DNA from: a virus
Taxonomy: Duplodnaviria > Heunggongvirae > Uroviricota > Caudoviricetes
Strand: one strand, 5' to 3'
Length of the DNA: 64,000 bases
Virus record (IMG/VR): IMGVR_UViG_2799112923_000001
Made by a program: the position numbers and the translations under genes. Positions 1-64,000 of this stretch are shown here, piece by piece (the stretch's first letter is position 1; the number at the start of each line of letters is the position of its first letter). The notes beneath the pieces were generated by a model. That model was given only the letters and a program-made list of their open reading frames with translations. It had not been told where the DNA came from and did no database searches.

Positions 1-300
1 ACGAATTATTTCGGATTATCACCAAGTTTTCGTCAACGAATAATTGACGATGCAAGAGCTGATACATTATGTTGGACTAATCGTTATAACACAAACGATA
101 AAGATTTTGTAGAAGCCACATTTTTGTGGTATTTAGCCCGTGGTCTAAATAATGTTTGTAAAAAAGTTAATATAACTACCGGTGTAGCATTACAAACTTA
201 TCAAAATATAACACTACAAAGAATTGAAGATTATTACGAAAAAGAATTTAACGAACAATTACAACGAATAAGTTATAAGGATTCTCCATTATGGCTGTAA
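1..300 (+). CDS. hypothetical protein, 5'-truncated
   Basis: Frame 1 open from the window edge (TNYFGLSPSFRQ...) to TAA at 298-300. Confidence 0.7.
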   Translation, partial: TNYFGLSPSFRQRIIDDARADTLCWTNRYNTNDKDFVEATFLWYLARGLNNVCKKVNITTGVALQTYQNITLQRIEDYYEKEFNEQLQRISYKDSPLWL

Positions 301-336
301 AAAAGAATACAATGAAAACAGTATTTTCTCGGTAAT

Positions 337-690
337 TTGAGAAACATCCCAGATTTAGCAAAAGCATATTTGTTTAGTGTTTCAATTTACAACAAGAAAA
401 CAAAGAGAACAGAAGTTGATTTGAATATCAGATGTAAGAGAGTTACATTTGAAAGGAACTTGTATTTTGACGAATATCAAGATTTCTATGTAAGCAGATA
501 TTTTGATAATTTGGATGACGATACAACATTCAAAGTTACCATAAATTTCTACGATTCCAAATTACAGAAAGTTGTTTATAAGACTGTATTGGATAATATG
601 AAATTCTATCGTGAACCATTTATGGATTTAGACCAAACAAGTTCGGATAAAATACAAGTTTTGGTTAAAATGATTGAAGAAAAACAATAA
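337..690 (+). CDS. hypothetical protein (true start may be ATG 312 with a +1 frameshift)
   Basis: ORF track; ATG 312 reads MKTVFSR* and would join this frame if one base were removed. Confidence 0.6.
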   Translation: MRNIPDLAKAYLFSVSIYNKKTKRTEVDLNIRCKRVTFERNLYFDEYQDFYVSRYFDNLDDDTTFKVTINFYDSKLQKVVYKTVLDNMKFYREPFMDLDQTSSDKIQVLVKMIEEKQ

Positions 691-908
691 TGAAAAATAG
701 ATTTGTATTAGTTTGTAAAGAATGGGAAGACCGAGCAGTTCCAGTATATGTAAAACATATTGACAATGACAAAGATTGTTTTAATGGATATAACATTACT
801 GAAGATATAGAACAAGCCCAACGATTTACAGAGAAAGAAGCATATAAGTGGTCTAATGAAATCTATGACAGTTATTGTGATGAATTTGAGGTCATGAGAT
901 ATGGCTAA
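690..908 (+). CDS. hypothetical protein
   Basis: TAATG coupling to upstream ORF. Confidence 0.75.
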   Translation: MKNRFVLVCKEWEDRAVPVYVKHIDNDKDCFNGYNITEDIEQAQRFTEKEAYKWSNEIYDSYCDEFEVMRYG

Positions 909-1179
909 AAAGTTTGATATAAAAAATGTTTCAATGGTATTTTTGCCATTTGTGCCAGCTCATGTTGAGTATTTTAAAGATGGCAGACCAATTTTAGCCA
1001 AATTAAAAAATGGCAGTTGGGATATAATTTATTATTATGAAACAAACGATTCCAAATTTGAAAATGGAAAAGAAATAAAATTTACGATACACAAGTATTC
1101 AAGTACAGATTGTGAAACTTGTTGGAAAGATGAAGATATAGAATACTGGGCACAATTACCCAAATTGGAGAAAAAATGA
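901..1179 (+). CDS. hypothetical protein (DUF551-like C-terminus)
   Basis: GAGG RBS; ends IEYWAQLP. Confidence 0.7.
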   Translation: MAKKFDIKNVSMVFLPFVPAHVEYFKDGRPILAKLKNGSWDIIYYYETNDSKFENGKEIKFTIHKYSSTDCETCWKDEDIEYWAQLPKLEKK

Positions 1180-1550
1180 CTGCAGACGAATGGCAAAAGC
1201 AATTTGAAGAATTATGGAAACAGGTGTTTGACCCTGATGTACAAAATGTAAGAATTCATTTTACTAATTTTGGTCGCCGACAGATTTTAGTGGATAAAAC
1301 AGGTCCGGTTGAATTAAAGCCTGAAATTAAAGATGAAAATGGGCATACCATTTATGAAACCGAATATCATAAAGATAATGAATGGGGTTTCAAGGATTTT
1401 GTACCATACAGAAGTGAGAGCCATAGAGTCTGGCGAAAGACTGAAAAAGGTTGGGATTTATACACACCAATGTATAAAATTGATTGTGATAATGGCGAAC
1501 AATATACAATATATCAAGAAGCACCAAAAGAATTTTTAACAGGAGAATAA
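1176..1550 (+). CDS. hypothetical protein
   Basis: GGAG RBS, ATGA overlap. Confidence 0.75.
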   Translation: MTADEWQKQFEELWKQVFDPDVQNVRIHFTNFGRRQILVDKTGPVELKPEIKDENGHTIYETEYHKDNEWGFKDFVPYRSESHRVWRKTEKGWDLYTPMYKIDCDNGEQYTIYQEAPKEFLTGE

Positions 1551-1551
1551 A

Positions 1552-2046
1552 ATGAGTGATTTAGAATTACTAACAAGCAAACTTAATGAATTTGGGTATG
1601 GTTATAGAATTGAAAGCCCAAGAAATTTAGATACAGAAGCCAATATGGTAGTTATTGCCAAATCTTCAAAATCATTGGTACACCATTTCTATTTCAATAA
1701 TGACAAGTATGTAAGAAGTGATACTGGTTCAATATCTATTGTTGAAATTGTACATAAAGATTTTGACGATGCTTTGAATTTCATTGGCAGTTTGCCACCA
1801 GATAGAGAAATAACTGAATATTCTCGTTGGAAGCATTTTAAGGGAACAATAGCCGAAGTTATCACTGTAGCCAAACATAGTGAAACAGGTGAAGAAATGG
1901 TTGTGTACAGATGTTCAGGAAATCATGGACAAACTAATCATACAGATGGTGTATATGCCAGACCAAAGGATATGTTCTTATCCGAAGTAGACCATGTAAA
2001 ATACCCAAATGTTAATACAAAATATCGCTTAACAAAGATGGTATAA
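1552..2046 (+). CDS. DUF1653-domain protein
   Basis: C-terminal WKHFKG...AKHSETGEEMVVY...YARPKDMFLSEVD matches the DUF1653 pattern. Confidence 0.8.
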   Translation: MSDLELLTSKLNEFGYGYRIESPRNLDTEANMVVIAKSSKSLVHHFYFNNDKYVRSDTGSISIVEIVHKDFDDALNFIGSLPPDREITEYSRWKHFKGTIAEVITVAKHSETGEEMVVYRCSGNHGQTNHTDGVYARPKDMFLSEVDHVKYPNVNTKYRLTKMV

Positions 2047-2047
2047 T

Positions 2048-2152
2048 ATGATTAAAGCAATAACAGAAATGCTACCGTGGGGTGTAGTTGGTGCTATGAT
2101 ACCGATTACATTCTTAACTATATTCTTTGCTGGATTATTCCTATTGAGTTAA
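2048..2152 (+). CDS. small membrane protein (34 aa, not in ORF track)
   Basis: MIKAITEMLPWGVVGAMIPITFLTIFFAGLFLLS fills the gap exactly. Confidence 0.55.
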   Translation: MIKAITEMLPWGVVGAMIPITFLTIFFAGLFLLS

Positions 2153-2153
2153 T

Positions 2154-2567
2154 ATGATAACGATTGCTATAATTTTTATACTTTCGCTAGTCGCTTTATA
2201 TGCGGTATTTAGGCCTTCCGAAGATTTAACCTTCAAAGCCAAAGATACACATAATATGGTTACTATTAAAACAGTAGAAAAGCAAAAGAAACGAATACAG
2301 AAACTATTAGAACAAGAAGATAAAGAAGATGAACGTCATTATAAAATGTTAAAGAAAATGATTGCTAAGGAAGCGAAAACTGGCAGTACATCTTTATATT
2401 ATAATGAATCTTGGGTATTTAATGAAGTAATTTCATATAGAGTAAAAGACCGACTGCGAGCAGAGGGTTTTAGAGTAAAAGATTACAAAAATAAATATAA
2501 AGTAAGAAATGGATTCGGAAATACCTGGGAAGAATCCGAATACGGATTTTGGGTATACTGGGATTAG
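2154..2567 (+). CDS. membrane-anchored hypothetical protein
   Basis: N-terminal hydrophobic helix; C-terminal domain resembles 16300..16635 and 16629..16901. Confidence 0.75.
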   Translation: MITIAIIFILSLVALYAVFRPSEDLTFKAKDTHNMVTIKTVEKQKKRIQKLLEQEDKEDERHYKMLKKMIAKEAKTGSTSLYYNESWVFNEVISYRVKDRLRAEGFRVKDYKNKYKVRNGFGNTWEESEYGFWVYWD

Positions 2568-2571
2568 AATT

Positions 2572-2599
2572 AAAGACCAAATGAAAATTTGGTCTTTTC
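2572..2599 (+). terminator. intrinsic terminator
   Basis: AAAGACCAAAT-GAAA-ATTTGGTCTTT stem-loop followed by T. Confidence 0.75.
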
Positions 2600-2600
2600 T

Positions 2601-2608
2601 TATAAATA
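2601..2608 (+). promoter_or_regulatory. T4-type late promoter TATAAATA
   Basis: Exact gp55-type consensus directly after a terminator, upstream of the leader-peptide gene cluster. Confidence 0.7.
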
Positions 2609-2620
2609 CTATAAATGCTA

Positions 2621-2734
2621 ATGATTGACCCATATTTACTTGTAAAGTTCATACTAATAGGCCTGCTAGTTAGTGGTCTAATTTCTTTGGGTTGGATAGG
2701 ATTAAAAACACTATTTAAAAAGATAGGAAAGTAG
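2621..2734 (+). CDS. small membrane protein (37 aa, not in ORF track)
   Basis: MIDPYLLVKFILIGLLVSGLISLGWIGLKTLFKKIGK, single TM. Confidence 0.5.
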   Translation: MIDPYLLVKFILIGLLVSGLISLGWIGLKTLFKKIGK

Positions 2735-2735
2735 T

Positions 2736-3206
2736 ATGAATTTGACAGAAGCAGAAGAAATCTTAAAGCAGCATAACTACATAATGCTTGAAGATAAGTA
2801 TATGGATGATATGGATGATGAACTTGACTCTACTATATCATTCAGCACCATTAAGAACATAGTTGAAAAGAAGTATAAGACTGAAATCAAAAACGGCGAA
2901 CTTTACGCATATCCATTTGAGGACAAGAAAAATATTCAGATTAGAATTGACTCACGCGGAAGAAATTCTGTATGCAGCATTTTCGGTGTTTACTTGGTTG
3001 ACTCAAATGGCGAAACATATACCGTCAAGAAGAACTATAAGTATTATGTGACAAAGAAAAATCCTGAATGCCATTATCTAGGAAAGGATAATGGCTACAT
3101 GGAAGAATACGGTGGTGCTGAAGAAGAAATCCTTAAACCTGTTGAAGAAGCACTAGCAAAAATGAATAAGCCAGGTTTCTTTAAGAGAGTTTTTAAAAGA
3201 GGTTAA
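2736..3206 (+). CDS. leader-family protein (putative internal head protein)
   Basis: N-terminus MNLTEAEEILKQHNYIMLE. Confidence 0.75.
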   Translation: MNLTEAEEILKQHNYIMLEDKYMDDMDDELDSTISFSTIKNIVEKKYKTEIKNGELYAYPFEDKKNIQIRIDSRGRNSVCSIFGVYLVDSNGETYTVKKNYKYYVTKKNPECHYLGKDNGYMEEYGGAEEEILKPVEEALAKMNKPGFFKRVFKRG

Positions 3207-3207
3207 T

Positions 3208-3612
3208 ATGAATTTAACAGAAGCAAAAAAGATTTTGAATGATAATGGTTATAAAGTAGAACTAAATGAAATTAAAAAATCCACTATTACAGAAGCAAGT
3301 AAGTATGACTACGAATATGATTTGTTAAAAAGAGAGTATTTCCCAGATGCCAAAGATATTGACATTCACGCAAACAGAAGTATTAGAAGTCCATTATGGA
3401 AAACCTTATATGGTTGGGAATGTGAATTTTATTTGAATGGTAAAAGACACTGGTTCACATTTGGTAAAGGTGGATGTGGTTTTGAACCATCATTACAAGC
3501 ATACATTAGAAAATACTGCAAACTTGATTCATTTGATGATTACAAAGAAATTAAAGAAGAATATCCTGATGCTACATTAGAAGATATTAGAAATATAGCC
3601 ACAATGGGGTAA
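3208..3612 (+). CDS. leader-family protein (putative internal head protein)
   Basis: N-terminus MNLTEAKKILNDNGYKVELNE. Confidence 0.75.
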   Translation: MNLTEAKKILNDNGYKVELNEIKKSTITEASKYDYEYDLLKREYFPDAKDIDIHANRSIRSPLWKTLYGWECEFYLNGKRHWFTFGKGGCGFEPSLQAYIRKYCKLDSFDDYKEIKEEYPDATLEDIRNIATMG

Positions 3613-3615
3613 AGT

Positions 3616-4332
3616 ATGGAATTATATGAAGCAAAAAAGATTTTAAATGATAAAGGTTATATTCTTGAAAAGGCTTTACCTAAATATAAACAATTTAGAT
3701 TACATTGTGAAGAAAAGTTCAATGAAATAAGTGACCAAGTTAAAGAAATAGGAATTACAGAATATAATTTAGAACCAGAACAATTTCAAATTTCTATATC
3801 TGAATCATTTTGTACTATTGGCATTTTAAGTAATGGTAAAAGGTTTCTTGTAAATCTAAGTATTGAAGATAATGGAAAGAAGTTGTATATTACAAATTAT
3901 GCAACTGAAAAACAAAAAATACTTGATATAAAAATGTTAGATAGTAATGACCTTCCTAGAATAGTGTTAGCCACTTATAATGATTTGCTTGCTAATTTAA
4001 GAGAAGCAGAAGAAGTCCTAAACAAGAATGGTTATATTTTAGAAGCATACGATGATGACTATAAAGATGACCTCGGCGATGTTGTAAATGTAATCAATAA
4101 AAAGCATGAAGTACTTGGAACAAAAGAAGTTCCAGCAGAAGAAGGCTACAAAACATATAAAATCGTAACCAAAGATAATAAATTCTATACATTGGAATTT
4201 AAAAACAAATTCTTTGAATATAGAGGTAGACTTTATCCTTGGAGATTAACACTATCTACCAGTAAATTCGGATTTGTAGTTATTGGATATAATTTAAGAC
4301 AACTAAACGATTATTTTAATAAAGTAAAATAG
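3616..4332 (+). CDS. leader-family protein with two leader copies
   Basis: MELYEAKKILNDKGYILE plus internal LREAEEVLNKNGYILE (3997-4044). Confidence 0.75.
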   Translation: MELYEAKKILNDKGYILEKALPKYKQFRLHCEEKFNEISDQVKEIGITEYNLEPEQFQISISESFCTIGILSNGKRFLVNLSIEDNGKKLYITNYATEKQKILDIKMLDSNDLPRIVLATYNDLLANLREAEEVLNKNGYILEAYDDDYKDDLGDVVNVINKKHEVLGTKEVPAEEGYKTYKIVTKDNKFYTLEFKNKFFEYRGRLYPWRLTLSTSKFGFVVIGYNLRQLNDYFNKVK

Positions 4333-4343
4333 GGATAGAGCTT

Positions 4344-4832
4344 ATGTGTAAATTCTGTGAAGGCTATGATAGAAAGAATAGTGGTAAATTCGCCATCTAT
4401 ATGACAAAATGGTCAGACGAAAGAGGAACTACTTTGAGTGTAGATTTTGATGGTTTTGACGAAAGCAGTGATACTGATTTTGAAGTAAACTTTTGCCCAA
4501 TGTGCGGTAAAGAACTAAAACAAGTTCAAGAATCCACAGAACTCACTGAAGCATTAGAAACATTAAAAGATAATGGCTACATTTGTGAATCCAACAAACA
4601 TTTTGAATTGTGGCAATACAAATTAAGTGTAAAGAAAGAACTAAATAAATGGTTGAAAAACAAAACTTGGTTTAAATCATTTGATTATATGAGAAGCTAT
4701 ATTAAATGGGAAATTATGGTGGATATAGTTACAGAAACTATGAAAGATTACTTTGAACAAGGAAAATCTGTTAATGACTGTGTAGAACAAATTATAGGTC
4801 TCGCAGAAGAAGCCATTAAAATAGGTGGTTAA
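4344..4832 (+). CDS. Zn-ribbon protein fused to a leader-family module
   Basis: CKFC...CPMCG, then internal LTEALETLKDNGYICE (4542-4589). Confidence 0.7.
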   Translation: MCKFCEGYDRKNSGKFAIYMTKWSDERGTTLSVDFDGFDESSDTDFEVNFCPMCGKELKQVQESTELTEALETLKDNGYICESNKHFELWQYKLSVKKELNKWLKNKTWFKSFDYMRSYIKWEIMVDIVTETMKDYFEQGKSVNDCVEQIIGLAEEAIKIGG

Positions 4833-4833
4833 T

Positions 4834-5199
4834 ATGGAATTGAACGAAGCTAAAGAAGTTTTAAAAGAGAATGGCTACTTAATGGAATCTTTACAGATTG
4901 ACTTCAGTACACTTGATAATGCGTTAGATTCAATGCGAAGAAATATAGAAGAAACAAAAAAGAAATTCCAAACATTGACTGACGGATTACAAGATAAGTT
5001 ATTTTCTAATATGGATGGAACACCAGACATTTATATACTCAAAGATTATCCATTTAGCGGATATAACATCGTATATGAATATGATAATTTATCTATATGC
5101 GTAAATCAATACTGGAATGTAAGAATAAATGACAAAAAATTTGAATATATGGAAAATGTAAACGAAGTAATTAAAACAATTTTGGATAATGTAAAGTAA
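4834..5199 (+). CDS. leader-family protein
   Basis: Start moved to ATG 4834; MELNEAKEVLKENGYLME. Confidence 0.75.
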   Translation: MELNEAKEVLKENGYLMESLQIDFSTLDNALDSMRRNIEETKKKFQTLTDGLQDKLFSNMDGTPDIYILKDYPFSGYNIVYEYDNLSICVNQYWNVRINDKKFEYMENVNEVIKTILDNVK

Positions 5200-5200
5200 T

Positions 5201-5476
5201 ATGAGATTAGATGAAGCATTAGAGATTTTACATAACGAAGGTTATTTGACTGAAGAACATATTGCCAAAGTCGGTTCTAAACTTCGTATAGATTTTGACA
5301 AATATAAAATCGTAACCAGACGAGCACTTGATAAAGCAGTTGACGAAATAGGTAAACATATTGCTGATGATTATACTGTATGGTTTCCTGACGGATATGA
5401 AAAATCACACTTGAAAGATTACTTGCGTGAAGAAATCCAAAAATACATACAAGAGAATATAGAGGTTTTGGTATGA
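5201..5476 (+). CDS. leader-family protein
   Basis: MRLDEALEILHNEGYLTE. Confidence 0.75.
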   Translation: MRLDEALEILHNEGYLTEEHIAKVGSKLRIDFDKYKIVTRRALDKAVDEIGKHIADDYTVWFPDGYEKSHLKDYLREEIQKYIQENIEVLV

Positions 5477-5754
5477 GATTAGACGAAGCAAAAGAAGTAT
5501 TGAAAGAACATGGTTTTATTTGTGAATCAGCAAGTAAAGAAATCTACAATGTACTTTCACGAAATTATGATGTAGTAGATGAATACAGTGATAGTCAATT
5601 TAGAACAACATTTACTTGTAAAACAAAAGGTGTTCGTAAGGCTGACAGATATTTAATGACATCTAAAGGTGGATTGGCTATAAGAAAGGGCGACCAATGG
5701 GTTCTTATTGCTAACGATTTAGCAGAAATTGAAGATTATTTTGCTAATAGATAA
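5473..5754 (+). CDS. leader-family protein
   Basis: MRLDEAKEVLKEHGFICE. Confidence 0.75.
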   Translation: MRLDEAKEVLKEHGFICESASKEIYNVLSRNYDVVDEYSDSQFRTTFTCKTKGVRKADRYLMTSKGGLAIRKGDQWVLIANDLAEIEDYFANR

Positions 5755-5763
5755 GGAGTTAAT

Positions 5764-6018
5764 ATGGAATTAGATGAAGCATTTGAAATTTTAAAAGAAA
5801 ATCGTTATATGGTTGAATCTACCAGAGAAGAAATCATACAACACTGCGATGAAGTCATAGAAGAATTAAAAACAAGTGAATATGGTGAACTTGATATAGG
5901 TTTTGATACTGAAGCAGACCGAGATATTGCTACTGCATATCTTGATTCAATAGATTATCCTTGGGATTATTGTGAAGGCGAGGATGACGAACCAGCAATA
6001 GCAATTTATAAGAACTAA
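5764..6018 (+). CDS. leader-family protein, very acidic
   Basis: MELDEAFEILKENRYMVE; AGGAG RBS. Confidence 0.75.
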   Translation: MELDEAFEILKENRYMVESTREEIIQHCDEVIEELKTSEYGELDIGFDTEADRDIATAYLDSIDYPWDYCEGEDDEPAIAIYKN

Positions 6019-6049
6019 TACATATAACATTGTTTAAGAGATTGGTGAG

Positions 6050-6718
6050 ATGAGTGAAGTTAAAGAAGAAGTAGTAATAACAATGACTTCGTGGAAAAAG
6101 CGAATAAATGATGTATCAAAAACAATTTATTCACTTTTAAGAAACACATATAAGCCTAGAAGTATAGAATTAAATTTGGCTGAAGAAGAGTTCCCATTAA
6201 AAGAGAAAGAACTACCTGAAGATTTATTGTTATTAAAGAATGAAGGATTGGTAAACATAAACTGGTGTTATAGAAATGTAAAAACATTTAAGAAAGTTTT
6301 ACCAACAGTATTGAAATACTATAATGAAAAAGATTTACTAATCATGTCAGCCGATGATGATGTAGAATATCAGCCGGATATAATAGAAAAATTTGTAGAA
6401 TTACATAAGAAAAATCCTGACGCATTTATAGCATTTAGAAACCAACAAGGAGAATTTAGAGGACAACCTTGTACAAATGGTGGTGCGACATTATATAAAG
6501 TAAGTTTTTTCAGTGATATATTTTTTAAGATACCTGAATGTGTTATCCAAACAAATGAAGATGACTGGTGGTATAGTTATTGTTTTTGGAAAACAGGTGG
6601 AAGAAAAGCTGTGTTTAGTGGAATACAATTAAAATTCTTTAATCAAGATACTGGTAGTCTTAAAAATGGTCTATATAATACAATTAGAACAAAAAAATTA
6701 TTGTTGAGTTTGGGGTGA
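6050..6718 (+). CDS. GT-A fold glycosyltransferase-like protein
   Basis: VITMTSWKKR, ADDD (DxD), EDDWW. Confidence 0.7.
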   Translation: MSEVKEEVVITMTSWKKRINDVSKTIYSLLRNTYKPRSIELNLAEEEFPLKEKELPEDLLLLKNEGLVNINWCYRNVKTFKKVLPTVLKYYNEKDLLIMSADDDVEYQPDIIEKFVELHKKNPDAFIAFRNQQGEFRGQPCTNGGATLYKVSFFSDIFFKIPECVIQTNEDDWWYSYCFWKTGGRKAVFSGIQLKFFNQDTGSLKNGLYNTIRTKKLLLSLG

Positions 6719-6719
6719 T

Positions 6720-7457
6720 ATGACAAAAGATACAGTTATAGTTAGTTTAACTACACATTCAATTAGAGTTGCTCAGGTTGCTAAAACAGCCATTTTTTCT
6801 ATTTTACAAAACACTTATAAAGATGTTCATATCGTTCTTACATTATACAAAGACGATTTAAAACTTATTCCTGAGGATTTACAGTTGTTGATTGAAGCTG
6901 GAATGGTAGAATTAATAGTTGCTGATAAAGATTTAGGACCTCACTTGAAGTATTTTTATGCTATGCAGAAATATAGGGATAAACCAGTTATTACGATTGA
7001 CGATGATGTTATCTATCCTGAAAATATGATTGAAGAAATGGTAAATGCCTATAAGAAATATAATTGTATAATTGGTAGAAGATGTTATGAAATAAAATCA
7101 AATATGAATTATCATAACTGGCTTTGGACTGGACTTTCCCAAATTAAAGAACCCACACATAAGAATTTTGCTACTGGTATTGGAGGAATTTTATATCCAC
7201 CAAACTGTTTGGATTTATCAGACGATAATGTTAAAGAAATTCTAACTATTAAATATGATGATGATTTTTATTTAAAGGCTATTGAAGTTAGAAAAGACTT
7301 AAAAATTATGAGTATAATATATAATGGAGATTTATTATTTAAGAAAAATCTTAAAGACCCGTATACTCAAAGTATAGGCTTATGGAATAGTAATGTTCAT
7401 AAAGCAAATGATGGAATAAAAATGTTTGAAAGTGAATTTAGAAAATGTTTGTTATAA
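6720..7457 (+). CDS. GT-A fold glycosyltransferase-like protein
   Basis: VIVSLTT, GPHLKY, ITIDDDVIYP, TGIGGILYPP, DDFY; paralog of 6050..6718. Confidence 0.75.
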   Translation: MTKDTVIVSLTTHSIRVAQVAKTAIFSILQNTYKDVHIVLTLYKDDLKLIPEDLQLLIEAGMVELIVADKDLGPHLKYFYAMQKYRDKPVITIDDDVIYPENMIEEMVNAYKKYNCIIGRRCYEIKSNMNYHNWLWTGLSQIKEPTHKNFATGIGGILYPPNCLDLSDDNVKEILTIKYDDDFYLKAIEVRKDLKIMSIIYNGDLLFKKNLKDPYTQSIGLWNSNVHKANDGIKMFESEFRKCLL

Positions 7458-8074
7458 GTAATAATTGTTGTGGTGGCTATCTTTATAATCATATAGGTAT
7501 AAAGTATAACAATCCTTTTATTTGGAACCGTATGACTTATGATTCAGTCTATTTTATAATGAAAAATTTTAATAAAATAGATTGGTTAGATTATAATTTT
7601 GAAAAATCTACAAGAGTAGAAAATACATTCAATATAAAAGTAGGAAATGATATAAGTATTCATTATTCACATTATGTATTTGACCCAAATGCTAATGTTA
7701 TAATTAAAAATAAAACATTTGATAAAACTAAATACGATTTTTGGCAAGGAGATGTTAAGTATTGTAAAATTTGGGAACTTATTAATGAAAAATACTTAAC
7801 TAGAACTAAAAGAATGTTAGAACTTAAAGAAGAACCAGCTTTTATAATCAGAGATGATGAAAAATATATAAAAGAACCTTCTAAAAAATATACCATCAAT
7901 GATATTATAAATGCTACAGTACCATATAAAAGAATTATCATTACAGAGAATGATAAATTAAAAACAGACAATAAACTGTGTAAAATAATTTTAGTGAAAG
8001 ATGTTTATAATGTTCACCCTGAAATTCAAATAAGAGAACATCTACAAATGATAAAGGATTTTTTAGGACTATAA
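7445..8074 (+). CDS. DUF1919-like polysaccharide biosynthesis protein
   Basis: ISNNCCGGYLY...NNPF...IHYSHY. Confidence 0.65.
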   Translation: MFVISNNCCGGYLYNHIGIKYNNPFIWNRMTYDSVYFIMKNFNKIDWLDYNFEKSTRVENTFNIKVGNDISIHYSHYVFDPNANVIIKNKTFDKTKYDFWQGDVKYCKIWELINEKYLTRTKRMLELKEEPAFIIRDDEKYIKEPSKKYTINDIINATVPYKRIIITENDKLKTDNKLCKIILVKDVYNVHPEIQIREHLQMIKDFLGL

Positions 8075-8075
8075 T

Positions 8076-9140
8076 ATGATTGAGAAATTTATATTAAACA
8101 ATTATCTTGAAGGAAAACCAATTATTTCAAACGGACCTTTGTGTAATGCTTCTTTTATAAACATTGGTGGTAAAGATTATATTTCAGGAAGAGAAGCGAA
8201 TTATACTTTTATAAATCCAAAATATACTGGTAAAAATTACAATGTGATTAAGGAAGGTAGTTTCTTTTGGACAGATAATAATTTGTATGATGAAAACACT
8301 GGAAATTTTGTTAAAAAAATTTCCATACATCCTAGTTCTTGTAATGTAGGTTATTGTGGATTGGAGGATTTTCGTTTTATAAAATGGAATGATATAACTT
8401 ATGGATTTTGTACTGAACCGTCAATGAGTAATGGTAGAATAACTGGTCAAATAAGTATGTTTGAATGTTCAGATTCATTTAATCTTGAAAATCGCAAAAT
8501 ATGTTTTACAAAACAAATGACTGAAAAAAATTGGCAGCCTATTGAATGTTTACCTTTCAAAGTGGTTTATTCACACAAACCATTTACTATATTAAATGTA
8601 TCGGATATGTCTGTTCAAATAGTTAATGAAAATTTGTGTCAAGATTCATATAGCGGTTCTACACCAGTTTTGAGATATAAAGATGGTTGGATAAGTTTAG
8701 TTCATAAACGAAATGGAAATAAGTATCTGCACTATTTAATTAAATATGATAAGAACTTTAGGATTGAACGTATTTCTAATGAATTTTCATTTTTTGGAGT
8801 TGATGTAGAATTTGCTACTGGAATGAGAGTTAGAAATGAAACTGTGGATATTTTAGCTTCTATAAATGACACAATGACTTTCAAATTTAGTATAAATTCT
8901 GAAATTATAGATAAGATATTTAATGAAGAATTGACTGATAATACAGTTCATCAGGAAATGTATAATAACTTTGTAAAATATGCCATAGAGTGCGATAATA
9001 AATTAGGAATTGCTGGATTTGGAACATGGTGCACCGACGCAGTTCTTATTAGTGAAATAGTAATAATGGATAATGAAATAATAAGAAATAATACTTTACT
9101 TAAAAAGATTTTTATGGAAAGATATAAAGAATTTTCATAA
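8076..9140 (+). CDS. beta-propeller glycosidase/phosphorylase-like protein (GH130-like)
   Basis: GLEDFRF, EKNWQP, GSTP, YLH, VEFATG. Confidence 0.6.
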   Translation: MIEKFILNNYLEGKPIISNGPLCNASFINIGGKDYISGREANYTFINPKYTGKNYNVIKEGSFFWTDNNLYDENTGNFVKKISIHPSSCNVGYCGLEDFRFIKWNDITYGFCTEPSMSNGRITGQISMFECSDSFNLENRKICFTKQMTEKNWQPIECLPFKVVYSHKPFTILNVSDMSVQIVNENLCQDSYSGSTPVLRYKDGWISLVHKRNGNKYLHYLIKYDKNFRIERISNEFSFFGVDVEFATGMRVRNETVDILASINDTMTFKFSINSEIIDKIFNEELTDNTVHQEMYNNFVKYAIECDNKLGIAGFGTWCTDAVLISEIVIMDNEIIRNNTLLKKIFMERYKEFS

Positions 9141-9168
9141 ATATTAAAGTTCTTCTTCAAACAAAAGT

Positions 9169-9209
9169 AAAAGCAATCACATTGACAAGTGGTTGCTTTT
9201 TGCTATATT
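9169..9209 (+). promoter_or_regulatory. sigma70-type promoter nested in a hairpin
   Basis: TTGACA 9182, N16, TATATT 9204; AAAAGCAATCAC...GTGGTTGCTTTT inverted repeat around the -35. Confidence 0.7.
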
Positions 9210-9232
9210 GCTAATTTTAGAATGAGGAATAT

Positions 9233-9715
9233 ATGTCAGAATTAACAGATTTAATTTCAATAGGTAATTCAATTATAGAAACACCAACAGATACAATAAT
9301 AGCCCAAAGAATAGGTGTTGTAAATTTTTTTTCTAAGTTTCATTCTATTGCTTGTGGTGATTGGCCTGAAGGATTGAGAAGAAAAGTATATAATGCTTGT
9401 TCTTCACAACAAATTACAAATGAAACAAATGATGAAACTGGTTTACAAGAATGTACTGGGGCTAGAATACTTCAAAAAATGCTTATGATTGCTGAAGCAG
9501 TTTATAATACAGATATTTATGATAGATTAAATTCAGCAATTCAACGCTTAGCAAATTGGGAATATATAAATTCATCAAATAAATTTATTCCTAAAAATAT
9601 TGATGATTATACAAAGGCTACTGAAGAATTATGGTATATAATTTTAAAAATGACTAATTTAATTTATAAAAAGAAATTTTTTGGTCATTTTGTAGGAGTT
9701 AAACTTCATATATAA
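9233..9715 (+). CDS. hypothetical protein
   Basis: GAGGA RBS after promoter. Confidence 0.75.
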   Translation: MSELTDLISIGNSIIETPTDTIIAQRIGVVNFFSKFHSIACGDWPEGLRRKVYNACSSQQITNETNDETGLQECTGARILQKMLMIAEAVYNTDIYDRLNSAIQRLANWEYINSSNKFIPKNIDDYTKATEELWYIILKMTNLIYKKKFFGHFVGVKLHI

Positions 9716-9731
9716 TAAATTTGTATTAATA

Positions 9732-9971
9732 ATGAAAAAGAAAATCCCATTTGATGCTTGGCACAGATTAATCCAAACTGAAGACACTTTAATTCCACAA
9801 TGGAAAGGTCTGTTCTTTTGGCATAATTACCACTTTAGAGATTTTTGCCAAGACTTTAAATATGATTATGTAATCTATTTTGATACTGCACATCAAGAAG
9901 ATTTATCTAATCTTCAAGAAATTTTTGATGAGTTAGATTTTATTAGAATACAAAAAGGTGGTGTTTGTTAA
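9732..9971 (+). CDS. hypothetical protein
   Basis: ORF track, operon context. Confidence 0.65.
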   Translation: MKKKIPFDAWHRLIQTEDTLIPQWKGLFFWHNYHFRDFCQDFKYDYVIYFDTAHQEDLSNLQEIFDELDFIRIQKGGVC

Positions 9972-10177
9972 TGAATCCTAATGAATTATATCGCAGTCTT
10001 TGTAGAATGAGAATTGCGTATGCTCAGTCCCAAATCTATCTGCTTGAAATGGATGGCGATAGTGTAAATCCATATTATACAATGGCTAAATACATTAAAC
10101 TAACTGATTTTTGGACTAATGTAAAAACATATTGGGAAAACAAACTAAAATATAATTTATATCATACTGGTAAATAA
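9971..10177 (+). CDS. hypothetical protein
   Basis: TAATG coupling at 9971. Confidence 0.65.
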   Translation: MNPNELYRSLCRMRIAYAQSQIYLLEMDGDSVNPYYTMAKYIKLTDFWTNVKTYWENKLKYNLYHTGK

Positions 10178-10191
10178 GGAAAACTATAAAA

Positions 10192-10353
10192 ATGTTATTT
10201 GCAATAGAATGGTCTTTGGTATTGACTTCTTTATTATTTTTTATATGGGGCATCGCTGGTTTAGATGGTCAAGGAAGAGAAGAAGCTGAAATTTGTATGA
10301 AGATAAGCCCAGTTTTTGTTGTAATTGCGTTAATTTTAGCAATAATTTTTTAA
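10192..10353 (+). CDS. small two-TM membrane protein (not in ORF track)
   Basis: MLFAIEWSLVLTSLLFFIWGIAG...VFVVIALILAIIF. Confidence 0.55.
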   Translation: MLFAIEWSLVLTSLLFFIWGIAGLDGQGREEAEICMKISPVFVVIALILAIIF

Positions 10354-10368
10354 ATAAAAGGAATAACT

Positions 10369-10902
10369 ATGACTACAATCAATCAATTTCTTAAAAAGAA
10401 TTACCCAGACATTCTTAAAGAATGGTCTGAATTCCACGAAAAAGAAACCAAAGAAGCTAAAGAAGCAGAGGCTTTAAAAGAAGAACAAGATAGACAAGAA
10501 GCCATCAAGAATAGAGAACCATTGTTTGAATACCAATTTTATTTTTCGTATCACAATTATGGTTGGGATAAATCTACTCACAGTAATTTTTGGTCTTTGA
10601 AAGAAGCATTTGAATGGATAACTGACTATGAAGTTTCTTATGAAAAAGATACTGGTTATTTATCATTTGCCGATTTCATTAAAGAAAGTGGTTATAAGAA
10701 CGAAGAAAAATTCCTTAGACAATGGCTAGACAACATTCACGCAAGAAGCCAAGAAATTGAAGAAAAAGTACAAGACCGATTTGACTGCCAACTTGACGAG
10801 GACGAAGGTCTAAGTGAATGTGGTTGTACTTATGTTTACACTGATGACGAAATAAGAGAAATTTTTAAGAAATGTTATTACAGGAAGATTGATTTTGAAT
10901 AA
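10369..10902 (+). CDS. hypothetical protein
   Basis: AAGGA RBS. Confidence 0.75.
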   Translation: MTTINQFLKKNYPDILKEWSEFHEKETKEAKEAEALKEEQDRQEAIKNREPLFEYQFYFSYHNYGWDKSTHSNFWSLKEAFEWITDYEVSYEKDTGYLSFADFIKESGYKNEEKFLRQWLDNIHARSQEIEEKVQDRFDCQLDEDEGLSECGCTYVYTDDEIREIFKKCYYRKIDFE

Positions 10903-11269
10903 TAGTAGAGAACACATTGAAGAAATGTATTACGCAGTATTACCTGCTGAAAAAGCCGAACATCACGAAACTTTATATTTTTGGTTTTCCAATTATGCCA
11001 GCAGAGGTTTCCCAAGTGATTATGGTTGGAGTAATAGAGAACAAGATAAGAAGTATGCGACCAAAGAAACTCTAATGGAATTTCTACATAACACATTGGC
11101 TTTGGAAGTAGACAGAGGTCATTGGAGTTTAGACGAAGTAGAAGGTGTACAAATTCACAAAGTAATTGAGAAAACAATTACCACTACTGAAGATACTCTT
11201 GAAAATTATGGAGCAGGTATCAAAGAAATCAAGAAACTTGGTAAACAAAGATATGGGTGGGATGTGTAA
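10889..11269 (+). CDS. hypothetical protein
   Basis: Overlaps upstream stop; TTG start. Confidence 0.7.
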   Translation: MILNNSREHIEEMYYAVLPAEKAEHHETLYFWFSNYASRGFPSDYGWSNREQDKKYATKETLMEFLHNTLALEVDRGHWSLDEVEGVQIHKVIEKTITTTEDTLENYGAGIKEIKKLGKQRYGWDV

Positions 11270-11272
11270 TCT

Positions 11273-11440
11273 ATGACTAAATTTACTGTAAATGTACCAT
11301 TTGAAAAACTTAAAATAACTGAAGAAGAATTAGCGAAAAGACAGGAGCTTATTAAAAAGCACACTGATGAAAATGGCAATATCAATTTATATATTGTATT
11401 TAAAGAATTCTATGAATGGTTAACTGAAAAGGATAAGTAG
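11273..11440 (+). CDS. small hypothetical protein (not in ORF track)
   Basis: MTKFTVNVPFEKLK...WLTEKDK fills the gap. Confidence 0.55.
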   Translation: MTKFTVNVPFEKLKITEEELAKRQELIKKHTDENGNINLYIVFKEFYEWLTEKDK

Positions 11441-11444
11441 TGAT

Positions 11445-11648
11445 ATGACATTAGAAGAACTTGAAATGGATTATGAAAACGAATATGCTATTTATCGTTT
11501 TCCTGATACGAAAGAAGAAGTATTTAGGTATCATGTACCAACACTTGATAGTTTTAATATGACTGTTGAAGAAAAAGCACTTGGACTTCGTCTTTGTATT
11601 GAAGCACGATTAAAAGATGGCTGGACAGGTGATATATTAGGGAGATAA
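11445..11648 (+). CDS. hypothetical protein
   Basis: ORF track. Confidence 0.65.
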   Translation: MTLEELEMDYENEYAIYRFPDTKEEVFRYHVPTLDSFNMTVEEKALGLRLCIEARLKDGWTGDILGR

Positions 11649-11652
11649 TTTT

Positions 11653-11979
11653 ATGACCCTAGACGAAGCAATAGAACATTGTGAAGAAAAAGCCCAATGC
11701 GGAACTGCTTGTGGAATGGAACACAAACAACTTGCTGAATGGCTACGAGAACTAAAAGAGTTTCGTAACCCCATCAAAGAACACGAACTAACCAAAGATG
11801 ACTATATTCTTTTATTAGAAAAAGAACTTGAGATTTATAAAGCAAAATGTGCTGGACAAGCCGAGCAACTAAAAGAATTAGAAGCCAAATACAATTTAAT
11901 TAAAAGTAATTATAATACTTTAATGGAAATTTTAGCGAATAATACAAATCAACCAAAGTGTAATACAGGATTTCTATAA
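11653..11979 (+). CDS. coiled-coil hypothetical protein
   Basis: MTLDEAIEHCEE...EHKQLAEWLRELK; GGAG RBS. Confidence 0.75.
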   Translation: MTLDEAIEHCEEKAQCGTACGMEHKQLAEWLRELKEFRNPIKEHELTKDDYILLLEKELEIYKAKCAGQAEQLKELEAKYNLIKSNYNTLMEILANNTNQPKCNTGFL

Positions 11980-12188
11980 TGGCTAGAATAATAGGTGAAG
12001 GTCCACACGAAACATATTACCATACACCAGATGGTAATTGGACTCATTTGGGTGCTAATGGTAAATCGTGGAAAACATTAGAAGAAGCAAAAGAACATTA
12101 TCACCAAACACATTCAAGCGAAACTGGCTATGGGTGTTTGTTTCTGTTTGGGTTATTTGTTATGGCTATCTTCTTTGCTTTAGTGTAA
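11979..12188 (+). CDS. hypothetical protein with C-terminal TM helix
   Basis: TAATG coupling; hydrophobic C-terminus. Confidence 0.7.
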   Translation: MARIIGEGPHETYYHTPDGNWTHLGANGKSWKTLEEAKEHYHQTHSSETGYGCLFLFGLFVMAIFFALV

Positions 12189-12239
12189 AAAAGATTTTAC
12201 ATAACTGTATATTGACTCTATAAAATAGTTTTCTATGTT
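12184..12239 (+). promoter_or_regulatory. TGTAAA-N6-TTTACA box plus sigma70-type promoter
   Basis: Box 12184-12201, gap 10, TTGACT 12212, TATGTT 12234. Confidence 0.65.
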
Positions 12240-12265
12240 TAATTAAAAAATATAGAGGTATAACT

Positions 12266-12688
12266 ATGATACTAGAATCAACTGTGCCAAAAGATTATAA
12301 TGCTATGCTCCGTCGGTTTAAAGCAAAATATCCATATCTTACTGCTTGGCTAGATGATGGGGCTAAAACTGCGTTTTTAATGAATGAAAAACTTGAAAAC
12401 GAAGATGATTTTATAAACAGTTTATCTATTGAAGAAAAAGACAATCCATTTGCCTGTTATAATTTTGATATTATTTACCAAAACAAAAATATAGCCAATT
12501 TAAAATCATATCGTTATGGTGGAAAACTTCTAGTAAAACATCTTAAAGATATAGATGCTTGTAAAATGACAGTTCCACAAATGGAACAGAAAATACAAGA
12601 AGTAATGGATATTATTGAAGCGAAAATTTTAGATAATAAACGATTACAAACGAAATACGAATTGGAAAAAATCAAATCCGACTTTTAA
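12266..12688 (+). CDS. DF-tail family protein
   Basis: Ends KRLQTKYELEKIKSDF*. Confidence 0.8.
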   Translation: MILESTVPKDYNAMLRRFKAKYPYLTAWLDDGAKTAFLMNEKLENEDDFINSLSIEEKDNPFACYNFDIIYQNKNIANLKSYRYGGKLLVKHLKDIDACKMTVPQMEQKIQEVMDIIEAKILDNKRLQTKYELEKIKSDF

Positions 12689-12689
12689 A

Positions 12690-12717
12690 AAATGGTGGTT
12701 CAAACGAACCACCATTT
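12690..12717. terminator. bidirectional intrinsic terminator
   Basis: AAATGGTGGTTC-AAAC-GAACCACCATTT between convergent genes. Confidence 0.85.
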
Positions 12718-12721
12718 ATTT

Positions 12722-13270
12722 TTAGGTATAATGATACGGGTCTAATTCTATTCCTATTGTTTCGCCTTCCAAAGCGGCTTTAAAATCTTCATCTTCTACA
12801 TTAGGAATAGTACCAACAAATTCTTCTTTATCATGGTCTAATCTATACAATTCAGCACTGTATTCATCATCTTCATAGTGAATAACATAAATGTAAGATT
12901 CATCATCAACATAATAGTTTATATTGTATTCGTCCCTATAAGGTCCATAAGCACCATCCGGGTCAACATTCTTTAATGGTTGCCATCTATTACATTTGAA
13001 CATAAATCTATCTTCAGTGCTTTCGTCAATTCCGTATGGGTCATTTACATATCTTTCTTCATTATGTAAGTCATTAAGTTCATTTTTGTAATTTTCCAAA
13101 TCGTCAATACTCCAGTCCGCCAAAGTATAATAATCCAAATCGGAATCACACATTGGGTCATCCAAAATTTCTTCAATTAACTCATGCTTATCTGGTGAGA
13201 TTTCTTCTTTGTTGTATTCCAACAAAAAGCCTTTGGAATGTAAAATCTGTTGTGCTTCGTTCAATTTCAT
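12722..13270 (-). CDS. leader-family protein, acidic
   Basis: MKLNEAQQILHSKGFLLE; near-consensus late promoter CATAAATA on - strand at 13306-13313. Confidence 0.75.
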   Translation of the reverse strand: MKLNEAQQILHSKGFLLEYNKEEISPDKHELIEEILDDPMCDSDLDYYTLADWSIDDLENYKNELNDLHNEERYVNDPYGIDESTEDRFMFKCNRWQPLKNVDPDGAYGPYRDEYNINYYVDDESYIYVIHYEDDEYSAELYRLDHDKEEFVGTIPNVEDEDFKAALEGETIGIELDPYHYT

Positions 13271-13311
13271 ATCTAACCTTGTAACTTTTTTATTACATTA
13301 TACTATATTTA

Positions 13312-13377
13312 TGTAAATTTAATTTTACATAATTTTACATATTTTCCATTGACAACTGTAGAATAATTATCTATATT
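13312..13377 (+). promoter_or_regulatory. TGTAAA-N6-TTTACA box plus sigma70-type promoter
   Basis: Box 13312-13329, gap 19, TTGACA 13349, N17, TATATT 13372. Confidence 0.8.
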
Positions 13378-13408
13378 AATAGTGTAAACAATAAAAGAGG
13401 TAAAAACA

Positions 13409-13663
13409 ATGGAATTAGCAAATCTTGAAGTAGCTGTAATCTATAAGAAGAACTCTGATGGAATTGGGTATTATGTTTTGACCCATCGCCCATCTAAAAA
13501 GGATGCTGAAGTTTGGTTGTGGCAGTATACCAACGAAAATGAAGCAGAAATGAAACGCAACTACAAGATTGAAATGATGCCATTGTTTGAAGTTCTCAAT
13601 TCGTTGTTGGCTGAAACTAATGAATTACGAGAAAAAGTTGAATATGCTTTCAGCCAAATCTAA
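13409..13663 (+). CDS. hypothetical protein
   Basis: GAGGT RBS after promoter. Confidence 0.75.
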   Translation: MELANLEVAVIYKKNSDGIGYYVLTHRPSKKDAEVWLWQYTNENEAEMKRNYKIEMMPLFEVLNSLLAETNELREKVEYAFSQI

Positions 13664-13682
13664 CCGATAGGAGGCAATAAAA

Positions 13683-13883
13683 ATGTGGGTTCTCATTATG
13701 ACGATTGTATTTGCAGGTAATTCCGGTTATGCAGGTTGGGGTAGTTCAACTGTGGCAACTCAGGAATTTAATAGTTCTGCTGCGTGCCGTTCTGCAGGTG
13801 CGGAATGGGCAAAGGCACAACCGAGTGTAAAGAATAACCAGAGTAATGGTGGTTCTATTAACTGGGTTTGTGTTCAAAAGTAA
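13683..13883 (+). CDS. small secreted/membrane protein with a Cys pair
   Basis: MWVLIMTIVFAG...QEFNSSAAC...CVQK; GGAGG RBS. Confidence 0.7.
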   Translation: MWVLIMTIVFAGNSGYAGWGSSTVATQEFNSSAACRSAGAEWAKAQPSVKNNQSNGGSINWVCVQK

Positions 13884-13895
13884 ACGAGGTAACAA

Positions 13896-14069
13896 ATGAA
13901 CGAAATGGAATTTCCTGATATTTGGGCATTTTATATTCCGTCAGAGCATGACTATGCCCGTGCTAATGGTAGTATTCGTACATATTCTTCAAAAGAAGCA
14001 GCATTGAAGCAGAAGAAATATCACACAGACGCAATTCTTGTTAAACTCACAGCAACATGGGAGGACTAA
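13896..14069 (+). CDS. small hypothetical protein (not in ORF track)
   Basis: GAGGT RBS; MNEMEFPDIWAFY... Confidence 0.6.
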   Translation: MNEMEFPDIWAFYIPSEHDYARANGSIRTYSSKEAALKQKKYHTDAILVKLTATWED

Positions 14070-14070
14070 T

Positions 14071-14205
14071 ATGGGTGGTGGTTCTATGACACACAGTTAT
14101 TTTGTACAGAAAGACGAAACCGAACGAGATTTCAACCATAAGAAAGAACCCGAACCGGAATTGGTAATTTATAAGGGTGAACTTGTTGTAACAGAAGGAG
14201 CATAA
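14071..14205 (+). CDS. small hypothetical protein (not in ORF track)
   Basis: GGAGG RBS; MGGGSMTHSYFVQ... Confidence 0.5.
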   Translation: MGGGSMTHSYFVQKDETERDFNHKKEPEPELVIYKGELVVTEGA

Positions 14206-14206
14206 T

Positions 14207-14791
14207 ATGAACAAACTATTTCTTATTCTTGTGTTTGCGATTACCGCATTTGCCCAAATGAATTACACACCGAAGACCGAAGAATTTCATTACACTGAAT
14301 CAATGTGTTGGGTACAAATGGGTGAAATTATTTGTGGTGGCGGTGAAATGAACATTTATCAGGCTTCGGACCGAGTAATTGCTGACACCATTGACATGAC
14401 AGATTGTATTCCGTATGATTCAATGAAGGCCCTTGAACATAACATTGAGTTTAGTGATAGTTTTAAAGTATATTCGGATATGCGTCCATCTGGTTTACTC
14501 AATGTTGCTATTAATTTGGATTGGTCTTGTACTGACCCATTCATTAAAAAACTTAATACTCGCAATAATCGTGATTTAATTTATGTGCGACTATACAAGG
14601 TAATTTTTAAGGGTTATGATTGTCCTGAAAATCCAACAGAAATTTTCTATGATAATGAATGGACTGCTAATAGAGTTTTATATGAATGTGTAGAAAATCC
14701 TGACGATTATGTTGTTCACGATTTGGAATATAAAGAATGGATTAGGAAGAATGGAATTGTATATCCCGGAGCAATTATAAGGAGAAAGTAA
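14207..14791 (+). CDS. exported protein
   Basis: Signal peptide MNKLFLILVFAITAFA. Confidence 0.75.
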   Translation: MNKLFLILVFAITAFAQMNYTPKTEEFHYTESMCWVQMGEIICGGGEMNIYQASDRVIADTIDMTDCIPYDSMKALEHNIEFSDSFKVYSDMRPSGLLNVAINLDWSCTDPFIKKLNTRNNRDLIYVRLYKVIFKGYDCPENPTEIFYDNEWTANRVLYECVENPDDYVVHDLEYKEWIRKNGIVYPGAIIRRK

Positions 14792-14792
14792 A

Positions 14793-15341
14793 ATGTTTTA
14801 TTCAATTATCCATAACTCAAAGAGATTGTTTGATATTCACCAGCATAAAGATGTGGATGACGCAAATGAATATATCCGCAAGGAAATGCCGAAGTATGCG
14901 AAGCGTGGTTGTGCGGAAGATAGGTCAAAGAGTTTCCAACTCTACAAGAATACAGATGCTATTTGGCACATGTATCACGATTTGCCCGTCACTGACGCAT
15001 TTTGGGTTGACGAAGGAGACCACGATATGCACGGTGTGGTGGTTCACGCAACAAAGGATATGAAGTGGGCATACATTCATTTCGGACAGTTTGATGGTGA
15101 TGGTTTCCCATGCGATGTTCAGTTCTTTAAGAAGCGAGAAAATGCTATTCACAGAAAGAACATTGAATACAAGAAGGTACTGAAAGAATGTATTGATGGA
15201 CAGAAAGAAGATGACAAGTTGTATGGGATAACGAATTTCCGACCACTCAATCACCAGGAAGAAGATGAATGTTCTGCAATTTCTTGGGATGATGGTTGTG
15301 GTGGCACGGTAGAAGTTCACCTGGTTATGGAAATTAACTAA
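14793..15341 (+). CDS. hypothetical protein
   Basis: AGGAG RBS. Confidence 0.75.
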   Translation: MFYSIIHNSKRLFDIHQHKDVDDANEYIRKEMPKYAKRGCAEDRSKSFQLYKNTDAIWHMYHDLPVTDAFWVDEGDHDMHGVVVHATKDMKWAYIHFGQFDGDGFPCDVQFFKKRENAIHRKNIEYKKVLKECIDGQKEDDKLYGITNFRPLNHQEEDECSAISWDDGCGGTVEVHLVMEIN

Positions 15342-15353
15342 TAGGAGGCAACT

Positions 15354-15899
15354 ATGTACGAAGCAATCGGACAGAGAATTAAATCAACTGATTTCCCACT
15401 CAAATGTAGGGCTATGTATTATTTCTCAAAGGGCCGTCATGACCACCAGGAACGAAAGGGTAGTGGGATGCCATATTATGTTCATCCTCGTGGTGTAGCA
15501 TACATTGTTATGGAGCATGGCGGAACTGAAGACCAAATCAATGCTGCTTTCGCTCACGATTTGATGGAAGATACAGAAACTTCATATCTTGAAATTAAGG
15601 CTGTATGTAATGAACATGTGGCTAATATGTGTGCGGAACTTCGCAACAACAATTTCAAGAAAGAACTAATGGGAAAAGAAGCATATATCACTGAAAAACT
15701 TCTTAAAATGAGTGAAGATGCTCTATTGGTAAAACTCGCAGATATGGTTTACAATTCTTATGATATGCCAGCAGAGAAGGCATTGAACAGAATGTATAAG
15801 AATGTTTGCGAACTACTAATCAAGCGAGAACTCAATCCGACATGCCGAGAACTCGCCACTATGGTTATTCTCGCAGACCCACAAGAACCTGAAGATTAG
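15354..15899 (+). CDS. HD-domain hydrolase, SpoT/Mesh1-like (small alarmone hydrolase candidate)
   Basis: HxxQxRKGSGxPYxxHP, AAFAHDLMEDT, VKLADxxxN. Confidence 0.85.
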   Translation: MYEAIGQRIKSTDFPLKCRAMYYFSKGRHDHQERKGSGMPYYVHPRGVAYIVMEHGGTEDQINAAFAHDLMEDTETSYLEIKAVCNEHVANMCAELRNNNFKKELMGKEAYITEKLLKMSEDALLVKLADMVYNSYDMPAEKALNRMYKNVCELLIKRELNPTCRELATMVILADPQEPED

Positions 15900-15915
15900 T
15901 TAGCCATACAAAAAG

Positions 15916-15946
15916 AAAAGGACCCTCGTAATTGAGGGTCTTTTTT
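15916..15946. terminator. bidirectional intrinsic terminator
   Basis: AAAAGGACCCTC-GTAATT-GAGGGTCTTTT between convergent genes. Confidence 0.85.
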
Positions 15947-16382
15947 AAAGTGCTAATACATCTTTTAGATTTTTGAATTTACCATATAACGGTTTTAATT
16001 CGGGTAGATTTTTATTAACAACATAGAACTCGTTATCTTTCAAATCAAAATCTATTTTAACTGGAATACACCCATTTAAAACCGCTTCCATATTTTGTTT
16101 CATACAAACGAATGATGAAGTACAAGCAAGTGCATACAAATGACAACTTAGATAAATTTCATTGTTGGTATTTCTTGATTTTATCACCATATCATTACTT
16201 CTTCTCATAAAAGACGAAATAATCATAGAAACATACTCGTCATGCCAACGAATAAATCCATTTGCCGAAGTATCTAAGTCATATTCTTGTATATCAGGTT
16301 TATAACTGGTCATAGAATGGGTCCTTTTTCCATTGTATAGAAAAACTTCTAACTTGGTCAGGTATAGTCCACCAATGTTCAA
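15945..16382 (-). CDS. hypothetical protein (start probably ATG near 16313)
   Basis: ORF track; last gene of a - strand operon. Confidence 0.6.
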   Translation of the reverse strand: MNIGGLYLTKLEVFLYNGKRTHSMTSYKPDIQEYDLDTSANGFIRWHDEYVSMIISSFMRRSNDMVIKSRNTNNEIYLSCHLYALACTSSFVCMKQNMEAVLNGCIPVKIDFDLKDNEFYVVNKNLPELKPLYGKFKNLKDVLAL

Positions 16383-16635
16383 TACCTACACCAACTTCAT
16401 ATCCAGCATCTTTAAATGCTTTTTCTATATCGTAAACATTATCTATGCTAATATTATATTGACCAGGCCATTCTAAATTAAGATAACCATAACCTTTTTC
16501 GGCTCTCTTTTTACATTCGTTCACTAATTTATCAATAGTTTTTTGTGTTTCTGTAATTTGTTTACATTCATTTATCTTTTCAATAGATATAGAACTTTGC
16601 CTAATTTCATTTATATTTGGAATCATTTTTACCAC
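16300..16635 (-). CDS. hypothetical protein
   Basis: KRAEKGY...FKDAGYEV...IQW; paralog-like with 16629..16901. Confidence 0.7.
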   Translation of the reverse strand: MVKMIPNINEIRQSSISIEKINECKQITETQKTIDKLVNECKKRAEKGYGYLNLEWPGQYNISIDNVYDIEKAFKDAGYEVGVGIEHWWTIPDQVRSFSIQWKKDPFYDQL

Positions 16636-16901
16636 TCCACATGAATGTACAAGTTGTTATCCCAACTCTCTCTTTTATAACAGGTATATCCATTTTTTTC
16701 AAATTCTTTTACTGCCAAATCTGTATTCACACAACAAAAATAATCCGAACTATTTAATGAATAATCTACTTCTCGTTTTCCCTGACCTGATGCTTCTTTA
16801 ATGAGTTTTGAGATTTCTTCTACGATATGTTCTTTTCCTTTATGATAGTTTTCTGTTGTAATTTTGGCTAATTCACTAGCCTTTATTGAAACTGTGTACA
16901 T
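16629..16901 (-). CDS. hypothetical protein
   Basis: GAGGA RBS; KEASGQG...FEKNGY...VEW. Confidence 0.75.
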   Translation of the reverse strand: MYTVSIKASELAKITTENYHKGKEHIVEEISKLIKEASGQGKREVDYSLNSSDYFCCVNTDLAVKEFEKNGYTCYKRESWDNNLYIHVEW

Positions 16902-16942
16902 ATATCCTCTTTTTTCTAAAAATATACATTATTTTAATTCTT

Positions 16943-16998
16943 TGTAAACATAGTTTTACATTATTTTTATTGACATTAAACTGCGAATTTACTATATT
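16943..16998 (+). promoter_or_regulatory. TGTAAA-N6-TTTACA box plus sigma70-type promoter (divergent region)
   Basis: Box 16943-16960, gap 9, TTGACA 16970, N17, TATATT 16993; the left half-site also reads TTTACA-N16-TATATT on the - strand. Confidence 0.8.
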
Positions 16999-17021
16999 AA
17001 TAGTATAAAAGAGAGGTAACT

Positions 17022-17390
17022 ATGAAAACGAAAGAAGAACTCAATTATATGGTAAATGAAATGGTTAGAGCCCTGTGTAATGGTGGTTTTGGTAGACTTC
17101 AAGCCATGCTCGGTGCTGAACCAATTAGCATTACAGATAATACATTCACATTCTCGTTTAAGATGTTCCGTAAAGCCAATCTTTTCAAGATTGAACTAGA
17201 CGAAGGTTTGGATTTGTATAACTGCTATTTCATTAAGAAACGCAAATACACCACCAACGATTTAATGAAGGGTATTAAACCAACTGACAAGAAATTTGAA
17301 CCAGTTGTGGTGAAAGAAATCAAGGGAATTTATTGCGACCAAGTAAAAGAATTTTTTGAAAACACCACGGGTTTGAGAACATCTTTGTAA
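17022..17390 (+). CDS. conserved phage hypothetical protein
   Basis: GAGGT RBS; ends GIYCDQVKEFFENTTGLRTSL. Confidence 0.8.
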   Translation: MKTKEELNYMVNEMVRALCNGGFGRLQAMLGAEPISITDNTFTFSFKMFRKANLFKIELDEGLDLYNCYFIKKRKYTTNDLMKGIKPTDKKFEPVVVKEIKGIYCDQVKEFFENTTGLRTSL

Positions 17391-17441
17391 ACAATAATTT
17401 ACAAAATCGTAGTTGACAAAACTGCGATTTTTTGCTATATT
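17386..17441 (+). promoter_or_regulatory. TGTAAA-N6-TTTACA box plus sigma70-type promoter
   Basis: Box 17386-17403, gap 9, TTGACA 17413, N17, TATATT 17436. Confidence 0.8.
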
Positions 17442-17475
17442 AATATATGTAAACAAGAAAAAGAGAGGTATCACT

Positions 17476-17973
17476 ATGGCAAAACACTATTTCACCATTA
17501 ACGAATTTGAACTCCTGAAAGAACTCAACAAAGAATACGATGTTGAAATGAAGGGTCTCGGTCCATTTGGCGAGAAAACTGGTCGCATTGAATCATTTGA
17601 TTTGGATGATGCCACATTTGATACTGAGTTCCTGCGTGATAGTTACGAGGAAGAAATTGAAAAACTCACTGATGAACAGAAGGAAGAAATTGAAGATAAT
17701 AGTTATCTCTATTATTCCGATGTTAAAGAAATGTTCCCGGATATTGACGATAACTGGGATTTGGGTCAGGTGGTTGTGTTCAATACCGATGTTGGTCAGT
17801 GCGAACAGAATTTCCTTCAATGGGACCGTTGTATTGGTGACATTTGTTGTGACGAAGATGATTACAACACCTTTATGGAAGAACACGAAGAATTTCAAAC
17901 AAAAGAATGGCATATTGCTCAGGTGAAGCAGTATATGAGTGAACACGATATTTCTTTGGAAGATTTGAAGTAA
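17476..17973 (+). CDS. highly acidic hypothetical protein
   Basis: Start moved to ATG 17476 (GAGGT RBS); D/E-rich. Confidence 0.75.
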   Translation: MAKHYFTINEFELLKELNKEYDVEMKGLGPFGEKTGRIESFDLDDATFDTEFLRDSYEEEIEKLTDEQKEEIEDNSYLYYSDVKEMFPDIDDNWDLGQVVVFNTDVGQCEQNFLQWDRCIGDICCDEDDYNTFMEEHEEFQTKEWHIAQVKQYMSEHDISLEDLK

Positions 17974-18251
17974 TGAGAAATTGGGAAAATATCGTAAAAG
18001 AACTCTTTGAAGAATTTAAAAAAGAATCTTTAAAGAATGATTGGTATGCTTGCCCATTACATACATGGCGAGGTGCTCCGTATGGCAAATACCAAAATGA
18101 ACTAGAACGAAAGATTTGTATGCTCCCCATTGAATACAGAATGAAACTTAACAAATTGTGTATAGATTGGGGTGATAAACATCGTCCTGATTGGGAACGA
18201 AAGATGGATTTAGCACGATTGGAACGATTAAAAGCCAAAGGAAAAATCTAA
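17973..18251 (+). CDS. hypothetical protein
   Basis: TAATG coupling. Confidence 0.7.
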   Translation: MRNWENIVKELFEEFKKESLKNDWYACPLHTWRGAPYGKYQNELERKICMLPIEYRMKLNKLCIDWGDKHRPDWERKMDLARLERLKAKGKI

Positions 18252-18593
18252 ATGGAACATACAAGAGCATTAGACATTCTCAAAAAAGATTATAATTTTA
18301 CAGTCATTACTACTGGACACCATTACTATGCTGTGTGTTGGGATAATGCGATTGTAATGTGGTATGAAGTTTCATCTGTGATTGAGAACATTCACAAAAT
18401 TAGACATATATCGGCTTTCAAGAAAAAGACCTATAAGAATTTGGTAAATTTTGATTATTCTCTTGAGGGTTCATTTACTATTGAAGAAGTGGATGAAGAT
18501 TTTTTACGAGCTGAATGTGATAAGATTTTGGTAAAAGTCAAGAAATGGCAAAGTCAAGATTTAATTAACAAAGCAAACCAGGATTTCCGATGA
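18252..18593 (+). CDS. DF-tail family protein
   Basis: Ends KKWQSQDLINKANQDFR*. Confidence 0.8.
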   Translation: MEHTRALDILKKDYNFTVITTGHHYYAVCWDNAIVMWYEVSSVIENIHKIRHISAFKKKTYKNLVNFDYSLEGSFTIEEVDEDFLRAECDKILVKVKKWQSQDLINKANQDFR

Positions 18594-18904
18594 AGTCTGT
18601 TCTATTAGAAAAACTATTTTTAGATAATAAGTTGTTAATGGAAAATTGTGATGGTGGTTCACAATCAGATTGCGACTGGTGTATCTATTCAAATGCCGAT
18701 GGCGATGTTTATGTTGTTGTTGAATACTATCATGACAAACATGTTGAATATGAAGCCACTGTACTTTTATATAATGATAATGTTGAATATGCCAAGCAGT
18801 TTGTATTTGGGCAAGAAAATGAAATGATTAAGTTCATTACAACAGATAAATTGCTACTAAAAGAACAATGGGCATTAGAACAAATTAAAAAGGATTTCCG
18901 ATGA
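18590..18904 (+). CDS. DF-tail family protein
   Basis: Ends ALEQIKKDFR*; tandem paralog of the next gene. Confidence 0.8.
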   Translation: MKSVLLEKLFLDNKLLMENCDGGSQSDCDWCIYSNADGDVYVVVEYYHDKHVEYEATVLLYNDNVEYAKQFVFGQENEMIKFITTDKLLLKEQWALEQIKKDFR

Positions 18905-19218
18905 ACAAAGATATAAGAGTATTAGAAAAATTGTTTGAACAGTATAAAATCACATTGGGTATTGATGATTGTTGTTCACAAAGAGATTACGAATGGTGCT
19001 ATTATGTTAATGATGATTATTCTATAACTGTAGATGCCACCTTTAATTATAATTCACCAAATGAATATGATGTCACAGTATCCCTTAATGATTATGATGA
19101 AATAAAAAAGACATTTAAAGAAGGTGAAGAAATGGAGCTGATTAAATTTATCACCACTGATAAAATGAAATTGGCAGAAAATCGGGCGTTAGAAAACATT
19201 AACAAGGATTTCCAATGA
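18901..19218 (+). CDS. DF-tail family protein
   Basis: Ends ALENINKDFQ*. Confidence 0.8.
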   Translation: MNKDIRVLEKLFEQYKITLGIDDCCSQRDYEWCYYVNDDYSITVDATFNYNSPNEYDVTVSLNDYDEIKKTFKEGEEMELIKFITTDKMKLAENRALENINKDFQ

Positions 19219-19526
19219 CTGGACAAGAATTAAAAAACGAATTGGTAAATCGTGGACTAACTTATTTGAAATATCAAGATAAAGCAATCCACGGTTTAGT
19301 CTTTATGACTTATTATATGATGTTTGGAACTATCCCAGTAGCCATTTATACATTGAGTGGTGAAGGAATGGATATGATAGCATTTGTTGAAACCAACAAC
19401 TCAGGCGGGTTTGAATGGAAAGATGACGAAATGGCAAATCCACAGTTCATTGACAAATATGTAAAGTTCTTAAAAGAATTTAAGGTCAATCAAACTATAA
19501 AAGAAATGGAGGTTGATTTTGACTAA
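19215..19526 (+). CDS. DF-tail family protein
   Basis: Ends KEFKVNQTIKEMEVDFD*. Confidence 0.8.
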   Translation: MTGQELKNELVNRGLTYLKYQDKAIHGLVFMTYYMMFGTIPVAIYTLSGEGMDMIAFVETNNSGGFEWKDDEMANPQFIDKYVKFLKEFKVNQTIKEMEVDFD

Positions 19527-19914
19527 CATAACAGAAAAAGAAATTTTAGCATTGAGTGACAAATACAATTTGCGTATAATAAAGGTCCAAACACAAGATG
19601 TATGGGATTGTTCAGTTTATTTAGACCATTCATTATTGAATAATGATAGTGATAAATTGTGCAAGTTTACTATAATGAATGGTGAGATAACATTTTTTGC
19701 TTGTTTTGAAAAACTAGAAACAGTTTACGATGCTTCGGATAACACAGTTCAATGTAGATTTATTACTGAATATCCATTAGGCACACATATTAACGATAAA
19801 GTTGAATTGGAAAATTTTATCAAGAAACAAATTAGAGCATTGGACTTGGCTGAAATTATGGAAAAGAAAATTAGAATGGATTTAAAGATTAACTCAATCA
19901 AACAGGATTTCTAA
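19519..19914 (+). CDS. DF-tail family protein
   Basis: TTG 19519 after GGAGG; ends KKIRMDLKINSIKQDF*. Confidence 0.8.
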   Translation: MTNITEKEILALSDKYNLRIIKVQTQDVWDCSVYLDHSLLNNDSDKLCKFTIMNGEITFFACFEKLETVYDASDNTVQCRFITEYPLGTHINDKVELENFIKKQIRALDLAEIMEKKIRMDLKINSIKQDF

Positions 19915-20310
19915 ATGGGTAAGAAGAAAATTACAGGATTTCCAAGAGAAAAGATTTTTGCGTTGGCTGAAAAGTATGGTTTGAACCATGAAGAAATAGA
20001 AGGCAGTTATTATTTCTATTTGCCAAAGTTAGGTATTATGAATGATGAAAATGATGACGAATATAGAGATGATTTGTTTGATTGGAGCGAGAATAGCAAA
20101 ACAATTCTAGTTTACACATCCTATTTGGTACGAGTCAGTGTTAATAATGGATGGGAAGCTCAATTTGAACACAGTGAAGAAGTAGGTACATTAGAACGAT
20201 TGGAAGCCATTGTTTCATATATGGTTGAAATGGCTAATAATTGGGTAAACATAAAGAAGAAAGTAGACGAACTAGGTTTAGCATTTAAAGCAAGCGAGGA
20301 TTTCCAATGA
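19915..20310 (+). CDS. DF-tail family protein
   Basis: Ends KKVDELGLAFKASEDFQ*. Confidence 0.8.
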   Translation: MGKKKITGFPREKIFALAEKYGLNHEEIEGSYYFYLPKLGIMNDENDDEYRDDLFDWSENSKTILVYTSYLVRVSVNNGWEAQFEHSEEVGTLERLEAIVSYMVEMANNWVNIKKKVDELGLAFKASEDFQ

Positions 20311-20678
20311 AAATTGAACAAGTGATAGAATTAGCAAAAGAACTAAATCTTGATTATGAATTTTACGATAAAGATTATTATTTCTATCTTCCAACCGACT
20401 GGGTTTTTAATGGATTATACTATGGTGGAGAAGATGATGATGACAGAGAGGCATTCTTTGTTTGGCGTCACAAAAGTAAGCACGTAGTTGCTACATTAAA
20501 CATTGTAATTGATGCTGATTTGAATTTCTATTATAACGATAGTGAAGAATATATCAAATTTGCTGAACTTGAAACTAAAATAAGAAAATTTTATAGTATA
20601 TTTTCACATTTACAAGAAATGAAAAAGAAAATGGAAGTTCAAAATAACATTGAAAAAATCAAATCAGATTTCAATTAA
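20307..20678 (+). CDS. DF-tail family protein
   Basis: Ends KKMEVQNNIEKIKSDFN*. Confidence 0.8.
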   Translation: MKIEQVIELAKELNLDYEFYDKDYYFYLPTDWVFNGLYYGGEDDDDREAFFVWRHKSKHVVATLNIVIDADLNFYYNDSEEYIKFAELETKIRKFYSIFSHLQEMKKKMEVQNNIEKIKSDFN

Positions 20679-20723
20679 CAAAATTTCTCATATACATAGA
20701 AAAAAATTCTATATTGGGTTATT

Positions 20724-21260
20724 ATGAGAAACAAGAATACATTATTAGTTAATTTATATGCTGGTCCAGGTGCTGGTAAATCTACTGGTGCTGCTTACAT
20801 TTTTGCCAAACTAAAAATGGCAGGAATTGATTGTGAATATGTATCGGAATATGCCAAAGATAGAGTTTGGCAAGATGACCAATTCCCATTACAACACTGC
20901 CAATTATATGTTACAGGCAAACAATGTTTAAAGATTTATCGTTTGTTAGGAAAAGTTGATGTAATCGTCACCGATAGTCCAATAGCAGTTGGTGCGATGT
21001 ACACAACCGAGAAACCATATCAAGATGTTTGTTTGTATGAAGCAAAGAAGTATAAACCAACATTCAATATCTTTGTAAATCGTTTTAAGAAATACAACCC
21101 AAACGGCAGAAATCAAACTGAAGAAGAAGCCAAAGAAATTGATAAACGAATTAAAGATTTCTTGACAGAAAACGAAATCCCATTTACCGAAGCAAATGGG
21201 ACTGAAGAGGGTTATAACAAGATTGTGGAAGATATAATTGCTTACTTGAAATCTATGTAA
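20724..21260 (+). CDS. P-loop kinase/ATPase, NadR-like (AAA_28 type)
   Basis: GPGAGKST Walker A, SEYAK, TDSP, GRNQTEEEA. Confidence 0.75.
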   Translation: MRNKNTLLVNLYAGPGAGKSTGAAYIFAKLKMAGIDCEYVSEYAKDRVWQDDQFPLQHCQLYVTGKQCLKIYRLLGKVDVIVTDSPIAVGAMYTTEKPYQDVCLYEAKKYKPTFNIFVNRFKKYNPNGRNQTEEEAKEIDKRIKDFLTENEIPFTEANGTEEGYNKIVEDIIAYLKSM

Positions 21261-21793
21261 GTTTTTCCATTATCCAAAGACATTAGATATTTCTTTCTCG
21301 TTTTAGAAATAGCATCAATTATTCCTTGGTCTTGAAAGATTTTAGTCCAGTCATTACCTAAATGAATCCATTCCGCTTTTGTAGCAGGATTATATTCATA
21401 AATGATTTGACCGAAATCTACCAAGGAATTTTTGTTTAGTTCAATAATTTTCTTCGCAATTTCTTTATAACTTAAAGTACAGTTTGTAACATAAATATCG
21501 GCTGCTCCCAAGGTTGGTTTTCCTAATAATTGTAAACCGCAGAAATGATCTGATGTTTTACTAGGATTGTAACCTTTCTTTAACAATCTATCATAATCTG
21601 CTTGGGTACGAACACCACTAGAAATGCCGACACAAACATTCTTTTTTGGGTCTTTCTTGAACTGTTGTAGATAATCACGAACTTTCTGTAAATTATTTGC
21701 TAATAGTTGTAGTAAAGATTGTTGATAAGGTGTGATTGTTTCGTTTGTAAATTCGCTTAAACTAAAATTTTGGGTTAGTTTTACAACTGCCAT
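21242..21793 (-). CDS. peptidase M15A (putative endolysin)
   Basis: NFSLSEF, ISSGVRT, SDH...AADI, WIHLG; AGAGG RBS; late promoter upstream. Confidence 0.85.
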   Translation of the reverse strand: MAVVKLTQNFSLSEFTNETITPYQQSLLQLLANNLQKVRDYLQQFKKDPKKNVCVGISSGVRTQADYDRLLKKGYNPSKTSDHFCGLQLLGKPTLGAADIYVTNCTLSYKEIAKKIIELNKNSLVDFGQIIYEYNPATKAEWIHLGNDWTKIFQDQGIIDAISKTRKKYLMSLDNGKTYIDFK

Positions 21794-21805
21794 TTTTGCT
21801 ACCTC

Positions 21806-21838
21806 TTGACAAAATGTGTTTTAATTTCTATATTTATA
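21806..21838. promoter_or_regulatory. overlapping divergent promoters: sigma70-type (+) and T4-type late (-)
   Basis: TTGACA 21806, N17, TATATT 21829 on +; TATAAATA on - at 21831-21838. Confidence 0.7.
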
Positions 21839-21854
21839 AAAAGCTGGAGATTTT

Positions 21855-22235
21855 ATGGATTACGATAAGATAAAAGAACTGTGTTTGAAATATGAGTATT
21901 TTGAATTTAGCCAAAATACATTTGGGTTTAGTATTCGTATTAAGCCCATTAGTCAAGTAATGGCTCAATTTCCAAAACAATACGCAGTTGAACTAATTGG
22001 AGAAAAGTGCGAGATTTACGAATTTACACAATTACAGAAATTCGCTTATGGTAGTTCAATAGATTATGTTATCACTTCTTTGTGTACACGAACCATAGAA
22101 ACTACTGATGTTAATGTGTGTATTATTTCAAAAATTTTGGAACATGTGAAACAACAGATTGAAAATCATTTAACCCAATATAAAAAATATCGTCAAGAAA
22201 TGTTGATGGAAAACGCAAACGAGGATTTTACATGA
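21855..22235 (+). CDS. DF-tail family protein
   Basis: Ends KKYRQEMLMENANEDFT*. Confidence 0.8.
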   Translation: MDYDKIKELCLKYEYFEFSQNTFGFSIRIKPISQVMAQFPKQYAVELIGEKCEIYEFTQLQKFAYGSSIDYVITSLCTRTIETTDVNVCIISKILEHVKQQIENHLTQYKKYRQEMLMENANEDFT

Positions 22236-22648
22236 CCGAATTTCCCTACATAGCAGAATACAATTCAAATGTTGTTCCAAATGAAGTAATCAAGAAAGAT
22301 ACTTACAAGAACCACATGTATGTAATTTATAGTGTAATGGGTAGCCACCCAACTGCTTATGTAAGGGTAAATGAAGGCGAAAAATGGTATGATGTGGATT
22401 ATGACAAAATATCATTTACATGGCCTGGTTGTAATCCGCATGGTGGATTTACATTTAGTGATTTTGTGAATGAAGAAAGTTTTGGCGAACCTGAAGCATA
22501 TTGGGTTGGTTGGGATTATGCCCATTTTGGTGATTATTGCAGTTATCCAAAGGGTACAATGATTGGTATTGAACGAGGAAAGAAGTGGACTATTGAAGAA
22601 ATTGAAGCAGAATGTAAACGAGTAATTGACTATATGGAGAAATTATGA
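22232..22648 (+). CDS. conserved phage hypothetical protein
   Basis: HPTAYV...HGGFTFS...WVGWDYAH. Confidence 0.75.
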   Translation: MTEFPYIAEYNSNVVPNEVIKKDTYKNHMYVIYSVMGSHPTAYVRVNEGEKWYDVDYDKISFTWPGCNPHGGFTFSDFVNEESFGEPEAYWVGWDYAHFGDYCSYPKGTMIGIERGKKWTIEEIEAECKRVIDYMEKL

Positions 22649-23553
22649 AAGCGTTGATATTGAGTGATTTACACCCGGACATGTATTTCGGTTATGTAAT
22701 CAAACCTGAAGAATTGCGTGGTTTGACAGAGAAAACCGAAGAAATGGTGTATAGAACACTAGATTGGATGTGGAACATATACGCCGTTCCTGCCACAGAC
22801 GCAATCCTTATAGCCGGTGACTTGGCTAATGACTATCTCACATTCACCAGCGAAATAAATTGGCTAGCTGGCAAGTACTGCGAAGTGTATCTATGTTTAG
22901 GAAACCACGATTTGACAGTAAGGGGTGCTACAAGTTCCAAGTCCAATTTACAATTCGCAAGTTCCGAACAAAAGATTGAAAAAATGAAGGAACATTGTGC
23001 TAAGTTCCCAAATGTTCATTTATTGGATGGAAATGTTGTGAATGGCATTGGTGGCTGTATGATGACCTGTGATTTGAAATGCGACTGTGCCCCAAATTAT
23101 GACCATCGCACCGAATGGAAACGCAAATGGTATGATGGAAAGCACTGGCGTTATATGGGTCAAGAACCTGGGTTAATTTGGAACGATTGTAAACAGAAAT
23201 TGGATGCGATTGTTGCCCAAAAACCAAAGTTCATATTAACTCATTTCGCACCATATCAGGTTGGTGTAAATTTCAAACATAGGCTCAGTAATGATAACAA
23301 ATTCTTCTATTTCAATGCGGAAGAATGGTTAGAAAAACTAGACCATAACACCACTTGGATTTGTGGGCATACACATACTAGGAAATACTGTGAATATGTG
23401 AATGAACAAAATGAACTTATCAAAATTCTATGTAATCCATTTGGTTATCCAGGTGAGCATGATACTTATGCTGATAAATGGTGTTATAAAAATGGAAAAC
23501 TAGATAGGACTTCCATTGACACAACTTATAACGATTACATAGTTGAAATATAA
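22645..23553 (+). CDS. calcineurin-like metallophosphoesterase
   Basis: SDLH, AGD, GNHD, TH, GHTH motifs. Confidence 0.9.
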   Translation: MKALILSDLHPDMYFGYVIKPEELRGLTEKTEEMVYRTLDWMWNIYAVPATDAILIAGDLANDYLTFTSEINWLAGKYCEVYLCLGNHDLTVRGATSSKSNLQFASSEQKIEKMKEHCAKFPNVHLLDGNVVNGIGGCMMTCDLKCDCAPNYDHRTEWKRKWYDGKHWRYMGQEPGLIWNDCKQKLDAIVAQKPKFILTHFAPYQVGVNFKHRLSNDNKFFYFNAEEWLEKLDHNTTWICGHTHTRKYCEYVNEQNELIKILCNPFGYPGEHDTYADKWCYKNGKLDRTSIDTTYNDYIVEI

Positions 23554-23566
23554 GTTCTCAAAAATG

Positions 23567-23595
23567 AAAAATCCCTGCTCCTGCGGGGATTTTTT
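23567..23595 (+). terminator. intrinsic terminator followed by CTATATT
   Basis: AAAAATCCCTGC-TCCT-GCGGGGATTTTT. Confidence 0.75.
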
Positions 23596-23631
23596 CTATA
23601 TTATACATATTACACATTTAAAGGAGAATAT

Positions 23632-24192
23632 ATGACAGTTGATTTAATAGTGAACATAATTGACCTCTTGATTTGGATTGGTTTATTCCTAATCATTCAC
23701 ACGATTAACAAACGATTAACCAAGATTGAACAAGCAGATACTAAAACAGACAAATTACTTGAATGGGTAGATAGAAATTCATTTGACATTTCCAAAGCAG
23801 TTAAAGATGTTAAGGAAACATTTGAAGATTTCCATATAAACTATGTGGAAGTTGGTAAGATGCTAGATAGTCTTAATTGCCCAATTTACAAGTTTGTATT
23901 TGGAAAAGATAATGAAGTTGTTATTTCCTACGATTTCAAAACTGTGACAATGAAATTTAATACAAAGACCCAGACATATACAGACTGGACAAATTTCAAA
24001 AACGATTTCATTGACGCACTTTCAACTATTGTAGAATTTAAGAATGAACCAATCTCAAAATTGGATGCTACAGTAGAACAAGCAACAGATAAAGAAATTA
24101 AAGAAACTTCAAACACAATAGATGTTGCTGGTCAGTTGGTGGAAGATTTGAAACCAAAGAGAAAACCAAGAAAGAAAAAAGAAGCTCAGTAA
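23632..24192 (+). CDS. membrane-anchored hypothetical protein
   Basis: N-terminal TM, basic tail; AGGAG RBS. Confidence 0.75.
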   Translation: MTVDLIVNIIDLLIWIGLFLIIHTINKRLTKIEQADTKTDKLLEWVDRNSFDISKAVKDVKETFEDFHINYVEVGKMLDSLNCPIYKFVFGKDNEVVISYDFKTVTMKFNTKTQTYTDWTNFKNDFIDALSTIVEFKNEPISKLDATVEQATDKEIKETSNTIDVAGQLVEDLKPKRKPRKKKEAQ

Positions 24193-24214
24193 TAGTTTAT
24201 ACATAAAAAATGAG

Positions 24215-24241
24215 AAACTCGGAATTTTCTCCGAGTTTTTT
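24215..24241 (+). terminator. intrinsic terminator followed by CTATATT
   Basis: AAACTCGGA-ATTTTC-TCCGAGTTTTTT. Confidence 0.75.
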
Positions 24242-24267
24242 CTATATTTAAAAGAAAATAGGTTAAT

Positions 24268-24528
24268 ATGGCAGAATTATCAATTAAAAAATTAAATGAA
24301 TCATTTGTAGAAATAGACGCAAGCGAAGATATTAACTTTAACATTTACTCTCGTTACTCCGAATATGTATCTGGTTATCAATTCCAACCACGATTTAAAC
24401 TTCGTGTATGGGATGGTAAACACCATTCTTATAATATGCGTTCAAGTATCCTTCCAATAGGATTAGTAAAAGATTTGTTGTTATGGGCTAGAAACCAAGG
24501 GACAACATTTGAACTTGAACGGATTTAG
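24268..24528 (+). CDS. uvsW: UvsW helicase, N-terminal part
   Basis: GYQFQPRFKLRVWDGK...LPIGLV matches the T4 UvsW N-terminal GYRFNPRF...WDGR...LPFGL. Confidence 0.8.
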   Translation: MAELSIKKLNESFVEIDASEDINFNIYSRYSEYVSGYQFQPRFKLRVWDGKHHSYNMRSSILPIGLVKDLLLWARNQGTTFELERI

Positions 24529-25759
24529 AGATACCGAATTTTTGGAAGAAATAGATGAAAAAGACTATTTGGCACAAATTCAAGACAATATGAAAAATGC
24601 CCCATTCCAAATTCGTGATTATCAAGACAAAGCAGTAAGAGCAGCATTAAAGTATCATAAGGGTATTCTATTATCTTGTACATCTAGTGGTAAGTCTTTA
24701 ATGATTTACAACATTATCCGTTGTTTGAGAAAACAAGAAATGAAACATATCCTTCTAATCGTTCCTAACATTATGCTCGTAGACCAGATGTATGATGACT
24801 TTAAGGACTATGGATATGACAATTTGGATGACGATGTAGAAAGATTGGGTGGTGGACATGAAGCCACATTTGACAAACCTGTGTTAATTTCCACATGGCA
24901 GTCATTACAAAATAAAGACAGTGAATTTTTTGAAAAATACAATGCCGTTTTCGTTGACGAAGTTCATGGTGTAAAAGCCAATGTTATGAGTAAACTAATG
25001 AAATGGTGTTGTAATGCTTATTATAAAATTGGTACTACCGGTACACTCCCTAATGACAAATGCGATTTGTTACAAATTAGAGAAGTTGTTGGTGATGTAA
25101 TCTTTGAATTGAAGTCTAAAGAACTCATTGACAAGGGTGTATTGACTAAAATCAAGATTGCTAACATTATAGCAAAATATCCTTCCGATTTCGTATTGAA
25201 GAATAAGGGAAGAAGTTATCCTGAAGAAGTCAAAATGGTAGAAGAATACCAAGATAGAAACAAAGTCCTAGAATACATTTTGGAACACACAGACAAGAAA
25301 CATAATGTGTTAGTGTTAATGAACCATTTGAAACACGTTCAGTTAATTAGAGAATGGTTGAACGAAAAATACCCAGATAAGAAAGTTTCTGTAATCACCG
25401 GTGCCGTTAGTGGTGAAGAAAGAAGTGATATTCGTAAGGGTATTGAAGAGGAAGATGGTACTATATTGTTAGCAACATACGCAACTATGAGTACTGGTGT
25501 TAATATGCCAAAACTCCACGATGTTATCTTGTATGCTAATAGTAAATCTAAAATCAAAGTTCTACAGTCTATCGGTCGTGGATTAAGAAAACACGCAACA
25601 AAGAACCAGATTATTTTGTATGATATTATTGACGATTTATCCTACAAGACAAGAACTGGAAGAGTTGTTGAGAACTATTTGATTAAGCATTGGAAAGAAA
25701 GAATGAGTTATTACAAAGAACAGGAATTCCCAGTAATATCTACATCTTTGAATATCTAA
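24509..25759 (+). CDS. uvsW: UvsW SF2 helicase, core
   Basis: RDYQ, TSSGKS, STWQSL, DEVH, TGT, STGVN, LQSIGRGLR, DIIDDL. Confidence 0.9.
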   Translation: MNLNGFRDTEFLEEIDEKDYLAQIQDNMKNAPFQIRDYQDKAVRAALKYHKGILLSCTSSGKSLMIYNIIRCLRKQEMKHILLIVPNIMLVDQMYDDFKDYGYDNLDDDVERLGGGHEATFDKPVLISTWQSLQNKDSEFFEKYNAVFVDEVHGVKANVMSKLMKWCCNAYYKIGTTGTLPNDKCDLLQIREVVGDVIFELKSKELIDKGVLTKIKIANIIAKYPSDFVLKNKGRSYPEEVKMVEEYQDRNKVLEYILEHTDKKHNVLVLMNHLKHVQLIREWLNEKYPDKKVSVITGAVSGEERSDIRKGIEEEDGTILLATYATMSTGVNMPKLHDVILYANSKSKIKVLQSIGRGLRKHATKNQIILYDIIDDLSYKTRTGRVVENYLIKHWKERMSYYKEQEFPVISTSLNI

Positions 25760-25765
25760 TGTGGC

Positions 25766-25773
25766 TATAAATA
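25766..25773 (+). promoter_or_regulatory. T4-type late promoter TATAAATA
   Basis: Exact consensus upstream of the structural operon. Confidence 0.75.
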
Positions 25774-25780
25774 TATTACT

Positions 25781-27979
25781 ATGGCTGAAACCCGAACAAA
25801 GATTTATAGCATTGAATCAGACGAAAATGGTAAATTATGGGACTTGCGTACAACAATGACCTACACAGTCCCACTTCGTCTACGCACGAAAGCTGGGAAT
25901 GATTTATCACAGGATGTTTATAAATGTAATAGATTTCCATTCGTTTATGATTTGACTACTAACACTACTGTTGGTAGTGAATCAATAGAAAAGTTTAGTA
26001 CAAACGATGGTATTTTACAAGACGAAACAGGTCATTTCTTATTCAGTAGAAAATTATTAGTAGAACACGGGATTGGTTTTATCCTAGCCAGTTGGTTATC
26101 TTTAAAAGATGATAAAATTGTAGTCAAGTTCAAAGAAACATATCTTAAAAATTGGTATTCATCCCCTTCTTCTACTGAAATAACCGACGATGAAATTTAT
26201 TCTTGGGATTCTTTTATTAACAAACCTTATCGTTATACAGAATCTTCAGGAAATATGGTTCCTGAATATGCTTTTCCTTGGTTAAGATTTAATAGTTTTG
26301 AAACATTCGCAACTAATTATCCAATAGCTGATGAAAAATTGATATTTGATAAATTAGCGAATGGTTGGAGTAATTGTACTTATAGAAACAACTGTGACAC
26401 AACAAAGATTGATGATACAGAATGGGCTACTTTGTTTTTAAGTAGACGATTCCCAGGTGTTGGATTAAAAACATTTAATTCAACAACATTAGATGTTCCA
26501 ACTGATTTAAAAGACATCAAAATTGGTAGTGGAGAATTCATTTATCCATACACTAGCAATTACAATAGTGATTATCATTATTGTTTCATTAGAAGTCCAT
26601 TACCATCCGACCTTCATATTACAGATTTGAATCCTGCTAAATTTGGTATTTTAGCCGAGTTCATTGGTAATGGTGATAAAACATTAGTTTATAACCACTC
26701 AGGTGAAGATATTACACCTAATGAATATGATAGTTCTACAACTTCATATAAAGATAAAAATTCTTTGATTGTTTCTACTGATAACAATGGTGCTACTGAT
26801 ATTGACATTGTAGAAAAATATACCTTGGTTACAACTTATATGGATGATGTTAATCCATACGAAGCAATTCCAGGTATTACCAAATACACTTATAAGAATG
26901 TAAAAAGAAACAATGGTAAAACTTACCAATACTCGGAAGTTGGTAAAACATATACTGCCGACCCACCAGCAGAAACTATCCTAGATGAAATGTTAAATGA
27001 CCCTGAAACGAAATGGCAAACACCAACTGAATACTATTCAAGTAAGGGAACAACAGCATCACAAGCAAACATTGAAGACCCCTTTAATGCTATTAGTGAA
27101 TCACAGTCATGGTTCTGGGTTGAAACTATCAAGAACTGGTGTGTTTATGTTGAACGAAACAACATATTGTATCTAATGTGCTGGAACGGTAGAGATGGTT
27201 GGGATTTGTTGGAAGCAATTATGAATTTGAAGAATACAGGTTATATACAAAGTTTAGCAAGATTGTATTTGTATTCTCATTTGTTCTTTGCCGAAGGTCC
27301 AGCCGTAGAATGGAATATATGTAATCCAATTCGTATGCCAGATGGTAACATTAACCAGTATTATTACAGAACATTGTATTTAACAAGAGATACAATTAGC
27401 AACAACTATAATACAAAGTTCCAAAGTTTACACGATACAAAGATTTACCAAACTGGTGAAAGATATTTATTTTCTAATGTGGGTATTGGTTTAGACCCAG
27501 ACACTACAGGTAATAAAAAGACATATTCATATAAAGACATTTATGTAGATAAAACAAGACCTGCTTGCCACGGTGTTCAAAACCAGTATTGCCCAGTGGT
27601 CGCAAAGTTGGCTAATGGTAATTTTGGATTATACTTTGTTTATCATGTGAATGGTAATGGTTATGGTATTCCAAACGAGAACAACCCAAGTATGATTATT
27701 TCTGCTGATGATGCTAATGCTAGATGTAGAGATATATTTGGTGCTGGTGACGATAAAACCATTATGGGAGATTGGAAACGATTTAACGGAACTAACACAG
27801 ATGAAGAAAAACCAACTTCAATTCGTTCCAACACAGACGAAACCATTTATGGTGCCGCTAATTTAACACAAAATAAAGCAGATACCAAACTAAATACTAT
27901 TAGTATATTAGCAAACAGACCAAACCCAACAACTAACAATAGTGATATTCAAGATTATCTTGAAAGATGGGATAGATAA
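25781..27979 (+). CDS. putative virion structural protein (732 aa)
   Basis: Late promoter; N/T/Y-rich; operon ends in the neck gene. Confidence 0.55.
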   Translation: MAETRTKIYSIESDENGKLWDLRTTMTYTVPLRLRTKAGNDLSQDVYKCNRFPFVYDLTTNTTVGSESIEKFSTNDGILQDETGHFLFSRKLLVEHGIGFILASWLSLKDDKIVVKFKETYLKNWYSSPSSTEITDDEIYSWDSFINKPYRYTESSGNMVPEYAFPWLRFNSFETFATNYPIADEKLIFDKLANGWSNCTYRNNCDTTKIDDTEWATLFLSRRFPGVGLKTFNSTTLDVPTDLKDIKIGSGEFIYPYTSNYNSDYHYCFIRSPLPSDLHITDLNPAKFGILAEFIGNGDKTLVYNHSGEDITPNEYDSSTTSYKDKNSLIVSTDNNGATDIDIVEKYTLVTTYMDDVNPYEAIPGITKYTYKNVKRNNGKTYQYSEVGKTYTADPPAETILDEMLNDPETKWQTPTEYYSSKGTTASQANIEDPFNAISESQSWFWVETIKNWCVYVERNNILYLMCWNGRDGWDLLEAIMNLKNTGYIQSLARLYLYSHLFFAEGPAVEWNICNPIRMPDGNINQYYYRTLYLTRDTISNNYNTKFQSLHDTKIYQTGERYLFSNVGIGLDPDTTGNKKTYSYKDIYVDKTRPACHGVQNQYCPVVAKLANGNFGLYFVYHVNGNGYGIPNENNPSMIISADDANARCRDIFGAGDDKTIMGDWKRFNGTNTDEEKPTSIRSNTDETIYGAANLTQNKADTKLNTISILANRPNPTTNNSDIQDYLERWDR

Positions 27980-30900
27980 TGAGTTCATTTGTATTTAACG
28001 ATTTTAAGAAAAGATATTTAGAAGGTAATGTTCCATCGGCTGATACCTGGACATTCATTCCAGTTGCAGACTCATTTAAACAGACCTTTGAATTTGATGA
28101 TATTCGTTTAGACCATTATAGAACCATAATGGATTTCAAGAATGTTGCTGATAAAAGGAATCCTGATAGTTTTGATATTGTTGGAAACTATATTAACCCA
28201 CATCAGTTTGGTAAAGAAGAATATATTAGAATTGATGATGCTACTAGAATAAAGGGTGCTACTTTAGTTGATGGTGTTCCATTAACATTCACTTGGACTA
28301 AGGTTTTAGACGATGACGAACTCAATAACAAACCAATGTATGTAACAAAGGATAACTTTAACCATTTTAAAAATTACTATTCCGCTACAGTAGCAAATAA
28401 CCCATATATTGACCAGTATCTAAATAGTGGTTTCTATTTTATTCGTTCCAAGGATGAATTGGAATGGTTCGCAGAACGTGTAAACAGAAACGATAAAATT
28501 ATTGGTGTTATTGGTGATAACTTTGAAGGTGTAATTTCTAAACCTATTGGTTATGACGAAAAACACCCTTTCAATGGTATCTTGGATGGTAACTATTTCA
28601 CATTTGATATTACAGTTAAAGCACAATACGCTGATAATGGTGTAATTGGTGTTTTGGGTTCACAAGGTATTGTTAGAAACTTCGTTTTGAAACATAGTGA
28701 TTTCAATAGAATTTCTATTGATTGTGAAAAGCCAATTAACTTGACCCACATTAAGAATGATGGTAGAGATATTAACTGTGGTTTGTTGGTTGGTAGAAAC
28801 TATGGTAAGATTGAAAACATTGATGCGAAGAAACTTGGTTCATTCAAGATTTATGGTTGTGTACCAAGTGTTTATTCTGTAACAAATAAGTCCGACAGTT
28901 ATAAATGGAATGAAACCGAAAAGATTGTAAGAAAGAAATTTGATACAAACAACGAAAACTTTATGTATCTAAACTCTTTCTGTATTAACTCTCCAGGTAA
29001 CATTTGCCCTTATGTAGGTTATTTCAATGAGGGAAAATTTGCTGATGATAGATTGGGTTTATGTGTTGACACTAACCTAACAGCTTTTGATTTCGCAGTA
29101 ACTGGACAGAGTTTCTATGCTAAATTCTTTGCTAATGGTTATGCTGGCTGGAAAACCCAATACAATGAAAATAACATTGACTGGTCTATTAGATGTGGTA
29201 GTCCAAACAGTTTAGACCTATATCAGTTAGGTTCAATGAAACAATATGCTAATTCGTATGTTGGTGTTAATACAAATAGAAACATCGCTTCAAATACTTA
29301 CACATACGATTTGGATAATAACTACGAAGCTGCCGCTATCATTAGAAACCCATTATATTATGGTGTAGATAATTATGGTTATTTCACTGTTCGTGCTGTT
29401 GGTAAATTAGATGACCCACAAACCTGGGTAGAAAATTTCAATAGTAATTTGTGCCAAAAGGTACTTGGTAATAGTGGTTATAGAGATTGTACCGCATTGG
29501 AACCTGAATATGAAATGACCCGTGTTTCTATGCGACCCCAACCAAATGCTAGAGCTGCATATAATGTTGGTACTATCATTGGTGCTAACTACGGTACAGC
29601 TCTTAACATTCAAGTAAGTGCTATTGTTCAAAACACATCCAACTTCGTAGGATTTATTGGTGGTCTTGCTGGTAAGCAGGCTAATGGTTATATTGACCAG
29701 GTATCTGTTTATATGGATAACCAGTTAATGTATGATTTGGGTAGTAAGCCTGAAAATGGTGATGTTGTTTATTATAAACAAACTCCTGTATTCTCCGAAC
29801 CAGTAAAACAATATATCCAAGGTGCTTTGGCTAGTTATAGTGATAATGATACTGGTAAGAAGAATTTATTGAGTATGTACTGTGAAGCCTGGTATGATGA
29901 AACTCGTACTGATGCTGCTTCATTAGAATACACAGTTAACACCGCTACTACAGTCACTAACGATGTAATTTCATATAAATTAAGACCTATCTTCGTTGTT
30001 GGTGGTATGTTTGGTAGATACATTCCTACTTATGGTGTTAATGAATACTATCAAAATATGGTATGTGTAGTAAACAATAGTACCGTTCTTTATAAAGACA
30101 ACTACGATTCAACAGAAAACTTTAAGCGACCTGAAAACGCATTTGGTGCTTTGATTGGTAAGGTGGATTATGCCACAACTAACAACAGTATCTATTTCTT
30201 TAACTCATTAGCATTTAATAATTGCCAAATTTCGGCTTTATCAAATGTTGGTGAACCATTTAGATATTTCGCTAACCATTTTGATGAAAACGAAGGTTGG
30301 GTTCCTGATGTTATTGACTTGAAAGATACTGGTGATTATAGATCTGCGTTCTCTGCTTTGAACTCTGGTACATGTACAAAGAAATATGTTGGTATTTACG
30401 AAATCAAGAACAATGTAATTGAAGGTGTATCATATACAGTTAACAGTGCTGCCACAGCATTGTATGATGGTGCTACAAATAAGAGTAAACAATCATTAAG
30501 TAATTTGGGAATCTATTGGGGAACAGATTATCCTATTGAATTATCTGCTCACAATGGAGGTATTACACAATCCCACGAAATGTACCAGTTTATTCCTGAC
30601 CTACTATCTAACAACGATTATAGATGGTCTAATGCAGGTGGTTATTGGGGTCCTTATGATATTCTTCACCAGGCTTTCTATTATCCAAACTACGATGTTG
30701 CTAATAGATTTGGTGGTTATAACAAACGCAATATGGCTTCTAAACTTATTGTAATGAATGGTTGTTATTCTAATGTGGATAACTGGATAGAATTGTATGA
30801 CGATTACATTAACCAGTGGCACTATATGCAATTACCACCTAAATCTACTGATTTATCACCAGATCATTTATCTGGCAACTATTTCAATGCGAAAGAATTG

Positions 30901-31797
30901 TATTTGATTAAGAAGTATTGGAATCGTGTTGGTACACATTACGGTTATACAAGTAATACACAAGTTTCTTCTTATTTGAAATGGGATACTGCATCTGCCG
31001 ATTTGTATTCTGCTAACAGTGGTCTTTATCTTGAAGGTCTAGTACAAGATCAGGTAGATAGATTTATAGCAAACGGAACACAGAATACTTACGATGGTTA
31101 TACTACTGTTATCAATGTTCCTGATGGTTGGTATAATGGTAGTCAAAGTTATGATGATGCACCAAATAATGCTAATACAACTCAATTTGAATATAGTCAA
31201 TTAAACTGTTATGATATTACTACTAGACAATATAACACACCAAAGAGATTTGTAAAGAACATTATGAAACACTATAACCCAACTTGGGTAGTTAATAACA
31301 ATGCTACTATTCAATGGACTGATAAAGTAACATTCAAAGCAAGAAATGCTACCGATAGTTATTTCTACTACACATACACAGCAACTTCAGGTAGATTTAA
31401 TCAGGTTCATACAACATATAACACACTTGAAAACGCATTTGCTTTCAAACTACCTGTAACATTCACTGCAAATAATTCTATGATGGGTTATGGTACTGAC
31501 TTAACATTAACTGAACAATTAGACCAAAGTAGACCAAGTACAATTTCATTGGGTGAATATCTATCACCAGCAGCCATTAGAGAAAACATTAACAAGTATG
31601 GAACATTCAATACAACCAGTGTTTCTTCTAAAATGAATTTGGGTGGTTTGTTGGTAGTAGATAGTGTTGGTAGAAATGTTATGTTCTTGGATAATGACCA
31701 GAACGCACCTATTACCGGTAATGCTATTTCGTTCCCAGCACTAGATTTAAGAATAAATACAAAGAAAGCTAAAAAGATTATTTTGGAAGTTGAATAA
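27979..31797 (+). CDS. large putative virion protein with GLUG-like repeats (1272 aa)
   Basis: PFNGILDGN, CGLLVGRNYG, VGTIIGANYG, IGGLAG, VGGMFG. Confidence 0.6.
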   Translation: MSSFVFNDFKKRYLEGNVPSADTWTFIPVADSFKQTFEFDDIRLDHYRTIMDFKNVADKRNPDSFDIVGNYINPHQFGKEEYIRIDDATRIKGATLVDGVPLTFTWTKVLDDDELNNKPMYVTKDNFNHFKNYYSATVANNPYIDQYLNSGFYFIRSKDELEWFAERVNRNDKIIGVIGDNFEGVISKPIGYDEKHPFNGILDGNYFTFDITVKAQYADNGVIGVLGSQGIVRNFVLKHSDFNRISIDCEKPINLTHIKNDGRDINCGLLVGRNYGKIENIDAKKLGSFKIYGCVPSVYSVTNKSDSYKWNETEKIVRKKFDTNNENFMYLNSFCINSPGNICPYVGYFNEGKFADDRLGLCVDTNLTAFDFAVTGQSFYAKFFANGYAGWKTQYNENNIDWSIRCGSPNSLDLYQLGSMKQYANSYVGVNTNRNIASNTYTYDLDNNYEAAAIIRNPLYYGVDNYGYFTVRAVGKLDDPQTWVENFNSNLCQKVLGNSGYRDCTALEPEYEMTRVSMRPQPNARAAYNVGTIIGANYGTALNIQVSAIVQNTSNFVGFIGGLAGKQANGYIDQVSVYMDNQLMYDLGSKPENGDVVYYKQTPVFSEPVKQYIQGALASYSDNDTGKKNLLSMYCEAWYDETRTDAASLEYTVNTATTVTNDVISYKLRPIFVVGGMFGRYIPTYGVNEYYQNMVCVVNNSTVLYKDNYDSTENFKRPENAFGALIGKVDYATTNNSIYFFNSLAFNNCQISALSNVGEPFRYFANHFDENEGWVPDVIDLKDTGDYRSAFSALNSGTCTKKYVGIYEIKNNVIEGVSYTVNSAATALYDGATNKSKQSLSNLGIYWGTDYPIELSAHNGGITQSHEMYQFIPDLLSNNDYRWSNAGGYWGPYDILHQAFYYPNYDVANRFGGYNKRNMASKLIVMNGCYSNVDNWIELYDDYINQWHYMQLPPKSTDLSPDHLSGNYFNAKELYLIKKYWNRVGTHYGYTSNTQVSSYLKWDTASADLYSANSGLYLEGLVQDQVDRFIANGTQNTYDGYTTVINVPDGWYNGSQSYDDAPNNANTTQFEYSQLNCYDITTRQYNTPKRFVKNIMKHYNPTWVVNNNATIQWTDKVTFKARNATDSYFYYTYTATSGRFNQVHTTYNTLENAFAFKLPVTFTANNSMMGYGTDLTLTEQLDQSRPSTISLGEYLSPAAIRENINKYGTFNTTSVSSKMNLGGLLVVDSVGRNVMFLDNDQNAPITGNAISFPALDLRINTKKAKKIILEVE

Positions 31798-32615
31798 TGG
31801 CTTGGTCTGCGTCAAATAAATGTGTAACAAATTCCTATAAATTTGCCTTGGGAACAGGGCAAATTAAAGGCATAAACTATGGGAATTTGAAAGTAAACAT
31901 TACTGATTCCAATTTCTTTAAGACCAATTATTATAGATTAAAAGGTCTTACTGATTCTAAAGCAGTAGATAAAGAAAAATTAGTTGACTATAATCAATTG
32001 AGATTGGGTGACCTTCAAGAACCTTATATGTGGAATGTAAAAGATACCGCTGGTAAATTGATAGGTACAAAAGGATTATCTTCACAAATAATTTCTACTG
32101 ATTTGACATTACAGAATATCGTAGTTAATTCATTTAATAATGATACTGGTGAAAGTTCCGAGCAGTCTTATGAAAAGATGATTAACTATCCTGTATCGTC
32201 AAGAATTTTCTCAAACAATCACGATGGAAGTTGGATTACTAATGATTTGGATTGGAGTGTAACTGCCACAGCTAATTCTTCTACTATGCAGTATTTCAAG
32301 AATGAATACAATTTCAAAGATGAATATAACAAAACCGAATATCAGTCATTTGGTGTAAACGAAAACAAATTAGAAGAAAATGTTTGTAGATTATCCGCAA
32401 CTTCATTCATAATGGATAATAACACACCTGCCAATAAAGATTCAATGGATTATGGTGCTGCCGGTATTTTATTGACCTATGTGGATGAAAATAAGGGATT
32501 TAAAGGTAAGAATGAATTACCAGTAGCATATTTTGAATTTGGTAAAACATTACATTCTAACTATAATTTCTTACAAATTGACTGGCATGAAGATGGTGTA
32601 ATTAAGGTAGTATAA
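31797..32615 (+). CDS. putative virion structural protein
   Basis: Coupled in the late operon; C-terminal LPVAYFEFG...QIDWHEDGVI. Confidence 0.55.
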   Translation: MAWSASNKCVTNSYKFALGTGQIKGINYGNLKVNITDSNFFKTNYYRLKGLTDSKAVDKEKLVDYNQLRLGDLQEPYMWNVKDTAGKLIGTKGLSSQIISTDLTLQNIVVNSFNNDTGESSEQSYEKMINYPVSSRIFSNNHDGSWITNDLDWSVTATANSSTMQYFKNEYNFKDEYNKTEYQSFGVNENKLEENVCRLSATSFIMDNNTPANKDSMDYGAAGILLTYVDENKGFKGKNELPVAYFEFGKTLHSNYNFLQIDWHEDGVIKVV

Positions 32616-33409
32616 TGGCTGGAAAAGTAGATACAAATATAAATTCATATCCTTGGTTATGTTCAACAATGCCAAAAGTAAATGATTGGGATTGTTATAA
32701 TACAGATACCGGTAATATGGTGACTGATGACGAAGGTAAACAAGCAGAAGCATATACAACTGATGCGTATGGCACATTTGGTCTCCAGGTAGTTTATTAT
32801 AAAGTTTCCGAGAATTTGGTAAGAGATAAAATCTATGGAGAAGACCAATTACAGGTTGTTCAAAGAGCATTTAACATTGTAATGTATACTGAACAATTAC
32901 CACCAAATGTTAGAACATACCAATTACAAGGAATTTGGGGTGAAGATGTTATCACCTGTTATGTTGGTGTAACAGCATTCAAATACTGGAGCACTTATGG
33001 TGGAAAAGACAGAAACACACCAAAAGTTTATGACGATTTTGTGCCTAGAATTGGTGATGTAGTTTATTTGCCACAAAACGAAACATTCTACGAAATTAGA
33101 GATGTAAAGTATTATCAGGAAGCATTTGGATTACAGTCCCACACATATACATTAACATTGAAAGTTTACAAAGATACTAAACTAACTATTGACAATAAAA
33201 ATGAAACAATCAGTGATAAAGATGACCCAATCTGGGATGTTGCTACAAAAGATTTCCCAGAGCAGTATAACATAAATGACCCATTAAAGAAGAATGATAT
33301 TTTGGAAGATAAAGAGTTAGAGCAGTCTAAAAATGTTAATCACATGGACGTCATTTACCACGATAAAGACGAAGGCCGACCAAGAATTGACCCATTTGAC
33401 GGTTGGTAA
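32615..33409 (+). CDS. neck/head-completion protein, T4 gp14-like
   Basis: FGLQVVYY...DKIYGED...PRIGDVVY...FYEI matches the gp14 pattern. Confidence 0.75.
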   Translation: MAGKVDTNINSYPWLCSTMPKVNDWDCYNTDTGNMVTDDEGKQAEAYTTDAYGTFGLQVVYYKVSENLVRDKIYGEDQLQVVQRAFNIVMYTEQLPPNVRTYQLQGIWGEDVITCYVGVTAFKYWSTYGGKDRNTPKVYDDFVPRIGDVVYLPQNETFYEIRDVKYYQEAFGLQSHTYTLTLKVYKDTKLTIDNKNETISDKDDPIWDVATKDFPEQYNINDPLKKNDILEDKELEQSKNVNHMDVIYHDKDEGRPRIDPFDGW

Positions 33410-33492
33410 ACTTTTATTTACATAATTGTAAACATTATTTTACAAAAATAAGCAGTTTGTTTCTTGACAAACTGCATTTTTATTTCTATATT
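33405..33492 (+). promoter_or_regulatory. tandem TGTAAA-N6-TTTACA boxes plus sigma70-type promoter
   Basis: GGTAAA-N6-TTTACA 33405-33422, box 33427-33444, gap 19, TTGACA 33464, N17, TATATT 33487. Confidence 0.8.
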
Positions 33493-33522
33493 AATATCAA
33501 ACAATAACAAAAGAGGTAACAA

Positions 33523-33684
33523 ATGCTTTCACCTGAATACGCAAAAATCGTTGATGAAATGTTTAACATTTGGCTCGTTGCCATGTTCTGTTTGCTTTGT
33601 GCCGGTTCTATACTCGGTCTAATCAAAGCATTTTGGATGATGGCATTTGATATGAACAAGAAAAGTAATAGGAGGATTTTCTAA
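33523..33684 (+). CDS. small membrane protein (not in ORF track)
   Basis: GAGGT RBS; MLSPEYAKIVDEMFNIWLVAMFCLLCAG... Confidence 0.6.
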   Translation: MLSPEYAKIVDEMFNIWLVAMFCLLCAGSILGLIKAFWMMAFDMNKKSNRRIF

Positions 33685-34061
33685 TGAAGTCTAATCTCAC
33701 TATTGAACAGGTTGAAAAGATTCTTTCCCAGTACGGAATTGAAAAGAAGAAGTTGGATTCTGTTTGTACAGAATATCGTTTGAAGAATTACAAGGTTCAA
33801 TCTCCGGTTGTTCAGTATTTCCATCTCTCAAATGGTGAAACGGCATTTGCTTTCAAGGGCCTTCTTCACAAGTATCCCTGTTGCCAATTTCTCGCCAAAT
33901 TGGTAAAGAACAATCAGTCCGAAAAGTTCTATTGGGGTCTGGCTGAAGGAACTAATGCCATTGGATTGAAGCCTGACACTATTTTCGCAAATGAAACTAA
34001 TCTCAATGCTGCTATGTTGGTGTTGATTGGTGAGCTGGAAAAGAACGAACTCAGACGATAA
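33684..34061 (+). CDS. hypothetical protein
   Basis: GGAGG RBS. Confidence 0.75.
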   Translation: MKSNLTIEQVEKILSQYGIEKKKLDSVCTEYRLKNYKVQSPVVQYFHLSNGETAFAFKGLLHKYPCCQFLAKLVKNNQSEKFYWGLAEGTNAIGLKPDTIFANETNLNAAMLVLIGELEKNELRR

Positions 34062-34071
34062 GGAGAAAACT

Positions 34072-34422
34072 ATGCTCTATGTGGATTTAATGGATATTAT
34101 CTTAAATGCGAATTTTATTTTGCTTGCAGTTGCGGCTTGTATTATGGTGTTTAAGGTAAAAGCCTGGAAGATTTATGTTCCAATGATTATTGTGTTTATC
34201 ATTGTGTTCATTGGATTTTTTAGGGTAGATTTTCGTCTTTGGTGTGTTGACCAGGACATTAATAAAACCAAACAGGACATTGAACACGCAAATGAATACT
34301 GTATTCATTCGTTATCGGATGAAGATGTATTACAGTGTAGAATTATGTTGAAGAAATATGGAAACCAGCAAATGATGTTGGAAAGACGAAAGCAGTGGTA
34401 TCTAGTTCAAAAGTTTAACTAA
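34072..34422 (+). CDS. two-TM membrane protein
   Basis: Start moved to ATG 34072 (AGGAG RBS). Confidence 0.7.
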   Translation: MLYVDLMDIILNANFILLAVAACIMVFKVKAWKIYVPMIIVFIIVFIGFFRVDFRLWCVDQDINKTKQDIEHANEYCIHSLSDEDVLQCRIMLKKYGNQQMMLERRKQWYLVQKFN

Positions 34423-34423
34423 T

Positions 34424-34897
34424 ATGAAATGGAATAAACGATTAGAAAAGAAGATTGTAAAACTGTGCGATAGTTTGGGAATTGAAACCAACATTGACTG
34501 GGATGTTGGTCACTGCGATTTCATCTACCACAATGAACACCAATACAGACCATTGGGAGCTGTGCGTTGGTATGGCTATATGATGGATTGTAATCCGACC
34601 ATTGGAAACAAAATCTATGTAGCCACTTGTTGGACTAAAATCGTTTTTACCGACTATGTATCTAGTAAACCGACTAAAATTGACATTTGGGATGTGAACT
34701 ATGATGATAAAAAAGAACATACTCATTTTCGTAGTGATATAAGCGAACACAAGACCCAAACAATTCCTGACGATTATACTGAACAACAGTTGTTAGCATT
34801 TTTGGAAGAAAATTTAACAAGAGTGTTAAAAGCATCTCGTTTGGATAAAATGTATAAGTCATTGGATAAAATTCAAGAGGACTTTAATGACGAATGA
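34424..34897 (+). CDS. DF-tail family protein
   Basis: Ends RLDKMYKSLDKIQEDFNDE*. Confidence 0.8.
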   Translation: MKWNKRLEKKIVKLCDSLGIETNIDWDVGHCDFIYHNEHQYRPLGAVRWYGYMMDCNPTIGNKIYVATCWTKIVFTDYVSSKPTKIDIWDVNYDDKKEHTHFRSDISEHKTQTIPDDYTEQQLLAFLEENLTRVLKASRLDKMYKSLDKIQEDFNDE

Positions 34898-35225
34898 TGA
34901 ATATAATAAGTATGCTGAAACATTTAGTGAATTAGGATTTACAAGTGAACGGTACTACAGTTCGGATTTTATTCTAATTTATTTTGAATGTTCTCGGGTT
35001 GGTGAATTTGATACAAAAAAATTAATGTTTGAAATATGTACAGAAGCATGTGTTCATTTTACATATTGTGTGGGAACTGAAGAAACTATTATAAACTTCT
35101 CATTTAACAAAAATGTAATGTGTGATTATGCTGCTGGAATAACTTATCTTAAAAAATTAAACTACGAAATTTCAAAAGGGAAAGAACTAATAGAAAAACT
35201 TAAAATGGTAAAGGATTTCGCATGA
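34887..35225 (+). CDS. DF-tail family protein
   Basis: Ends ELIEKLKMVKDFA*. Confidence 0.8.
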   Translation: MTNDEYNKYAETFSELGFTSERYYSSDFILIYFECSRVGEFDTKKLMFEICTEACVHFTYCVGTEETIINFSFNKNVMCDYAAGITYLKKLNYEISKGKELIEKLKMVKDFA

Positions 35226-35650
35226 TATTTTTAATTATAAGTGTAATTTGTTTTGGTCTTATATTATTTCTTGATAGTTTAGTACCAGACGAAAAAGAAA
35301 GAACTGACGATGTGTTCGCAAACAATAATGACCCTGCCGTTGATTGCCATAGAAAATTCTGTTTGTTATCTGATGATTTGTTCAAACAACTATGTGCGAT
35401 AGATGGTAGTGCTACCCAGGATTCAATGGGTAATCTTTATTGTTGGGATTTTTGCGACCATAAAATTCAAATTACTGCAATTCTTAAACATGGAACACCA
35501 CCAAAAACATATATCTTGTATGATAACAAAATAACTCAACAAAAGAAGAAATTTTACAAATACGAAAAATTCGTTGAATTTTTTGAACAACATAACTTAG
35601 AACTTAAACAACAAATCTTACAATATAACCTTAGCAAGGACTTCACATGA
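35222..35650 (+). CDS. DF-tail family protein with N-terminal TM
   Basis: Hydrophobic N-terminus; ends ILQYNLSKDFT*. Confidence 0.8.
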   Translation: MIFLIISVICFGLILFLDSLVPDEKERTDDVFANNNDPAVDCHRKFCLLSDDLFKQLCAIDGSATQDSMGNLYCWDFCDHKIQITAILKHGTPPKTYILYDNKITQQKKKFYKYEKFVEFFEQHNLELKQQILQYNLSKDFT

Positions 35651-36147
35651 ATCTAATTTACTTTATCTTCTTCGTTATCTTTATCGCAATCGCTGCTATT
35701 GTGATTAAGACTGACAAATTCGTGGAACCTAAGAAAGAACCCAAGGTTCCAACACCTGTGGCTAAAAAGCCACTACCAAAGAAATCACCATCTCCAAAGC
35801 CACCTTCTCGTAGGCCTGCTCCACCAAGCCCAAATGCGATGGTTATGGGTTTGCGTGAATGGGAACAGTGGGGTTTTGAGAATATGGTTGAACTCAAGGC
35901 TTGCGGTGCCAATGTTTCCAGTTATGGTAGAAATATGAAGAATGGCTATTCTATTTTGAATGGAACTGTAAAATTTGAATATGACCCAGATCCTACTGAT
36001 GGTAAGCATTACTGCTACTACAATACAGAAAAACATATCTGTGTTGGGTTTGAAAAATTGAAGGATTTTATTACATTTTACAATGACCAGCTGAAAGACC
36101 TAAAAGAACAAATTTTCCTACATAGTTTACAAGAGGATTTTAACTAA
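35647..36147 (+). CDS. DF-tail family protein with TM and Pro/Lys linker
   Basis: TM, PK-rich linker; ends KDLKEQIFLHSLQEDFN*. Confidence 0.8.
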   Translation: MNLIYFIFFVIFIAIAAIVIKTDKFVEPKKEPKVPTPVAKKPLPKKSPSPKPPSRRPAPPSPNAMVMGLREWEQWGFENMVELKACGANVSSYGRNMKNGYSILNGTVKFEYDPDPTDGKHYCYYNTEKHICVGFEKLKDFITFYNDQLKDLKEQIFLHSLQEDFN

Positions 36148-36506
36148 TGAAAGTATCCGATTTAAAGAAACAGTTTGAACAAGAAGGGTTTGAATGTTTT
36201 TACCAAGCTCGGGTAAAGAAAAATTTTAACATTTTTCTTCCTTTACCAGGTGGTCGCATTAGTATCGGTGAATATCGTAGTGAGGTAAATCATTTTAAGA
36301 TTTGTAATTGTTCACAGTTATACATTACAGAAACAAACGAATTTCTTACGAATGAAAAGAATTTGAATTTTGATGTTTGTTTCTATAATGAAGTTATGTT
36401 TGATAAAATTGAACCTGCTTTGGAATTAGCCAAGAAAATCGCAGTTGAATATAAGAGATTACAGGAAAGAATTAAATTAATAAAAATTGCTATGGATAGT
36501 CTATGA
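36147..36506 (+). CDS. DF-tail family protein (variant DSL)
   Basis: Ends KRLQERIKLIKIAMDSL*. Confidence 0.7.
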   Translation: MKVSDLKKQFEQEGFECFYQARVKKNFNIFLPLPGGRISIGEYRSEVNHFKICNCSQLYITETNEFLTNEKNLNFDVCFYNEVMFDKIEPALELAKKIAVEYKRLQERIKLIKIAMDSL

Positions 36507-36868
36507 CAGAACAAGAATTTACATCTCTAATAGAAACATACGGCTTTGAATTGGATATTCAGGAAAATTATATTTTCGCAAGAATTCCAAATAGATACAA
36601 CAAGCCAATGCAGTATATTGAATTTTATAGAAAAGAAAGATGGGGTGTTCTCCCAGGCACTGTATTGGTATATCCTATTAGTCCTGTAATGAGTGTTGAT
36701 GGTTATGTTTTGGATTATGAAATAGCTGGTTGGGGTGGAGATAAGAAGTTTTCAAAACCACATAAACTCAAAAGGTTTTTGGATGAACAAATGGAACTAT
36801 TGAAAGAGTTGAGAACAAAGATTTTGGAAACTGAACTCAGTTGGGATTTCTGTAATGATGAAGATTAA
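36503..36868 (+). CDS. DF-tail family protein
   Basis: Ends KELRTKILETELSWDFCNDED*. Confidence 0.75.
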   Translation: MTEQEFTSLIETYGFELDIQENYIFARIPNRYNKPMQYIEFYRKERWGVLPGTVLVYPISPVMSVDGYVLDYEIAGWGGDKKFSKPHKLKRFLDEQMELLKELRTKILETELSWDFCNDED

Positions 36869-37202
36869 GAATGAAATTTGGCATAAACTGCTTGACGAAT
36901 TTGGTTTGAAAGTTCGTGTTTATGATGAAGGATATAAAATCTATTCTGCGAGATATGAATATAACCCTGGTGATAGTGTAGAAATGCTTCGCATTTGTGA
37001 AAATGGGTGTTTTTCTAGTTTTTATGTATCATCCATATTAACTGATTATTCCAGCATTAACATCGGTGTAAATGTTGTGGCAGGTTGTTTGGTAGATGTA
37101 AAGAGTTATGAACAAGCACGAAATCATATTGGAAAGATAATAAACCAAATACAGAAATGTAGAGAAAAATTGGAACTGAAAAAGATAAAGAAGGATTTTT
37201 AA
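36855..37202 (+). CDS. DF-tail family protein
   Basis: Ends LELKKIKKDF*. Confidence 0.8.
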   Translation: MMKIKNEIWHKLLDEFGLKVRVYDEGYKIYSARYEYNPGDSVEMLRICENGCFSSFYVSSILTDYSSINIGVNVVAGCLVDVKSYEQARNHIGKIINQIQKCREKLELKKIKKDF

Positions 37203-37574
37203 ATGAAATCAGCACACGCAGCACAGATTGTAAATAGCACGAAATTATTTAAGAAAGATTCGGGCTCTTTTTTTGGGATTTATTTTGATGCTAAGGGTAC
37301 TATTGAAGAATTACCCGGTTTTACTTATTCTTATTATGTTGTTGTTAATGAAGATGAAGTAAGTGGTAAATGGTCTATTTGGTACCCTGATACAAAAGCA
37401 GACAAATATAGTGATGGTGAAACTGTATTCAGTTTTAAATTGGATAAATTAAAAGAATCTGTTTTAAGAAAACATTTGGCTACATTTGCGGCTCAAAAGA
37501 GTATAATAACAATTAAAGAAAAAGAACTGTTGAATAGTATTGAATTAGAATTGGTGAACAAGGATTTTGAATGA
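37203..37574 (+). CDS. DF-tail family protein
   Basis: Ends KELLNSIELELVNKDFE*. Confidence 0.8.
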   Translation: MKSAHAAQIVNSTKLFKKDSGSFFGIYFDAKGTIEELPGFTYSYYVVVNEDEVSGKWSIWYPDTKADKYSDGETVFSFKLDKLKESVLRKHLATFAAQKSIITIKEKELLNSIELELVNKDFE

Positions 37575-37933
37575 CAGTAGAAGAAATTAGAAAATTGGTA
37601 TTAAACTCCAAGTTGTTTAATTGTACAATTAACCCATATTTTCCAATGTGGGAATTAAAGTTGGAAGACGCAGAGTTTCCGATTAAGCATTCAGTTTATC
37701 TTTATGTAACCCACTCAGATACTAATTTGACAGGTGGTTATATGAGTGTGGATTTAGCAACAAATAAAAACATAACAGAAGTACAGTTGTTTAATTATCC
37801 CATTAGTGAATTAAACAAAGTTCGTTTATTGGAATGTATAGATTTGCTTACACAAGCACAATACGAAATGTTAAAGAAAGAAAAAGATTATAATGTAAAC
37901 CAAAATTTACAGAAAATCCAAGAAGATTTCTAG
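37571..37933 (+). CDS. DF-tail family protein
   Basis: Ends KDYNVNQNLQKIQEDF*. Confidence 0.8.
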   Translation: MTVEEIRKLVLNSKLFNCTINPYFPMWELKLEDAEFPIKHSVYLYVTHSDTNLTGGYMSVDLATNKNITEVQLFNYPISELNKVRLLECIDLLTQAQYEMLKKEKDYNVNQNLQKIQEDF

Positions 37934-37936
37934 TTT

Positions 37937-38002
37937 TGTAAACATTATTTTACAATAAAACCCCAGATTGTTATTGACAGTTTGGGTGTTTTTTGCTATA
38001 TT
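37937..38002 (+). promoter_or_regulatory. TGTAAA-N6-TTTACA box plus sigma70-type promoter
   Basis: Box 37937-37954, gap 19, TTGACA 37974, N17, TATATT 37997. Confidence 0.8.
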
Positions 38003-38029
38003 ATAGTCATCAAACAAAGGAGATATACA

Positions 38030-38176
38030 ATGAAAGACTTTTGGAAAGACTGCGCTTTTACTTTTGGCATTGTGCTGATTGCCCTTATTATGGGTGGTTG
38101 TCTGGCTATAACTCTAGTCCAGCATGGTTACATTCCGGTAGAAATCCCCAATAGTTCAAATGTACCAGACGAATAA
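38030..38176 (+). CDS. small membrane protein (in frame with the next ORF)
   Basis: Start ATG 38030 after AGGAG; one TM. Confidence 0.6.
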   Translation: MKDFWKDCAFTFGIVLIALIMGGCLAITLVQHGYIPVEIPNSSNVPDE

Positions 38177-38197
38177 TTTCTTGTTACAGAAAACGAT

Positions 38198-38623
38198 GTG
38201 GATTCCAGTGATTTTTTCGTAACTGTTTACACATGTGAAGATGTTGAAAAGTTCAAGATAAACTATACTCAGGCAGAATGGCAGAAGCCAAAGCACAAAA
38301 TTTATGTTAAAGAAGCAAACACATACAAAGAATTTGTATTCAACAGTAATGAATACAAAGTAGTATTGCCAACGGGACAGATTTTTGGTTGCGATATGAA
38401 TGTTCTTACAGAAAATGACATTGAGAAAATCCGATATGAAGGTAAGAAACAAGCTGAAGAATTGGTTGAAAGAATGGAATCCAATCTAAAGAAGGAAAAT
38501 GCTATTCTAGCAATCGCTGAAGAAAAAGTAAAAGCAGGTATTCCACTCAATCCTGAAGAGCGAGATGCGTATGTGAAAAAGATACATTTGGAAGAATTTC
38601 ACAAGATAATGGAAAAACATTAA
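38198..38623 (+). CDS. hypothetical protein, possibly the C-terminal part of 38030..
   Basis: Same frame, separated only by TAA 38174; no clear RBS. Confidence 0.55.
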   Translation: MDSSDFFVTVYTCEDVEKFKINYTQAEWQKPKHKIYVKEANTYKEFVFNSNEYKVVLPTGQIFGCDMNVLTENDIEKIRYEGKKQAEELVERMESNLKKENAILAIAEEKVKAGIPLNPEERDAYVKKIHLEEFHKIMEKH

Positions 38624-38922
38624 TGCTTTCGCCAAAGATACAAAATCTTTTAACACATACCCTATTAAAAATGGGGTTTGAACCTGATAAAGATGCAACC
38701 TATAACAGTTTGATTTGTAAATCACCATACATTGAAATTTGTATTTATAATGATGGTGGCTATGTTTACGATGAAAACGGAAATTCATTTGATTATTACT
38801 ATCCTGAAGATACACTTTATTTAACCCACGATGGAAAATATGACGAAGAATTTTTCATTAGAATGGTTAAAAAATCAAAAGAACTTTTACTCCAGCGTGA
38901 AATAAAGAAAGATTTTGAATGA
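38623..38922 (+). CDS. DF-tail family protein
   Basis: Ends KKSKELLLQREIKKDFE*. Confidence 0.8.
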   Translation: MLSPKIQNLLTHTLLKMGFEPDKDATYNSLICKSPYIEICIYNDGGYVYDENGNSFDYYYPEDTLYLTHDGKYDEEFFIRMVKKSKELLLQREIKKDFE

Positions 38923-39155
38923 CTATACAAGAAATAAAACAACAAATTAGACGCGGTAATGGAAATTATATAAGTGGGTTTGTATCGTGGCAATCTATTA
39001 TAAAGACTAGACGAGAAACCATTGGCGACAGTCATGTAATAGAAACCCAAAAACTAGAAGTTGCTCAGGAATGGCATAGATTAAATGAGTTGGGTAAAAA
39101 ATCTATAAGAATGCAAAAAGAAGAACTGAAGATACAAGAGGAATTTGATGAGTAG
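38919..39155 (+). CDS. DF-tail family protein (variant EF)
   Basis: Ends KSIRMQKEELKIQEEFDE*. Confidence 0.7.
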   Translation: MTIQEIKQQIRRGNGNYISGFVSWQSIIKTRRETIGDSHVIETQKLEVAQEWHRLNELGKKSIRMQKEELKIQEEFDE

Positions 39156-39408
39156 ATTAGAAAAATTATGTAAGTTAAATATGAAATTGAAACTGTTGAA
39201 TCGTATCATTGAACAGGCTAACAAAGATTTACATTATGTGTTTGACGCAGACATTTTTGAACTTACTAATTGGGAAAAAGAATTTTTAGACGAAATAAAT
39301 GTTTCTTATAAAGAAGGTAATGCAGTTGTAATCAGTTGGGAAGAATCACAAGTTCTAAAATTAAAAGAAGAATTTGAAAAATTGAAGATGCAGAAGGATT
39401 TTATCTAA
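39148..39408 (+). CDS. DF-tail family protein
   Basis: Ends EKLKMQKDFI*. Confidence 0.75.
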   Translation: MSRLEKLCKLNMKLKLLNRIIEQANKDLHYVFDADIFELTNWEKEFLDEINVSYKEGNAVVISWEESQVLKLKEEFEKLKMQKDFI

Positions 39409-39986
39409 TGAAGTTATTTCAAATAATCAAATACAGTTTCAAATATAGAAAGCGAATCAAAACGCACATTAAGCGAGTTCAGCATTTCTATTTTGAACTT
39501 CTTCATTATGGAAAGATTTCTCCACAGTTTATTGACATTGACAGAATTATGAACCACGATAAAGACAAACTAAAATTGAAAAATTTGGTTCGTCAAGCAT
39601 TGAGATATATTCCAGGTCCACTCACAGAAAAAGACAAATTGAAAATTCACTATGTAGTAATGGAGCATATCAGAACCAATAAACACCACTGTGAATACTG
39701 GGGTGAAAGTAGTTATGTTTCTATGGGTGTGAATTGTACACAAATGAAAGAAACCTATTTGTACGAAATGTGTGCCGATTGGGCTGCTACATCCGAAGAA
39801 ATGGGAACTGACTTAATGGCTTGGTATAATAAAGTAGTGAACACGAAATTTATTTTTACAGATAAACAAATCCAAATCATTAAACCAATTTGTGAATTTC
39901 TATCTGAGAGATTGGATAAAAATTACATTAGAAAAGACGATATGAAATCTGTTAAACTTTCCACTTTGGGAGTAGTAAATGATTAG
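39408..39986 (+). CDS. HD-like protein (DUF5662-type)
   Basis: THIKRV, HDKDK, HxxxNKHHxEYW, EMCADW. Confidence 0.7.
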   Translation: MKLFQIIKYSFKYRKRIKTHIKRVQHFYFELLHYGKISPQFIDIDRIMNHDKDKLKLKNLVRQALRYIPGPLTEKDKLKIHYVVMEHIRTNKHHCEYWGESSYVSMGVNCTQMKETYLYEMCADWAATSEEMGTDLMAWYNKVVNTKFIFTDKQIQIIKPICEFLSERLDKNYIRKDDMKSVKLSTLGVVND

Positions 39987-40419
39987 AATGATAGACCAAA
40001 AATTCATTGACAAAATGAACGAACTGTGTGTTAAATATAATTTTATAAAAGATTATGATAACAATAAACGAACAGATTATCATTTGTGGATGTATGGTGG
40101 AAAAACTACATACGAATTACCTGGTGTTCTTCAGGGATATTCTTATAGAATTTCTCCAATGGTAAGCATATCATTTCAATACTGGGAGAACAGATACTAT
40201 ATCTGTTATAGTGAACTTGTACCAACCAAATCAAAAACTGGGAATATCTTATATCCAAATAAAGACCGAAAGAATGTTTTGAAAGTGGAAAAGTTTGACT
40301 GGGTTAAGTTTGAAAATTGGCTAATTAACCAAAATAATATAATTCCGCAATCTATAAAAGAAGCAAAAAATAGGATTGTTAAAAATAAACTAAACAAAGC
40401 AGAAAAGGATTTTAAATAA
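39979..40419 (+). CDS. DF-tail family protein
   Basis: Ends KNRIVKNKLNKAEKDFK*. Confidence 0.8.
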   Translation: MIRMIDQKFIDKMNELCVKYNFIKDYDNNKRTDYHLWMYGGKTTYELPGVLQGYSYRISPMVSISFQYWENRYYICYSELVPTKSKTGNILYPNKDRKNVLKVEKFDWVKFENWLINQNNIIPQSIKEAKNRIVKNKLNKAEKDFK

Positions 40420-40742
40420 TGACTATTGACGAATTAAAAGAAATTTTATTACCAAAAGGTTTTGAATGTGTATTACATGGATGGGTAGGTGACCCTGAAC
40501 CAACCTGTTATCTTTTCAAAATGCCAAATTCACCAATTTTGGAAAACTTCATTATTTACGAGTTTGTTGGTAGAAACCGAATGATTGCTTATGATTCATA
40601 CTGGGGTCAGAGCAAAATGTTTATTACAAATATAAATGAACCACTAAACTACGATTTAAATGCGGTAGCAGAATCGTATATAAAAAGTTACAAAGAACAT
40701 GAAGTAGAAAAGAATTTGAAAGAATTAGAAGAAGATTTCTAA
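40419..40742 (+). CDS. DF-tail family protein
   Basis: Ends KEHEVEKNLKELEEDF*. Confidence 0.8.
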   Translation: MTIDELKEILLPKGFECVLHGWVGDPEPTCYLFKMPNSPILENFIIYEFVGRNRMIAYDSYWGQSKMFITNINEPLNYDLNAVAESYIKSYKEHEVEKNLKELEEDF

Positions 40743-40743
40743 T

Positions 40744-40809
40744 TGTAAACTATTTTTTACATTATTACACGAAAATTGGGTTGACAAATGACCCAATTTT
40801 TTCTATATT
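40744..40809 (+). promoter_or_regulatory. TGTAAA-N6-TTTACA box plus sigma70-type promoter in a hairpin
   Basis: Box 40744-40761, gap 19, TTGACA 40781, N17, TATATT 40804; AAAATTGGGT...ACCCAATTTT. Confidence 0.8.
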
Positions 40810-40838
40810 ATAACTAGAAATAAAAGAGAGGTCAAAAT

Positions 40839-41954
40839 ATGGCAAATCGCATTAAAGAATTGGAAAACGAAATCAAGAAAAACCAGGAACTGTACTATAA
40901 CGGAAACGAGGTAATTTCCGATGGGGAGTTTGATGCTCTGGTTGATGAACTCCAATCCCTTGACCCGGAAAATCCCCTTTTGACTACTCTCATTGGTGCT
41001 GACCATACCGAAGGTTTCGCAACTGTTGAACACCGCATTTTGATGGGTTCTCAGTCAAAAGCAAATACAGAAACTGAAATGAATGATTGGATTTCCACCA
41101 TTAACCCAAAGAAGGTTCTCGGTGGATTTAAGATGGATGGTTCTTCCCTGGAAATTTGGTATGACGATGGTGTTTACACGAAAGCTGTGACCCGTGGTGA
41201 TGGAATTACTGGTGATGATGTTACAGAAAATGTACGCAAAATGAACTATGTTCCGAAGAAGCTCAAAGAAAAGTATACTGGCGTTGTTCGTGGAGAAGTT
41301 CTTCTTCCTCGTAAGAATTTTGAAAAGTATTTTAAGGGAAAATACAAGAATTGCCGTAATACCGCTACGGGTGTTATGAAGCGAATTGACGGTAGTGATT
41401 GCGACAAGTTGGATGTGGTTGTTTACGATGCTCAGTATCTTGACAACAACAAAGAATTTGGCACTCAGGAAAAACTCGTTAATTTCTTTGAAAAGAATGG
41501 TTTCAAGGTTGCGGAATACAAGTTCTTTGATAATCTCACGGGCAAGAAGGCTATGGATTATCTCAAAGAAATTTTTGATAAGTTTGATGATTTGGAATAT
41601 GACATTGACGGTATCGTTTGGAAGCAGAACGAAATTGATATGAACGATATGCGTACAAATGCTCGCCCAAAGACGAATATCGCACTGAAGCCCGCCAAGG
41701 TTTACAAACAAACGAAACTCGTAAACATTGAATGGCAAATGAAGAATGGTACATTGACCCCTGTTGCTATTCTTGAACCTGTTGATTTACAGGGTGCCAC
41801 GATTAAGAGGGCTTCTCTCTGTAATGTTGCTTGTTTGGAAGAAATGGGAATTGAAATCGGACACACCGTGACGATTTGCCGCTGTGGTATGATTATTCCG
41901 AAGATTGTGAAGGATAACACTACCGGCAAATATGCTAGTGGTTATGAATTTTAA
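40839..41954 (+). CDS. ligA: NAD-dependent DNA ligase, N-terminal subunit (Ia, adenylation and OB domains)
   Basis: YY...ISDGEFDAL, KMDG active site, TRGDG, RGE, RN, DGIVWK, GTLTPVAILEPV, IIPKI. Confidence 0.9.
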   Translation: MANRIKELENEIKKNQELYYNGNEVISDGEFDALVDELQSLDPENPLLTTLIGADHTEGFATVEHRILMGSQSKANTETEMNDWISTINPKKVLGGFKMDGSSLEIWYDDGVYTKAVTRGDGITGDDVTENVRKMNYVPKKLKEKYTGVVRGEVLLPRKNFEKYFKGKYKNCRNTATGVMKRIDGSDCDKLDVVVYDAQYLDNNKEFGTQEKLVNFFEKNGFKVAEYKFFDNLTGKKAMDYLKEIFDKFDDLEYDIDGIVWKQNEIDMNDMRTNARPKTNIALKPAKVYKQTKLVNIEWQMKNGTLTPVAILEPVDLQGATIKRASLCNVACLEEMGIEIGHTVTICRCGMIIPKIVKDNTTGKYASGYEF

Positions 41955-41967
41955 TTAGGAGTGAATT

Positions 41968-42165
41968 ATGAATTTGAGAACTTGGCTTGATAATGTTTGG
42001 AATAGATTTGTAATCATTAACAATGGTACAGTTGACCCAAGCGAGAAAACAAGTTGGTATGGCACAAATTACGATTCCGATTATTGTGCTGTGCTAGAAG
42101 AAATGTATAACAAGGGTTGTACACCTGATGCTGCTGCTGAAGCATTAATTTATATTGAGTTCTAA
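41968..42165 (+). CDS. hypothetical protein
   Basis: AGGAG RBS. Confidence 0.7.
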   Translation: MNLRTWLDNVWNRFVIINNGTVDPSEKTSWYGTNYDSDYCAVLEEMYNKGCTPDAAAEALIYIEF

Positions 42166-42176
42166 CAGGAGTTTAT

Positions 42177-42707
42177 ATGAAAGCAGTTTACGCAGGTTCT
42201 TTTGACCCAATCCACGCAGGCCACATAGACATTATAAGGAGAGCAGTTCGCTCATTTGGTGGCATTACACTATTGTTAGCAGATAACCCCAGCAAGACGT
42301 ATCTAAGGGGCAGGAATGAGCGGGTAAAATGGGTTCGTGAAATTCTTGACCAGGCCGGTGTGAATGGTGTAACCATTGACATTCTTCCAGCAAACGAATT
42401 TCTTGCCGACTACTGCTCAAAGAATGGAATTACCCATATCGTCAAGGGCCTTCGTAATGGTACAGACCTAGAAAGCGAAATGACCCAGGAATGGTACACA
42501 AAGAAGATGAATGAAAATGTTGAAACGATTTATTTTTCAACAAATGAAAAGTACAAGTATCTTTCTTCTTCCAGTATCAAGGCTCTTACTAAAATGAATA
42601 AGCAGGATTTCATTAACTATATGAAGAAAATCGCATACATTGATGGTATGAGCGAAGAACGAATGGATGATTATCTGTGGACTATCCACACTGTTTATGG
42701 AGGCTAA
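42177..42707 (+). CDS. coaD: phosphopantetheine adenylyltransferase
   Basis: AVYAGSFDPIHAGH, KGLRNGTDLESE, LSSSSIK. Confidence 0.85.
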   Translation: MKAVYAGSFDPIHAGHIDIIRRAVRSFGGITLLLADNPSKTYLRGRNERVKWVREILDQAGVNGVTIDILPANEFLADYCSKNGITHIVKGLRNGTDLESEMTQEWYTKKMNENVETIYFSTNEKYKYLSSSSIKALTKMNKQDFINYMKKIAYIDGMSEERMDDYLWTIHTVYGG

Positions 42708-43142
42708 ATGAACTGTTGGTATGATGACCCAAAATACACTGAAGACAAAGTAAAAGAAATGCTTCAGCCGTTTGCTGATCGTATTGAAACTGAATGTGGT
42801 GTAAAAACTTCATTTAATAGTGTTGCGAGCTGGATGAAACCCTGTTCAAGTAGTATTGGTTTTGAATTTATGGGTTATCCAGTTGGATTTGTTGCTTTAT
42901 ATTTGAATTATCCGACTGAAGCAGTTTTACTAAGTCTTTATTCAAAGGTCACATTTACAGATAAATCATCATTCACAAAGACATCAATGCAGCACAAGAT
43001 TAAAATTCAAGTGACTTGCAGGCGTGATTTACATGAATCGGATATTGAAAAATATATTAAATGGTTGAATGTTATTTGTAAACAAATTAAGACTGCCGAA
43101 GCCAAAAAGAAACGCTTGGAAATGGATACTGATTTTGAATGA
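42708..43142 (+). CDS. DF-tail family protein
   Basis: Ends KTAEAKKKRLEMDTDFE*. Confidence 0.8.
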   Translation: MNCWYDDPKYTEDKVKEMLQPFADRIETECGVKTSFNSVASWMKPCSSSIGFEFMGYPVGFVALYLNYPTEAVLLSLYSKVTFTDKSSFTKTSMQHKIKIQVTCRRDLHESDIEKYIKWLNVICKQIKTAEAKKKRLEMDTDFE

Positions 43143-43459
43143 ACATTGAACGAGTTAAAAATATGTGGGATTCTCTAACGAGAATAGATGAAATCATGGA
43201 AGAAAATGGTTTCACTAAGGAGAGGATTTACCAAAACAGTGATACTTTCTTTTCAAATGATTCATTTAAAATACGTGCACAACTATTAACTGAAGATTTA
43301 AACTTTTATCATTTGTATGGAACAAAGATAATTTTTTCATACAAGTTCAATGATTTTTTAAGTGAAGATTTGGCATTGAATGAAAAAAAATTTATAGAAA
43401 TGGTTAAATCAGTTAAAGAAAAATTCTTGTTAAAAAGTGTTAGCGAGGATTTTGAATAA
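43139..43459 (+). CDS. DF-tail family protein
   Basis: Ends KSVKEKFLLKSVSEDFE*. Confidence 0.8.
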   Translation: MNIERVKNMWDSLTRIDEIMEENGFTKERIYQNSDTFFSNDSFKIRAQLLTEDLNFYHLYGTKIIFSYKFNDFLSEDLALNEKKFIEMVKSVKEKFLLKSVSEDFE

Positions 43460-43467
43460 GGAGAACT

Positions 43468-43710
43468 ATGAATAAATTACTAAAGATTTATAAAGACGCA
43501 TTTGAAACCACATTTGGACTATTCAAAACTGATGGGTTCAAATTTTTTGCTTCAATTATTGCGTTGATTTTTATTGGTTTTACAAGTTTGTTTGTTAGTG
43601 ATTGGCTATCACACGGTAGCGGTTGGTATTTTTTGCTAATTCTGTTGGGTGAAACATTGTTATTGCTACCAGTTTATGTAAAATTGTGCAGGATTATTGA
43701 CTATTATTAA
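43468..43710 (+). CDS. two-TM membrane protein (possible holin-like)
   Basis: Two hydrophobic helices, next to the transglycosylase; holin role is speculative. Confidence 0.6.
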   Translation: MNKLLKIYKDAFETTFGLFKTDGFKFFASIIALIFIGFTSLFVSDWLSHGSGWYFLLILLGETLLLLPVYVKLCRIIDYY

Positions 43711-43760
43711 TGTAAAAAATTCTTTTCATAGTTGACAAATATAAATAGTTTTACTATATT
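43711..43760 (+). promoter_or_regulatory. degenerate box plus sigma70-type promoter with embedded late promoter
   Basis: TGTAAA-N6-TTTTCA 43711, TTGACA 43732, N17, TATATT 43755; TATAAATA at 43740-43747. Confidence 0.65.
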
Positions 43761-43770
43761 TGCTACCGCT

Positions 43771-44343
43771 ATGAAAAAGATAATCATTTTAATAACAATA
43801 CTCATTTCTCTCAGTTTTGGTTCTCATGACTTCACCAATTTGTATATGATTTCAAAAGGTGCGGAAATAGTCCAAACTGTAAACAAAAACATAACAACCC
43901 AAGACGCATTCAAGATTAGCGAAATTGCTTATCAAGAATCTGACAAATATGACTTGGATTTCCATTTCACATTAGGAATCATGACAACAGAGAGCAGGTT
44001 CAATGTAAATGCCAAGTCATATTGCGGCGCCATTGGTCTAATGCAGTTAATGCCAAAAACTGCCAAATATATTGCGAACAAATACGATATTGAATATAAG
44101 AATTTGTACGATATTGAGAGTAATATCCAAATCGGTACTGCGTATTTGTATCATTTGAAAAAGAAATTTGGTAGTTATGAGTTAGCAGCAGCTGGATATA
44201 ATGGTGGTAATGTTGGGGCAAGAAAATATAGGGACTATTTGATTGGAAAAATCAAGGGAACGGAAGTTCACCAACAAACATTTAAATATGTTCCTAAAGT
44301 TATGAATTATGTTTATGATTACAGAAAACTGACGAAAATGTAA
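43771..44343 (+). CDS. lytic transglycosylase (SLT) with signal peptide
   Basis: Start ATG 43771 MKKIIILIT...; ESRFN, GAIGLMQLMP, AGYNGG. Confidence 0.9.
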   Translation: MKKIIILITILISLSFGSHDFTNLYMISKGAEIVQTVNKNITTQDAFKISEIAYQESDKYDLDFHFTLGIMTTESRFNVNAKSYCGAIGLMQLMPKTAKYIANKYDIEYKNLYDIESNIQIGTAYLYHLKKKFGSYELAAAGYNGGNVGARKYRDYLIGKIKGTEVHQQTFKYVPKVMNYVYDYRKLTKM

Positions 44344-44395
44344 ATTATTATTTACAAGCAGAGTGGTTGACACTCTGCTTTCTTTTTTCTATATT
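44339..44395 (+). promoter_or_regulatory. TGTAAA-N6-TTTACA box plus sigma70-type promoter in a hairpin
   Basis: Box 44339-44356, gap 10, TTGACA 44367, N17, TATATT 44390; AAGCAGAGTG-GTTGA-CACTCTGCTT. Confidence 0.8.
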
Positions 44396-44438
44396 AGAAT
44401 TGAAACAAAAAATATAACCATTAACAAGGAGTAAAATT

Positions 44439-44807
44439 ATGGCACGATACACCCACGAAGATAAGATGGAATTTCTGTTTGAGTTCGCAAAGAATTACGA
44501 ATCATACGTCCCTGATAGCAAGGACAATATGCGTGCCGAGACCTGTACTACAAAGCCAAATCCAGTTCGTGCTGCTCAGGCTCAGTTGAAACGAATTGAA
44601 TATCGTGATAAGTTCTATCGTAGATTGAAGGCATTTCTCCAGCACGGTATCAAGATTAACTCATTTGATGGTACAATGTGGTCGGAATTGGAAAGCGATG
44701 AACTGCGCCAGTGGCTCAATATGGCTATTGATGTGTATGCCGGGGATTCTCCACGAAATGTAAAAGATAAGGAAATTACAAAGCTCGCCGAAGCAATTAC
44801 AATGTAA
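44439..44807 (+). CDS. hypothetical protein
   Basis: AGGAG RBS. Confidence 0.75.
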   Translation: MARYTHEDKMEFLFEFAKNYESYVPDSKDNMRAETCTTKPNPVRAAQAQLKRIEYRDKFYRRLKAFLQHGIKINSFDGTMWSELESDELRQWLNMAIDVYAGDSPRNVKDKEITKLAEAITM

Positions 44808-44810
44808 ATT

Positions 44811-45440
44811 ATGGAAACAAATGTACAACAATTAGTAAACAAATTTAGGGGTGAACTTGAGTTCCCCCAATTTGTTGTTAAGTCATTTCCAGTCAAAGAA
44901 GGAACCATTTATAAGATGGTTTTTGATTTGGCTCATTTGCCCCAGCCCAAATATGAAAAAGCAACATTATTTGTAAAACCTGAAGAATATCTTATTGGTA
45001 TTGAGTTTGTTGTTCCAAGGCCATATATGGATTTAATGGATTTTAACCAAATTGAAGTTAGAATCTGTTATAGAGTGTATAAACTGAAAAATCTGTTGAA
45101 TGATTGGACTCTAAAACGAATGAAAAAACTTTTAGAGAATAACTCATTTGAAGATTTCAAGAAAGAATACATTGAAAGAAATGAAATGGAAAACAAAGAA
45201 CTAGATGTTAAGTTTGGTGATTTGGTTAAGGTTATGGGAAAGATTTTGAATGAACAATCCAAAAATTTTGAACATACGATTGAATTAGTGAATGACCCAA
45301 CTGTAAATTCTTTGTTAGACGATATTAAAAAAATCAAAGAAGAAATTGATTTGAAGCATAACCAAATTTACGGAATTGAAAGTAAAATCCACTCAATTAT
45401 CTCATTAAACATTGGAGCATTGGAAGATTTTGAAGGTTGA
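44811..45440 (+). CDS. DF-tail family protein, long coiled-coil class
   Basis: Coiled-coil-like segment, then NIGALEDFEG*. Confidence 0.75.
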   Translation: METNVQQLVNKFRGELEFPQFVVKSFPVKEGTIYKMVFDLAHLPQPKYEKATLFVKPEEYLIGIEFVVPRPYMDLMDFNQIEVRICYRVYKLKNLLNDWTLKRMKKLLENNSFEDFKKEYIERNEMENKELDVKFGDLVKVMGKILNEQSKNFEHTIELVNDPTVNSLLDDIKKIKEEIDLKHNQIYGIESKIHSIISLNIGALEDFEG

Positions 45441-45789
45441 AGATAGATTAACTGGAAAAGATATAGCCAGTATTAATGATGCCATTAAAAGGATTTTTGG
45501 GTTTAAAGATTTGGATAAAGTTTTGGTATTTGATTATAGCAGGGCTATACTAATATACAAATTATCCGAAAATCTTAAACTGAAAGTCGGTCGTTTTGTG
45601 AATTATTCCGATACAACTGGCTTAAAAGATTATACTGGTATTGTTTACTCAATATGGGCCTTTGGCAGGCCTTATCAGTCCTTGACGGCTCTGAGCCAGT
45701 TGGCTATGATTAGATACCAACTACCACAAATGGAAAAAAGAGCCAGAGAGAGCCAGTGCTTGGCAAAAATCAAACAAGATTTTGAGTAA
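45412..45789 (+). CDS. DF-tail family protein (start possibly TTG 45430)
   Basis: Ends KRARESQCLAKIKQDFE*. Confidence 0.75.
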   Translation: MEHWKILKVEDRLTGKDIASINDAIKRIFGFKDLDKVLVFDYSRAILIYKLSENLKLKVGRFVNYSDTTGLKDYTGIVYSIWAFGRPYQSLTALSQLAMIRYQLPQMEKRARESQCLAKIKQDFE

Positions 45790-45855
45790 TGTAAAGAAAA
45801 ATTTACCAAGTTTAGCCAAAAATCCATTGACAATAGTCGGTGGATTTTCTATATT
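45790..45855 (+). promoter_or_regulatory. TGTAAA-N6-TTTACC box plus sigma70-type promoter in a hairpin
   Basis: Box 45790-45807, gap 19, TTGACA 45827, N17, TATATT 45850. Confidence 0.8.
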
Positions 45856-45879
45856 TGTAAAAAACAAATGAGGTATTTA

Positions 45880-46716
45880 ATGAACGAATTAGCAACTATC
45901 GCAAAATCCCACAAATGGAATCTCCCCACTGTATGCCCGGTTTGTGGTGGCGAACTGGTTTTGAGTGATAATCACTGCCAGCTCAAATGCTCTAACGATT
46001 TCTGTAAATCCAAGTATGCGGGTCGCATTAACAAATGGACTAATACGATGGATATTAAAGAATTTGGCGGTTCTACCATTGACAAACTTATTGAAAACAA
46101 TGTGATTGACTCCATTTCTTCGCTCTACACTATGGATTTGGAAAAGATTGCTACTATTCCTGGTTTTGGTGTTCGTTCTGCCGAAAAGATGAAGAAAGAA
46201 CTGGATGCCCATAAGACTATGACCTTGGCAAAGTTTATCGCTGGCTACAACATTGATAGCATTGGCGAAAAGGTCATTGAGAACATTATTAAATTCTATG
46301 GATTTAAGAAGTTTGAAGATTTCTTTGGTTCTAATTCTTCTCAGCGATTTGTGTGTGATGGTGTAGCTGCTATCACATCCAAGAAACTCCACGAGGGTTT
46401 GAAAATGCTGAAGAAAGATATGGAAAAGACCCTAAAGCATGTAACGATTAAGGCTGCCACTCCCAAGAAAATTGCTGTGGGTGGTTCGCTGGGTGGTAAA
46501 TCTTTCTGTTTCACCGGTGCTGCTAGTATGCCTCGTAAGGAGCTGTGGGCATTGGTTGAAAAGAATGGTGGTGTTATCCACGAATCTATGAAGAAAGATA
46601 CTGATTATCTTGTTCTCGCCGATGTAAATTCTACTTCTAGCAAGGCCGTTAAGGCTCGTAAGCAGGGAACTACTCTTTTGAGTGAAGATGATTTCGTAAA
46701 AATGTGTGGTAAGTAA
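45880..46716 (+). CDS. NAD-dependent DNA ligase, C-terminal subunit (Zn finger, HhH, BRCT)
   Basis: Start ATG 45880 after GAGGT; PTVCPVCG...CSNDFC, HhH (PGFGVRSA), BRCT (GKSFCFTG...KKDTDYLV...SSKAVKA). Confidence 0.9.
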   Translation: MNELATIAKSHKWNLPTVCPVCGGELVLSDNHCQLKCSNDFCKSKYAGRINKWTNTMDIKEFGGSTIDKLIENNVIDSISSLYTMDLEKIATIPGFGVRSAEKMKKELDAHKTMTLAKFIAGYNIDSIGEKVIENIIKFYGFKKFEDFFGSNSSQRFVCDGVAAITSKKLHEGLKMLKKDMEKTLKHVTIKAATPKKIAVGGSLGGKSFCFTGAASMPRKELWALVEKNGGVIHESMKKDTDYLVLADVNSTSSKAVKARKQGTTLLSEDDFVKMCGK

Positions 46717-46729
46717 AAAGGAGAAAACT

Positions 46730-47137
46730 ATGTTTGGATTTATTTGTGGTGTAATCGTTTGTGTTGGTGCGTATTTTATGTACAAAATGGCAACTGTTGG
46801 TAGTGAAGAACAACCAATTTCCAGGGAAGAATCACATTCAAAGTATGATGAATGGATGAAACATCGTGAACAGTTGGTTAAGAAACACGGACCCATTACA
46901 GACAGAGTAAAGACAGACCCAGTATACGCAGCTGAACAGTTCCATTATTTGATTGATGGAATGACTACAGGTGGTGTTCAGGACCGAGTTTGTTTTCTGT
47001 TGAATGTAGTGGAAAAGATGGAATGTATGAACCCAGATTTGATTGACTATATGAAGAGTGCAGTTTCAAGTACAGAAGTCAATGATTACGAATGTATCAA
47101 ACAGAATTTGTATGATATTTGGCATGGAAAGAATTAA
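46730..47137 (+). CDS. membrane-anchored hypothetical protein
   Basis: Start ATG 46730 after AGGAG; N-terminal TM. Confidence 0.7.
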   Translation: MFGFICGVIVCVGAYFMYKMATVGSEEQPISREESHSKYDEWMKHREQLVKKHGPITDRVKTDPVYAAEQFHYLIDGMTTGGVQDRVCFLLNVVEKMECMNPDLIDYMKSAVSSTEVNDYECIKQNLYDIWHGKN

Positions 47138-47739
47138 TGAATAAAGTAAATTATGAAAAAATGTTGGATGTGATATTTGATGGGGTCACAGAAAAATCTT
47201 TCAAACAAAGATATTATGGGCGCAGTTTTAATAACGAATATGTTCGTAGGGGCAACATTATAAATGGTTTCACTTGTGTGAATGTTCCAAACAAAATGTA
47301 TATGGATATTTCCATATACCGATGTACTGTAGTAAATGATGACCCAAATGATACTACACCAATGACTGTGAACATCAATTTTTACAAACAAACTATCAAC
47401 CAGCAACATGTTCTTAACCAGCTTTATCATACAGATTTCTCAGTAAGTGATTTTATTAAAGAGGCATATACTACAACCAAACGAACATACAAATACACAG
47501 TCAATGACGAAAAAGATGCTCTAAAAGTTCGCAAGGCTATTGAAAATCATATTGAATGGATGAATAATCAAATTGAAACCATTTGTAATATCATTAACAA
47601 TCTAGACCTCAAAAAAATGGCTGCTAAAATCCAAGAACTAGAAAATACGATTTCCGAAGCCGAAAAGGTTAGAGATGACTATGTAAACAAATGTGTTCAA
47701 ACATGTAAGAATGTTCTTCAGCTCGCAAAGGATATGTAA
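47137..47739 (+). CDS. DF-tail family protein, long class (variant DM)
   Basis: Start ATG 47137; ends VLQLAKDM*. Confidence 0.7.
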   Translation: MNKVNYEKMLDVIFDGVTEKSFKQRYYGRSFNNEYVRRGNIINGFTCVNVPNKMYMDISIYRCTVVNDDPNDTTPMTVNINFYKQTINQQHVLNQLYHTDFSVSDFIKEAYTTTKRTYKYTVNDEKDALKVRKAIENHIEWMNNQIETICNIINNLDLKKMAAKIQELENTISEAEKVRDDYVNKCVQTCKNVLQLAKDM

Positions 47740-48413
47740 TGTTTTTTAATAAAATAGAATTGGTAAATGTTGATTTGAGAGATACTATACCTGAATCTTC
47801 TGTGTGCCATCCTAAATGGTGGGAAGGTAAGAAGTTCACACCAGTACCATTTCTTGATACAGTTATCAAGACTATTCCAGGTGTAATTGATACAACTGGT
47901 TATAGAATTACAGATAGCATATTTAGATATGAAATTAAAGTTTGTTGTGGTGAATGGGGTGATTACACCAATTACAGTTCCATAGAATATGATTGTAATA
48001 TGCTTGATGATTATTTCATAATCTACAATGAATTGTATTATGATTTTGAAATAACTGATGATTTTATGCCTGAAGTTGTTAGAGCTTCTTTACGAAAGAA
48101 TGATAAACCTTATGGTTTTGGTGCTTGCGAAAATTATATGACTCAAGGCAACCAACTGAAATATGACATTTATTCGTTGGAAGATTTGGATGATTTCAAA
48201 CAACATGTGATTGGAACTATTAACACATTACAGAAACAAATTAAAGACAACATAAAGATACATGAGATTTTACATACTGGTGATTTTAAAACCAATATGA
48301 CTAAATTAAATGAACAACAAAAAGAACTTACTCTAGCAAAGAAAAATCTTGTAACCAAGACTGCCAAGAGTGTAATGAACCTTATTAAATTGGGAGATGA
48401 CTTCAATGGCTAA
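47739..48413 (+). CDS. DF-tail family protein, long class
   Basis: Ends NLIKLGDDFNG*. Confidence 0.75.
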   Translation: MFFNKIELVNVDLRDTIPESSVCHPKWWEGKKFTPVPFLDTVIKTIPGVIDTTGYRITDSIFRYEIKVCCGEWGDYTNYSSIEYDCNMLDDYFIIYNELYYDFEITDDFMPEVVRASLRKNDKPYGFGACENYMTQGNQLKYDIYSLEDLDDFKQHVIGTINTLQKQIKDNIKIHEILHTGDFKTNMTKLNEQQKELTLAKKNLVTKTAKSVMNLIKLGDDFNG

Positions 48414-49071
48414 AATAGATTGTTGGGATGCAGAAGCACAACGGGCTCAAACCTTAGATTTGGTACGCCAGTTTTCAAAAGATGTAAAAGAAAAGACTAA
48501 GCTCAAGAAAATTCACCCGGTGGATGGTAACACTATCATTATTCGTTATTGCGATATTGATTCACCAACCCTTGACCGCTGCCGAGAATTTGTTCAAACT
48601 GACAAGCCAATTATTAAACTCAAGTATTACAACAAATTAGGTAAGTTGTATTTCGCAAAAGTCATTGTTTATCATATCTTGAAGGAAGAAGAAAACATTG
48701 ATACCTTCCGTTTCTTTATTGATAAACGAATGAGGGGTAAAAACGATGATGGTAAGTTCTATGATACATCAATGTATCTTTTCACTACCAAGTCTTATAA
48801 GACCGAACAGTGCCGATACAACAACGAATCTGACGATATTTTTGTAACTCTCAATAAGGTTATCGGCCGAGTGGAACATTCATTCAGTATGTTTGACAAC
48901 ATTCTAAATGATAGTGATGTAACCAACTACACTTCACAGATGACCGATTTGGATAAAGAAATTGCTGCATTGAATGAAAAGCTGAGCGAATTACATTATC
49001 GTAAAAGTGAAGTTAACGGCAAAATGCAACAGGCTATTAAACTCAAAATTGATGTAATGAAGGATTTCTAA
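48406..49071 (+). CDS. DF-tail family protein, long class
   Basis: Start ATG 48406; ends KMQQAIKLKIDVMKDF*. Confidence 0.8.
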   Translation: MAKIDCWDAEAQRAQTLDLVRQFSKDVKEKTKLKKIHPVDGNTIIIRYCDIDSPTLDRCREFVQTDKPIIKLKYYNKLGKLYFAKVIVYHILKEEENIDTFRFFIDKRMRGKNDDGKFYDTSMYLFTTKSYKTEQCRYNNESDDIFVTLNKVIGRVEHSFSMFDNILNDSDVTNYTSQMTDLDKEIAALNEKLSELHYRKSEVNGKMQQAIKLKIDVMKDF

Positions 49072-49685
49072 TGGGAACTGCTAGTAAGATTGTAACATTT
49101 GTAAACAAAGTTCTAAACCCATACGGACTAGGATTTAAAGAAGCACAATTTAATACAATGTATAACAATAATGAATCAAATGTGTTCATTACTTTTAAAG
49201 ACATTAAAAATCGCATTCCCATTAGGTTCTTCAACATTGACGATGATGCAAGGGTATTCAGTTTCTTTATTACATTGACAAATCATAGATTTAAGAGATT
49301 CAATATCACAGCTTATGATTTTTTGCCCCAGTTGAACATTAACGCAATTAAATCTTATGTAACTAAAATGAAAACAGAAGATGGACCTTCGTCAACCGGG
49401 TTTTATAGTCAAAAACTCTTTATGGATAATGTTAAAGTTGAGATAGATAACGATGCCCAAATTGTTGAGACTTTGACTAAACATATTGGCGAACAAATTG
49501 AAGCATACAAGCAACGAATTGCTGACATTGAAGATTTTCTTGAAGAACAAGATTTACAGACTTTCGCAAATGAAATCAAAAAGCGAGAAGAAGAAATTTT
49601 GGAGAAATCCACATCATTGAGAGATTACAAAGAAAAGTATTACAAGAATTTGAAACTAATCATTGAAGCCAAGAAGGATTTTTAA
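49071..49685 (+). CDS. DF-tail family protein, long class
   Basis: Ends NLKLIIEAKKDF*. Confidence 0.8.
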   Translation: MGTASKIVTFVNKVLNPYGLGFKEAQFNTMYNNNESNVFITFKDIKNRIPIRFFNIDDDARVFSFFITLTNHRFKRFNITAYDFLPQLNINAIKSYVTKMKTEDGPSSTGFYSQKLFMDNVKVEIDNDAQIVETLTKHIGEQIEAYKQRIADIEDFLEEQDLQTFANEIKKREEEILEKSTSLRDYKEKYYKNLKLIIEAKKDF

Positions 49686-50026
49686 TGAAACATATCCATC
49701 AAGATTTGATTGATTGGTTGAGAAGTCAACACTTTCAAGTCAATATAGAAACCAAAAAACCAAATAGTGATTTTTGGGCATCCAAGTATGGTGAAACTTT
49801 GCTTTCTTATATTGATGGTGTGTTTTCTTATAGTGATTATCAACCATCCATTGATGCTATAACTGATTTTCAATATGATTATAATGAACTTGACGATTAT
49901 AATATAGAGGAAGTTCATAATGTAATAAAAGGAGCTGTATCACGATTTGATGAATGGCTATTTTTTAAAACAGATTTAGGTAGAAAAGTAAGAAAAAGTT
50001 TAGACGAAATAAAGAAGGATTTTTAA
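49685..50026 (+). CDS. DF-tail family protein
   Basis: Ends SLDEIKKDF*. Confidence 0.8.
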   Translation: MKHIHQDLIDWLRSQHFQVNIETKKPNSDFWASKYGETLLSYIDGVFSYSDYQPSIDAITDFQYDYNELDDYNIEEVHNVIKGAVSRFDEWLFFKTDLGRKVRKSLDEIKKDF

Positions 50027-50027
50027 T

Positions 50028-50732
50028 ATGAAACTAAATGATTTGATAGACCCTTCCAATACAAAACAACGAATAGCAAGATATAGAGAAAAAATGAATG
50101 ACGAGATTTATTCATTTTTAGATTCGTTTAAGTGTAATGGTGAAGAACTTGTAGTGAACCAGTTGTATGATGGTGGTTCTGATAAGAAAAAAATTTATAT
50201 TGATAAAATGTGTTATAGAATAAATTTTGCTGATAACCCAGGATTTCAAAAGATTGCTGAAAAATTGCGAGGCGAAATTCGTGTATCTGTTGGTTATGAT
50301 ATAGAAGTTAGGGTTAAAGTTCCTTCAATGAATATGTTAAGCAATTACAACAATTATATTAATGATGTTGTAACGTCTAAACTGAATAATACAGAAATTC
50401 ATACTTGGGGTACTACTGATTTTTGGATAGAACCACAGGTCATTACAAAACGAGTAATGACAGTTCCCACAGCAACAAAGTATATTCAAAAATTCTTTGA
50501 TTTCTCAGTTGATACAATTCAAAAGGGATTGACATGGAGCCAGTCAAAAGAAATTCAAGATGTGATTGAATTTACATATCAAAAGAAATTAGTAATAAAA
50601 GATTACGATAACCAGATAGGAAAATTGTGTACTGAACGAAACAAAATAGAGCGAGAACTGGACACATATAACGGAAAGTTGATTGAAAATTTCAAAAAAG
50701 AACGAGAAATGATGAAAGATTTCCAAATGTAA
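50028..50732 (+). CDS. DF-tail family protein, long class
   Basis: Ends KKEREMMKDFQM*. Confidence 0.8.
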   Translation: MKLNDLIDPSNTKQRIARYREKMNDEIYSFLDSFKCNGEELVVNQLYDGGSDKKKIYIDKMCYRINFADNPGFQKIAEKLRGEIRVSVGYDIEVRVKVPSMNMLSNYNNYINDVVTSKLNNTEIHTWGTTDFWIEPQVITKRVMTVPTATKYIQKFFDFSVDTIQKGLTWSQSKEIQDVIEFTYQKKLVIKDYDNQIGKLCTERNKIERELDTYNGKLIENFKKEREMMKDFQM

Positions 50733-50793
50733 AGAAATTTTTACACAATTTTACATTATTTCTATTGACAATGGACTAACAATTTACTATATT
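50728..50793 (+). promoter_or_regulatory. TGTAAA-N6-TTTACA box plus sigma70-type promoter
   Basis: Box 50728-50745, gap 19, TTGACA 50765, N17, TATATT 50788. Confidence 0.8.
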
Positions 50794-50823
50794 ATACTCA
50801 AACTTTAACAAAAGAGGTAAACT

Positions 50824-52233
50824 ATGGCAATTACAAAGGCAAAGCAGATTAAGAAGAATGACATTAAGAAGCAGAAGCAGGTAAAGAAGGTAGCCACCAC
50901 CACGAAGAAGCCCACGAAGCTCAAGGTCCATGATGGTGCGGATTTTTATGCTCACAAGCATATCATAAACTATCTTACAGAAACTGATCTTTACAAGTTC
51001 ACCCAGCAGCAATTTTATGTTCACCGTCGCCCAAACGATAGAGCGAAGTGGGAATTTAAGTGCCGAACCAAGGGTGTGAATCTCGCTCCACTCTGTAAGC
51101 GAATTAATGAAGAATTGGATTGGCTTTGTTCTTTGAAGTTCCAGTCTTGGGAATTGGATTGGTTTAAGAAGCAGGATTATTTCTCTCACGATTATGTGGA
51201 ATTTCTTGAAGATTTCCAGTTGAAGCGCCGTCATATCAAGTGTTTCACTGACAAGAAGAATACCACTCTCTTTGTAGAGGCAGAAGGTTCTCAAAAGAAT
51301 GTTTCTCCGTTTGAGATTTATGTTCTCCATATTGTTCAGGCTCTTTGGATGGCCGATGAAGAACTTGATTGGGAAAAAGCAAAAACAAATCTTGACAACG
51401 AAATTATGAAGGTCAATGCTGCTACCCGAGCTGGCATTATTTTCACGATTTCCGATTTCTCTGTTCGCCGCACTATTTCTTCCGACTGGGAAGATTATAT
51501 GGTTGGTCGCATGTTGGCTATGTGCCCGGCATTTGTTGGAACTAGCAACGTCTATCTCGCCATTAAGCATAACTGCAAGGCGATTGGCACCTTCGCTCAC
51601 GAATTGGATGCTACCTACCAGGGATTGGATAGTGTGCCGGTAGCAAATGCCCAGAAGCAGAAGCTCACAGATTGGGCAGACGAATACGATGGCAAGTTGG
51701 GTATCGCACTCAGCGATAACTATGGTTTCAAGAGTTTCTTGGAAGATTTCGGTCTCAAGTTCGCAAAACTCTTTGATGGTTGCAGGCACGATAGCGGTGA
51801 CCCAATTCGCTGGGGTGAGATGTTGATTGCCCATTACAAGAAGTTGGGCATTGACCCTCGTTCCAAGGTGGCATGTTGGAGTGATAGTCTTGACATTGAC
51901 AAGGCTCTCGCCATCGCAAAGCACTTCAATGGTCGCATCAAGATTGCTTTCGGTATCGGAACATATCTCGGTGCCACTGTATGTGGAACAAAGAAGAAGC
52001 CATTGAGCATGGTTATGAAGGTTGTGGAAGTTAATGGTAAGCCAGTTGTGAAGCTCTCGGATAGCACTGGTAAGACTATGTGCCACGATGAAGGCTACAT
52101 CAACTATGTTAAGGCAGTCTACAACTATAAGAGCATTGACGATATGACTACTGAAGAAATTCGTGCTATGCTCCCTGCTTTCGTAGATGTTTGGCTCAAG
52201 GACATCTACACTCCAGTTGGTGAAGCAGCCTAA
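50824..52233 (+). CDS. pncB: nicotinate phosphoribosyltransferase
   Basis: TDLYK, DFSVRR, GTSNV, GTFAHE, RHDSGDP, SDSLD, FGIGT, KPVVKLSDSTGK; Lys-rich N-terminal extension. Confidence 0.92.
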   Translation: MAITKAKQIKKNDIKKQKQVKKVATTTKKPTKLKVHDGADFYAHKHIINYLTETDLYKFTQQQFYVHRRPNDRAKWEFKCRTKGVNLAPLCKRINEELDWLCSLKFQSWELDWFKKQDYFSHDYVEFLEDFQLKRRHIKCFTDKKNTTLFVEAEGSQKNVSPFEIYVLHIVQALWMADEELDWEKAKTNLDNEIMKVNAATRAGIIFTISDFSVRRTISSDWEDYMVGRMLAMCPAFVGTSNVYLAIKHNCKAIGTFAHELDATYQGLDSVPVANAQKQKLTDWADEYDGKLGIALSDNYGFKSFLEDFGLKFAKLFDGCRHDSGDPIRWGEMLIAHYKKLGIDPRSKVACWSDSLDIDKALAIAKHFNGRIKIAFGIGTYLGATVCGTKKKPLSMVMKVVEVNGKPVVKLSDSTGKTMCHDEGYINYVKAVYNYKSIDDMTTEEIRAMLPAFVDVWLKDIYTPVGEAA

Positions 52234-52565
52234 TGGATGTAACAGAATATAAAAAATTGAGTGAGATTAGATTCCATATACAACATAATGGAGTCTACTT
52301 ACTCAAATTTTATAATCTGTATAATACCCATAATGATAAACTTTTAAAGGCTTTTATTGAAGAATTTGATTACGAAGGTTTCTGTTCAGTTGAAGGACAA
52401 AAGTTAGATTTGGATTATGTTTTAGAAATAGTCAAGTCTAAAACAGAAAATGTTGTAACAAACAAAGTAATTGAATTGATTAAGAAAGATGTGAATACAG
52501 ACCTTTTAGTAAAAGAAATAAAAGCATTTGTAAATGAACTAGCCATAAAGAAAGACTTTGATTGA
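52233..52565 (+). CDS. DF-tail family protein
   Basis: Ends KEIKAFVNELAIKKDFD*. Confidence 0.8.
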   Translation: MDVTEYKKLSEIRFHIQHNGVYLLKFYNLYNTHNDKLLKAFIEEFDYEGFCSVEGQKLDLDYVLEIVKSKTENVVTNKVIELIKKDVNTDLLVKEIKAFVNELAIKKDFD

Positions 52566-52575
52566 GAGGTACACA

Positions 52576-52824
52576 ATGTTTTGGAAAAAGAAAACTCCCC
52601 AAATTGTTGAACCAGTATATTTGAAGAATGACAAGGGTGCACTCGTTGGTGTTCGTATGGGAGAGAAGGAATTTCGTCTCGCAGCATACGATTTAATGAT
52701 GTGTAATAACCCAGGTCAAAAGATTATCTACATGTATGACAAGTTGGGAAACAAAGTTGCCTGGGATATCAGATCTTTTGAAGAACTAGACAATATGTTG
52801 CGAACAAGTTTCCAGCCACAATAA
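52576..52824 (+). CDS. hypothetical protein
   Basis: Start ATG 52576 after GAGGT. Confidence 0.7.
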   Translation: MFWKKKTPQIVEPVYLKNDKGALVGVRMGEKEFRLAAYDLMMCNNPGQKIIYMYDKLGNKVAWDIRSFEELDNMLRTSFQPQ

Positions 52825-52884
52825 AATTCACCTTTGGTTTATTCATTGGTTTTGTGGCTAATAAATAGATTAAAGGAAAATTTT

Positions 52885-53334
52885 ATGAAAGAATTAAGTT
52901 GTGGTTTTATTATTGTGAATAAAAAGAATCCAAAACAGATTTTGGCTTGCCAGCCAAATGGAAGAAAGGCCAACTGTTTTGGTAATTATGATATTCCAAA
53001 AGGACATATTGAAAAGGGCGAAACCACCTTGAATGCCGCAGTTCGTGAATTACAAGAAGAAACCGGCTATAAAATCAAGAATGAACAAATTTATGATTGT
53101 GGTCTTTTTCAGTATATAAAGAATAAAGATTTGTATGTTTATTTGATGTTCTCAGATCTTGACATTGGGTCATTACATTGTGATAGTACATTTGAATTAC
53201 ACGGTAGAATGGTCCCGGAAGTAGTCAATTACAAGTGGACTGACGATGTTCGTTTATTCTATAAATCTTTACAACCAATTATTGAAGAATGTTTAGACCA
53301 CTTTGAAGAAGGATATTATGAAGAAGTTAGTTAA
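52885..53334 (+). CDS. Nudix hydrolase (T4 NudE-like)
   Basis: Start ATG 52885; SCG, DIPKGHIEKGETTLNAAVRELQEETG. Confidence 0.88.
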   Translation: MKELSCGFIIVNKKNPKQILACQPNGRKANCFGNYDIPKGHIEKGETTLNAAVRELQEETGYKIKNEQIYDCGLFQYIKNKDLYVYLMFSDLDIGSLHCDSTFELHGRMVPEVVNYKWTDDVRLFYKSLQPIIEECLDHFEEGYYEEVS

Positions 53335-53452
53335 AGTTTTATTTGGTGTTTTGGGTGTAACTGCTACAGTTTACTTTTTCAAGCAGGAAAAGAGAACTAT
53401 CAAGAATTTACGCCGAAACATTGATGAACTAATCAAAAAGAAAATGGTATGA
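53318..53452 (+). CDS. small membrane-anchored protein (not in ORF track)
   Basis: MKKLVKVLFGVLGVTATVLLF...; AAGGA RBS. Confidence 0.5.
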   Translation: MKKLVKVLFGVLGVTATVYFFKQEKRTIKNLRRNIDELIKKKMV

Positions 53453-54063
53453 TTACTATAACAAATGATGTTCCATATTGCAACGAAGAAATAGATTTAT
53501 CTGTTATCGCAGATATTTTCCATAAACTATTTCCTAGTTATAATCTAACAAACAAATTATCTTTGACTCATTATAAAGACAAAGATTATTTCTCATTAAC
53601 CGGTTGGTGTGGTGATTTGAAACCTTCAATTCGTAAGATAATTGAACAAACACCACTAATTGAAGACTGGGAAAATGCTGAATGTTTGCGTTTTAGATTT
53701 TGTTATGAAACAAATAATAATAAATGGTGTGCCGATACATGGAACACAGTTTGTAAGTATTTTATCTTTAACATGGATGGCAAATATAATTTAGTTCAGC
53801 AGAACGATTATCACCGAATGTTGCCAGTTTATGAGAATCACTTTTCAGGATTTTCTACAGCAAGAAAATATCTTACAGATAGTGAAGAAAAAATGAAAAA
53901 AGGGTTTAACTGTGTTAAACATTTGTGTAAAATGCTTAAAGATGGTGGAATTATGGCTAATCTTGAAAAATTAACAGAAATGCGAGATTCCATTAAAGAA
54001 CTTGAAGAAAAAACACTACAAATGATTGACACTTACGATAAAATTAACTCAGATTTCAATTAA
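53449..54063 (+). CDS. DF-tail family protein, long class
   Basis: Ends TYDKINSDFN*. Confidence 0.8.
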   Translation: MITITNDVPYCNEEIDLSVIADIFHKLFPSYNLTNKLSLTHYKDKDYFSLTGWCGDLKPSIRKIIEQTPLIEDWENAECLRFRFCYETNNNKWCADTWNTVCKYFIFNMDGKYNLVQQNDYHRMLPVYENHFSGFSTARKYLTDSEEKMKKGFNCVKHLCKMLKDGGIMANLEKLTEMRDSIKELEEKTLQMIDTYDKINSDFN

Positions 54064-54129
54064 TGTAAACAATTATTTACACAATTTATACATTGGGCTA
54101 TTGACAAATAGTCCAATTTTTTCTATATT
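54064..54129 (+). promoter_or_regulatory. TGTAAA-N6-TTTACA box plus sigma70-type promoter in a hairpin
   Basis: Box 54064-54081, gap 19, TTGACA 54101, N17, TATATT 54124. Confidence 0.8.
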
Positions 54130-54163
54130 TAACTTAGATAACAACAAACCAAGAGGATTAACT

Positions 54164-55249
54164 ATGATTTATTACTATGGACTTTCTGCCGACCCAATTA
54201 CTATTGCCCACATTGACATTCTTAAATCCATTTACAAGCGCCTGGGTGAGAACGATAAACTCATGATTGGTGTTGTAAACAATGACGAAAAGAATTACAA
54301 AGCTCTCGGCTCCGACCGAATGGCTATGGTGTTTGAAATGCTCCATGCCAAGTTTGATATGGAAAAGGGCAACATTGAAGTTAAGAACCAAAACGATAGA
54401 ACATACAAGTTCTTGTGTGATTATATCGCAGCTAATGATTTGACCATGAAGGACATTACTATTGTTGTTGGTCAGGACGAATGGAACTCTCTTTGTTCCG
54501 GTAAGTGGGTTAATTGGGACCTGCTTTTGAAGCATTTTGAATTTCTTGCTTTTTGGCGAGAAGGAATGGATGACACGATTGTTATGCCTAAGTTTGGTGT
54601 GAATGTTGAATTTACATCTTTCAACATTACCCATTCTGTTAGTTCGTCTAAGGTTCGTGATATTCTCTCCCGAAACCCCGATTGCCACTATGAAGATGTG
54701 AAGGATTATATCACTCACCAGGCGTTCCGTTATATCAAGGAACACAAACTCTACAACCAAAATTCGTTTGACTATGATAAGGAAGAAGCAAAATTTCTCC
54801 AGGATTACGCAGTAGCCAAGCAGAAGAATGGTTGGGGTGAACCATCGGTCACCACAGATACGATTGCTTACAATGGCGAACAGATTTTGCTAATTCGTAG
54901 AAAGAAACCTCCATTCCAAAACTTTTGGGCCCTACCTGGTGGTTTCTTTGAAAAGACCGACGAAGATTTGAATTATGGTGCTGCCCGAGAACTTCGTGAA
55001 GAAACATCTCTTGATATGGACCCGGAACAGTTCGTACAAATTAAGACCTATGGACACAATTTTGACCCGCGTATGAAGATTGTTGATACTGCGTTTAGTG
55101 TTCGTATTCCAAAGAAGATGATGGACAAGGCAAAAGCTGATGACGATGCTGCTGAACATCGTTGGTTCAACATTAACGATTTGCCGAAGCTTGCTTTCCA
55201 CCACGAAATGATTATCAAGGATTGGCTTCGCAAGAAGGAGAACTCCTAA
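54164..55249 (+). CDS. nadD: bifunctional NaMN/NMN adenylyltransferase (NadD-like) and Nudix ADP-ribose pyrophosphatase
   Basis: Start ATG 54164; GLSADPITIAH, VGQD...W, VSSSKVR...YIKEHKLY; Nudix WALPGGF...AARELREETS, DPR, LAFHH. Confidence 0.85.
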   Translation: MIYYYGLSADPITIAHIDILKSIYKRLGENDKLMIGVVNNDEKNYKALGSDRMAMVFEMLHAKFDMEKGNIEVKNQNDRTYKFLCDYIAANDLTMKDITIVVGQDEWNSLCSGKWVNWDLLLKHFEFLAFWREGMDDTIVMPKFGVNVEFTSFNITHSVSSSKVRDILSRNPDCHYEDVKDYITHQAFRYIKEHKLYNQNSFDYDKEEAKFLQDYAVAKQKNGWGEPSVTTDTIAYNGEQILLIRRKKPPFQNFWALPGGFFEKTDEDLNYGAARELREETSLDMDPEQFVQIKTYGHNFDPRMKIVDTAFSVRIPKKMMDKAKADDDAAEHRWFNINDLPKLAFHHEMIIKDWLRKKENS

Positions 55250-55467
55250 TGGAATTGATTTCACTGTTAATGATTGCTAACATTGTAGTTCATCTCGGGC
55301 CGTTCCTGGGGCTATTCCTGCGAAGCACGAATATGCTAAAGTTCATGCTCATTACAGATGTAATCATTACATTAGCCAACATTTTCTGTTGCCCAATTTC
55401 CGCTATCATTTGGGGATTTATGACCTATGTAGACTGGAAAGAACATGGCTACATTTTCAGGGGGTAA
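55249..55467 (+). CDS. small membrane protein
   Basis: Start ATG 55249; hydrophobic. Confidence 0.65.
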   Translation: MELISLLMIANIVVHLGPFLGLFLRSTNMLKFMLITDVIITLANIFCCPISAIIWGFMTYVDWKEHGYIFRG

Positions 55468-55470
55468 TGT

Positions 55471-55890
55471 ATGTTTCGTTATGACAAAGTAGAAAAAGTA
55501 TGTAATAAATACGGCTATTTGATTGAATTGTGTACATACAATTACTCAAAGAGGTTCGTAATTCTTACATACGATACACGATGCAAACAGGGCAAAGTTC
55601 CAGTTGGCTATATTGAATTTGAAGATATTATTACAAGAGATGGTGTTCAGTATGTAAAGAAAATTCATTTGTATAGTGAATTAACAATGAATGTTGAAAG
55701 CAACAGTATCAAACCTGAAGATTGGCATGCGAGTGAACACGAATTTTATTTGTTCTTGGTGAAATGGCGACTGAAGAAATTCCGTAAACAAATTGACGAT
55801 TTTGATTCCCATATCACTTTTTTAGAAACACATAACAAGAAACAAAAAGCAAACAAACTAGAAATGGATGCTGACAAAGATTTCAAATAA
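55471..55890 (+). CDS. DF-tail family protein
   Basis: Ends KKQKANKLEMDADKDFK*. Confidence 0.8.
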   Translation: MFRYDKVEKVCNKYGYLIELCTYNYSKRFVILTYDTRCKQGKVPVGYIEFEDIITRDGVQYVKKIHLYSELTMNVESNSIKPEDWHASEHEFYLFLVKWRLKKFRKQIDDFDSHITFLETHNKKQKANKLEMDADKDFK

Positions 55891-55902
55891 GGAGAAATAA
55901 CT

Positions 55903-56274
55903 ATGAAGTTTAAGACTGTAATCTATGTAACGAAAGATAACTCCCCAGGCATTGATTCATGGGCCGAAAAGAAGTACGATGAACAGTTTAATCGTATTGA
56001 TGGAACGGTAGAAAATGAAGAAGAATGGAATAAATTTTGGACTGATGTAAAGACCAATTTGGTAGATAACATTGATACTTCGCCATATTTTATTGCTATG
56101 GTTTTCAATGAACTCGGCGATAACATTATCAATTTCTCTGCTGAAGATTTATCAGATGACCCAGATGCTATGGGCTATGGTTCTTCTTATGGTAAGGATT
56201 GGAGTTGGGTATCTACCAAGGAGCCATTACAGACAAAAGAAGAATATGAAGAATGGCAGGAGAATTTCTTTTAA
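55903..56274 (+). CDS. acidic hypothetical protein
   Basis: AGGAG RBS. Confidence 0.75.
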   Translation: MKFKTVIYVTKDNSPGIDSWAEKKYDEQFNRIDGTVENEEEWNKFWTDVKTNLVDNIDTSPYFIAMVFNELGDNIINFSAEDLSDDPDAMGYGSSYGKDWSWVSTKEPLQTKEEYEEWQENFF

Positions 56275-56456
56275 TGGTTTCCAAGTACATTCACTATTTC
56301 AAATTTACAGATGGTCATAACGATTACGAAGCCAAAATTGAAAACGATGACGATGCTGAAACATTCAAGAATTGTGTAAATCGTTGCCGGGAAAAGGTTT
56401 TCGGACCTGCTGGTATTTCTGTAACGGAAATTAGAACGGAGTTGCGTGATGATTAA
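56274..56456 (+). CDS. hypothetical protein
   Basis: TAATG coupling at 56274. Confidence 0.65.
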   Translation: MVSKYIHYFKFTDGHNDYEAKIENDDDAETFKNCVNRCREKVFGPAGISVTEIRTELRDD

Positions 56457-56826
56457 ACTTAGAAGAATTAGCGAAACTGAGTTTATTAATGCTCTTGAAA
56501 AGACTGCTCGGGAACTGGGTTATACAGTAGAACGAAAAGACTATACTGATTTCAAGGAAACATACACATTCCAGGTGTTTCATACTATGAAACTTCCAAC
56601 ACATAAAAACGAAATTTTGGGTATCATTAAAACTTTTACGGATGGTGATACTGAATGTTGGAGATTCCAATTCAATAAAGATGACCATCCTGATTGGGCT
56701 ATGTGTGGTATAAGATTCAATTATAAGTATTTGGAAATTTTCAAGAAGTATCTAATTGAGTTTTCAAAGAACTATAAGCAGTATTTGGAATGGCAAAATC
56801 TCAAGGACTTAAAGGAAGATTTTTAA
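56446..56826 (+). CDS. DF-tail family protein
   Basis: Ends KQYLEWQNLKDLKEDF*. Confidence 0.8.
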   Translation: MMIKLRRISETEFINALEKTARELGYTVERKDYTDFKETYTFQVFHTMKLPTHKNEILGIIKTFTDGDTECWRFQFNKDDHPDWAMCGIRFNYKYLEIFKKYLIEFSKNYKQYLEWQNLKDLKEDF

Positions 56827-57203
56827 TGAAGAAAGAAATTTCTTTTAAAGATTATCGTCAGTTTATGCTAGACCAAGGACTATCTTATGAAAGTTCTATT
56901 GATTATGATGAAGATGCACAGCTTAATGGTTGGGTATTTAAACATGGTCAGTATACATTCTATTTGGTTGATTTGACTGAACCAATGCGACCAAATGACA
57001 TAGAACCTTCAATCTATGAATTTGCTGAAGGGTTTAACCATGAAACTATGGAAATTAACCAGCTCATTACAGATGACGATGAATATGCTGCTAAACACCC
57101 AAAGACTTTTAAAGAATTTAAAAAGATGTTAACTGAGAGCATTAAAGATTTGAAATCCTATGTAAATCAGATTGACATTGATAAAATCAAGGAAGATTTC
57201 TAA
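56826..57203 (+). CDS. DF-tail family protein
   Basis: Start ATG 56826; ends KSYVNQIDIDKIKEDF*. Confidence 0.8.
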   Translation: MKKEISFKDYRQFMLDQGLSYESSIDYDEDAQLNGWVFKHGQYTFYLVDLTEPMRPNDIEPSIYEFAEGFNHETMEINQLITDDDEYAAKHPKTFKEFKKMLTESIKDLKSYVNQIDIDKIKEDF

Positions 57204-57574
57204 TGGATATTATTAAAGAAATAGTTATGATATTATTGTTGGTTGGTGTTTTAGGCACACTATTTAATTTGTTTGCCGGCGCCGAGTTGGAAGGATATTT
57301 CAGCGAAAAAGTTGTTTTTGTAATAATTGGTATTTTGTATGTGTTGGAAATCGTCGGTTGCCATTATATGTTTAAATGGGACCGAGAGTCAGCAGAAGAA
57401 AGACGAAGAACTGCTTATGTTATTCACATTGAACCAGATGGCGAAACATGTGAAGGACGATATTATTCGGGTAAGAATAGCCCTATAACAGTTAAATGTT
57501 TAGATGGCAGAACATATATAGCACAATCTATACAAGTTATTAAAGAAATTAAACTCAAACATCCAGTAAAATAA
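57203..57574 (+). CDS. two-TM membrane protein
   Basis: Two hydrophobic helices. Confidence 0.7.
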   Translation: MDIIKEIVMILLLVGVLGTLFNLFAGAELEGYFSEKVVFVIIGILYVLEIVGCHYMFKWDRESAEERRRTAYVIHIEPDGETCEGRYYSGKNSPITVKCLDGRTYIAQSIQVIKEIKLKHPVK

Positions 57575-57586
57575 GGAGATAAAATT

Positions 57587-58309
57587 ATGATGATGATGGA
57601 AGATAAGTATTTTCGTCACTATCCCGATTCGGACAGTTATAACCCAAAGGATGTTAAGAATCCTGAAGCCATTGGCGAATGGTTGTTAGCATATAATAAG
57701 ATTTATGAATTGTGTGAAAAGTATGGTTGTAAAGCCTGGGGTAATACTGACCTCGGTGGAAAACTCAACCCAATTCTCACACCTGATGAAATGCGAACAA
57801 AGTTATACAAACAGTTTGATAATGGTGAAGATTTTTGTGAATTTATCGGACCCACCATTGATAATTTTAACTATTTTGACCCAACACTAACAAAGTATGC
57901 TTCTAATGGTCCTTGTTTGAAGATTTGGGTTGGTACACGAAACAAGAACCAGATCAGATTAAAGAAACCAATTATCGTTACTAAATTTGAAATGCCAGGT
58001 TATACAATCCCCGATTTTTCTGTAAACATTGATAAAGAATGCGGTGATGAAGCCATTGATGGCATTATGGTTCCAGTCGCAACATGCCCAACTAACTATC
58101 ACTATTGGGAAAACAAGGAATGGAATTTTGACGAATTCAGTTCCGAAATTGATAAGTTTGATGCGTTTATGGAATTGAACAAGAAAGAATATGAACCAGT
58201 TCTGTTGGAATTGAGAAAGAAGATTTTAGCAGGTGGTGATATTGAAGTTCTTTGTAAAGAAGTAAATGACAAATACAATCTAGGATGGCAAATTGGTAGC
58301 ATGTTCTAA
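57587..58309 (+). CDS. hypothetical protein
   Basis: AGGAG RBS. Confidence 0.75.
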   Translation: MMMMEDKYFRHYPDSDSYNPKDVKNPEAIGEWLLAYNKIYELCEKYGCKAWGNTDLGGKLNPILTPDEMRTKLYKQFDNGEDFCEFIGPTIDNFNYFDPTLTKYASNGPCLKIWVGTRNKNQIRLKKPIIVTKFEMPGYTIPDFSVNIDKECGDEAIDGIMVPVATCPTNYHYWENKEWNFDEFSSEIDKFDAFMELNKKEYEPVLLELRKKILAGGDIEVLCKEVNDKYNLGWQIGSMF

Positions 58310-58634
58310 TATCTTTAACCAGGTCGCACAAGATTTTGGTTTAACTATAACTGTTCACGAGGACAGTAGTGTAGGGAAGTTTCAAAATTTTCCTGGGTTC
58401 GTAATTGCTAGTAATTTCAAAGACGGAAGTATCTTATCTGCGATGGCATTCAATGAGAAAGAAAAATGTTTTTGGGGAGCCGAAGCATATTACGATGAAA
58501 CTAAACTTCGTGAACATGTAGCCAAACTAATTCAACTGGCAAAGAACTCAATTATTGAGCATAAACTGGATAATATAAAAGAGGATTTCAAATGTTTGGC
58601 TTCTTTAAAAAACGAAACCCAAAACCAAAACTAA
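58293..58634 (+). CDS. DF-tail family protein with C-terminal extension
   Basis: KNSIIEHKLDNIKEDF followed by 14 extra residues. Confidence 0.7.
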   Translation: MVACSNIFNQVAQDFGLTITVHEDSSVGKFQNFPGFVIASNFKDGSILSAMAFNEKEKCFWGAEAYYDETKLREHVAKLIQLAKNSIIEHKLDNIKEDFKCLASLKNETQNQN

Positions 58635-59005
58635 CACCTGAAATAGTAAAGAATTTTAAAGAACAACTTTCTAAGTTGGATGGTGTATATTTAGGAACAG
58701 ACTATGACCCTGACGATTATAATATATGCGAAGGGTTATTGTTCTTTTCTTTATACGAAAAATTTTATATAGATGTAGAACCTGTATCTAATTATTCCGA
58801 CATTTCAGGTATTAAAGATTATAATGGGTGGGTTTTTAAATTGTGTAAAGGTGCTTATGTTTACAGAATTTATACGAATATATCTGATGTGATTAGAGAA
58901 TATGATACATTCCATGACATAACTGCGATTGACCCATACGATTTAGAGATAAAACAACACAAATTGGAAGATAAACTGAACCAAATCCAACAAGATTTTG
59001 AGTAA
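58592..59005 (+). CDS. DF-tail family protein
   Basis: Ends KQHKLEDKLNQIQQDFE*. Confidence 0.8.
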   Translation: MFGFFKKRNPKPKLTPEIVKNFKEQLSKLDGVYLGTDYDPDDYNICEGLLFFSLYEKFYIDVEPVSNYSDISGIKDYNGWVFKLCKGAYVYRIYTNISDVIREYDTFHDITAIDPYDLEIKQHKLEDKLNQIQQDFE

Positions 59006-59071
59006 TGTAAACATAATTTTACATAAAAACCCATAAAATCCATTGACAAACACATTAAAAATTACTATATT
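59006..59071 (+). promoter_or_regulatory. TGTAAA-N6-TTTACA box plus sigma70-type promoter
   Basis: Box 59006-59023, gap 19, TTGACA 59043, N17, TATATT 59066. Confidence 0.8.
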
Positions 59072-59111
59072 AACAATACAAAAAGAAAAACAATTTAACA
59101 AGGAGTTAAAA

Positions 59112-59651
59112 ATGGCCCGACAGATTATTGGTGTTGACAATCAAATTGATTTTGAAACTGGAGCACTTCCTAACCCTAAGTTTGTAGAAACTTTGGAGTA
59201 TCGTGTAAATCTCTGTAAGAACGCAGAACGCCCGGTGGTTCTCACTGCCGACACTCACACAGAAGAATATATGGAAACTCTTGAAGGTAAGAAGCTCCCG
59301 GTTCCCCATTGTATCAAGGGAACAGAAGGTTGGAAGCAGACCCAGGCAATTCTCAACGCATGTAAGAATCCAATTATTGTAGAAAAGACTACATTTGGTT
59401 ATGACAAGTGGAAGGAAATTTTTGGTCTAGCTGAAGACATTGACGAATTTTACATTTTCGGTACTGTAATGCCAATTTGCCCATTTGCTCAGGCTATCGG
59501 ATTGCGTATGGCATATCCAAATAAGCGAATCATCGTGGATTTCGCTGGTTGCGGTTTTATGGGAAACACTCCCGAAGAAATTGAGTTCTGTAAGAAGGCA
59601 ACCAAGTATGTTCTTACTATGCAGCAGATTGATGTAATCAACGCGGACTAA
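59112..59651 (+). CDS. pncA: nicotinamidase (isochorismatase family)
   Basis: Start ATG 59112 after AGGAG; VDNQIDF..GAL, DTH, PHCIKGTEGW, EK..FG, catalytic Cys in PICP. Confidence 0.85.
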   Translation: MARQIIGVDNQIDFETGALPNPKFVETLEYRVNLCKNAERPVVLTADTHTEEYMETLEGKKLPVPHCIKGTEGWKQTQAILNACKNPIIVEKTTFGYDKWKEIFGLAEDIDEFYIFGTVMPICPFAQAIGLRMAYPNKRIIVDFAGCGFMGNTPEEIEFCKKATKYVLTMQQIDVINAD

Positions 59652-59655
59652 AAGA

Positions 59656-59859
59656 ATGTACGAAAAGATTAATGTAAATGCGATTTATCCCCAGTATTCC
59701 GAACTGACCTCTTGGAATGGCGAAAAGCGAAAGATGTTAGTTTGGGATAACATGGGTGGTGAACCCAAGGTAGCATTTGTAACAAATTATGTTGCTGGCA
59801 TTTGGGTAACCAAGGAACAAGTGGGATATTTCCACGCCGCAGAAATTCCACAGGGATAG
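59656..59859 (+). CDS. hypothetical protein
   Basis: RKMLVWD...YFHAAEIP; operon context. Confidence 0.7.
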   Translation: MYEKINVNAIYPQYSELTSWNGEKRKMLVWDNMGGEPKVAFVTNYVAGIWVTKEQVGYFHAAEIPQG

Positions 59860-59971
59860 AATGAAAATAATCATTGGAATTATTTTATTACTAATCGTTT
59901 GTTTTCTAACCGCTATTAAGAACGCAGACGATAACGCAAACAACCACAAAGAATAAAAAGGAAAAACAACT

Positions 59972-60736
59972 ATGAACAAAATCACTACTGATGCAATTGA
60001 ATGGATTAAGAACTACTTCAAGACTACCAATGGTCGCAAGGCCGTAATTGGTATCTCGGGTGGTAAGGACTCTACCGTGGTAGCAGCTCTTTGTGCCAAG
60101 GCACTCGGAGCGGAAAATGTTGTTGGTGTTCTCATGCCAAATGGTGTTCAGTCCGATATTGCTGATTCCGAATTGGTTGTAAAGACCCTCGGAATTGAGA
60201 GTTTGGTTGTAAACATTCAGTATGCTTACATGAACCTGGTAAACCAGATCAACGAAAAGCATATTTCTAGCCAGGCCCAAATCAATATGCCTCCCCGTCT
60301 CCGTATGACAGTTCTCTATGGTGTGGCACAGAACATTGGCGGTCGTGTTGCTAACACTTGCAATCTCTCCGAAGATACTGTGGGTTACGCAACTCTCTAT
60401 GGTGATAGCGCTGGTGACTTCTCTCCACTCGCTCGTTTGACTACTGAAGAAATCGTTGCCATTGGTGATGACCTTGGTTTGCCATACGAACTTGTTCATA
60501 AGACTCCGAGTGATGGTCTTTGTGGTAAGACCGATGAAGATAATCTCGGCTGCACCTACCACGAAATCAATGAACTTATCCGTAAGGGAGTCAAGGGTCC
60601 GAACTACGATTTGATTATCAAGAAGTACAAGGCAAACAAGTTCAAGACGGACATCATTCGTATTCCAGCATTTGAACCAACGAATCCTCTTCTTCCCAAC
60701 TACATTCACGAAATGGATAACGCAGGAGCCCTCTAA
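59972..60736 (+). CDS. nadE: NH3-dependent NAD+ synthetase
   Basis: GISGGKDS, N..PRLRM, NLSE...GYATLYGD, PSDGL...TDEDNLG. Confidence 0.93.
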   Translation: MNKITTDAIEWIKNYFKTTNGRKAVIGISGGKDSTVVAALCAKALGAENVVGVLMPNGVQSDIADSELVVKTLGIESLVVNIQYAYMNLVNQINEKHISSQAQINMPPRLRMTVLYGVAQNIGGRVANTCNLSEDTVGYATLYGDSAGDFSPLARLTTEEIVAIGDDLGLPYELVHKTPSDGLCGKTDEDNLGCTYHEINELIRKGVKGPNYDLIIKKYKANKFKTDIIRIPAFEPTNPLLPNYIHEMDNAGAL

Positions 60737-60828
60737 TGAATACAAATGAACTAATTGCTATGGCATCAAAGTACAAGAACTTCAACGATTTTGTTCGGGC
60801 TTATGCCGAATCAAAGAAGGGGTAAACT

Positions 60829-61134
60829 ATGTTTCTCATTAAACTTGCATTCTTAATTAACCAAGCTGGTTTCGCAGCTTTCATGTTCTTGTTTGGAATT
60901 GCCCTCTATGTAGGAAAATTTCTGTACAAGACTGTACTAACACCTGTTCTTTGGGTATTGTGGCAGGGTGCTAAACTAATGCCAGAAGAAAAGGCCGACC
61001 CAAATCCACATGCTCTTGAAAAGATGGGAAATGCTTTTGCCAAGGGTGTATGTGGTGTAATGGATGGTGTAATCTTTAAGACAAAAGAACTGGAATGTGA
61101 AAAGTGGCTTAAAGAACACCCGGAGTTTAAGTAA
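60829..61134 (+). CDS. membrane protein
   Basis: Hydrophobic N-terminal half. Confidence 0.65.
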   Translation: MFLIKLAFLINQAGFAAFMFLFGIALYVGKFLYKTVLTPVLWVLWQGAKLMPEEKADPNPHALEKMGNAFAKGVCGVMDGVIFKTKELECEKWLKEHPEFK

Positions 61135-61373
61135 TGGCATTAAAAGTATCACCAAAGGACACAATAAGTCCCAGATGGAAAGCCAATGAAATTTTCCATT
61201 GGTTTCGCCCAAACGAAATTGAATTATATTTCGTTTGTGGTAAATGTGGTACTACAACTAAAGTAATTTTCAACAAAAACATTCTACCGAATATCAATGG
61301 TAATTGTTTGAAATTTGCTTGTGAATCGTGCCGAGAATCAAACGCAGTAAACATTTGTTTATTAGAGGAGTAA
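61134..61373 (+). CDS. Zn-ribbon protein
   Basis: CGKCG...CESC. Confidence 0.7.
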   Translation: MALKVSPKDTISPRWKANEIFHWFRPNEIELYFVCGKCGTTTKVIFNKNILPNINGNCLKFACESCRESNAVNICLLEE

Positions 61374-61377
61374 AACT

Positions 61378-61641
61378 ATGGAAGAAGTAATTGGATCTGG
61401 ATATGAACAGGAATCAATTTCCGAACAGGTAAAGAATAAGGTCAAAGAAATCAAGAACTCAAAGGTCTATAAGGACATTTTCTCTCACCCAATTACGGGT
61501 TGTTATGAACACCAGGACGAAAACGGAAATTGGGTAGAAGGTCCGGCACTCGGTCACAGCTATCATGGTGGCTATGACGAATATCACGAACAACATAAAT
61601 CCAAGCTTGAAAAGTGGCTTGAAGAAAAGGGGGTTCTCTAA
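61378..61641 (+). CDS. hypothetical protein
   Basis: GAGGAG RBS. Confidence 0.7.
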   Translation: MEEVIGSGYEQESISEQVKNKVKEIKNSKVYKDIFSHPITGCYEHQDENGNWVEGPALGHSYHGGYDEYHEQHKSKLEKWLEEKGVL

Positions 61642-61814
61642 TGAATTGGTTAGTTAAGAGAATTCTGTTTATTCTTGTAATGTGTATTGGTGGTATTTCA
61701 CTAGCCAACTGGCTTTATGGTCCTGTATCAAATGGATTCGCATTTGTTTATGGAATGATAGTCGGTGTTGCCGGTGCTATTCTATTCCCAAGAGAAGAAG
61801 AGGCGGATGAATAA
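61641..61814 (+). CDS. small two-TM protein (not in ORF track)
   Basis: MNWLVKRILFILVMCIGG...GAILFPREEEADE. Confidence 0.6.
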   Translation: MNWLVKRILFILVMCIGGISLANWLYGPVSNGFAFVYGMIVGVAGAILFPREEEADE

Positions 61815-62300
61815 ATGGCGAAGGATAAGTACGATAAGAAAGAAATTATCAAGCAGTTAAGAAATCTCGTTGCCAGCGACTCAGTCAAGTATGATGCTAC
61901 TAGATTGGCTAAGGTAGAAAACGAAATTAACCAAATGAACGATGACCAGATTAATCGTGCGTTGTTGTTAGCTGAGTTTCAATCTGCCCTAGTCCGAGAA
62001 AATTATTTTGACTGGACACCGGAAGAACTTAATGTAATCCAAGCTGCCATTGAATCATGTGGCATTAAGATTAACGAAGTCAAGAAAATGGACAAAGAAG
62101 ATGGCCGAGACGATTATGCGTTTGTTCTTGATGACGATTTGAAAGTTGTATGGGTGAACAAAATGAACCCATTCATCAAATCTGGTATATATAATCTATT
62201 GGGTGTTGGGTTGAATTTCCCTTGTAATAACTACCAAACAGTAGAAGAACTTGGGTCAGCCGTAGTTGAAACAATTAAAAAAGTAAGAGAGTACATGTAA
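61815..62300 (+). CDS. hypothetical protein
   Basis: ORF track, operon context. Confidence 0.75.
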   Translation: MAKDKYDKKEIIKQLRNLVASDSVKYDATRLAKVENEINQMNDDQINRALLLAEFQSALVRENYFDWTPEELNVIQAAIESCGIKINEVKKMDKEDGRDDYAFVLDDDLKVVWVNKMNPFIKSGIYNLLGVGLNFPCNNYQTVEELGSAVVETIKKVREYM

Positions 62301-62536
62301 TGAAAAAGTTATTTTTTGTATTAGCAGTTTTAGTTTCATTTTCATTTGGTGGAGAAAAAACAATCTTTGAAGTTTGTAATGACAAATTCTGTTATGAACA
62401 AATTTTAGAGAATGTGAAAAACTATGAGTGGAAGACTGATTATACAGGAAAGAAATTTCTTCGTGTGTATTTCTATGACAAACGATTGCTTGACATTAAG
62501 GGCGAAAACTTAACAATCAAGAAGAAAAAGAAATAA
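62300..62536 (+). CDS. small exported protein
   Basis: Signal peptide MKKLFFVLAVLVSFSFG. Confidence 0.7.
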   Translation: MKKLFFVLAVLVSFSFGGEKTIFEVCNDKFCYEQILENVKNYEWKTDYTGKKFLRVYFYDKRLLDIKGENLTIKKKKK

Positions 62537-62551
62537 AAAAGGAACTGAACT

Positions 62552-62932
62552 ATGAATAGATTACTTGAATTATTTGAATCAAGACCAAATATGTTTAGAC
62601 GATTGGCAAAGGGAACTGACCTATCAATCACCAATTATACTTCAGCTTCTTATGCTAATGCGTTTCACAAAGATAGAGCAACTGCAATTATCCAAATGAA
62701 ATCTAAACCATTTTTCTTTGGTATGTTTACAGAATACACAGTTCAAATGCCTAAACATTTGAAATTGTGCCAGTTTAAAGATAGCAAAGAATGGTACATT
62801 GGATATGATAATGATATGAAAAACATTATTACATATTCCGAGGGAAAAGAACATTTGCGTAAATTGATTGCTGAATACAAAAATCTTAAACACGAACTGA
62901 GTGCCAAAGATTTTGAATCCGATTTTATTTAA
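62552..62932 (+). CDS. DF-tail family protein
   Basis: Ends KNLKHELSAKDFESDFI*. Confidence 0.8.
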   Translation: MNRLLELFESRPNMFRRLAKGTDLSITNYTSASYANAFHKDRATAIIQMKSKPFFFGMFTEYTVQMPKHLKLCQFKDSKEWYIGYDNDMKNIITYSEGKEHLRKLIAEYKNLKHELSAKDFESDFI

Positions 62933-62934
62933 GA

Positions 62935-62991
62935 TGTAAATTTTTATTTACATCTTTTTTAATTGCCAAGTTTCTGTTAGTTTATTATATT
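62935..62991 (+). promoter_or_regulatory. TGTAAA-N6-TTTACA box plus sigma70-type promoter
   Basis: Box 62935-62952, gap 10, TTGCCA 62963, N17, TATATT 62986. Confidence 0.7.
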
Positions 62992-63016
62992 TGGTTGGTA
63001 AACAATGGAGGCAACT

Positions 63017-63442
63017 ATGGATGGAATTTTTGAATATCTTGACGAACTAATTAAACAAACACAGTCGCAGGAATTTGTTAGAAAACACCATTTTTATCTT
63101 GATGGTGAAAATGACAGTTATGATGGATATAATTATGGTGTAACGGCAGTTCACCAAGTTGGTAATGGTAAAAGAATTAAATATCCAATTTTCATTTGCT
63201 ACACAGACTGCTATGATATTGACGATAAATTTGAATTAAATCAGTATGAATATATTAACGATTTAAATTTATTCGTAAATAAGGGAACATTAGAATTTGA
63301 AAATGGAATTGGTGAACAGGAAATGACATTCCAAAAAGCAAAGAAATTTATTGATGCTCAGGTCCAACAGTTCTATTTGATTTCCAAATATCAAAAGATG
63401 AATGGTGAAATTGACAAGATTAACCAAGAATTTAGGGATTAA
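63017..63442 (+). CDS. DF-tail family protein (variant EF)
   Basis: Start ATG 63017 after GGAGG; ends KYQKMNGEIDKINQEFRD*. Confidence 0.7.
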   Translation: MDGIFEYLDELIKQTQSQEFVRKHHFYLDGENDSYDGYNYGVTAVHQVGNGKRIKYPIFICYTDCYDIDDKFELNQYEYINDLNLFVNKGTLEFENGIGEQEMTFQKAKKFIDAQVQQFYLISKYQKMNGEIDKINQEFRD

Positions 63443-63539
63443 CATAAGTTCTAAAACAAACTTTTTCAATGAAATATGGGTTGCTTTTGCGACCATATTT
63501 CTTATATTATAACAAAACAAAAAACTAAGGAGAATACTA

Positions 63540-64000
63540 ATGGATAAGAAAACTTTCGGTTCAAATTATATTAACTACATTTCCGCAAATAAGACTGAAC
63601 GAGAATGTGTTAGTGACGCAGTTGTTAAGGCTCGTTTTAATGGTTTCTTGACTATGAAGGAAATCAAGGCACATCATAACGATTTGCGTGTTGGTGATAA
63701 AGTTTATTTTGTAAACAAAGACAAGAATTTCGCGGCTTTTATTATTGGTAAGGGATTTGGCACCAGTGGTATTAATTTGCTCGGCGCCCATGTAGATAGC
63801 CCAAGATTGGATTTAAAGACCCAGCCACTCTATGAAGATGGTGATGTGGCTTATTTTGATACTCAGTATTATGGTGGAATTAAGAAGTATCAGTGGGTAA
63901 CTCGCCCATTGGCAATTCATGGTAAGGTTTGTTTTACCGACGGTTCTAGTTTGAATGTAGTAATTGGCGAAGACCAAGCTGACCCAATTTTCTGTATTAG
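63540..64000 (+). CDS. M18-family aminopeptidase, 3'-truncated (not in ORF track)
   Basis: My translation: MDKKTFGSNY...KTEREC...GAHVDSPRLDLK..PLYED...TQYYGGIKKYQW..RPLAIHG. Confidence 0.88.
   Translation, partial: MDKKTFGSNYINYISANKTERECVSDAVVKARFNGFLTMKEIKAHHNDLRVGDKVYFVNKDKNFAAFIIGKGFGTSGINLLGAHVDSPRLDLKTQPLYEDGDVAYFDTQYYGGIKKYQWVTRPLAIHGKVCFTDGSSLNVVIGEDQADPIFCI

Follow-up and report, generated by a model that had tools for sequence, protein, structure and literature searches.

A Putative Head-Loading Leader on Phage Proteins

The internal proteins of phage T4 (IPI-III) are highly basic and, once mature, associated with DNA, and the capsid-targeting sequence (CTS) that they carry was reportedly treated by Mullaney and Black in 1996. 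CTS-bearing internal proteins of this phage are IPI, IPII, IPIII, and Alt (reviewed in PMC9026906 and PMC3012670). T4 propeptides have 10-19 residues; in the CTS MKTYQEFIAE, residues 4 and 7 serve targeting and residues 8 and 10 serve processing, and the protease gp21 cleaves after L/I-X-E, also at a Glu-Ala bond (PMC9026906, PMC8442874). The cleavage site of gp23 is FLTE/A (the slash marking the cut). At the variable internal-protein loci of T-even phages (cited as ref. 69 in PMC9026906), differing proteins with CTS-like leaders replace each other, and T-even phages are described as having a "diverse set of defense proteins with only a conserved CTS" (PMC3012670). Long propeptides are also present on ejection and inner-body proteins of SPN3US, phiKZ, and 201phi2-1, giant phages of the phiKZ-like type (PMC5694885, PMC10052503).

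An array of small genes and one isolated gene in a 64,000-nucleotide stretch of DNA from an uncultured, T4-like giant phage (the window, i.e., the whole stretch analysed) code for proteins bearing an 18-residue leader that can be compared with each of these systems. With the T4 CTS it shares its place as a short N-terminal candidate propeptide on unrelated proteins and outside the cargo fold, an end of the type aromatic-[I/L]-x-E (FIAE in the T4 CTS, FLTE in gp23), genes that are probably late, and, to judge from a complete relative (G002), a lineage with a gp21-type protease. It differs in showing no detectable homology to MKTYQEFIAE, in being nearly twice as long, in the strong conservation of its amphipathic helix, in carrying a second motif, LxEA, in heading far more cargo families, in cargoes that are mostly acidic whereas those of T4 are basic, and in being known from sequence alone. 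The variable T-even loci likewise hold tandem small unrelated genes that have only the leader in common and that vary between close relatives, and they are thought to serve an arms race with host defences. Here, in contrast, there are eight genes in one putative late operon as well as isolated copies, leaders occur inside fused ORFs, and the 18-mer is distributed over a large clade of giant phages, all uncultured. In phiKZ-like phages many head-loaded proteins are trimmed after Glu by a gp21-related protease, as may be the case here, but their propeptides often exceed 100 residues, are cut at A/S-x-E, and follow no single portable consensus peptide.

Two Leader Loci in the Window

The upstream gene block ends with a terminator-like hairpin (2573-2598, plus strand; stem of 10-11 bp, dG -13 kcal/mol, z -4.4, then UUUUCUU). 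Directly 3' of it stands TATAAATA, a T4-type late-promoter box (2601-2608, plus strand), of which the window contains only 5 exact copies against 10.8 expected. The first gene past the box codes for a hydrophobic protein of 37 aa (2621-2734, plus strand; sequence reading and gene caller); this ORF, lying between the box and the first leader gene, is absent from the initial annotation.

Eight leader genes follow on the plus strand. In gene 1 (2736-3206, 156 aa), the leader (2736-2789, 31.6 bits) is succeeded by an LEDKYMDDMDxELD extension and the protein ends in a KPGFFKRVFKRG tail; both are kept in relatives around differing middle parts. Gene 2 (3208-3612, 134 aa) has a leader scoring 37.6 bits. 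Gene 3 (3616-4332, 238 aa) consists of two fused leader-cargo genes, the second leader (3991-4044) having lost its Met, and the alignment shows the two halves as separate genes in most relatives. Gene 4 (4344-4832, 162 aa) codes for an N-terminal CxxC...CxxC domain, an internal leader (4536-4589), and a four-helix cargo. In relatives, this cargo also occurs behind a leader that is N-terminal only, and the zinc-ribbon-plus-leader part is also joined to another cargo; a search for related loci with the 162-aa protein matched solely its N-terminal CxxC domain. Then come gene 5 (4834-5199, 121 aa, 36.3 bits), gene 6 (5201-5476, 91 aa, 29.9 bits), whose leader ends in YLTE, gene 7 (5473-5754, 93 aa, 39.8 bits), whose start runs into the stop codon of gene 6, and gene 8 (5764-6018, 84 aa), with a very acidic cargo (net -17). 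With spacings of 1-11 nt or overlaps between genes, the array fits a single predicted transcription unit.

The isolated gene (12722-13270, minus strand, 182 aa, 30.5 bits) is among only six minus-strand genes of the window, and its cargo is also very acidic (net -36). A late-promoter-like box, CATAAATA (13306-13313, minus strand), is found 35 nt 5' of its ATG (13270), and a 12-bp hairpin with T/A runs on either side (12690-12717; dG -17.3, z -5.6) ends it.

A leader HMM run over six frames finds exactly 10 copies in the window, at 29.7-39.8 bits, the next best match scoring 5.3 bits, and a regular-expression scan likewise returns 10. Eight of these are N-terminal and two internal (at 3991 and 4536), the latter both in ORFs that comparison with relatives reveals as gene fusions. 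The initial annotation had placed a terminator and TATAAATA before the array, CATAAATA before the isolated copy, and leader N-termini at 2736, 3208, 3616, 4834, 5201, 5473, 5764, and 13270 (minus strand), with divergence right past the final Glu. All of these are found as described; its list of copies omits the two internal ones. L3, E5, A6, and L10 are invariant in the window leaders, and E18 is present in nine of the ten.

Conservation of the Leader

The consensus of the 18-mer is MxLxEAKxILKxNGY[IL]xE, and in public data it stands at the head of at least 195 protein clusters and about 110 cargo families (as separated by BLASTP). Distinct public copies begin at residue 1-3 in 192 of 239 cases (about 80%); the other 47 are internal, and 25 of these still keep the Met. 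Among 202 distinct leaders, E5 and L10 are present without exception, residue 15 is Y or F in 99.5%, residue 16 is I or L in 92% and V just twice, and 88% have E at residue 18. The end [YF][IL]xE is found in 162 of the 202, and LxEA at residues 3-6 in 193. As in the window, similarity between public copies ends exactly at the terminal Glu, and there are chimeras in which leader and cargo have visibly been shuffled at this joint.

The peptide is kept across phages whose genomes align in a few patches only, at 65-86% DNA identity. No cultured phage was found to have the leader, nor was one found with a close DNA or protein match to the window, and the nearest record, a 26-kb fragment (G001), lacks the leader array. 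The leader HMM gives no positive score with any of the nine T4 proteins scanned (gp67, gp68, gp21, gp22, gp23, gp24, Alt.-1, Alt.-2, and Inh), and the part shared with T4 is only the terminal aromatic-[IL]-x-E. Conservation of the 18-mer is far above what the tolerant 10-mer of T4 needs, which suggests a more specific partner.

Leader Structure and Cargoes

The leader can be described as an amphipathic N-terminal helix, formed by residues 3-12, and a flexible end, G-[YF]-[IL]-x-E. AlphaFold predicts a short helix and then an irregular, low-confidence GY-h-x-E in all three contexts modelled, with the cargo domains starting after it; in the model of the 238-aa product of gene 3, there are two cargo domains and both leaders lie outside them. 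The initial annotation named a leader belonging to a shared folded domain as something that would refute its proposal, and in these three contexts the models place the leader outside the cargo folds. Nearly all fold matches start from model residue 19 on; a few extend into residues 1-18, but weakly (Z 5.3-8.0, rmsd 5-12 A). The modelled cargo folds differ from each other, one being a four-helix bundle and two being alpha-beta domains, of which one is a sandwich. When the 238-aa model was used in a fold search, the matches were all to common alpha-beta sandwiches, at Z 6-8, and no clear relative emerged.

No two cargoes of the window are similar by BLASTP (E > 0.4 for all pairs). Two cargo pairs had been grouped as paralogues by single-linkage clustering, and these were rejected on the direct BLASTP comparison. 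Searches of Pfam and PHROGs with the window proteins and 109 cargo representatives give almost no matches, the few being single ones (NUDIX, HSP90-like, and some others), and the ESM Atlas gave no usable match. Because almost no cargo has a recognisable family, an effector or anti-defence role is something that we purely infer. The cargoes are mostly acidic or neutral, with a median pI of 5.5 and 61% under pI 6.

If the leader is clipped after [IL]xE, this motif should be scarce in the remainder of the proteins. The cargoes are selectively depleted in it: relative to shuffled sequences, the observed-to-expected ratio for [IL]xE is 0.93 in cargoes and 1.23 in the background small proteins of a relative (G002), in a test of a short and common motif conceived after the data had been seen. 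For [IL]xD, the corresponding ratios are 1.23 and 1.15.

Late-Promoter Boxes, Protease, and Capsid Sites

The box ATAAATA lies at most 60 nt upstream of only 5 of the 128 window genes, two of these standing for the two leader loci. In the complete 424-kb genome of the relative G002, it precedes 9 of 12 leader genes versus 102 of all 669 genes (15%; Fisher p = 5e-6), and it is also found upstream of the scaffold and capsid genes. The late-promoter placement claimed at the outset is thus seen at both loci of the window and extends to a relative. These findings support expression of the leader genes late, with the head genes, as judged from promoter motifs only.

The protease and capsid findings come from the relatives G002 and G005, not from the window's own genome. 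G002 encodes a T4-type prohead protease (PF03420, E = 8e-30; PHROG head maturation protease, E = 1.7e-54). The capsid proteins of both relatives have LxE just before a conserved DFxxGVGAPLG (LLTE/DF and ALNE/DF). Leader-like modules also occur in late ORFs that adjoin the scaffold and capsid genes upstream (G002, 201875-202459; G005, 34276-35190). Finally, late genes of relatives show a second class of N-termini that is more similar to the T4 CTS (MASFKQYLVNE, MGSFTKFINE, MNLQDYFKNE). Given this second class and the acidic cargoes, it is conceivable that the 18-mer is one tag of two, or that it has a different role.

Candidate Function of the Leader

The explanation that we prefer, with somewhat better than even odds (roughly 0.55), is that the 18-mer is a portable, cleavable tag that loads changeable cargo into the capsid, analogous to the T4 CTS but longer and different in sequence. 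What a cleavable capsid-targeting leader predicts at the level of sequence was borne out wherever it could be tested, which supports this explanation without proving it. What stands of the targeting leader first proposed for these genes is its N-terminal position, the L/I-x-E end, the late boxes, the protease of a relative, the place outside the fold, and the motif-poor cargoes; the acidic cargoes and the second leader class go against it. During head assembly, the tag would bind the scaffolding core, and the cargo would be enclosed in the prohead. A gp21-type protease would then cleave behind the final Glu of the [IL]-x-E motif, perhaps with a further cut at the invariant L3-x-E5/A6, leaving the mature cargo in the head, from where it would enter the host together with the DNA. 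Where ORFs are fused, a single tag could load two domains that cleavage would part, and the common tag might double as a recombination joint allowing quick cargo swaps.

If the tag does load the head, more than 100 unknown protein families are marked as being delivered with the DNA. No phage protein would encounter the defences of the host earlier than such cargoes, which would make them prime candidates when new anti-defence functions are sought. Uncultured giant phages would then apply the "load and clip" principle of T4 on a far larger scale, and there would be a second, sequence-distinct packaging tag for the engineering of T4-like capsids.

The leader might instead be an uncleaved docking tag for one common non-capsid partner, such as a late assembly factor, a chaperone, or a host hub, for which a conceivable analogue is the C-terminal helix common to the early proteins of this phage. 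Several of the observations agree with this: the extreme conservation of the 18-mer, with its two residues found in 202 of 202 leaders, exceeds the needs of a T4-type CTS, about 20% of the copies sit between domains, the cargoes are mostly acidic, and a free helix with a linker, as modelled by AlphaFold, suits a tag of any kind. Yet docking leaves unexplained the [YF]-[IL]-x-E end with its strong preference for I/L over V, the stop of similarity exactly at Glu, the avoidance of [IL]xE but not of [IL]xD in cargoes, and the leader-like modules beside scaffold and capsid genes, and we regard it as rather unlikely.

The capsid-targeting reading also has a bolder form, in which a clade of ~400-kb T4-like phages uses two orthogonal clip-off tags, the 18-mer and the shorter T4-like MxxFxxY[IL]xxE, to sort more than 100 fast-shuffling families of cargo into the head, from which they would be injected. 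In this scheme a core protein, encoded beside the scaffold gene, would carry a module matching the 18-mer, and the two would co-assemble. Taken as a whole, this scheme is speculative and more doubtful than docking.

It is distinctly improbable that the leader, as a propeptide, serves some other end, either keeping toxic or enzymatic cargo inactive until the head protease or a different late protease removes it or addressing proteins to the neck, tail, or baseplate. The link to late promoters and the protease-type end would suit any late protein processed by a protease, and the second leader class of relatives could reflect different destinations. However, about 110 unrelated small cargoes are unlikely to be all under zymogen control, and T4-type prohead proteases act inside the prohead (PMC9026906).

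A further proposal is that the leader supplies the opening helix and strand of a small folded domain common to these proteins (an alpha-beta unit resembling PASTA, HicA, or a receiver), which would make them distant homologues. The helix-G-Y/F-hydrophobic pattern of the leader is common in alpha-beta units, and there are weak matches to PASTA (PF03793), whose local helix-G-[YF]-hydrophobic pattern is alike, with the rest of the ~64-residue domain missing from the leader proteins. In the window the match scores 12.5 bits against a Pfam gathering cut-off of 23.2 and covers profile positions 9-30 only (E = 0.14). In relatives, E is 1e-4 in three and 5e-4 in an ORF of G002, and the one score given (20.3 bits) is still under the cut-off, as are all PASTA scores. 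As GY-h-x-E has no strand pairing in any of the three AlphaFold contexts, and the cargoes have different folds and no sequence similarity, a shared domain is already disfavoured and very unlikely.

Hardly credible, and likewise already disfavoured, is a DNA or RNA element at gene starts (a recombination site or a translation signal) with the peptide as a by-product: chimeras recombined at the leader would speak for it, but the same residue has the same codon in just 68% of pairs, mean nucleotide identity is 64%, and the peptide is conserved across the divergent phages that align only in patches; therefore, selection acts on the leader protein, not on its DNA, and recombination is a consequence.

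Distribution of the Leader

The window derives from a distant T4-like phage with a G+C content of ~31%, whose UvsW helicase is 37–41% identical to its cyanophage and pelagiphage counterparts. Between 2736 and 6018 it carries an array of eight tightly spaced plus-strand ORFs, separated by 1–11 nt and in one pair overlapping by 4 nt. An HMM of the leader, trained on 202 distinct sequences and applied to all six frames, identifies exactly 10 copies of the 18-residue leader in the window (29.7–39.8 bits). Eight are at start codons, seven in the array and one at 13270 (minus strand). The search for further copies proposed in the initial annotation thus added two, both internal (3991 and 4536), and nothing else above 5.3 bits, the score of the next match. 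The claim that otherwise unrelated proteins share this leader is borne out, as every pair of cargoes (the parts beyond the conserved final Glu of the leader) in the window has a BLASTP E-value of at least 0.4. Nucleotide identity among the leaders is 64% and, for identical residues, codons agree in only 68% of pairs; hence, selection on the leader acts at the peptide level. The DUF1653 protein at 1552–2046 (plus strand; E = 8e-17) has an N-terminus, MSDLELLTSKLNEFGYGYRIE, faintly like the helix-GY pattern, which the leader HMM does not detect.

Among 1.84 billion representative proteins searched with a profile, 195 clusters carry the leader at E ≤ 0.001, and a word-indexed search provided 131 additional leader proteins, some on contigs of 395–410 kb. 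The leader is strikingly uniform (consensus MNLNEAKQILKENGYIVE), with L at position 3 (97%), E at 5 (100%), A at 6 (99%), L at 10 (100%), G at 14 (91%), Y or F at 15 (99.5%), I or L at 16 (92%), and E at 18 (88%). L3-x-E5-A6 is found in 193 of 202 leaders. Valine is nearly excluded at position 16 (2/202), yet common at position 17. The leader starts at residue 1–3 in 192 of 239 distinct copies, and 25 of the 47 internal copies retain Met at leader position 1.

Transcription of the Leader Genes

Both leader loci have the upstream signals initially described. Ahead of the array, a hairpin at 2573–2598 (stem of 10–11 bp, dG −13, z −4.4) followed by a U-rich run directly precedes a late-promoter box, TATAAATA, at 2601–2608, and no strong sigma-70-like promoter is found in this intergenic space. 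Between the box and the first leader gene, a 37-aa hydrophobic ORF (2621–2734, plus strand; MIDPYLLVKFILIGLLVSGLISLGWIGLKTLFKKIGK) looks like a small membrane protein. The isolated leader gene (12722–13270), one of six minus-strand genes in the window, has the box CATAAATA 35 nt upstream on its strand and a strong hairpin at its end (12690–12717). The exact TATAAATA is rarer than expected in the window (5 copies versus 10.8), and, of 128 window genes, only 5 are preceded by ATAAATA at a distance of 60 nt or less, both leader loci being among these five. In G002, a complete relative of 424,163 bp with terminal repeats in IMG/VR that aligns with the window in only a few patches (65–86% DNA identity), 12–14 leader copies are scattered over the genome; ATAAATA lies 4–37 nt upstream of 9 of 12 leader genes, versus 102 of all 669 genes (Fisher p = 5e-6).

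Because no terminator was found after the array, its transcript may continue into the glycosyltransferase-like block 3′ of it (6050–9140, plus strand; GT2 at 6720–7457, DUF1919 at 7445–8074), which may thus be co-transcribed late. Many ATAAATA boxes in G002 and the window are just 4–7 nt upstream of the ATG (e.g., window 25766, for the 732-aa ORF at 25781); a ribosome-binding site would not fit into this spacing, suggesting that these late mRNAs are leaderless. The divergent control region at 13271–13408 contains a strong plus-strand sigma-70-like promoter (TTGACA-17-TATATT, 13349–13377) and, upstream of the minus-strand leader gene, two tandem copies of the 10-nt repeat atgtaaaatt (13321–13340).

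Comparison with T4 Head Proteins

The initial annotation proposed that the leader targets cargoes to the capsid for injection. The shared leader is confirmed and extended here, and a cleavable capsid-targeting tag is the best available, although unproven, interpretation of it (probability about 0.55). The leader would then be a variant, new in sequence and far larger in scale, of a principle already described in T4. In T4, gp21 cleaves after L/I-X-E, a Glu-Ala bond being the first observed case, head propeptides have 10–19 residues, and residues 4 and 7 of the capsid targeting sequence (CTS) are important for targeting and 8 and 10 for processing (PMC9026906). The CTS is MKTYQEFIAE (PMC8442874), and its F7-I8-A9-E10 pattern is matched by [YF]-[IL]-x-E, which terminates 162 of 202 leaders.

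In a scan of T4 gp67, gp68, gp21, gp22, gp23, gp24, Alt.-1, Alt.-2, and Inh, no homology of the leader to T4 head proteins is detectable. Aligning the 521-aa chain of T4 gp23 to its 456-aa mature chain places the cut at FLTE↓A. The head genes of G002 include those for a T4-type prohead protease (matching PF03420 at E = 8e-30 and PHROG at E = 1.7e-54) and for a gp23-type capsid protein; a scaffold is matched only weakly (head scaffolding protein of PHROG, E = 0.0045). Around the candidate site, the capsid sequence of G002 is unlike that of G005, a second relative, yet both keep LxE right before a conserved DFxxGVGAPLG (LLTE|DF and ALNE|DF), which fits a possible L-x-E protease specificity in the clade. 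Each relative also has a late ORF with a weaker leader-like module immediately 5′ of its scaffold and capsid genes. A 194-aa late ORF of G002 (217968–218552, plus strand) repeats the capsid N-terminal segment (LILDE|DFSMGVGGPCGLDQGIPHGG) and is possibly paralogous to the capsid propeptide region.

Cargoes meeting an L/I-x-E protease would be expected to avoid L/I-x-E. The observed/expected ratio of [IL]xE is 0.93 in 105 cargo representatives and 1.23 in G002 small proteins, the corresponding values being 1.23 and 1.15 for [IL]xD and 1.23 and 1.08 for [IL]xK. The cargoes contain 143 [IL]xE sites versus ~189 if enriched like [IL]xD, an estimated difference of roughly 3 standard deviations. Because this test was chosen after the data were seen, the avoidance gives no more than moderate support to the cargoes meeting such a protease.

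A second N-terminal class, MxxFxx[YF][IL]xxE, is also present on late genes of G002 and G005 and resembles the T4 CTS more than the 18-mer does (e.g., MASFKQYLVNE, MGSFTKFINE, MEEFKKFLLDE, MNLQDYFKNE; sites include 236106, 359501, 269705, and 202541 in G002, and 35269 and 21171 in G005). It is enriched on G002 late genes (p = 0.003), and one G002 ORF (231469–231999, minus strand) has this class followed in tandem by an 18-mer-type module. Hence, the 18-mer may act as an additional tag that has a receptor of its own, or may have no role as a capsid tag. Moreover, T4 internal proteins are basic, whereas most cargoes are acidic (the median pI being 5.5), and two of those in the window are extremely so (net charges −17 and −36). 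The second class and the acidic cargoes are both caveats to the capsid-targeting interpretation.

Folds and Shuffling of the Cargoes

AlphaFold models, made with family alignments, are available for the two ORFs with internal leaders. In the 238-aa ORF (3616–4332, plus strand; mean pLDDT 67.7), a leader helix (3–12) and an irregular stretch (13–22) lead into the first cargo domain; a long helix carries the second leader at its end, pLDDT is below 50 over 138–149, and the domain that follows is confident (84–91). In the 162-aa ORF (4344–4832, plus strand), the leader helix (67–76) is followed by an irregular low-confidence segment (77–84) and a confident four-helix bundle (85–161). With no GY-h-x-E strand pairing in either model, and fold matches of the 238-aa model nearly all starting no earlier than residue 19 (those that extend further in are few and weak, with high rmsd), the leader is unlikely to be part of a shared folded domain.

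Once the leader is masked, what lies downstream falls into ~110 BLASTP families, with almost no matches in Pfam or PHROGs. Among relatives, leader and cargo are shuffled at their joint. The halves of the 238-aa ORF are two separate genes in most of them; elsewhere, a plain N-terminal leader precedes the cargo of the 162-aa ORF, and the zinc-ribbon-plus-leader of this ORF is also joined to a different cargo. One relative's protein has a tandem pair of leaders. The subfamily of the 2736–3206 gene and its relatives has a longer common head (LEDKYMDD[ML]DxEL[DE] after the leader) and a common basic tail (KPGFFKR[VI]FKRG), both ends being conserved around variable middle parts. In a ~94% identical fragment (G001, 22804), the isolated leader gene has a counterpart that ends after 83 codons, versus 182 in the window, and sits in an open frame reaching 136 codons further upstream.

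Follow-up and report, generated by a model that had tools for sequence, protein, structure and literature searches.

The window analysed here, a stretch of 64,000 nucleotides, carries many genes whose products share a C-terminal Asp-Phe (D-F) motif, hereafter the DF family. The first-pass annotation had listed 42 such open reading frames (ORFs), and every one is present on the + strand at the start it gave. Family membership was scored with a 16-residue matrix of the tail; each gene is given below with its coordinates, protein length and matrix score, and is later named by its first position. All genes and promoters described are on the + strand. As that annotation had also stated, the DF-family genes all lie within units under sigma70-type promoters, here of the form TTGACA-N16-CTATATT, 14 of which were found against 0.11 expected, while the recognisable enzymes (UvsW, the ligase halves, NAMPT, NUDIX, NadE, SLT and HD) are without the motif.

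The first gene, 12266..12688 (140 aa, 22.0; tail KRLQTKYELEKIKSDF), is the last before a terminator. The promoter at 17413..17441 heads a run comprising 18252..18593 (113 aa, 22.8; tail ...NKANQDF+R), 18590..18904 (104 aa, 19.2), 18901..19218 (105 aa, 18.8), 19215..19526 (103 aa, 20.9), 19513..19914 (133 aa, 24.0), 19915..20310 (131 aa, 13.3) and, at its end, 20307..20678 (123 aa, 25.8). A further promoter (21806..21834) lies upstream of 21855..22235 (126 aa, 23.6). The run headed by the promoter at 33464..33492 begins with 34424..34897 (157 aa, 20.5), followed by a weak member with its register off by one, 34887..35225 (112 aa, 2.0), then 35222..35650 (142 aa, 14.9), 35647..36147 (166 aa, 25.6), a variant that ends in DSL and keeps K-14, K-7, L-6, I-3 and D0 (36147..36506; 119 aa, 14.6), 36503..36868 (121 aa, 16.9; five residues after DF), 36855..37202 (115 aa, 20.2), 37203..37574 (123 aa, 15.5) and the terminal 37571..37933 (120 aa, 27.7). 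Downstream of the promoter at 37974..38002 are 38623..38922 (99 aa, 20.2), a variant with EF replacing DF (38919..39155; 78 aa, 14.6), 39145..39408 (87 aa, 14.7), 39979..40419 (146 aa, 26.7) and 40419..40742 (107 aa, 26.1), which ends the run.

The remaining units are mixed or short. Ligase half A, 42708..43142 (144 aa, 16.9) and 43139..43459 (106 aa, 19.8) are headed by the promoter at 40781..40809, and a weak member, 44811..45440 (209 aa, 1.9), and 45412..45789 (125 aa, 22.1) by that at 44367..44395. The promoter at 45827..45855 heads ligase half B, a doubtful variant ending in KDM (47119..47739; 206 aa, -5.7), 47739..48413 (224 aa, 14.1), 48397..49071 (224 aa, 11.7), 49071..49685 (204 aa, 19.1), 49685..50026 (113 aa, 17.2) and, last in its run, 50028..50732 (234 aa, 22.8). 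NAMPT, 52233..52565 (110 aa, 20.3) and the run-ending 53449..54063 (204 aa, 15.7) follow the promoter at 50765..50793. That at 54101..54129 heads 55471..55890 (139 aa, 18.9), 56446..56826 (126 aa, 25.8), 56790..57203 (19.9), whose real start is probably 56826, giving 125 aa as in 31 orthologs, 58293..58634 (113 aa, 16.9) and finally 58592..59005 (137 aa, 29.2). NadE and 62552..62932 (126 aa, 10.9; tail ...AKDFESDF+I) are headed by the promoter at 59043..59071, and the last gene, 63005..63442 (145 aa, 9.1), is a variant in which EF replaces DF. Matrix scores are weak in six ORFs (34887, 44811, 47119, 63005, 62552 and 48397). The four variants (36147, ending DSL; 38919, EF; 47119, DM; 63005, EF) are plausible members because they retain K-14 and the hydrophobic residue at -3.

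The motif is enriched and strictly C-terminal

Within the 64-kb window, D-F occurs in the last 8 residues of 40 of 127 non-overlapping + strand ORFs, against 3.5 expected from the dipeptide frequency of the protein bodies. Shuffling the last 30 residues of each protein 1000 times gave 2.8 such ORFs on average and never more than 9; on the - strand, 1 of 110 ORFs carried D-F. A related 210-kb contig, G002, has a D-F ending in 136 of 405 ORFs, and the family accounts for about 30% to a third of its ORFs. The shared motif is thus a genuine observation.

Alignment on the Asp revealed conserved positions K-14, K/R-7, L-6, I/L/M-3, D0 and F+1. Among the 38 D-F ORFs of the window, Lys is found at -14 in 30, one of I/A/L/M/V at -3 in 37 and one of LIVMF at -6 in 63%, in agreement with the pattern originally described. 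Position -14 holds Lys in 140 cases and Arg in 3, whereas position -7 holds K in 77 and R in 40. The 16-residue matrix gave 161 hits, compared with 0.6 in shuffles, and 155 of these are at most 6 residues away from the C-terminus; Phe is the terminal or penultimate residue in 136 of 153 members (89%). As the annotation had it, the stop follows D-F after 0–5 residues in all of the 38 ORFs but 58293, where it follows after 14. Together with its G002 ortholog, 58293 indicates that 9–14 extra residues after DF are tolerated, which counts against the explanation that we favour below. The tail is neutral to basic, with a mean net charge of +0.8.

Selection acts on the motif as protein sequence

Many members are coupled to the next gene, and the motif might reflect a ribosome-binding site, or another DNA or RNA signal, that serves that gene (AGGAT-TTY-NN-ATG). 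In coupled genes, the Asp codon and the codon before it spell AGGA 6–9 nt before the next ATG, and the preceding wobble base is G in 73 of 96 coupled members. However, DF is kept in the 57 of 153 members that are uncoupled, meaning that the 12 nt after the gene contain no start codon, and their wobble usage is that of the background. For K/E/Q codons preceding GAT, 65 of 76 coupled cases but only 9 of 29 uncoupled ones have G as the wobble base; the Shine-Dalgarno G is added only where a downstream gene exists. Moreover, K-14, K/R-7 and L-6 are too far upstream to belong to a ribosome-binding site, and neither the - strand nor the shuffled controls are enriched in D-F.

The substitution pattern indicates purifying selection on the protein. 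At the six motif positions dN/dS is 0.17, and elsewhere in the tail 0.22; the heads give 0.44 and other genes 0.27. The tail has normal synonymous divergence, and its synonymous sites are free to vary (pS 0.17–0.22; GAT/GAC 124/29; TTT/TTC 86/67). The motif is therefore selected at the protein level, as part of a constant, strictly C-terminal amphipathic helix of the kind first proposed. The uncoupled genes and the dN/dS pattern effectively refute the nucleotide reading, to which we assign next to no probability.

Heads diverge rapidly and may share one fold

Core genes are 55–89% identical to those of G002, whereas syntenic DF-family genes are 23–34% identical or undetectable, confirming that the motif-bearing proteins diverge very fast. 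BLAST between heads aligned only three pairs of paralogs (18590/18901, 19915/20307 and 45412/58592). No hit to Pfam at E ≤ 0.001 was obtained for any of the 161 members, and up to E 0.01 there were marginal single-member matches only; no member matches PHROGs. In a set of 5.8 billion proteins, the 47 best matches to the tail are all 91–162 aa long and without a Pfam domain. The family was found only in one clade, the roughly 400-kb T4-like phages of the cattle and sheep gut, and no description of it was found in the literature searched, in line with the earlier remark that it belongs to no named family.

The model of 56790 (pLDDT 89) comprises a helix at residues 7–16, 5–6 strands and a helix at 95–124, with the last five residues at a lower pLDDT of 72. 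The low-confidence model of 34424, with a helix, five strands and a long C-terminal helix, has the same order of elements. Family-wide, the N-terminus shows an E/K/L-rich, helix-like pattern, Y/I/V/T/F abound between residues -70 and -37, and G/P are scarce from -30 to +1. Weak head-to-head matches at E < 0.01 numbered 95, whereas reversed sequences gave 16 and shuffled ones 3. The two models, protein size, composition and this weak similarity suggest a single fold, and there is moderate support for a helix-sheet-helix arrangement shared by all members, with the motif on the last helix. When the profiles of two ortholog groups were compared, only the last 11 residues aligned, which counts against that explanation.

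The locus had been described as encoding unrelated proteins that share a tag. The constant tail stands, but the unrelated head folds do not fit the common order of elements in the two models, the single layout suggested by composition and size, or a head-to-head similarity above that of the controls. Known domains occur in none of the members, whereas a portable tag should occasionally accompany one. The heads are probably not unrelated folds.

Foldseek searches of the PDB and BFVD gave no match at E ≤ 0.001, and in the Atlas the closest structures belong to other viral orphan clusters (TM 0.61–0.73). The order of N-terminal helix, antiparallel sheet and long C-terminal helix is also that of frataxin/CyaY, YjbR (DUF419) and type III secretion chaperones (CesT/YbjN-like). 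VIA-align matches to such sandwiches are weak (Z 4.0–4.8 over 79–97 residues), as are an Atlas match to a CesT/YbjN cluster (TM 0.47) and the comparison of the Atlas's own model with YjbR (TM 0.48), and these scores fall within the range of a common arrangement. The frataxin, YjbR and CesT families have no sequence similarity to the DF family, and none ends in K...KL..I..DF.

A conserved face at the C-terminal tip

On a helical wheel drawn from per-position frequencies, the upstream hydrophobic positions (-29, -26, -22, -19, -15 and -12) centre near 290°, while L-6, I-3 and F+1 (with -10) centre near 100°; K-14, K/R-7 and D0 fall at 0–40°, beside the L-6/I-3/F+1 stripe. The conserved face thus points away from the stripe that packs on the core, an orientation that speaks for a docking surface.

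The helix could instead be a structural keystone, the best-conserved element of one diverged fold with no common partner, in which L-6, I-3 and F+1 clasp the N-terminal helix or sheet edge and the Asp caps the helix. The C-terminal helix is integral to both models and to the weak sandwich matches, so its conservation may be partly purely structural. The absence of foreign domains and the family-wide N-terminal helix pattern fit this reading, as does conservation in ortholog groups, which is only modestly higher in the tail (0.67–0.81) than in the head (0.69). Against it, the hydrophobic stripe of the last 12 residues faces away from the upstream packing stripe. Although Arg hardly ever replaces Lys-14, none of the head columns rises above about 0.5 bit, so that no equally conserved residue to pair with this Lys is seen within the protein. 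The strict C-terminal position and the lower pLDDT of the last five residues are easier to reconcile with a free tip than with a buried one. We consider a purely structural keystone rather unlikely.

Instead, we tentatively favour a single fast-diverging early family with a shared fold and an exposed common docking handle. Exposure of the motif face is inferred here from the helical wheel and size arguments. A typical member, of about 90–160 residues, would probably be a two-layer sandwich in which a short N-terminal helix is followed by a 5–6-stranded sheet with a variable surface and then by a C-terminal helix of roughly 30 residues. This helix would pack against the sheet over its first two thirds, and the last 16 residues would close the protein, presenting K-14, K/R-7, L-6, I/L/M-3, D0 and F+1.

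Comparison with known hub-binding systems

In phage T4, gp43, gp55 and gp33 bind the sliding clamp gp45 through C-terminal epitopes containing L-D-F (PMC2988020). As in the DF family, these are short D-F motifs at the extreme C-terminus of otherwise different T4-like phage proteins, and in T4 they plug those proteins into one hub. The family tail might likewise be a PIP-like motif loading many proteins onto a gp45-type clamp, and its hydrophobic -3 and terminal Phe (I-3 and F+1) resemble positions 4 and 8 of the PIP box. However, the T4 epitopes are hydrophobic/acidic, with hydrophobics after D-F (SLDFLFG, SLDFLYEAND), and lie on a flexible linker (PMC2988020), whereas the neutral to basic family tail is a continuous helix that stops at D-F, with an invariant Lys 14 residues upstream. 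The clients also number three in T4 and well over a hundred in this phage. Furthermore, a separate T4-type hydrophobic/acidic motif is present in this clade. The G002 gp43 homolog (DNA polymerase) ends in SSGLDDFFV, the adjoining DNA methyltransferase in NSGLNDFFE and a 130-aa protein beside gp41 in SILDFLN. The GL[DN]DFF ending of the polymerase and methyltransferase, unlike K...KL..I..DF, weakens the clamp analogy drawn in the first-pass annotation. No gp45-type clamp gene was found in the DNA examined, and we regard clamp loading as very improbable.

A tip read by a protease or unfoldase of either host or phage, by which the early set is cleared or controlled together, is improbable too; in the variant first proposed, the tip would tether bound targets to the protease. 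The strictly C-terminal position and hydrophobic end recall C-terminal recognition tags and adaptor tethers such as the ssrA tag and the SspB XB motif, the motif is limited to early-type units, and one signal would serve about a third of the genes. Nevertheless, the tail does not resemble known degrons in sequence and, unlike a typical unstructured degron, is a structured helix of 30 residues. Neither the window nor the annotated minority of G002 proteins yielded a protease or unfoldase gene, which also counts against a degron.

Other systems offer likeness in layout or function. Poxvirus ankyrin/PRANC (F-box-like) proteins, a multigene family encoded by a virus, and the F-box and SOCS-box adaptor families likewise combine a variable binding part with a constant C-terminal module for docking on one host hub. 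The likeness is one of function only: these are eukaryotic ubiquitin-ligase systems with no sequence or Pfam similarity to the DF family, and the variable part here probably consists of a single small fold and not of repeats. Lineage-specific paralog expansions in jumbo phages also consist of many small orphan early-type genes with a conserved short terminal motif, but with another motif, in another lineage and with a much smaller gene share than the about 30% seen here. The E. coli SSB tip (...DDDIPF), a terminal Phe after acidic residues, docks in pockets of its partners; there, the disordered, strongly acidic tip of one protein has many partners, whereas in the DF family many proteins carry one helical tip.

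Taken as a whole, the tentatively favoured explanation is that the DF family is undescribed, lineage-specific and hugely expanded, a set of small cytoplasmic early proteins of what would be an uncultured, roughly 400-kb, T4-like giant phage of the ruminant gut. Most likely, the constant tip docks on a common partner, and we infer that a single partner may serve all DF-family tips. The exposed face would then be a common handle that brings many heads to one host or phage partner, as in the adaptor library first proposed, or by which one machine may recognise all members.

A terminal Asp-Phe signature in small early proteins

The first-pass annotation had listed 42 open reading frames (ORFs) with a common C-terminal motif, and every one is present as it described. 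An Asp-Phe (DF) pair lies within the last eight residues of 40 of the 127 non-overlapping ORFs in the window, where the dipeptide frequency of the protein bodies predicts 3.5. The excess withstands composition-matched shuffling of the last 30 residues, in which 1,000 trials averaged 2.8 and never exceeded 9. An opposite-strand ORF set contained a single DF ending among 110. DF endings are as common in G002, a related 210-kb contig (136 of 405 ORFs), and other relatives are alike; a distant T4-like contig (UvsW 37%) holds no DF-ending member.

Positions were numbered from the motif Asp (position 0). In a gapless alignment of 38 window members, Lys occupies −14 in 30, a hydrophobic residue −3 in 37 and Leu or Ile −6 in 23. 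Pooling 153 members yielded the consensus K(−14)-x6-[KR](−7)-L(−6)-x-x-[ILM](−3)-x-x-D-F. The Phe is the last or penultimate residue in 136 of the 153, followed by nothing or by one or two polar residues, chiefly Glu, Asn, Lys or Asp, and the last 16 residues carry a mean net charge of +0.8. A helix-like composition, with Glu and Lys abundant and Gly and Pro scarce, reaches back to about −30, and farther upstream conservation falls to background. A 16-residue matrix applied to two phages at a cut-off of at least 12 bits found 161 matches, against 0.6 in shuffles, and 155 of these lie no more than six residues from the C-terminus. Position −14 is Lys in 140 members and Arg in three, whereas −7 accepts either residue (Lys 77, Arg 40), which suggests a requirement more specific than charge.

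In one orthologous pair (58293–58634 and G002 108677–109006) the frame runs 14 and 9 residues beyond the DF, and the start of the next gene still lies 5 nt past the Phe codon. This may be a rare tolerated extension or a decaying member.

Selection acts on the protein sequence

Many family genes end on or right beside the start codon of the gene that follows, and there the codon before the Asp ends in G, spelling AGGA 6–9 nt before the ATG. A ribosome-binding-site origin was therefore considered, in which the motif would be a nucleotide-level artefact, the imprint of a Shine–Dalgarno sequence serving the coupled downstream gene. Coupled genes do carry AGGA at this distance, and 65 of 76 use the G-ending codon (background, 10–42%). 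However, 57 of 153 members have no start codon in the 12 nt downstream and still keep the DF, and uncoupled members use G-ending Lys, Glu or Gln codons at the background rate (9 of 29). Since uncoupled genes retain DF and the wobble G is enriched only with coupling, the Shine–Dalgarno sequence is overlaid on a protein motif rather than the reverse, and we regard the imprint explanation as barely credible.

Codon-level comparison with close strains covered 18 family genes and 33 others; counts are low, yet the trend is clear. The ratio dN/dS is 0.27 in ordinary genes, 0.44 in family heads (the protein minus its conserved tail) and 0.42 in the upstream part of the helix. It falls to 0.17 at the six motif positions and is 0.22 at the other ten tail positions, while synonymous divergence in the tail equals that elsewhere. 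We conclude that the DF feature is real: it is far from random and is under selection.

The source is a T4-like jumbo phage of the ruminant gut

The window has 33% G+C, and nearly every gene lies on the + strand. It encodes a UvsW-type helicase (24509–25759) with less than 41% identity to the nearest cultured relatives, the T4-like phages. The UvsW N-terminal domain (PF21241) forms a separate 86-residue ORF (24268–24528) that overlaps the start of the helicase ORF, an arrangement also present in G002. Megablast of the region from UvsW to a 1,272-residue protein against 50,697 phage records found no DNA-level match. IMG/VR holds close and moderately related contigs, among them G002, with an 88% identical UvsW and a CheckV completeness of 56%, and ENA scaffolds of 407–409 kb contain close homologs. 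Between 44 and 99% of the words sampled from a 10-kb test stretch occur in cattle-gut metagenomes from at least three studies, and a sheep-gut RNA library also covers most of the stretch. RNA-library contigs from three studies span almost all of 34000–43999, although DNA carry-over is possible and this coverage is not proof of transcription. From the UvsW similarity, the homologs on 407–409-kb scaffolds and the cattle- and sheep-gut coverage, the source is an uncultured T4-like phage of the ruminant gut with a genome of ~400 kb.

An NAD+ supply module comprises nicotinamide phosphoribosyltransferase (NAMPT; 50824–52233), NAD synthetase (59972–60736) and, at 42177–42707, 52834–53334 and 54026–55249, two NUDIX proteins and a CTP_transf_like protein of the NMN adenylyltransferase type. 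The module agrees with the 'NAD-jumbo phages' of PMC11662467, which describes NAD+-synthesising gut jumbo phages in general terms, and the phage belongs to this group. T4-like 'Jug' phages of similar size have also been reported (PMC12880540). Neither paper mentions a DF-ending protein family.

An NAD-dependent DNA ligase is encoded in two pieces, an N-terminal half with adenylation and OB domains (40839–41954) and a C-terminal half (45868–46716), which match opposite ends of phrog_3869. The halves belong to separate transcription units, with 3.9 kb and family genes between them, and the split is kept in G002. An SLT lysozyme-like protein and an HD protein are also encoded. Downstream of UvsW, four large conserved proteins of 732, 1,272, 272 and 264 residues (25781–33409) probably form a virion module within the early region; the first three match nothing in Pfam or PHROG, and the 264-residue protein weakly resembles a head-closure protein (phrog_679).

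Units that hold family genes, the ligase halves and the NAD+ genes are headed by 14 promoters with the sequence TTGACA-N16-CTATATT (0.11 expected by chance in the window), every one of them on the + strand. This layout bears out the earlier assignment of the family to early units transcribed by the host polymerase, and it suggests a host that uses standard sigma70 and Shine–Dalgarno signals. A palindrome, TGTAAA-N6-TTTACA, occurs 14 times against 0.42 expected, starting at 12184, 13312, 16943, 17386, 33427, 37894, 37937, 40744, 44339, 50728, 54064, 58844, 59006 and 62935. Thirteen copies are 18 bp long, and the copy at 58844 has a 10-nt spacer. In 11 of the 13 copies read, the palindrome lies ~10–25 nt upstream of a TTGACA-N16-CTATATT promoter (exceptions, 12184 and 62935), and most of the 14 promoters have a copy in front of them. 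The palindrome may serve as an operator through which a dimeric regulator controls the early units.

At 40765–40810, 33450–33492, 54085–54129 and similar sites, a G+C-containing inverted repeat flanks the −35 hexamer and a T-run forms the spacer, as in TTGGGT-TGACAAATG-ACCCAA-TTTTTT-CTATATT. This compact element may combine the terminator of the preceding unit with the promoter of the next. Five small neighbouring ORFs (3208–3612, 4825–5199, 5201–5476, 5473–5754 and 5764–6018) form a separate set whose one common feature is a ~20-residue motif at the N-terminus, M-x-L-[DNT]-E-A-x-E-[IV]-L-x-E-[NH]-G-[YF]. The remainder of these proteins differs, in a mirror image of the C-terminal family.

The family evolves rapidly and is undescribed

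Core genes of the window phage and G002 are 55–89% identical, whereas syntenic family genes retain 23–34% identity or are undetectable. When the last 30 residues were removed, 153 heads fell into 132 BLAST clusters. Strains differ by whole small genes inserted within the arrays. Related strains carry extra DNA at the gene junctions 34422/34423 (381 bases; seen in the contig G001 and in a contig from a sequencing run) and 43716/43731 (442 bases; seen only in a contig of the latter kind), and these differences are whole-gene insertions or deletions inside arrays.

Pfam searches of the 42 window members gave no hit below E = 0.001, and no family recurred in a second member; the best PHROG match (E = 2.3e-4) was unconvincing and confined to a single member. 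The 119 G002 members gave one marginal TetR match. Across all 161 members, that borderline TetR hit is the only Pfam match at E ≤ 0.001, and up to 0.01 every family hit is confined to a single member. Public sources list the proteins as 'hypothetical' or leave them nameless. Searches of Pfam, PHROG and the literature found no name, profile or paper for a DF-ending family, in agreement with the first reading, for which no named family was known.

We searched a 44-position tail profile against 1.84 billion representative proteins at E ≤ 0.001. The two matches were a spurious repeat protein and a 48-residue fragment of a member; the motif is too information-poor for a database that large, which makes the result a poor guide to its range. 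Among the longer proteins of a 5.8-billion-protein set, the profile retrieved small orphan proteins alone at E ≤ 10. A degenerate DNA pattern for K-L-x-K-I-x-E-D-F-stop placed multi-tail loci in IMG/VR only within the same clade. The same search met a 217-residue GIY-YIG-like protein ending KLEKIIEDF, which is unrelated, lacks Lys −14 and was taken as a coincidence. In 185,579 bacterial species genomes the pattern gave 17 chance matches, short or out of frame; by this narrow test no bacterial genome carries the motif, and thus no host protein with the same tail was found. The DF-ending family is an undescribed one, of a size unusual among phage gene families.

Structure prediction favours a single divergent fold

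The 125-residue product of 56826–57200 (+ strand) gave a confident model built on 28 sequences (pLDDT 89, pTM 0.83). It comprises a helix (residues 7–16), five or six strands and a single helix (95–124) that is continuous, with pLDDT of 86–97 to residue 120 and 72 over the last five residues. For the unrelated product of the ORF at 34424, a low-confidence model (pLDDT 56) shows the identical order of elements. Composition follows the same pattern family-wide, with an N-terminus rich in Glu, Lys and Leu and poor in Gly and Pro, a middle rich in Tyr, Ile, Val, Thr and Phe, and depletion of Gly and Pro from −30 to +1. Member lengths cluster at 100–140 residues.

The nearest Atlas structures to the confident model are other viral orphan clusters (TM 0.61–0.73 over the full model). 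Foldseek searches of the PDB and BFVD with this model gave no match at E ≤ 0.001. VIA-align gave weak similarities (Z 4.0–4.8) to YjbR/DUF419, frataxin/CyaY and type III secretion chaperones; its top row was an unrelated Mediator chain (Z 5.4), and all these scores fall in the range that VIA-align rates as a common arrangement. With HMMER filters off, head-to-head matches at E < 0.01 numbered 95, against 16 for reversed and 3 for shuffled sequences. Counter-evidence to a single family comes from hhalign, in which two ortholog groups aligned over no more than the last 11 residues. When 5.8 billion proteins were searched with the tail, the best 47 matches were all 91–162 residues long and never sat on a recognisable domain, which counts against a freely portable tag.

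The first-pass annotation had described the heads as unrelated. Models, composition, length and weak head similarity favour instead one hyper-divergent family, predicted with moderate confidence to adopt a helix–sheet–helix sandwich with the motif on its last helix.

The conserved tip is predicted to face away from the packing stripe

A helical wheel was built from pooled hydrophobic frequencies rather than from coordinates. Positions −29, −26, −22, −19, −15 and −12 cluster near 290°, in a stripe ~27 Å long that has the right length for lying on a five-stranded sheet. L−6, I−3 and F+1, together with −10, fall near 100°, on the opposite side, and K−14, K/R−7 and D0 line up at 0–40° beside them. 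The last ~12 residues therefore present a different and highly conserved face.

Such conservation could reflect a purely structural keystone, in which the DF helix stabilises its own protein and has no common partner. Against this stand the opposition of the conserved face to the packing stripe, a last helix longer than the sheet can cover, with lower model confidence over its final five residues, and the specificity for Lys at −14 without a matching head column. No head column in gapless profiles anchored at the N- or C-terminus approaches the conservation of K−14, and hence no conserved partner inside the protein is evident. We consider the keystone a less likely but serious alternative, and favour an exposed C-terminal tip read by another molecule. 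A common docking handle on one shared fold has, in our estimate, slightly less than an even chance of being correct.

A more far-reaching reading, which we hold to be unlikely, is that the DF helix is a portable recognition-and-acceptor module. A phage or host enzyme would dock on the L−6/I−3/D-F tip and act on Lys −14, maybe by a covalent modification fed by phage NAD+, or the tip would load ~150–250 binder heads onto one hub. If true, this would be a phage adaptor library comparable to viral F-box/PRANC proteins, with no known bacteriophage counterpart. The resemblance to F-box, PRANC and SOCS-box proteins is one of layout only, as the family has no Pfam match and the bacterial setting has no cullin-type ligase.

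Candidate partners of the tip

The sliding clamp had been proposed by analogy with T4, whose clamp-binding epitopes are short, hydrophobic and acidic, interchangeable and carried on a flexible linker (PMC2988020); gp43 ends SLDFLFG and gp55 ends SLDFLYEAND. Sequence comparison weakens the analogy. Compared with the PIP box (Q-x-x-[ILM]-x-x-[FY]-[FY]), positions 4 (Ile, Leu or Met) and 8 (Phe) fit the tail, but position 1 is Leu in 84 of 153 members and position 7 is the invariant Asp. The tail also lacks a hydrophobic residue after D-F, is neutral to basic, and is predicted to be a continuous helix where the T4 epitope is joined by a flexible, variable linker.

The clade moreover has a separate, recognisable T4-type motif on its DNA enzymes. 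In G002, the gp43 homolog (DNA polymerase; 35731–38490) ends SSGLDDFFV without K−14, K−7 or L−6, the adjoining DNA methyltransferase (phrog_67; 35049–35747) ends NSGLNDFFE, and a 130-residue protein adjacent to gp41 (29344–29736) ends SILDFLN. The few other carriers are unknown proteins (G002 9431–9784 and 27636–28589; window 7445–8074), the endings seen being GLDDFFV, GLNDFFE, SILDFLN, SFEDFFV, DSDDFF... and MIKDFLGL. Judged by these endings, the carriers are probably sliding-clamp clients of the clade, and the polymerase and methyltransferase indicate that it keeps its own clamp motif on DNA enzymes. Searches for the clamp and associated proteins (T4 gp45, gp44, gp62, gp55 and others by phmmer, and PF02916) found none in the window or in G002, which is ~56% complete. 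A clamp-client role for the DF tail is possible but very unlikely, and the clamp is not the leading candidate.

A degron, or a tether to a protease or unfoldase, is unlikely, though somewhat more probable than a clamp client. Host RNA polymerase and another host hub are further candidates. Conserved non-family proteins considered as the hub proved to be AAA_28 kinase-like, UvsW N-domain, HD, SLT, NUDIX or head-closure-like proteins, or had no match.

Implications for giant phages

The genomes of giant phages contain hundreds of early orphan genes without an assigned role. Here, about one-third of a phage's gene set is linked by an invariant C-terminal element, clearly under purifying selection, on proteins that otherwise change fast. 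We infer the mechanism of the DF-ending family; the pattern suggests an arms-race binder library, for host takeover or anti-defence, with one control or delivery point. Should the helix prove purely structural, few paralog families known from phages would probably be larger. Recognition of the tip by a single partner could allow one common mechanism to be assigned to more than 100 orphan genes, and would reveal a hub central to the infection of an abundant ruminant-gut bacterium.
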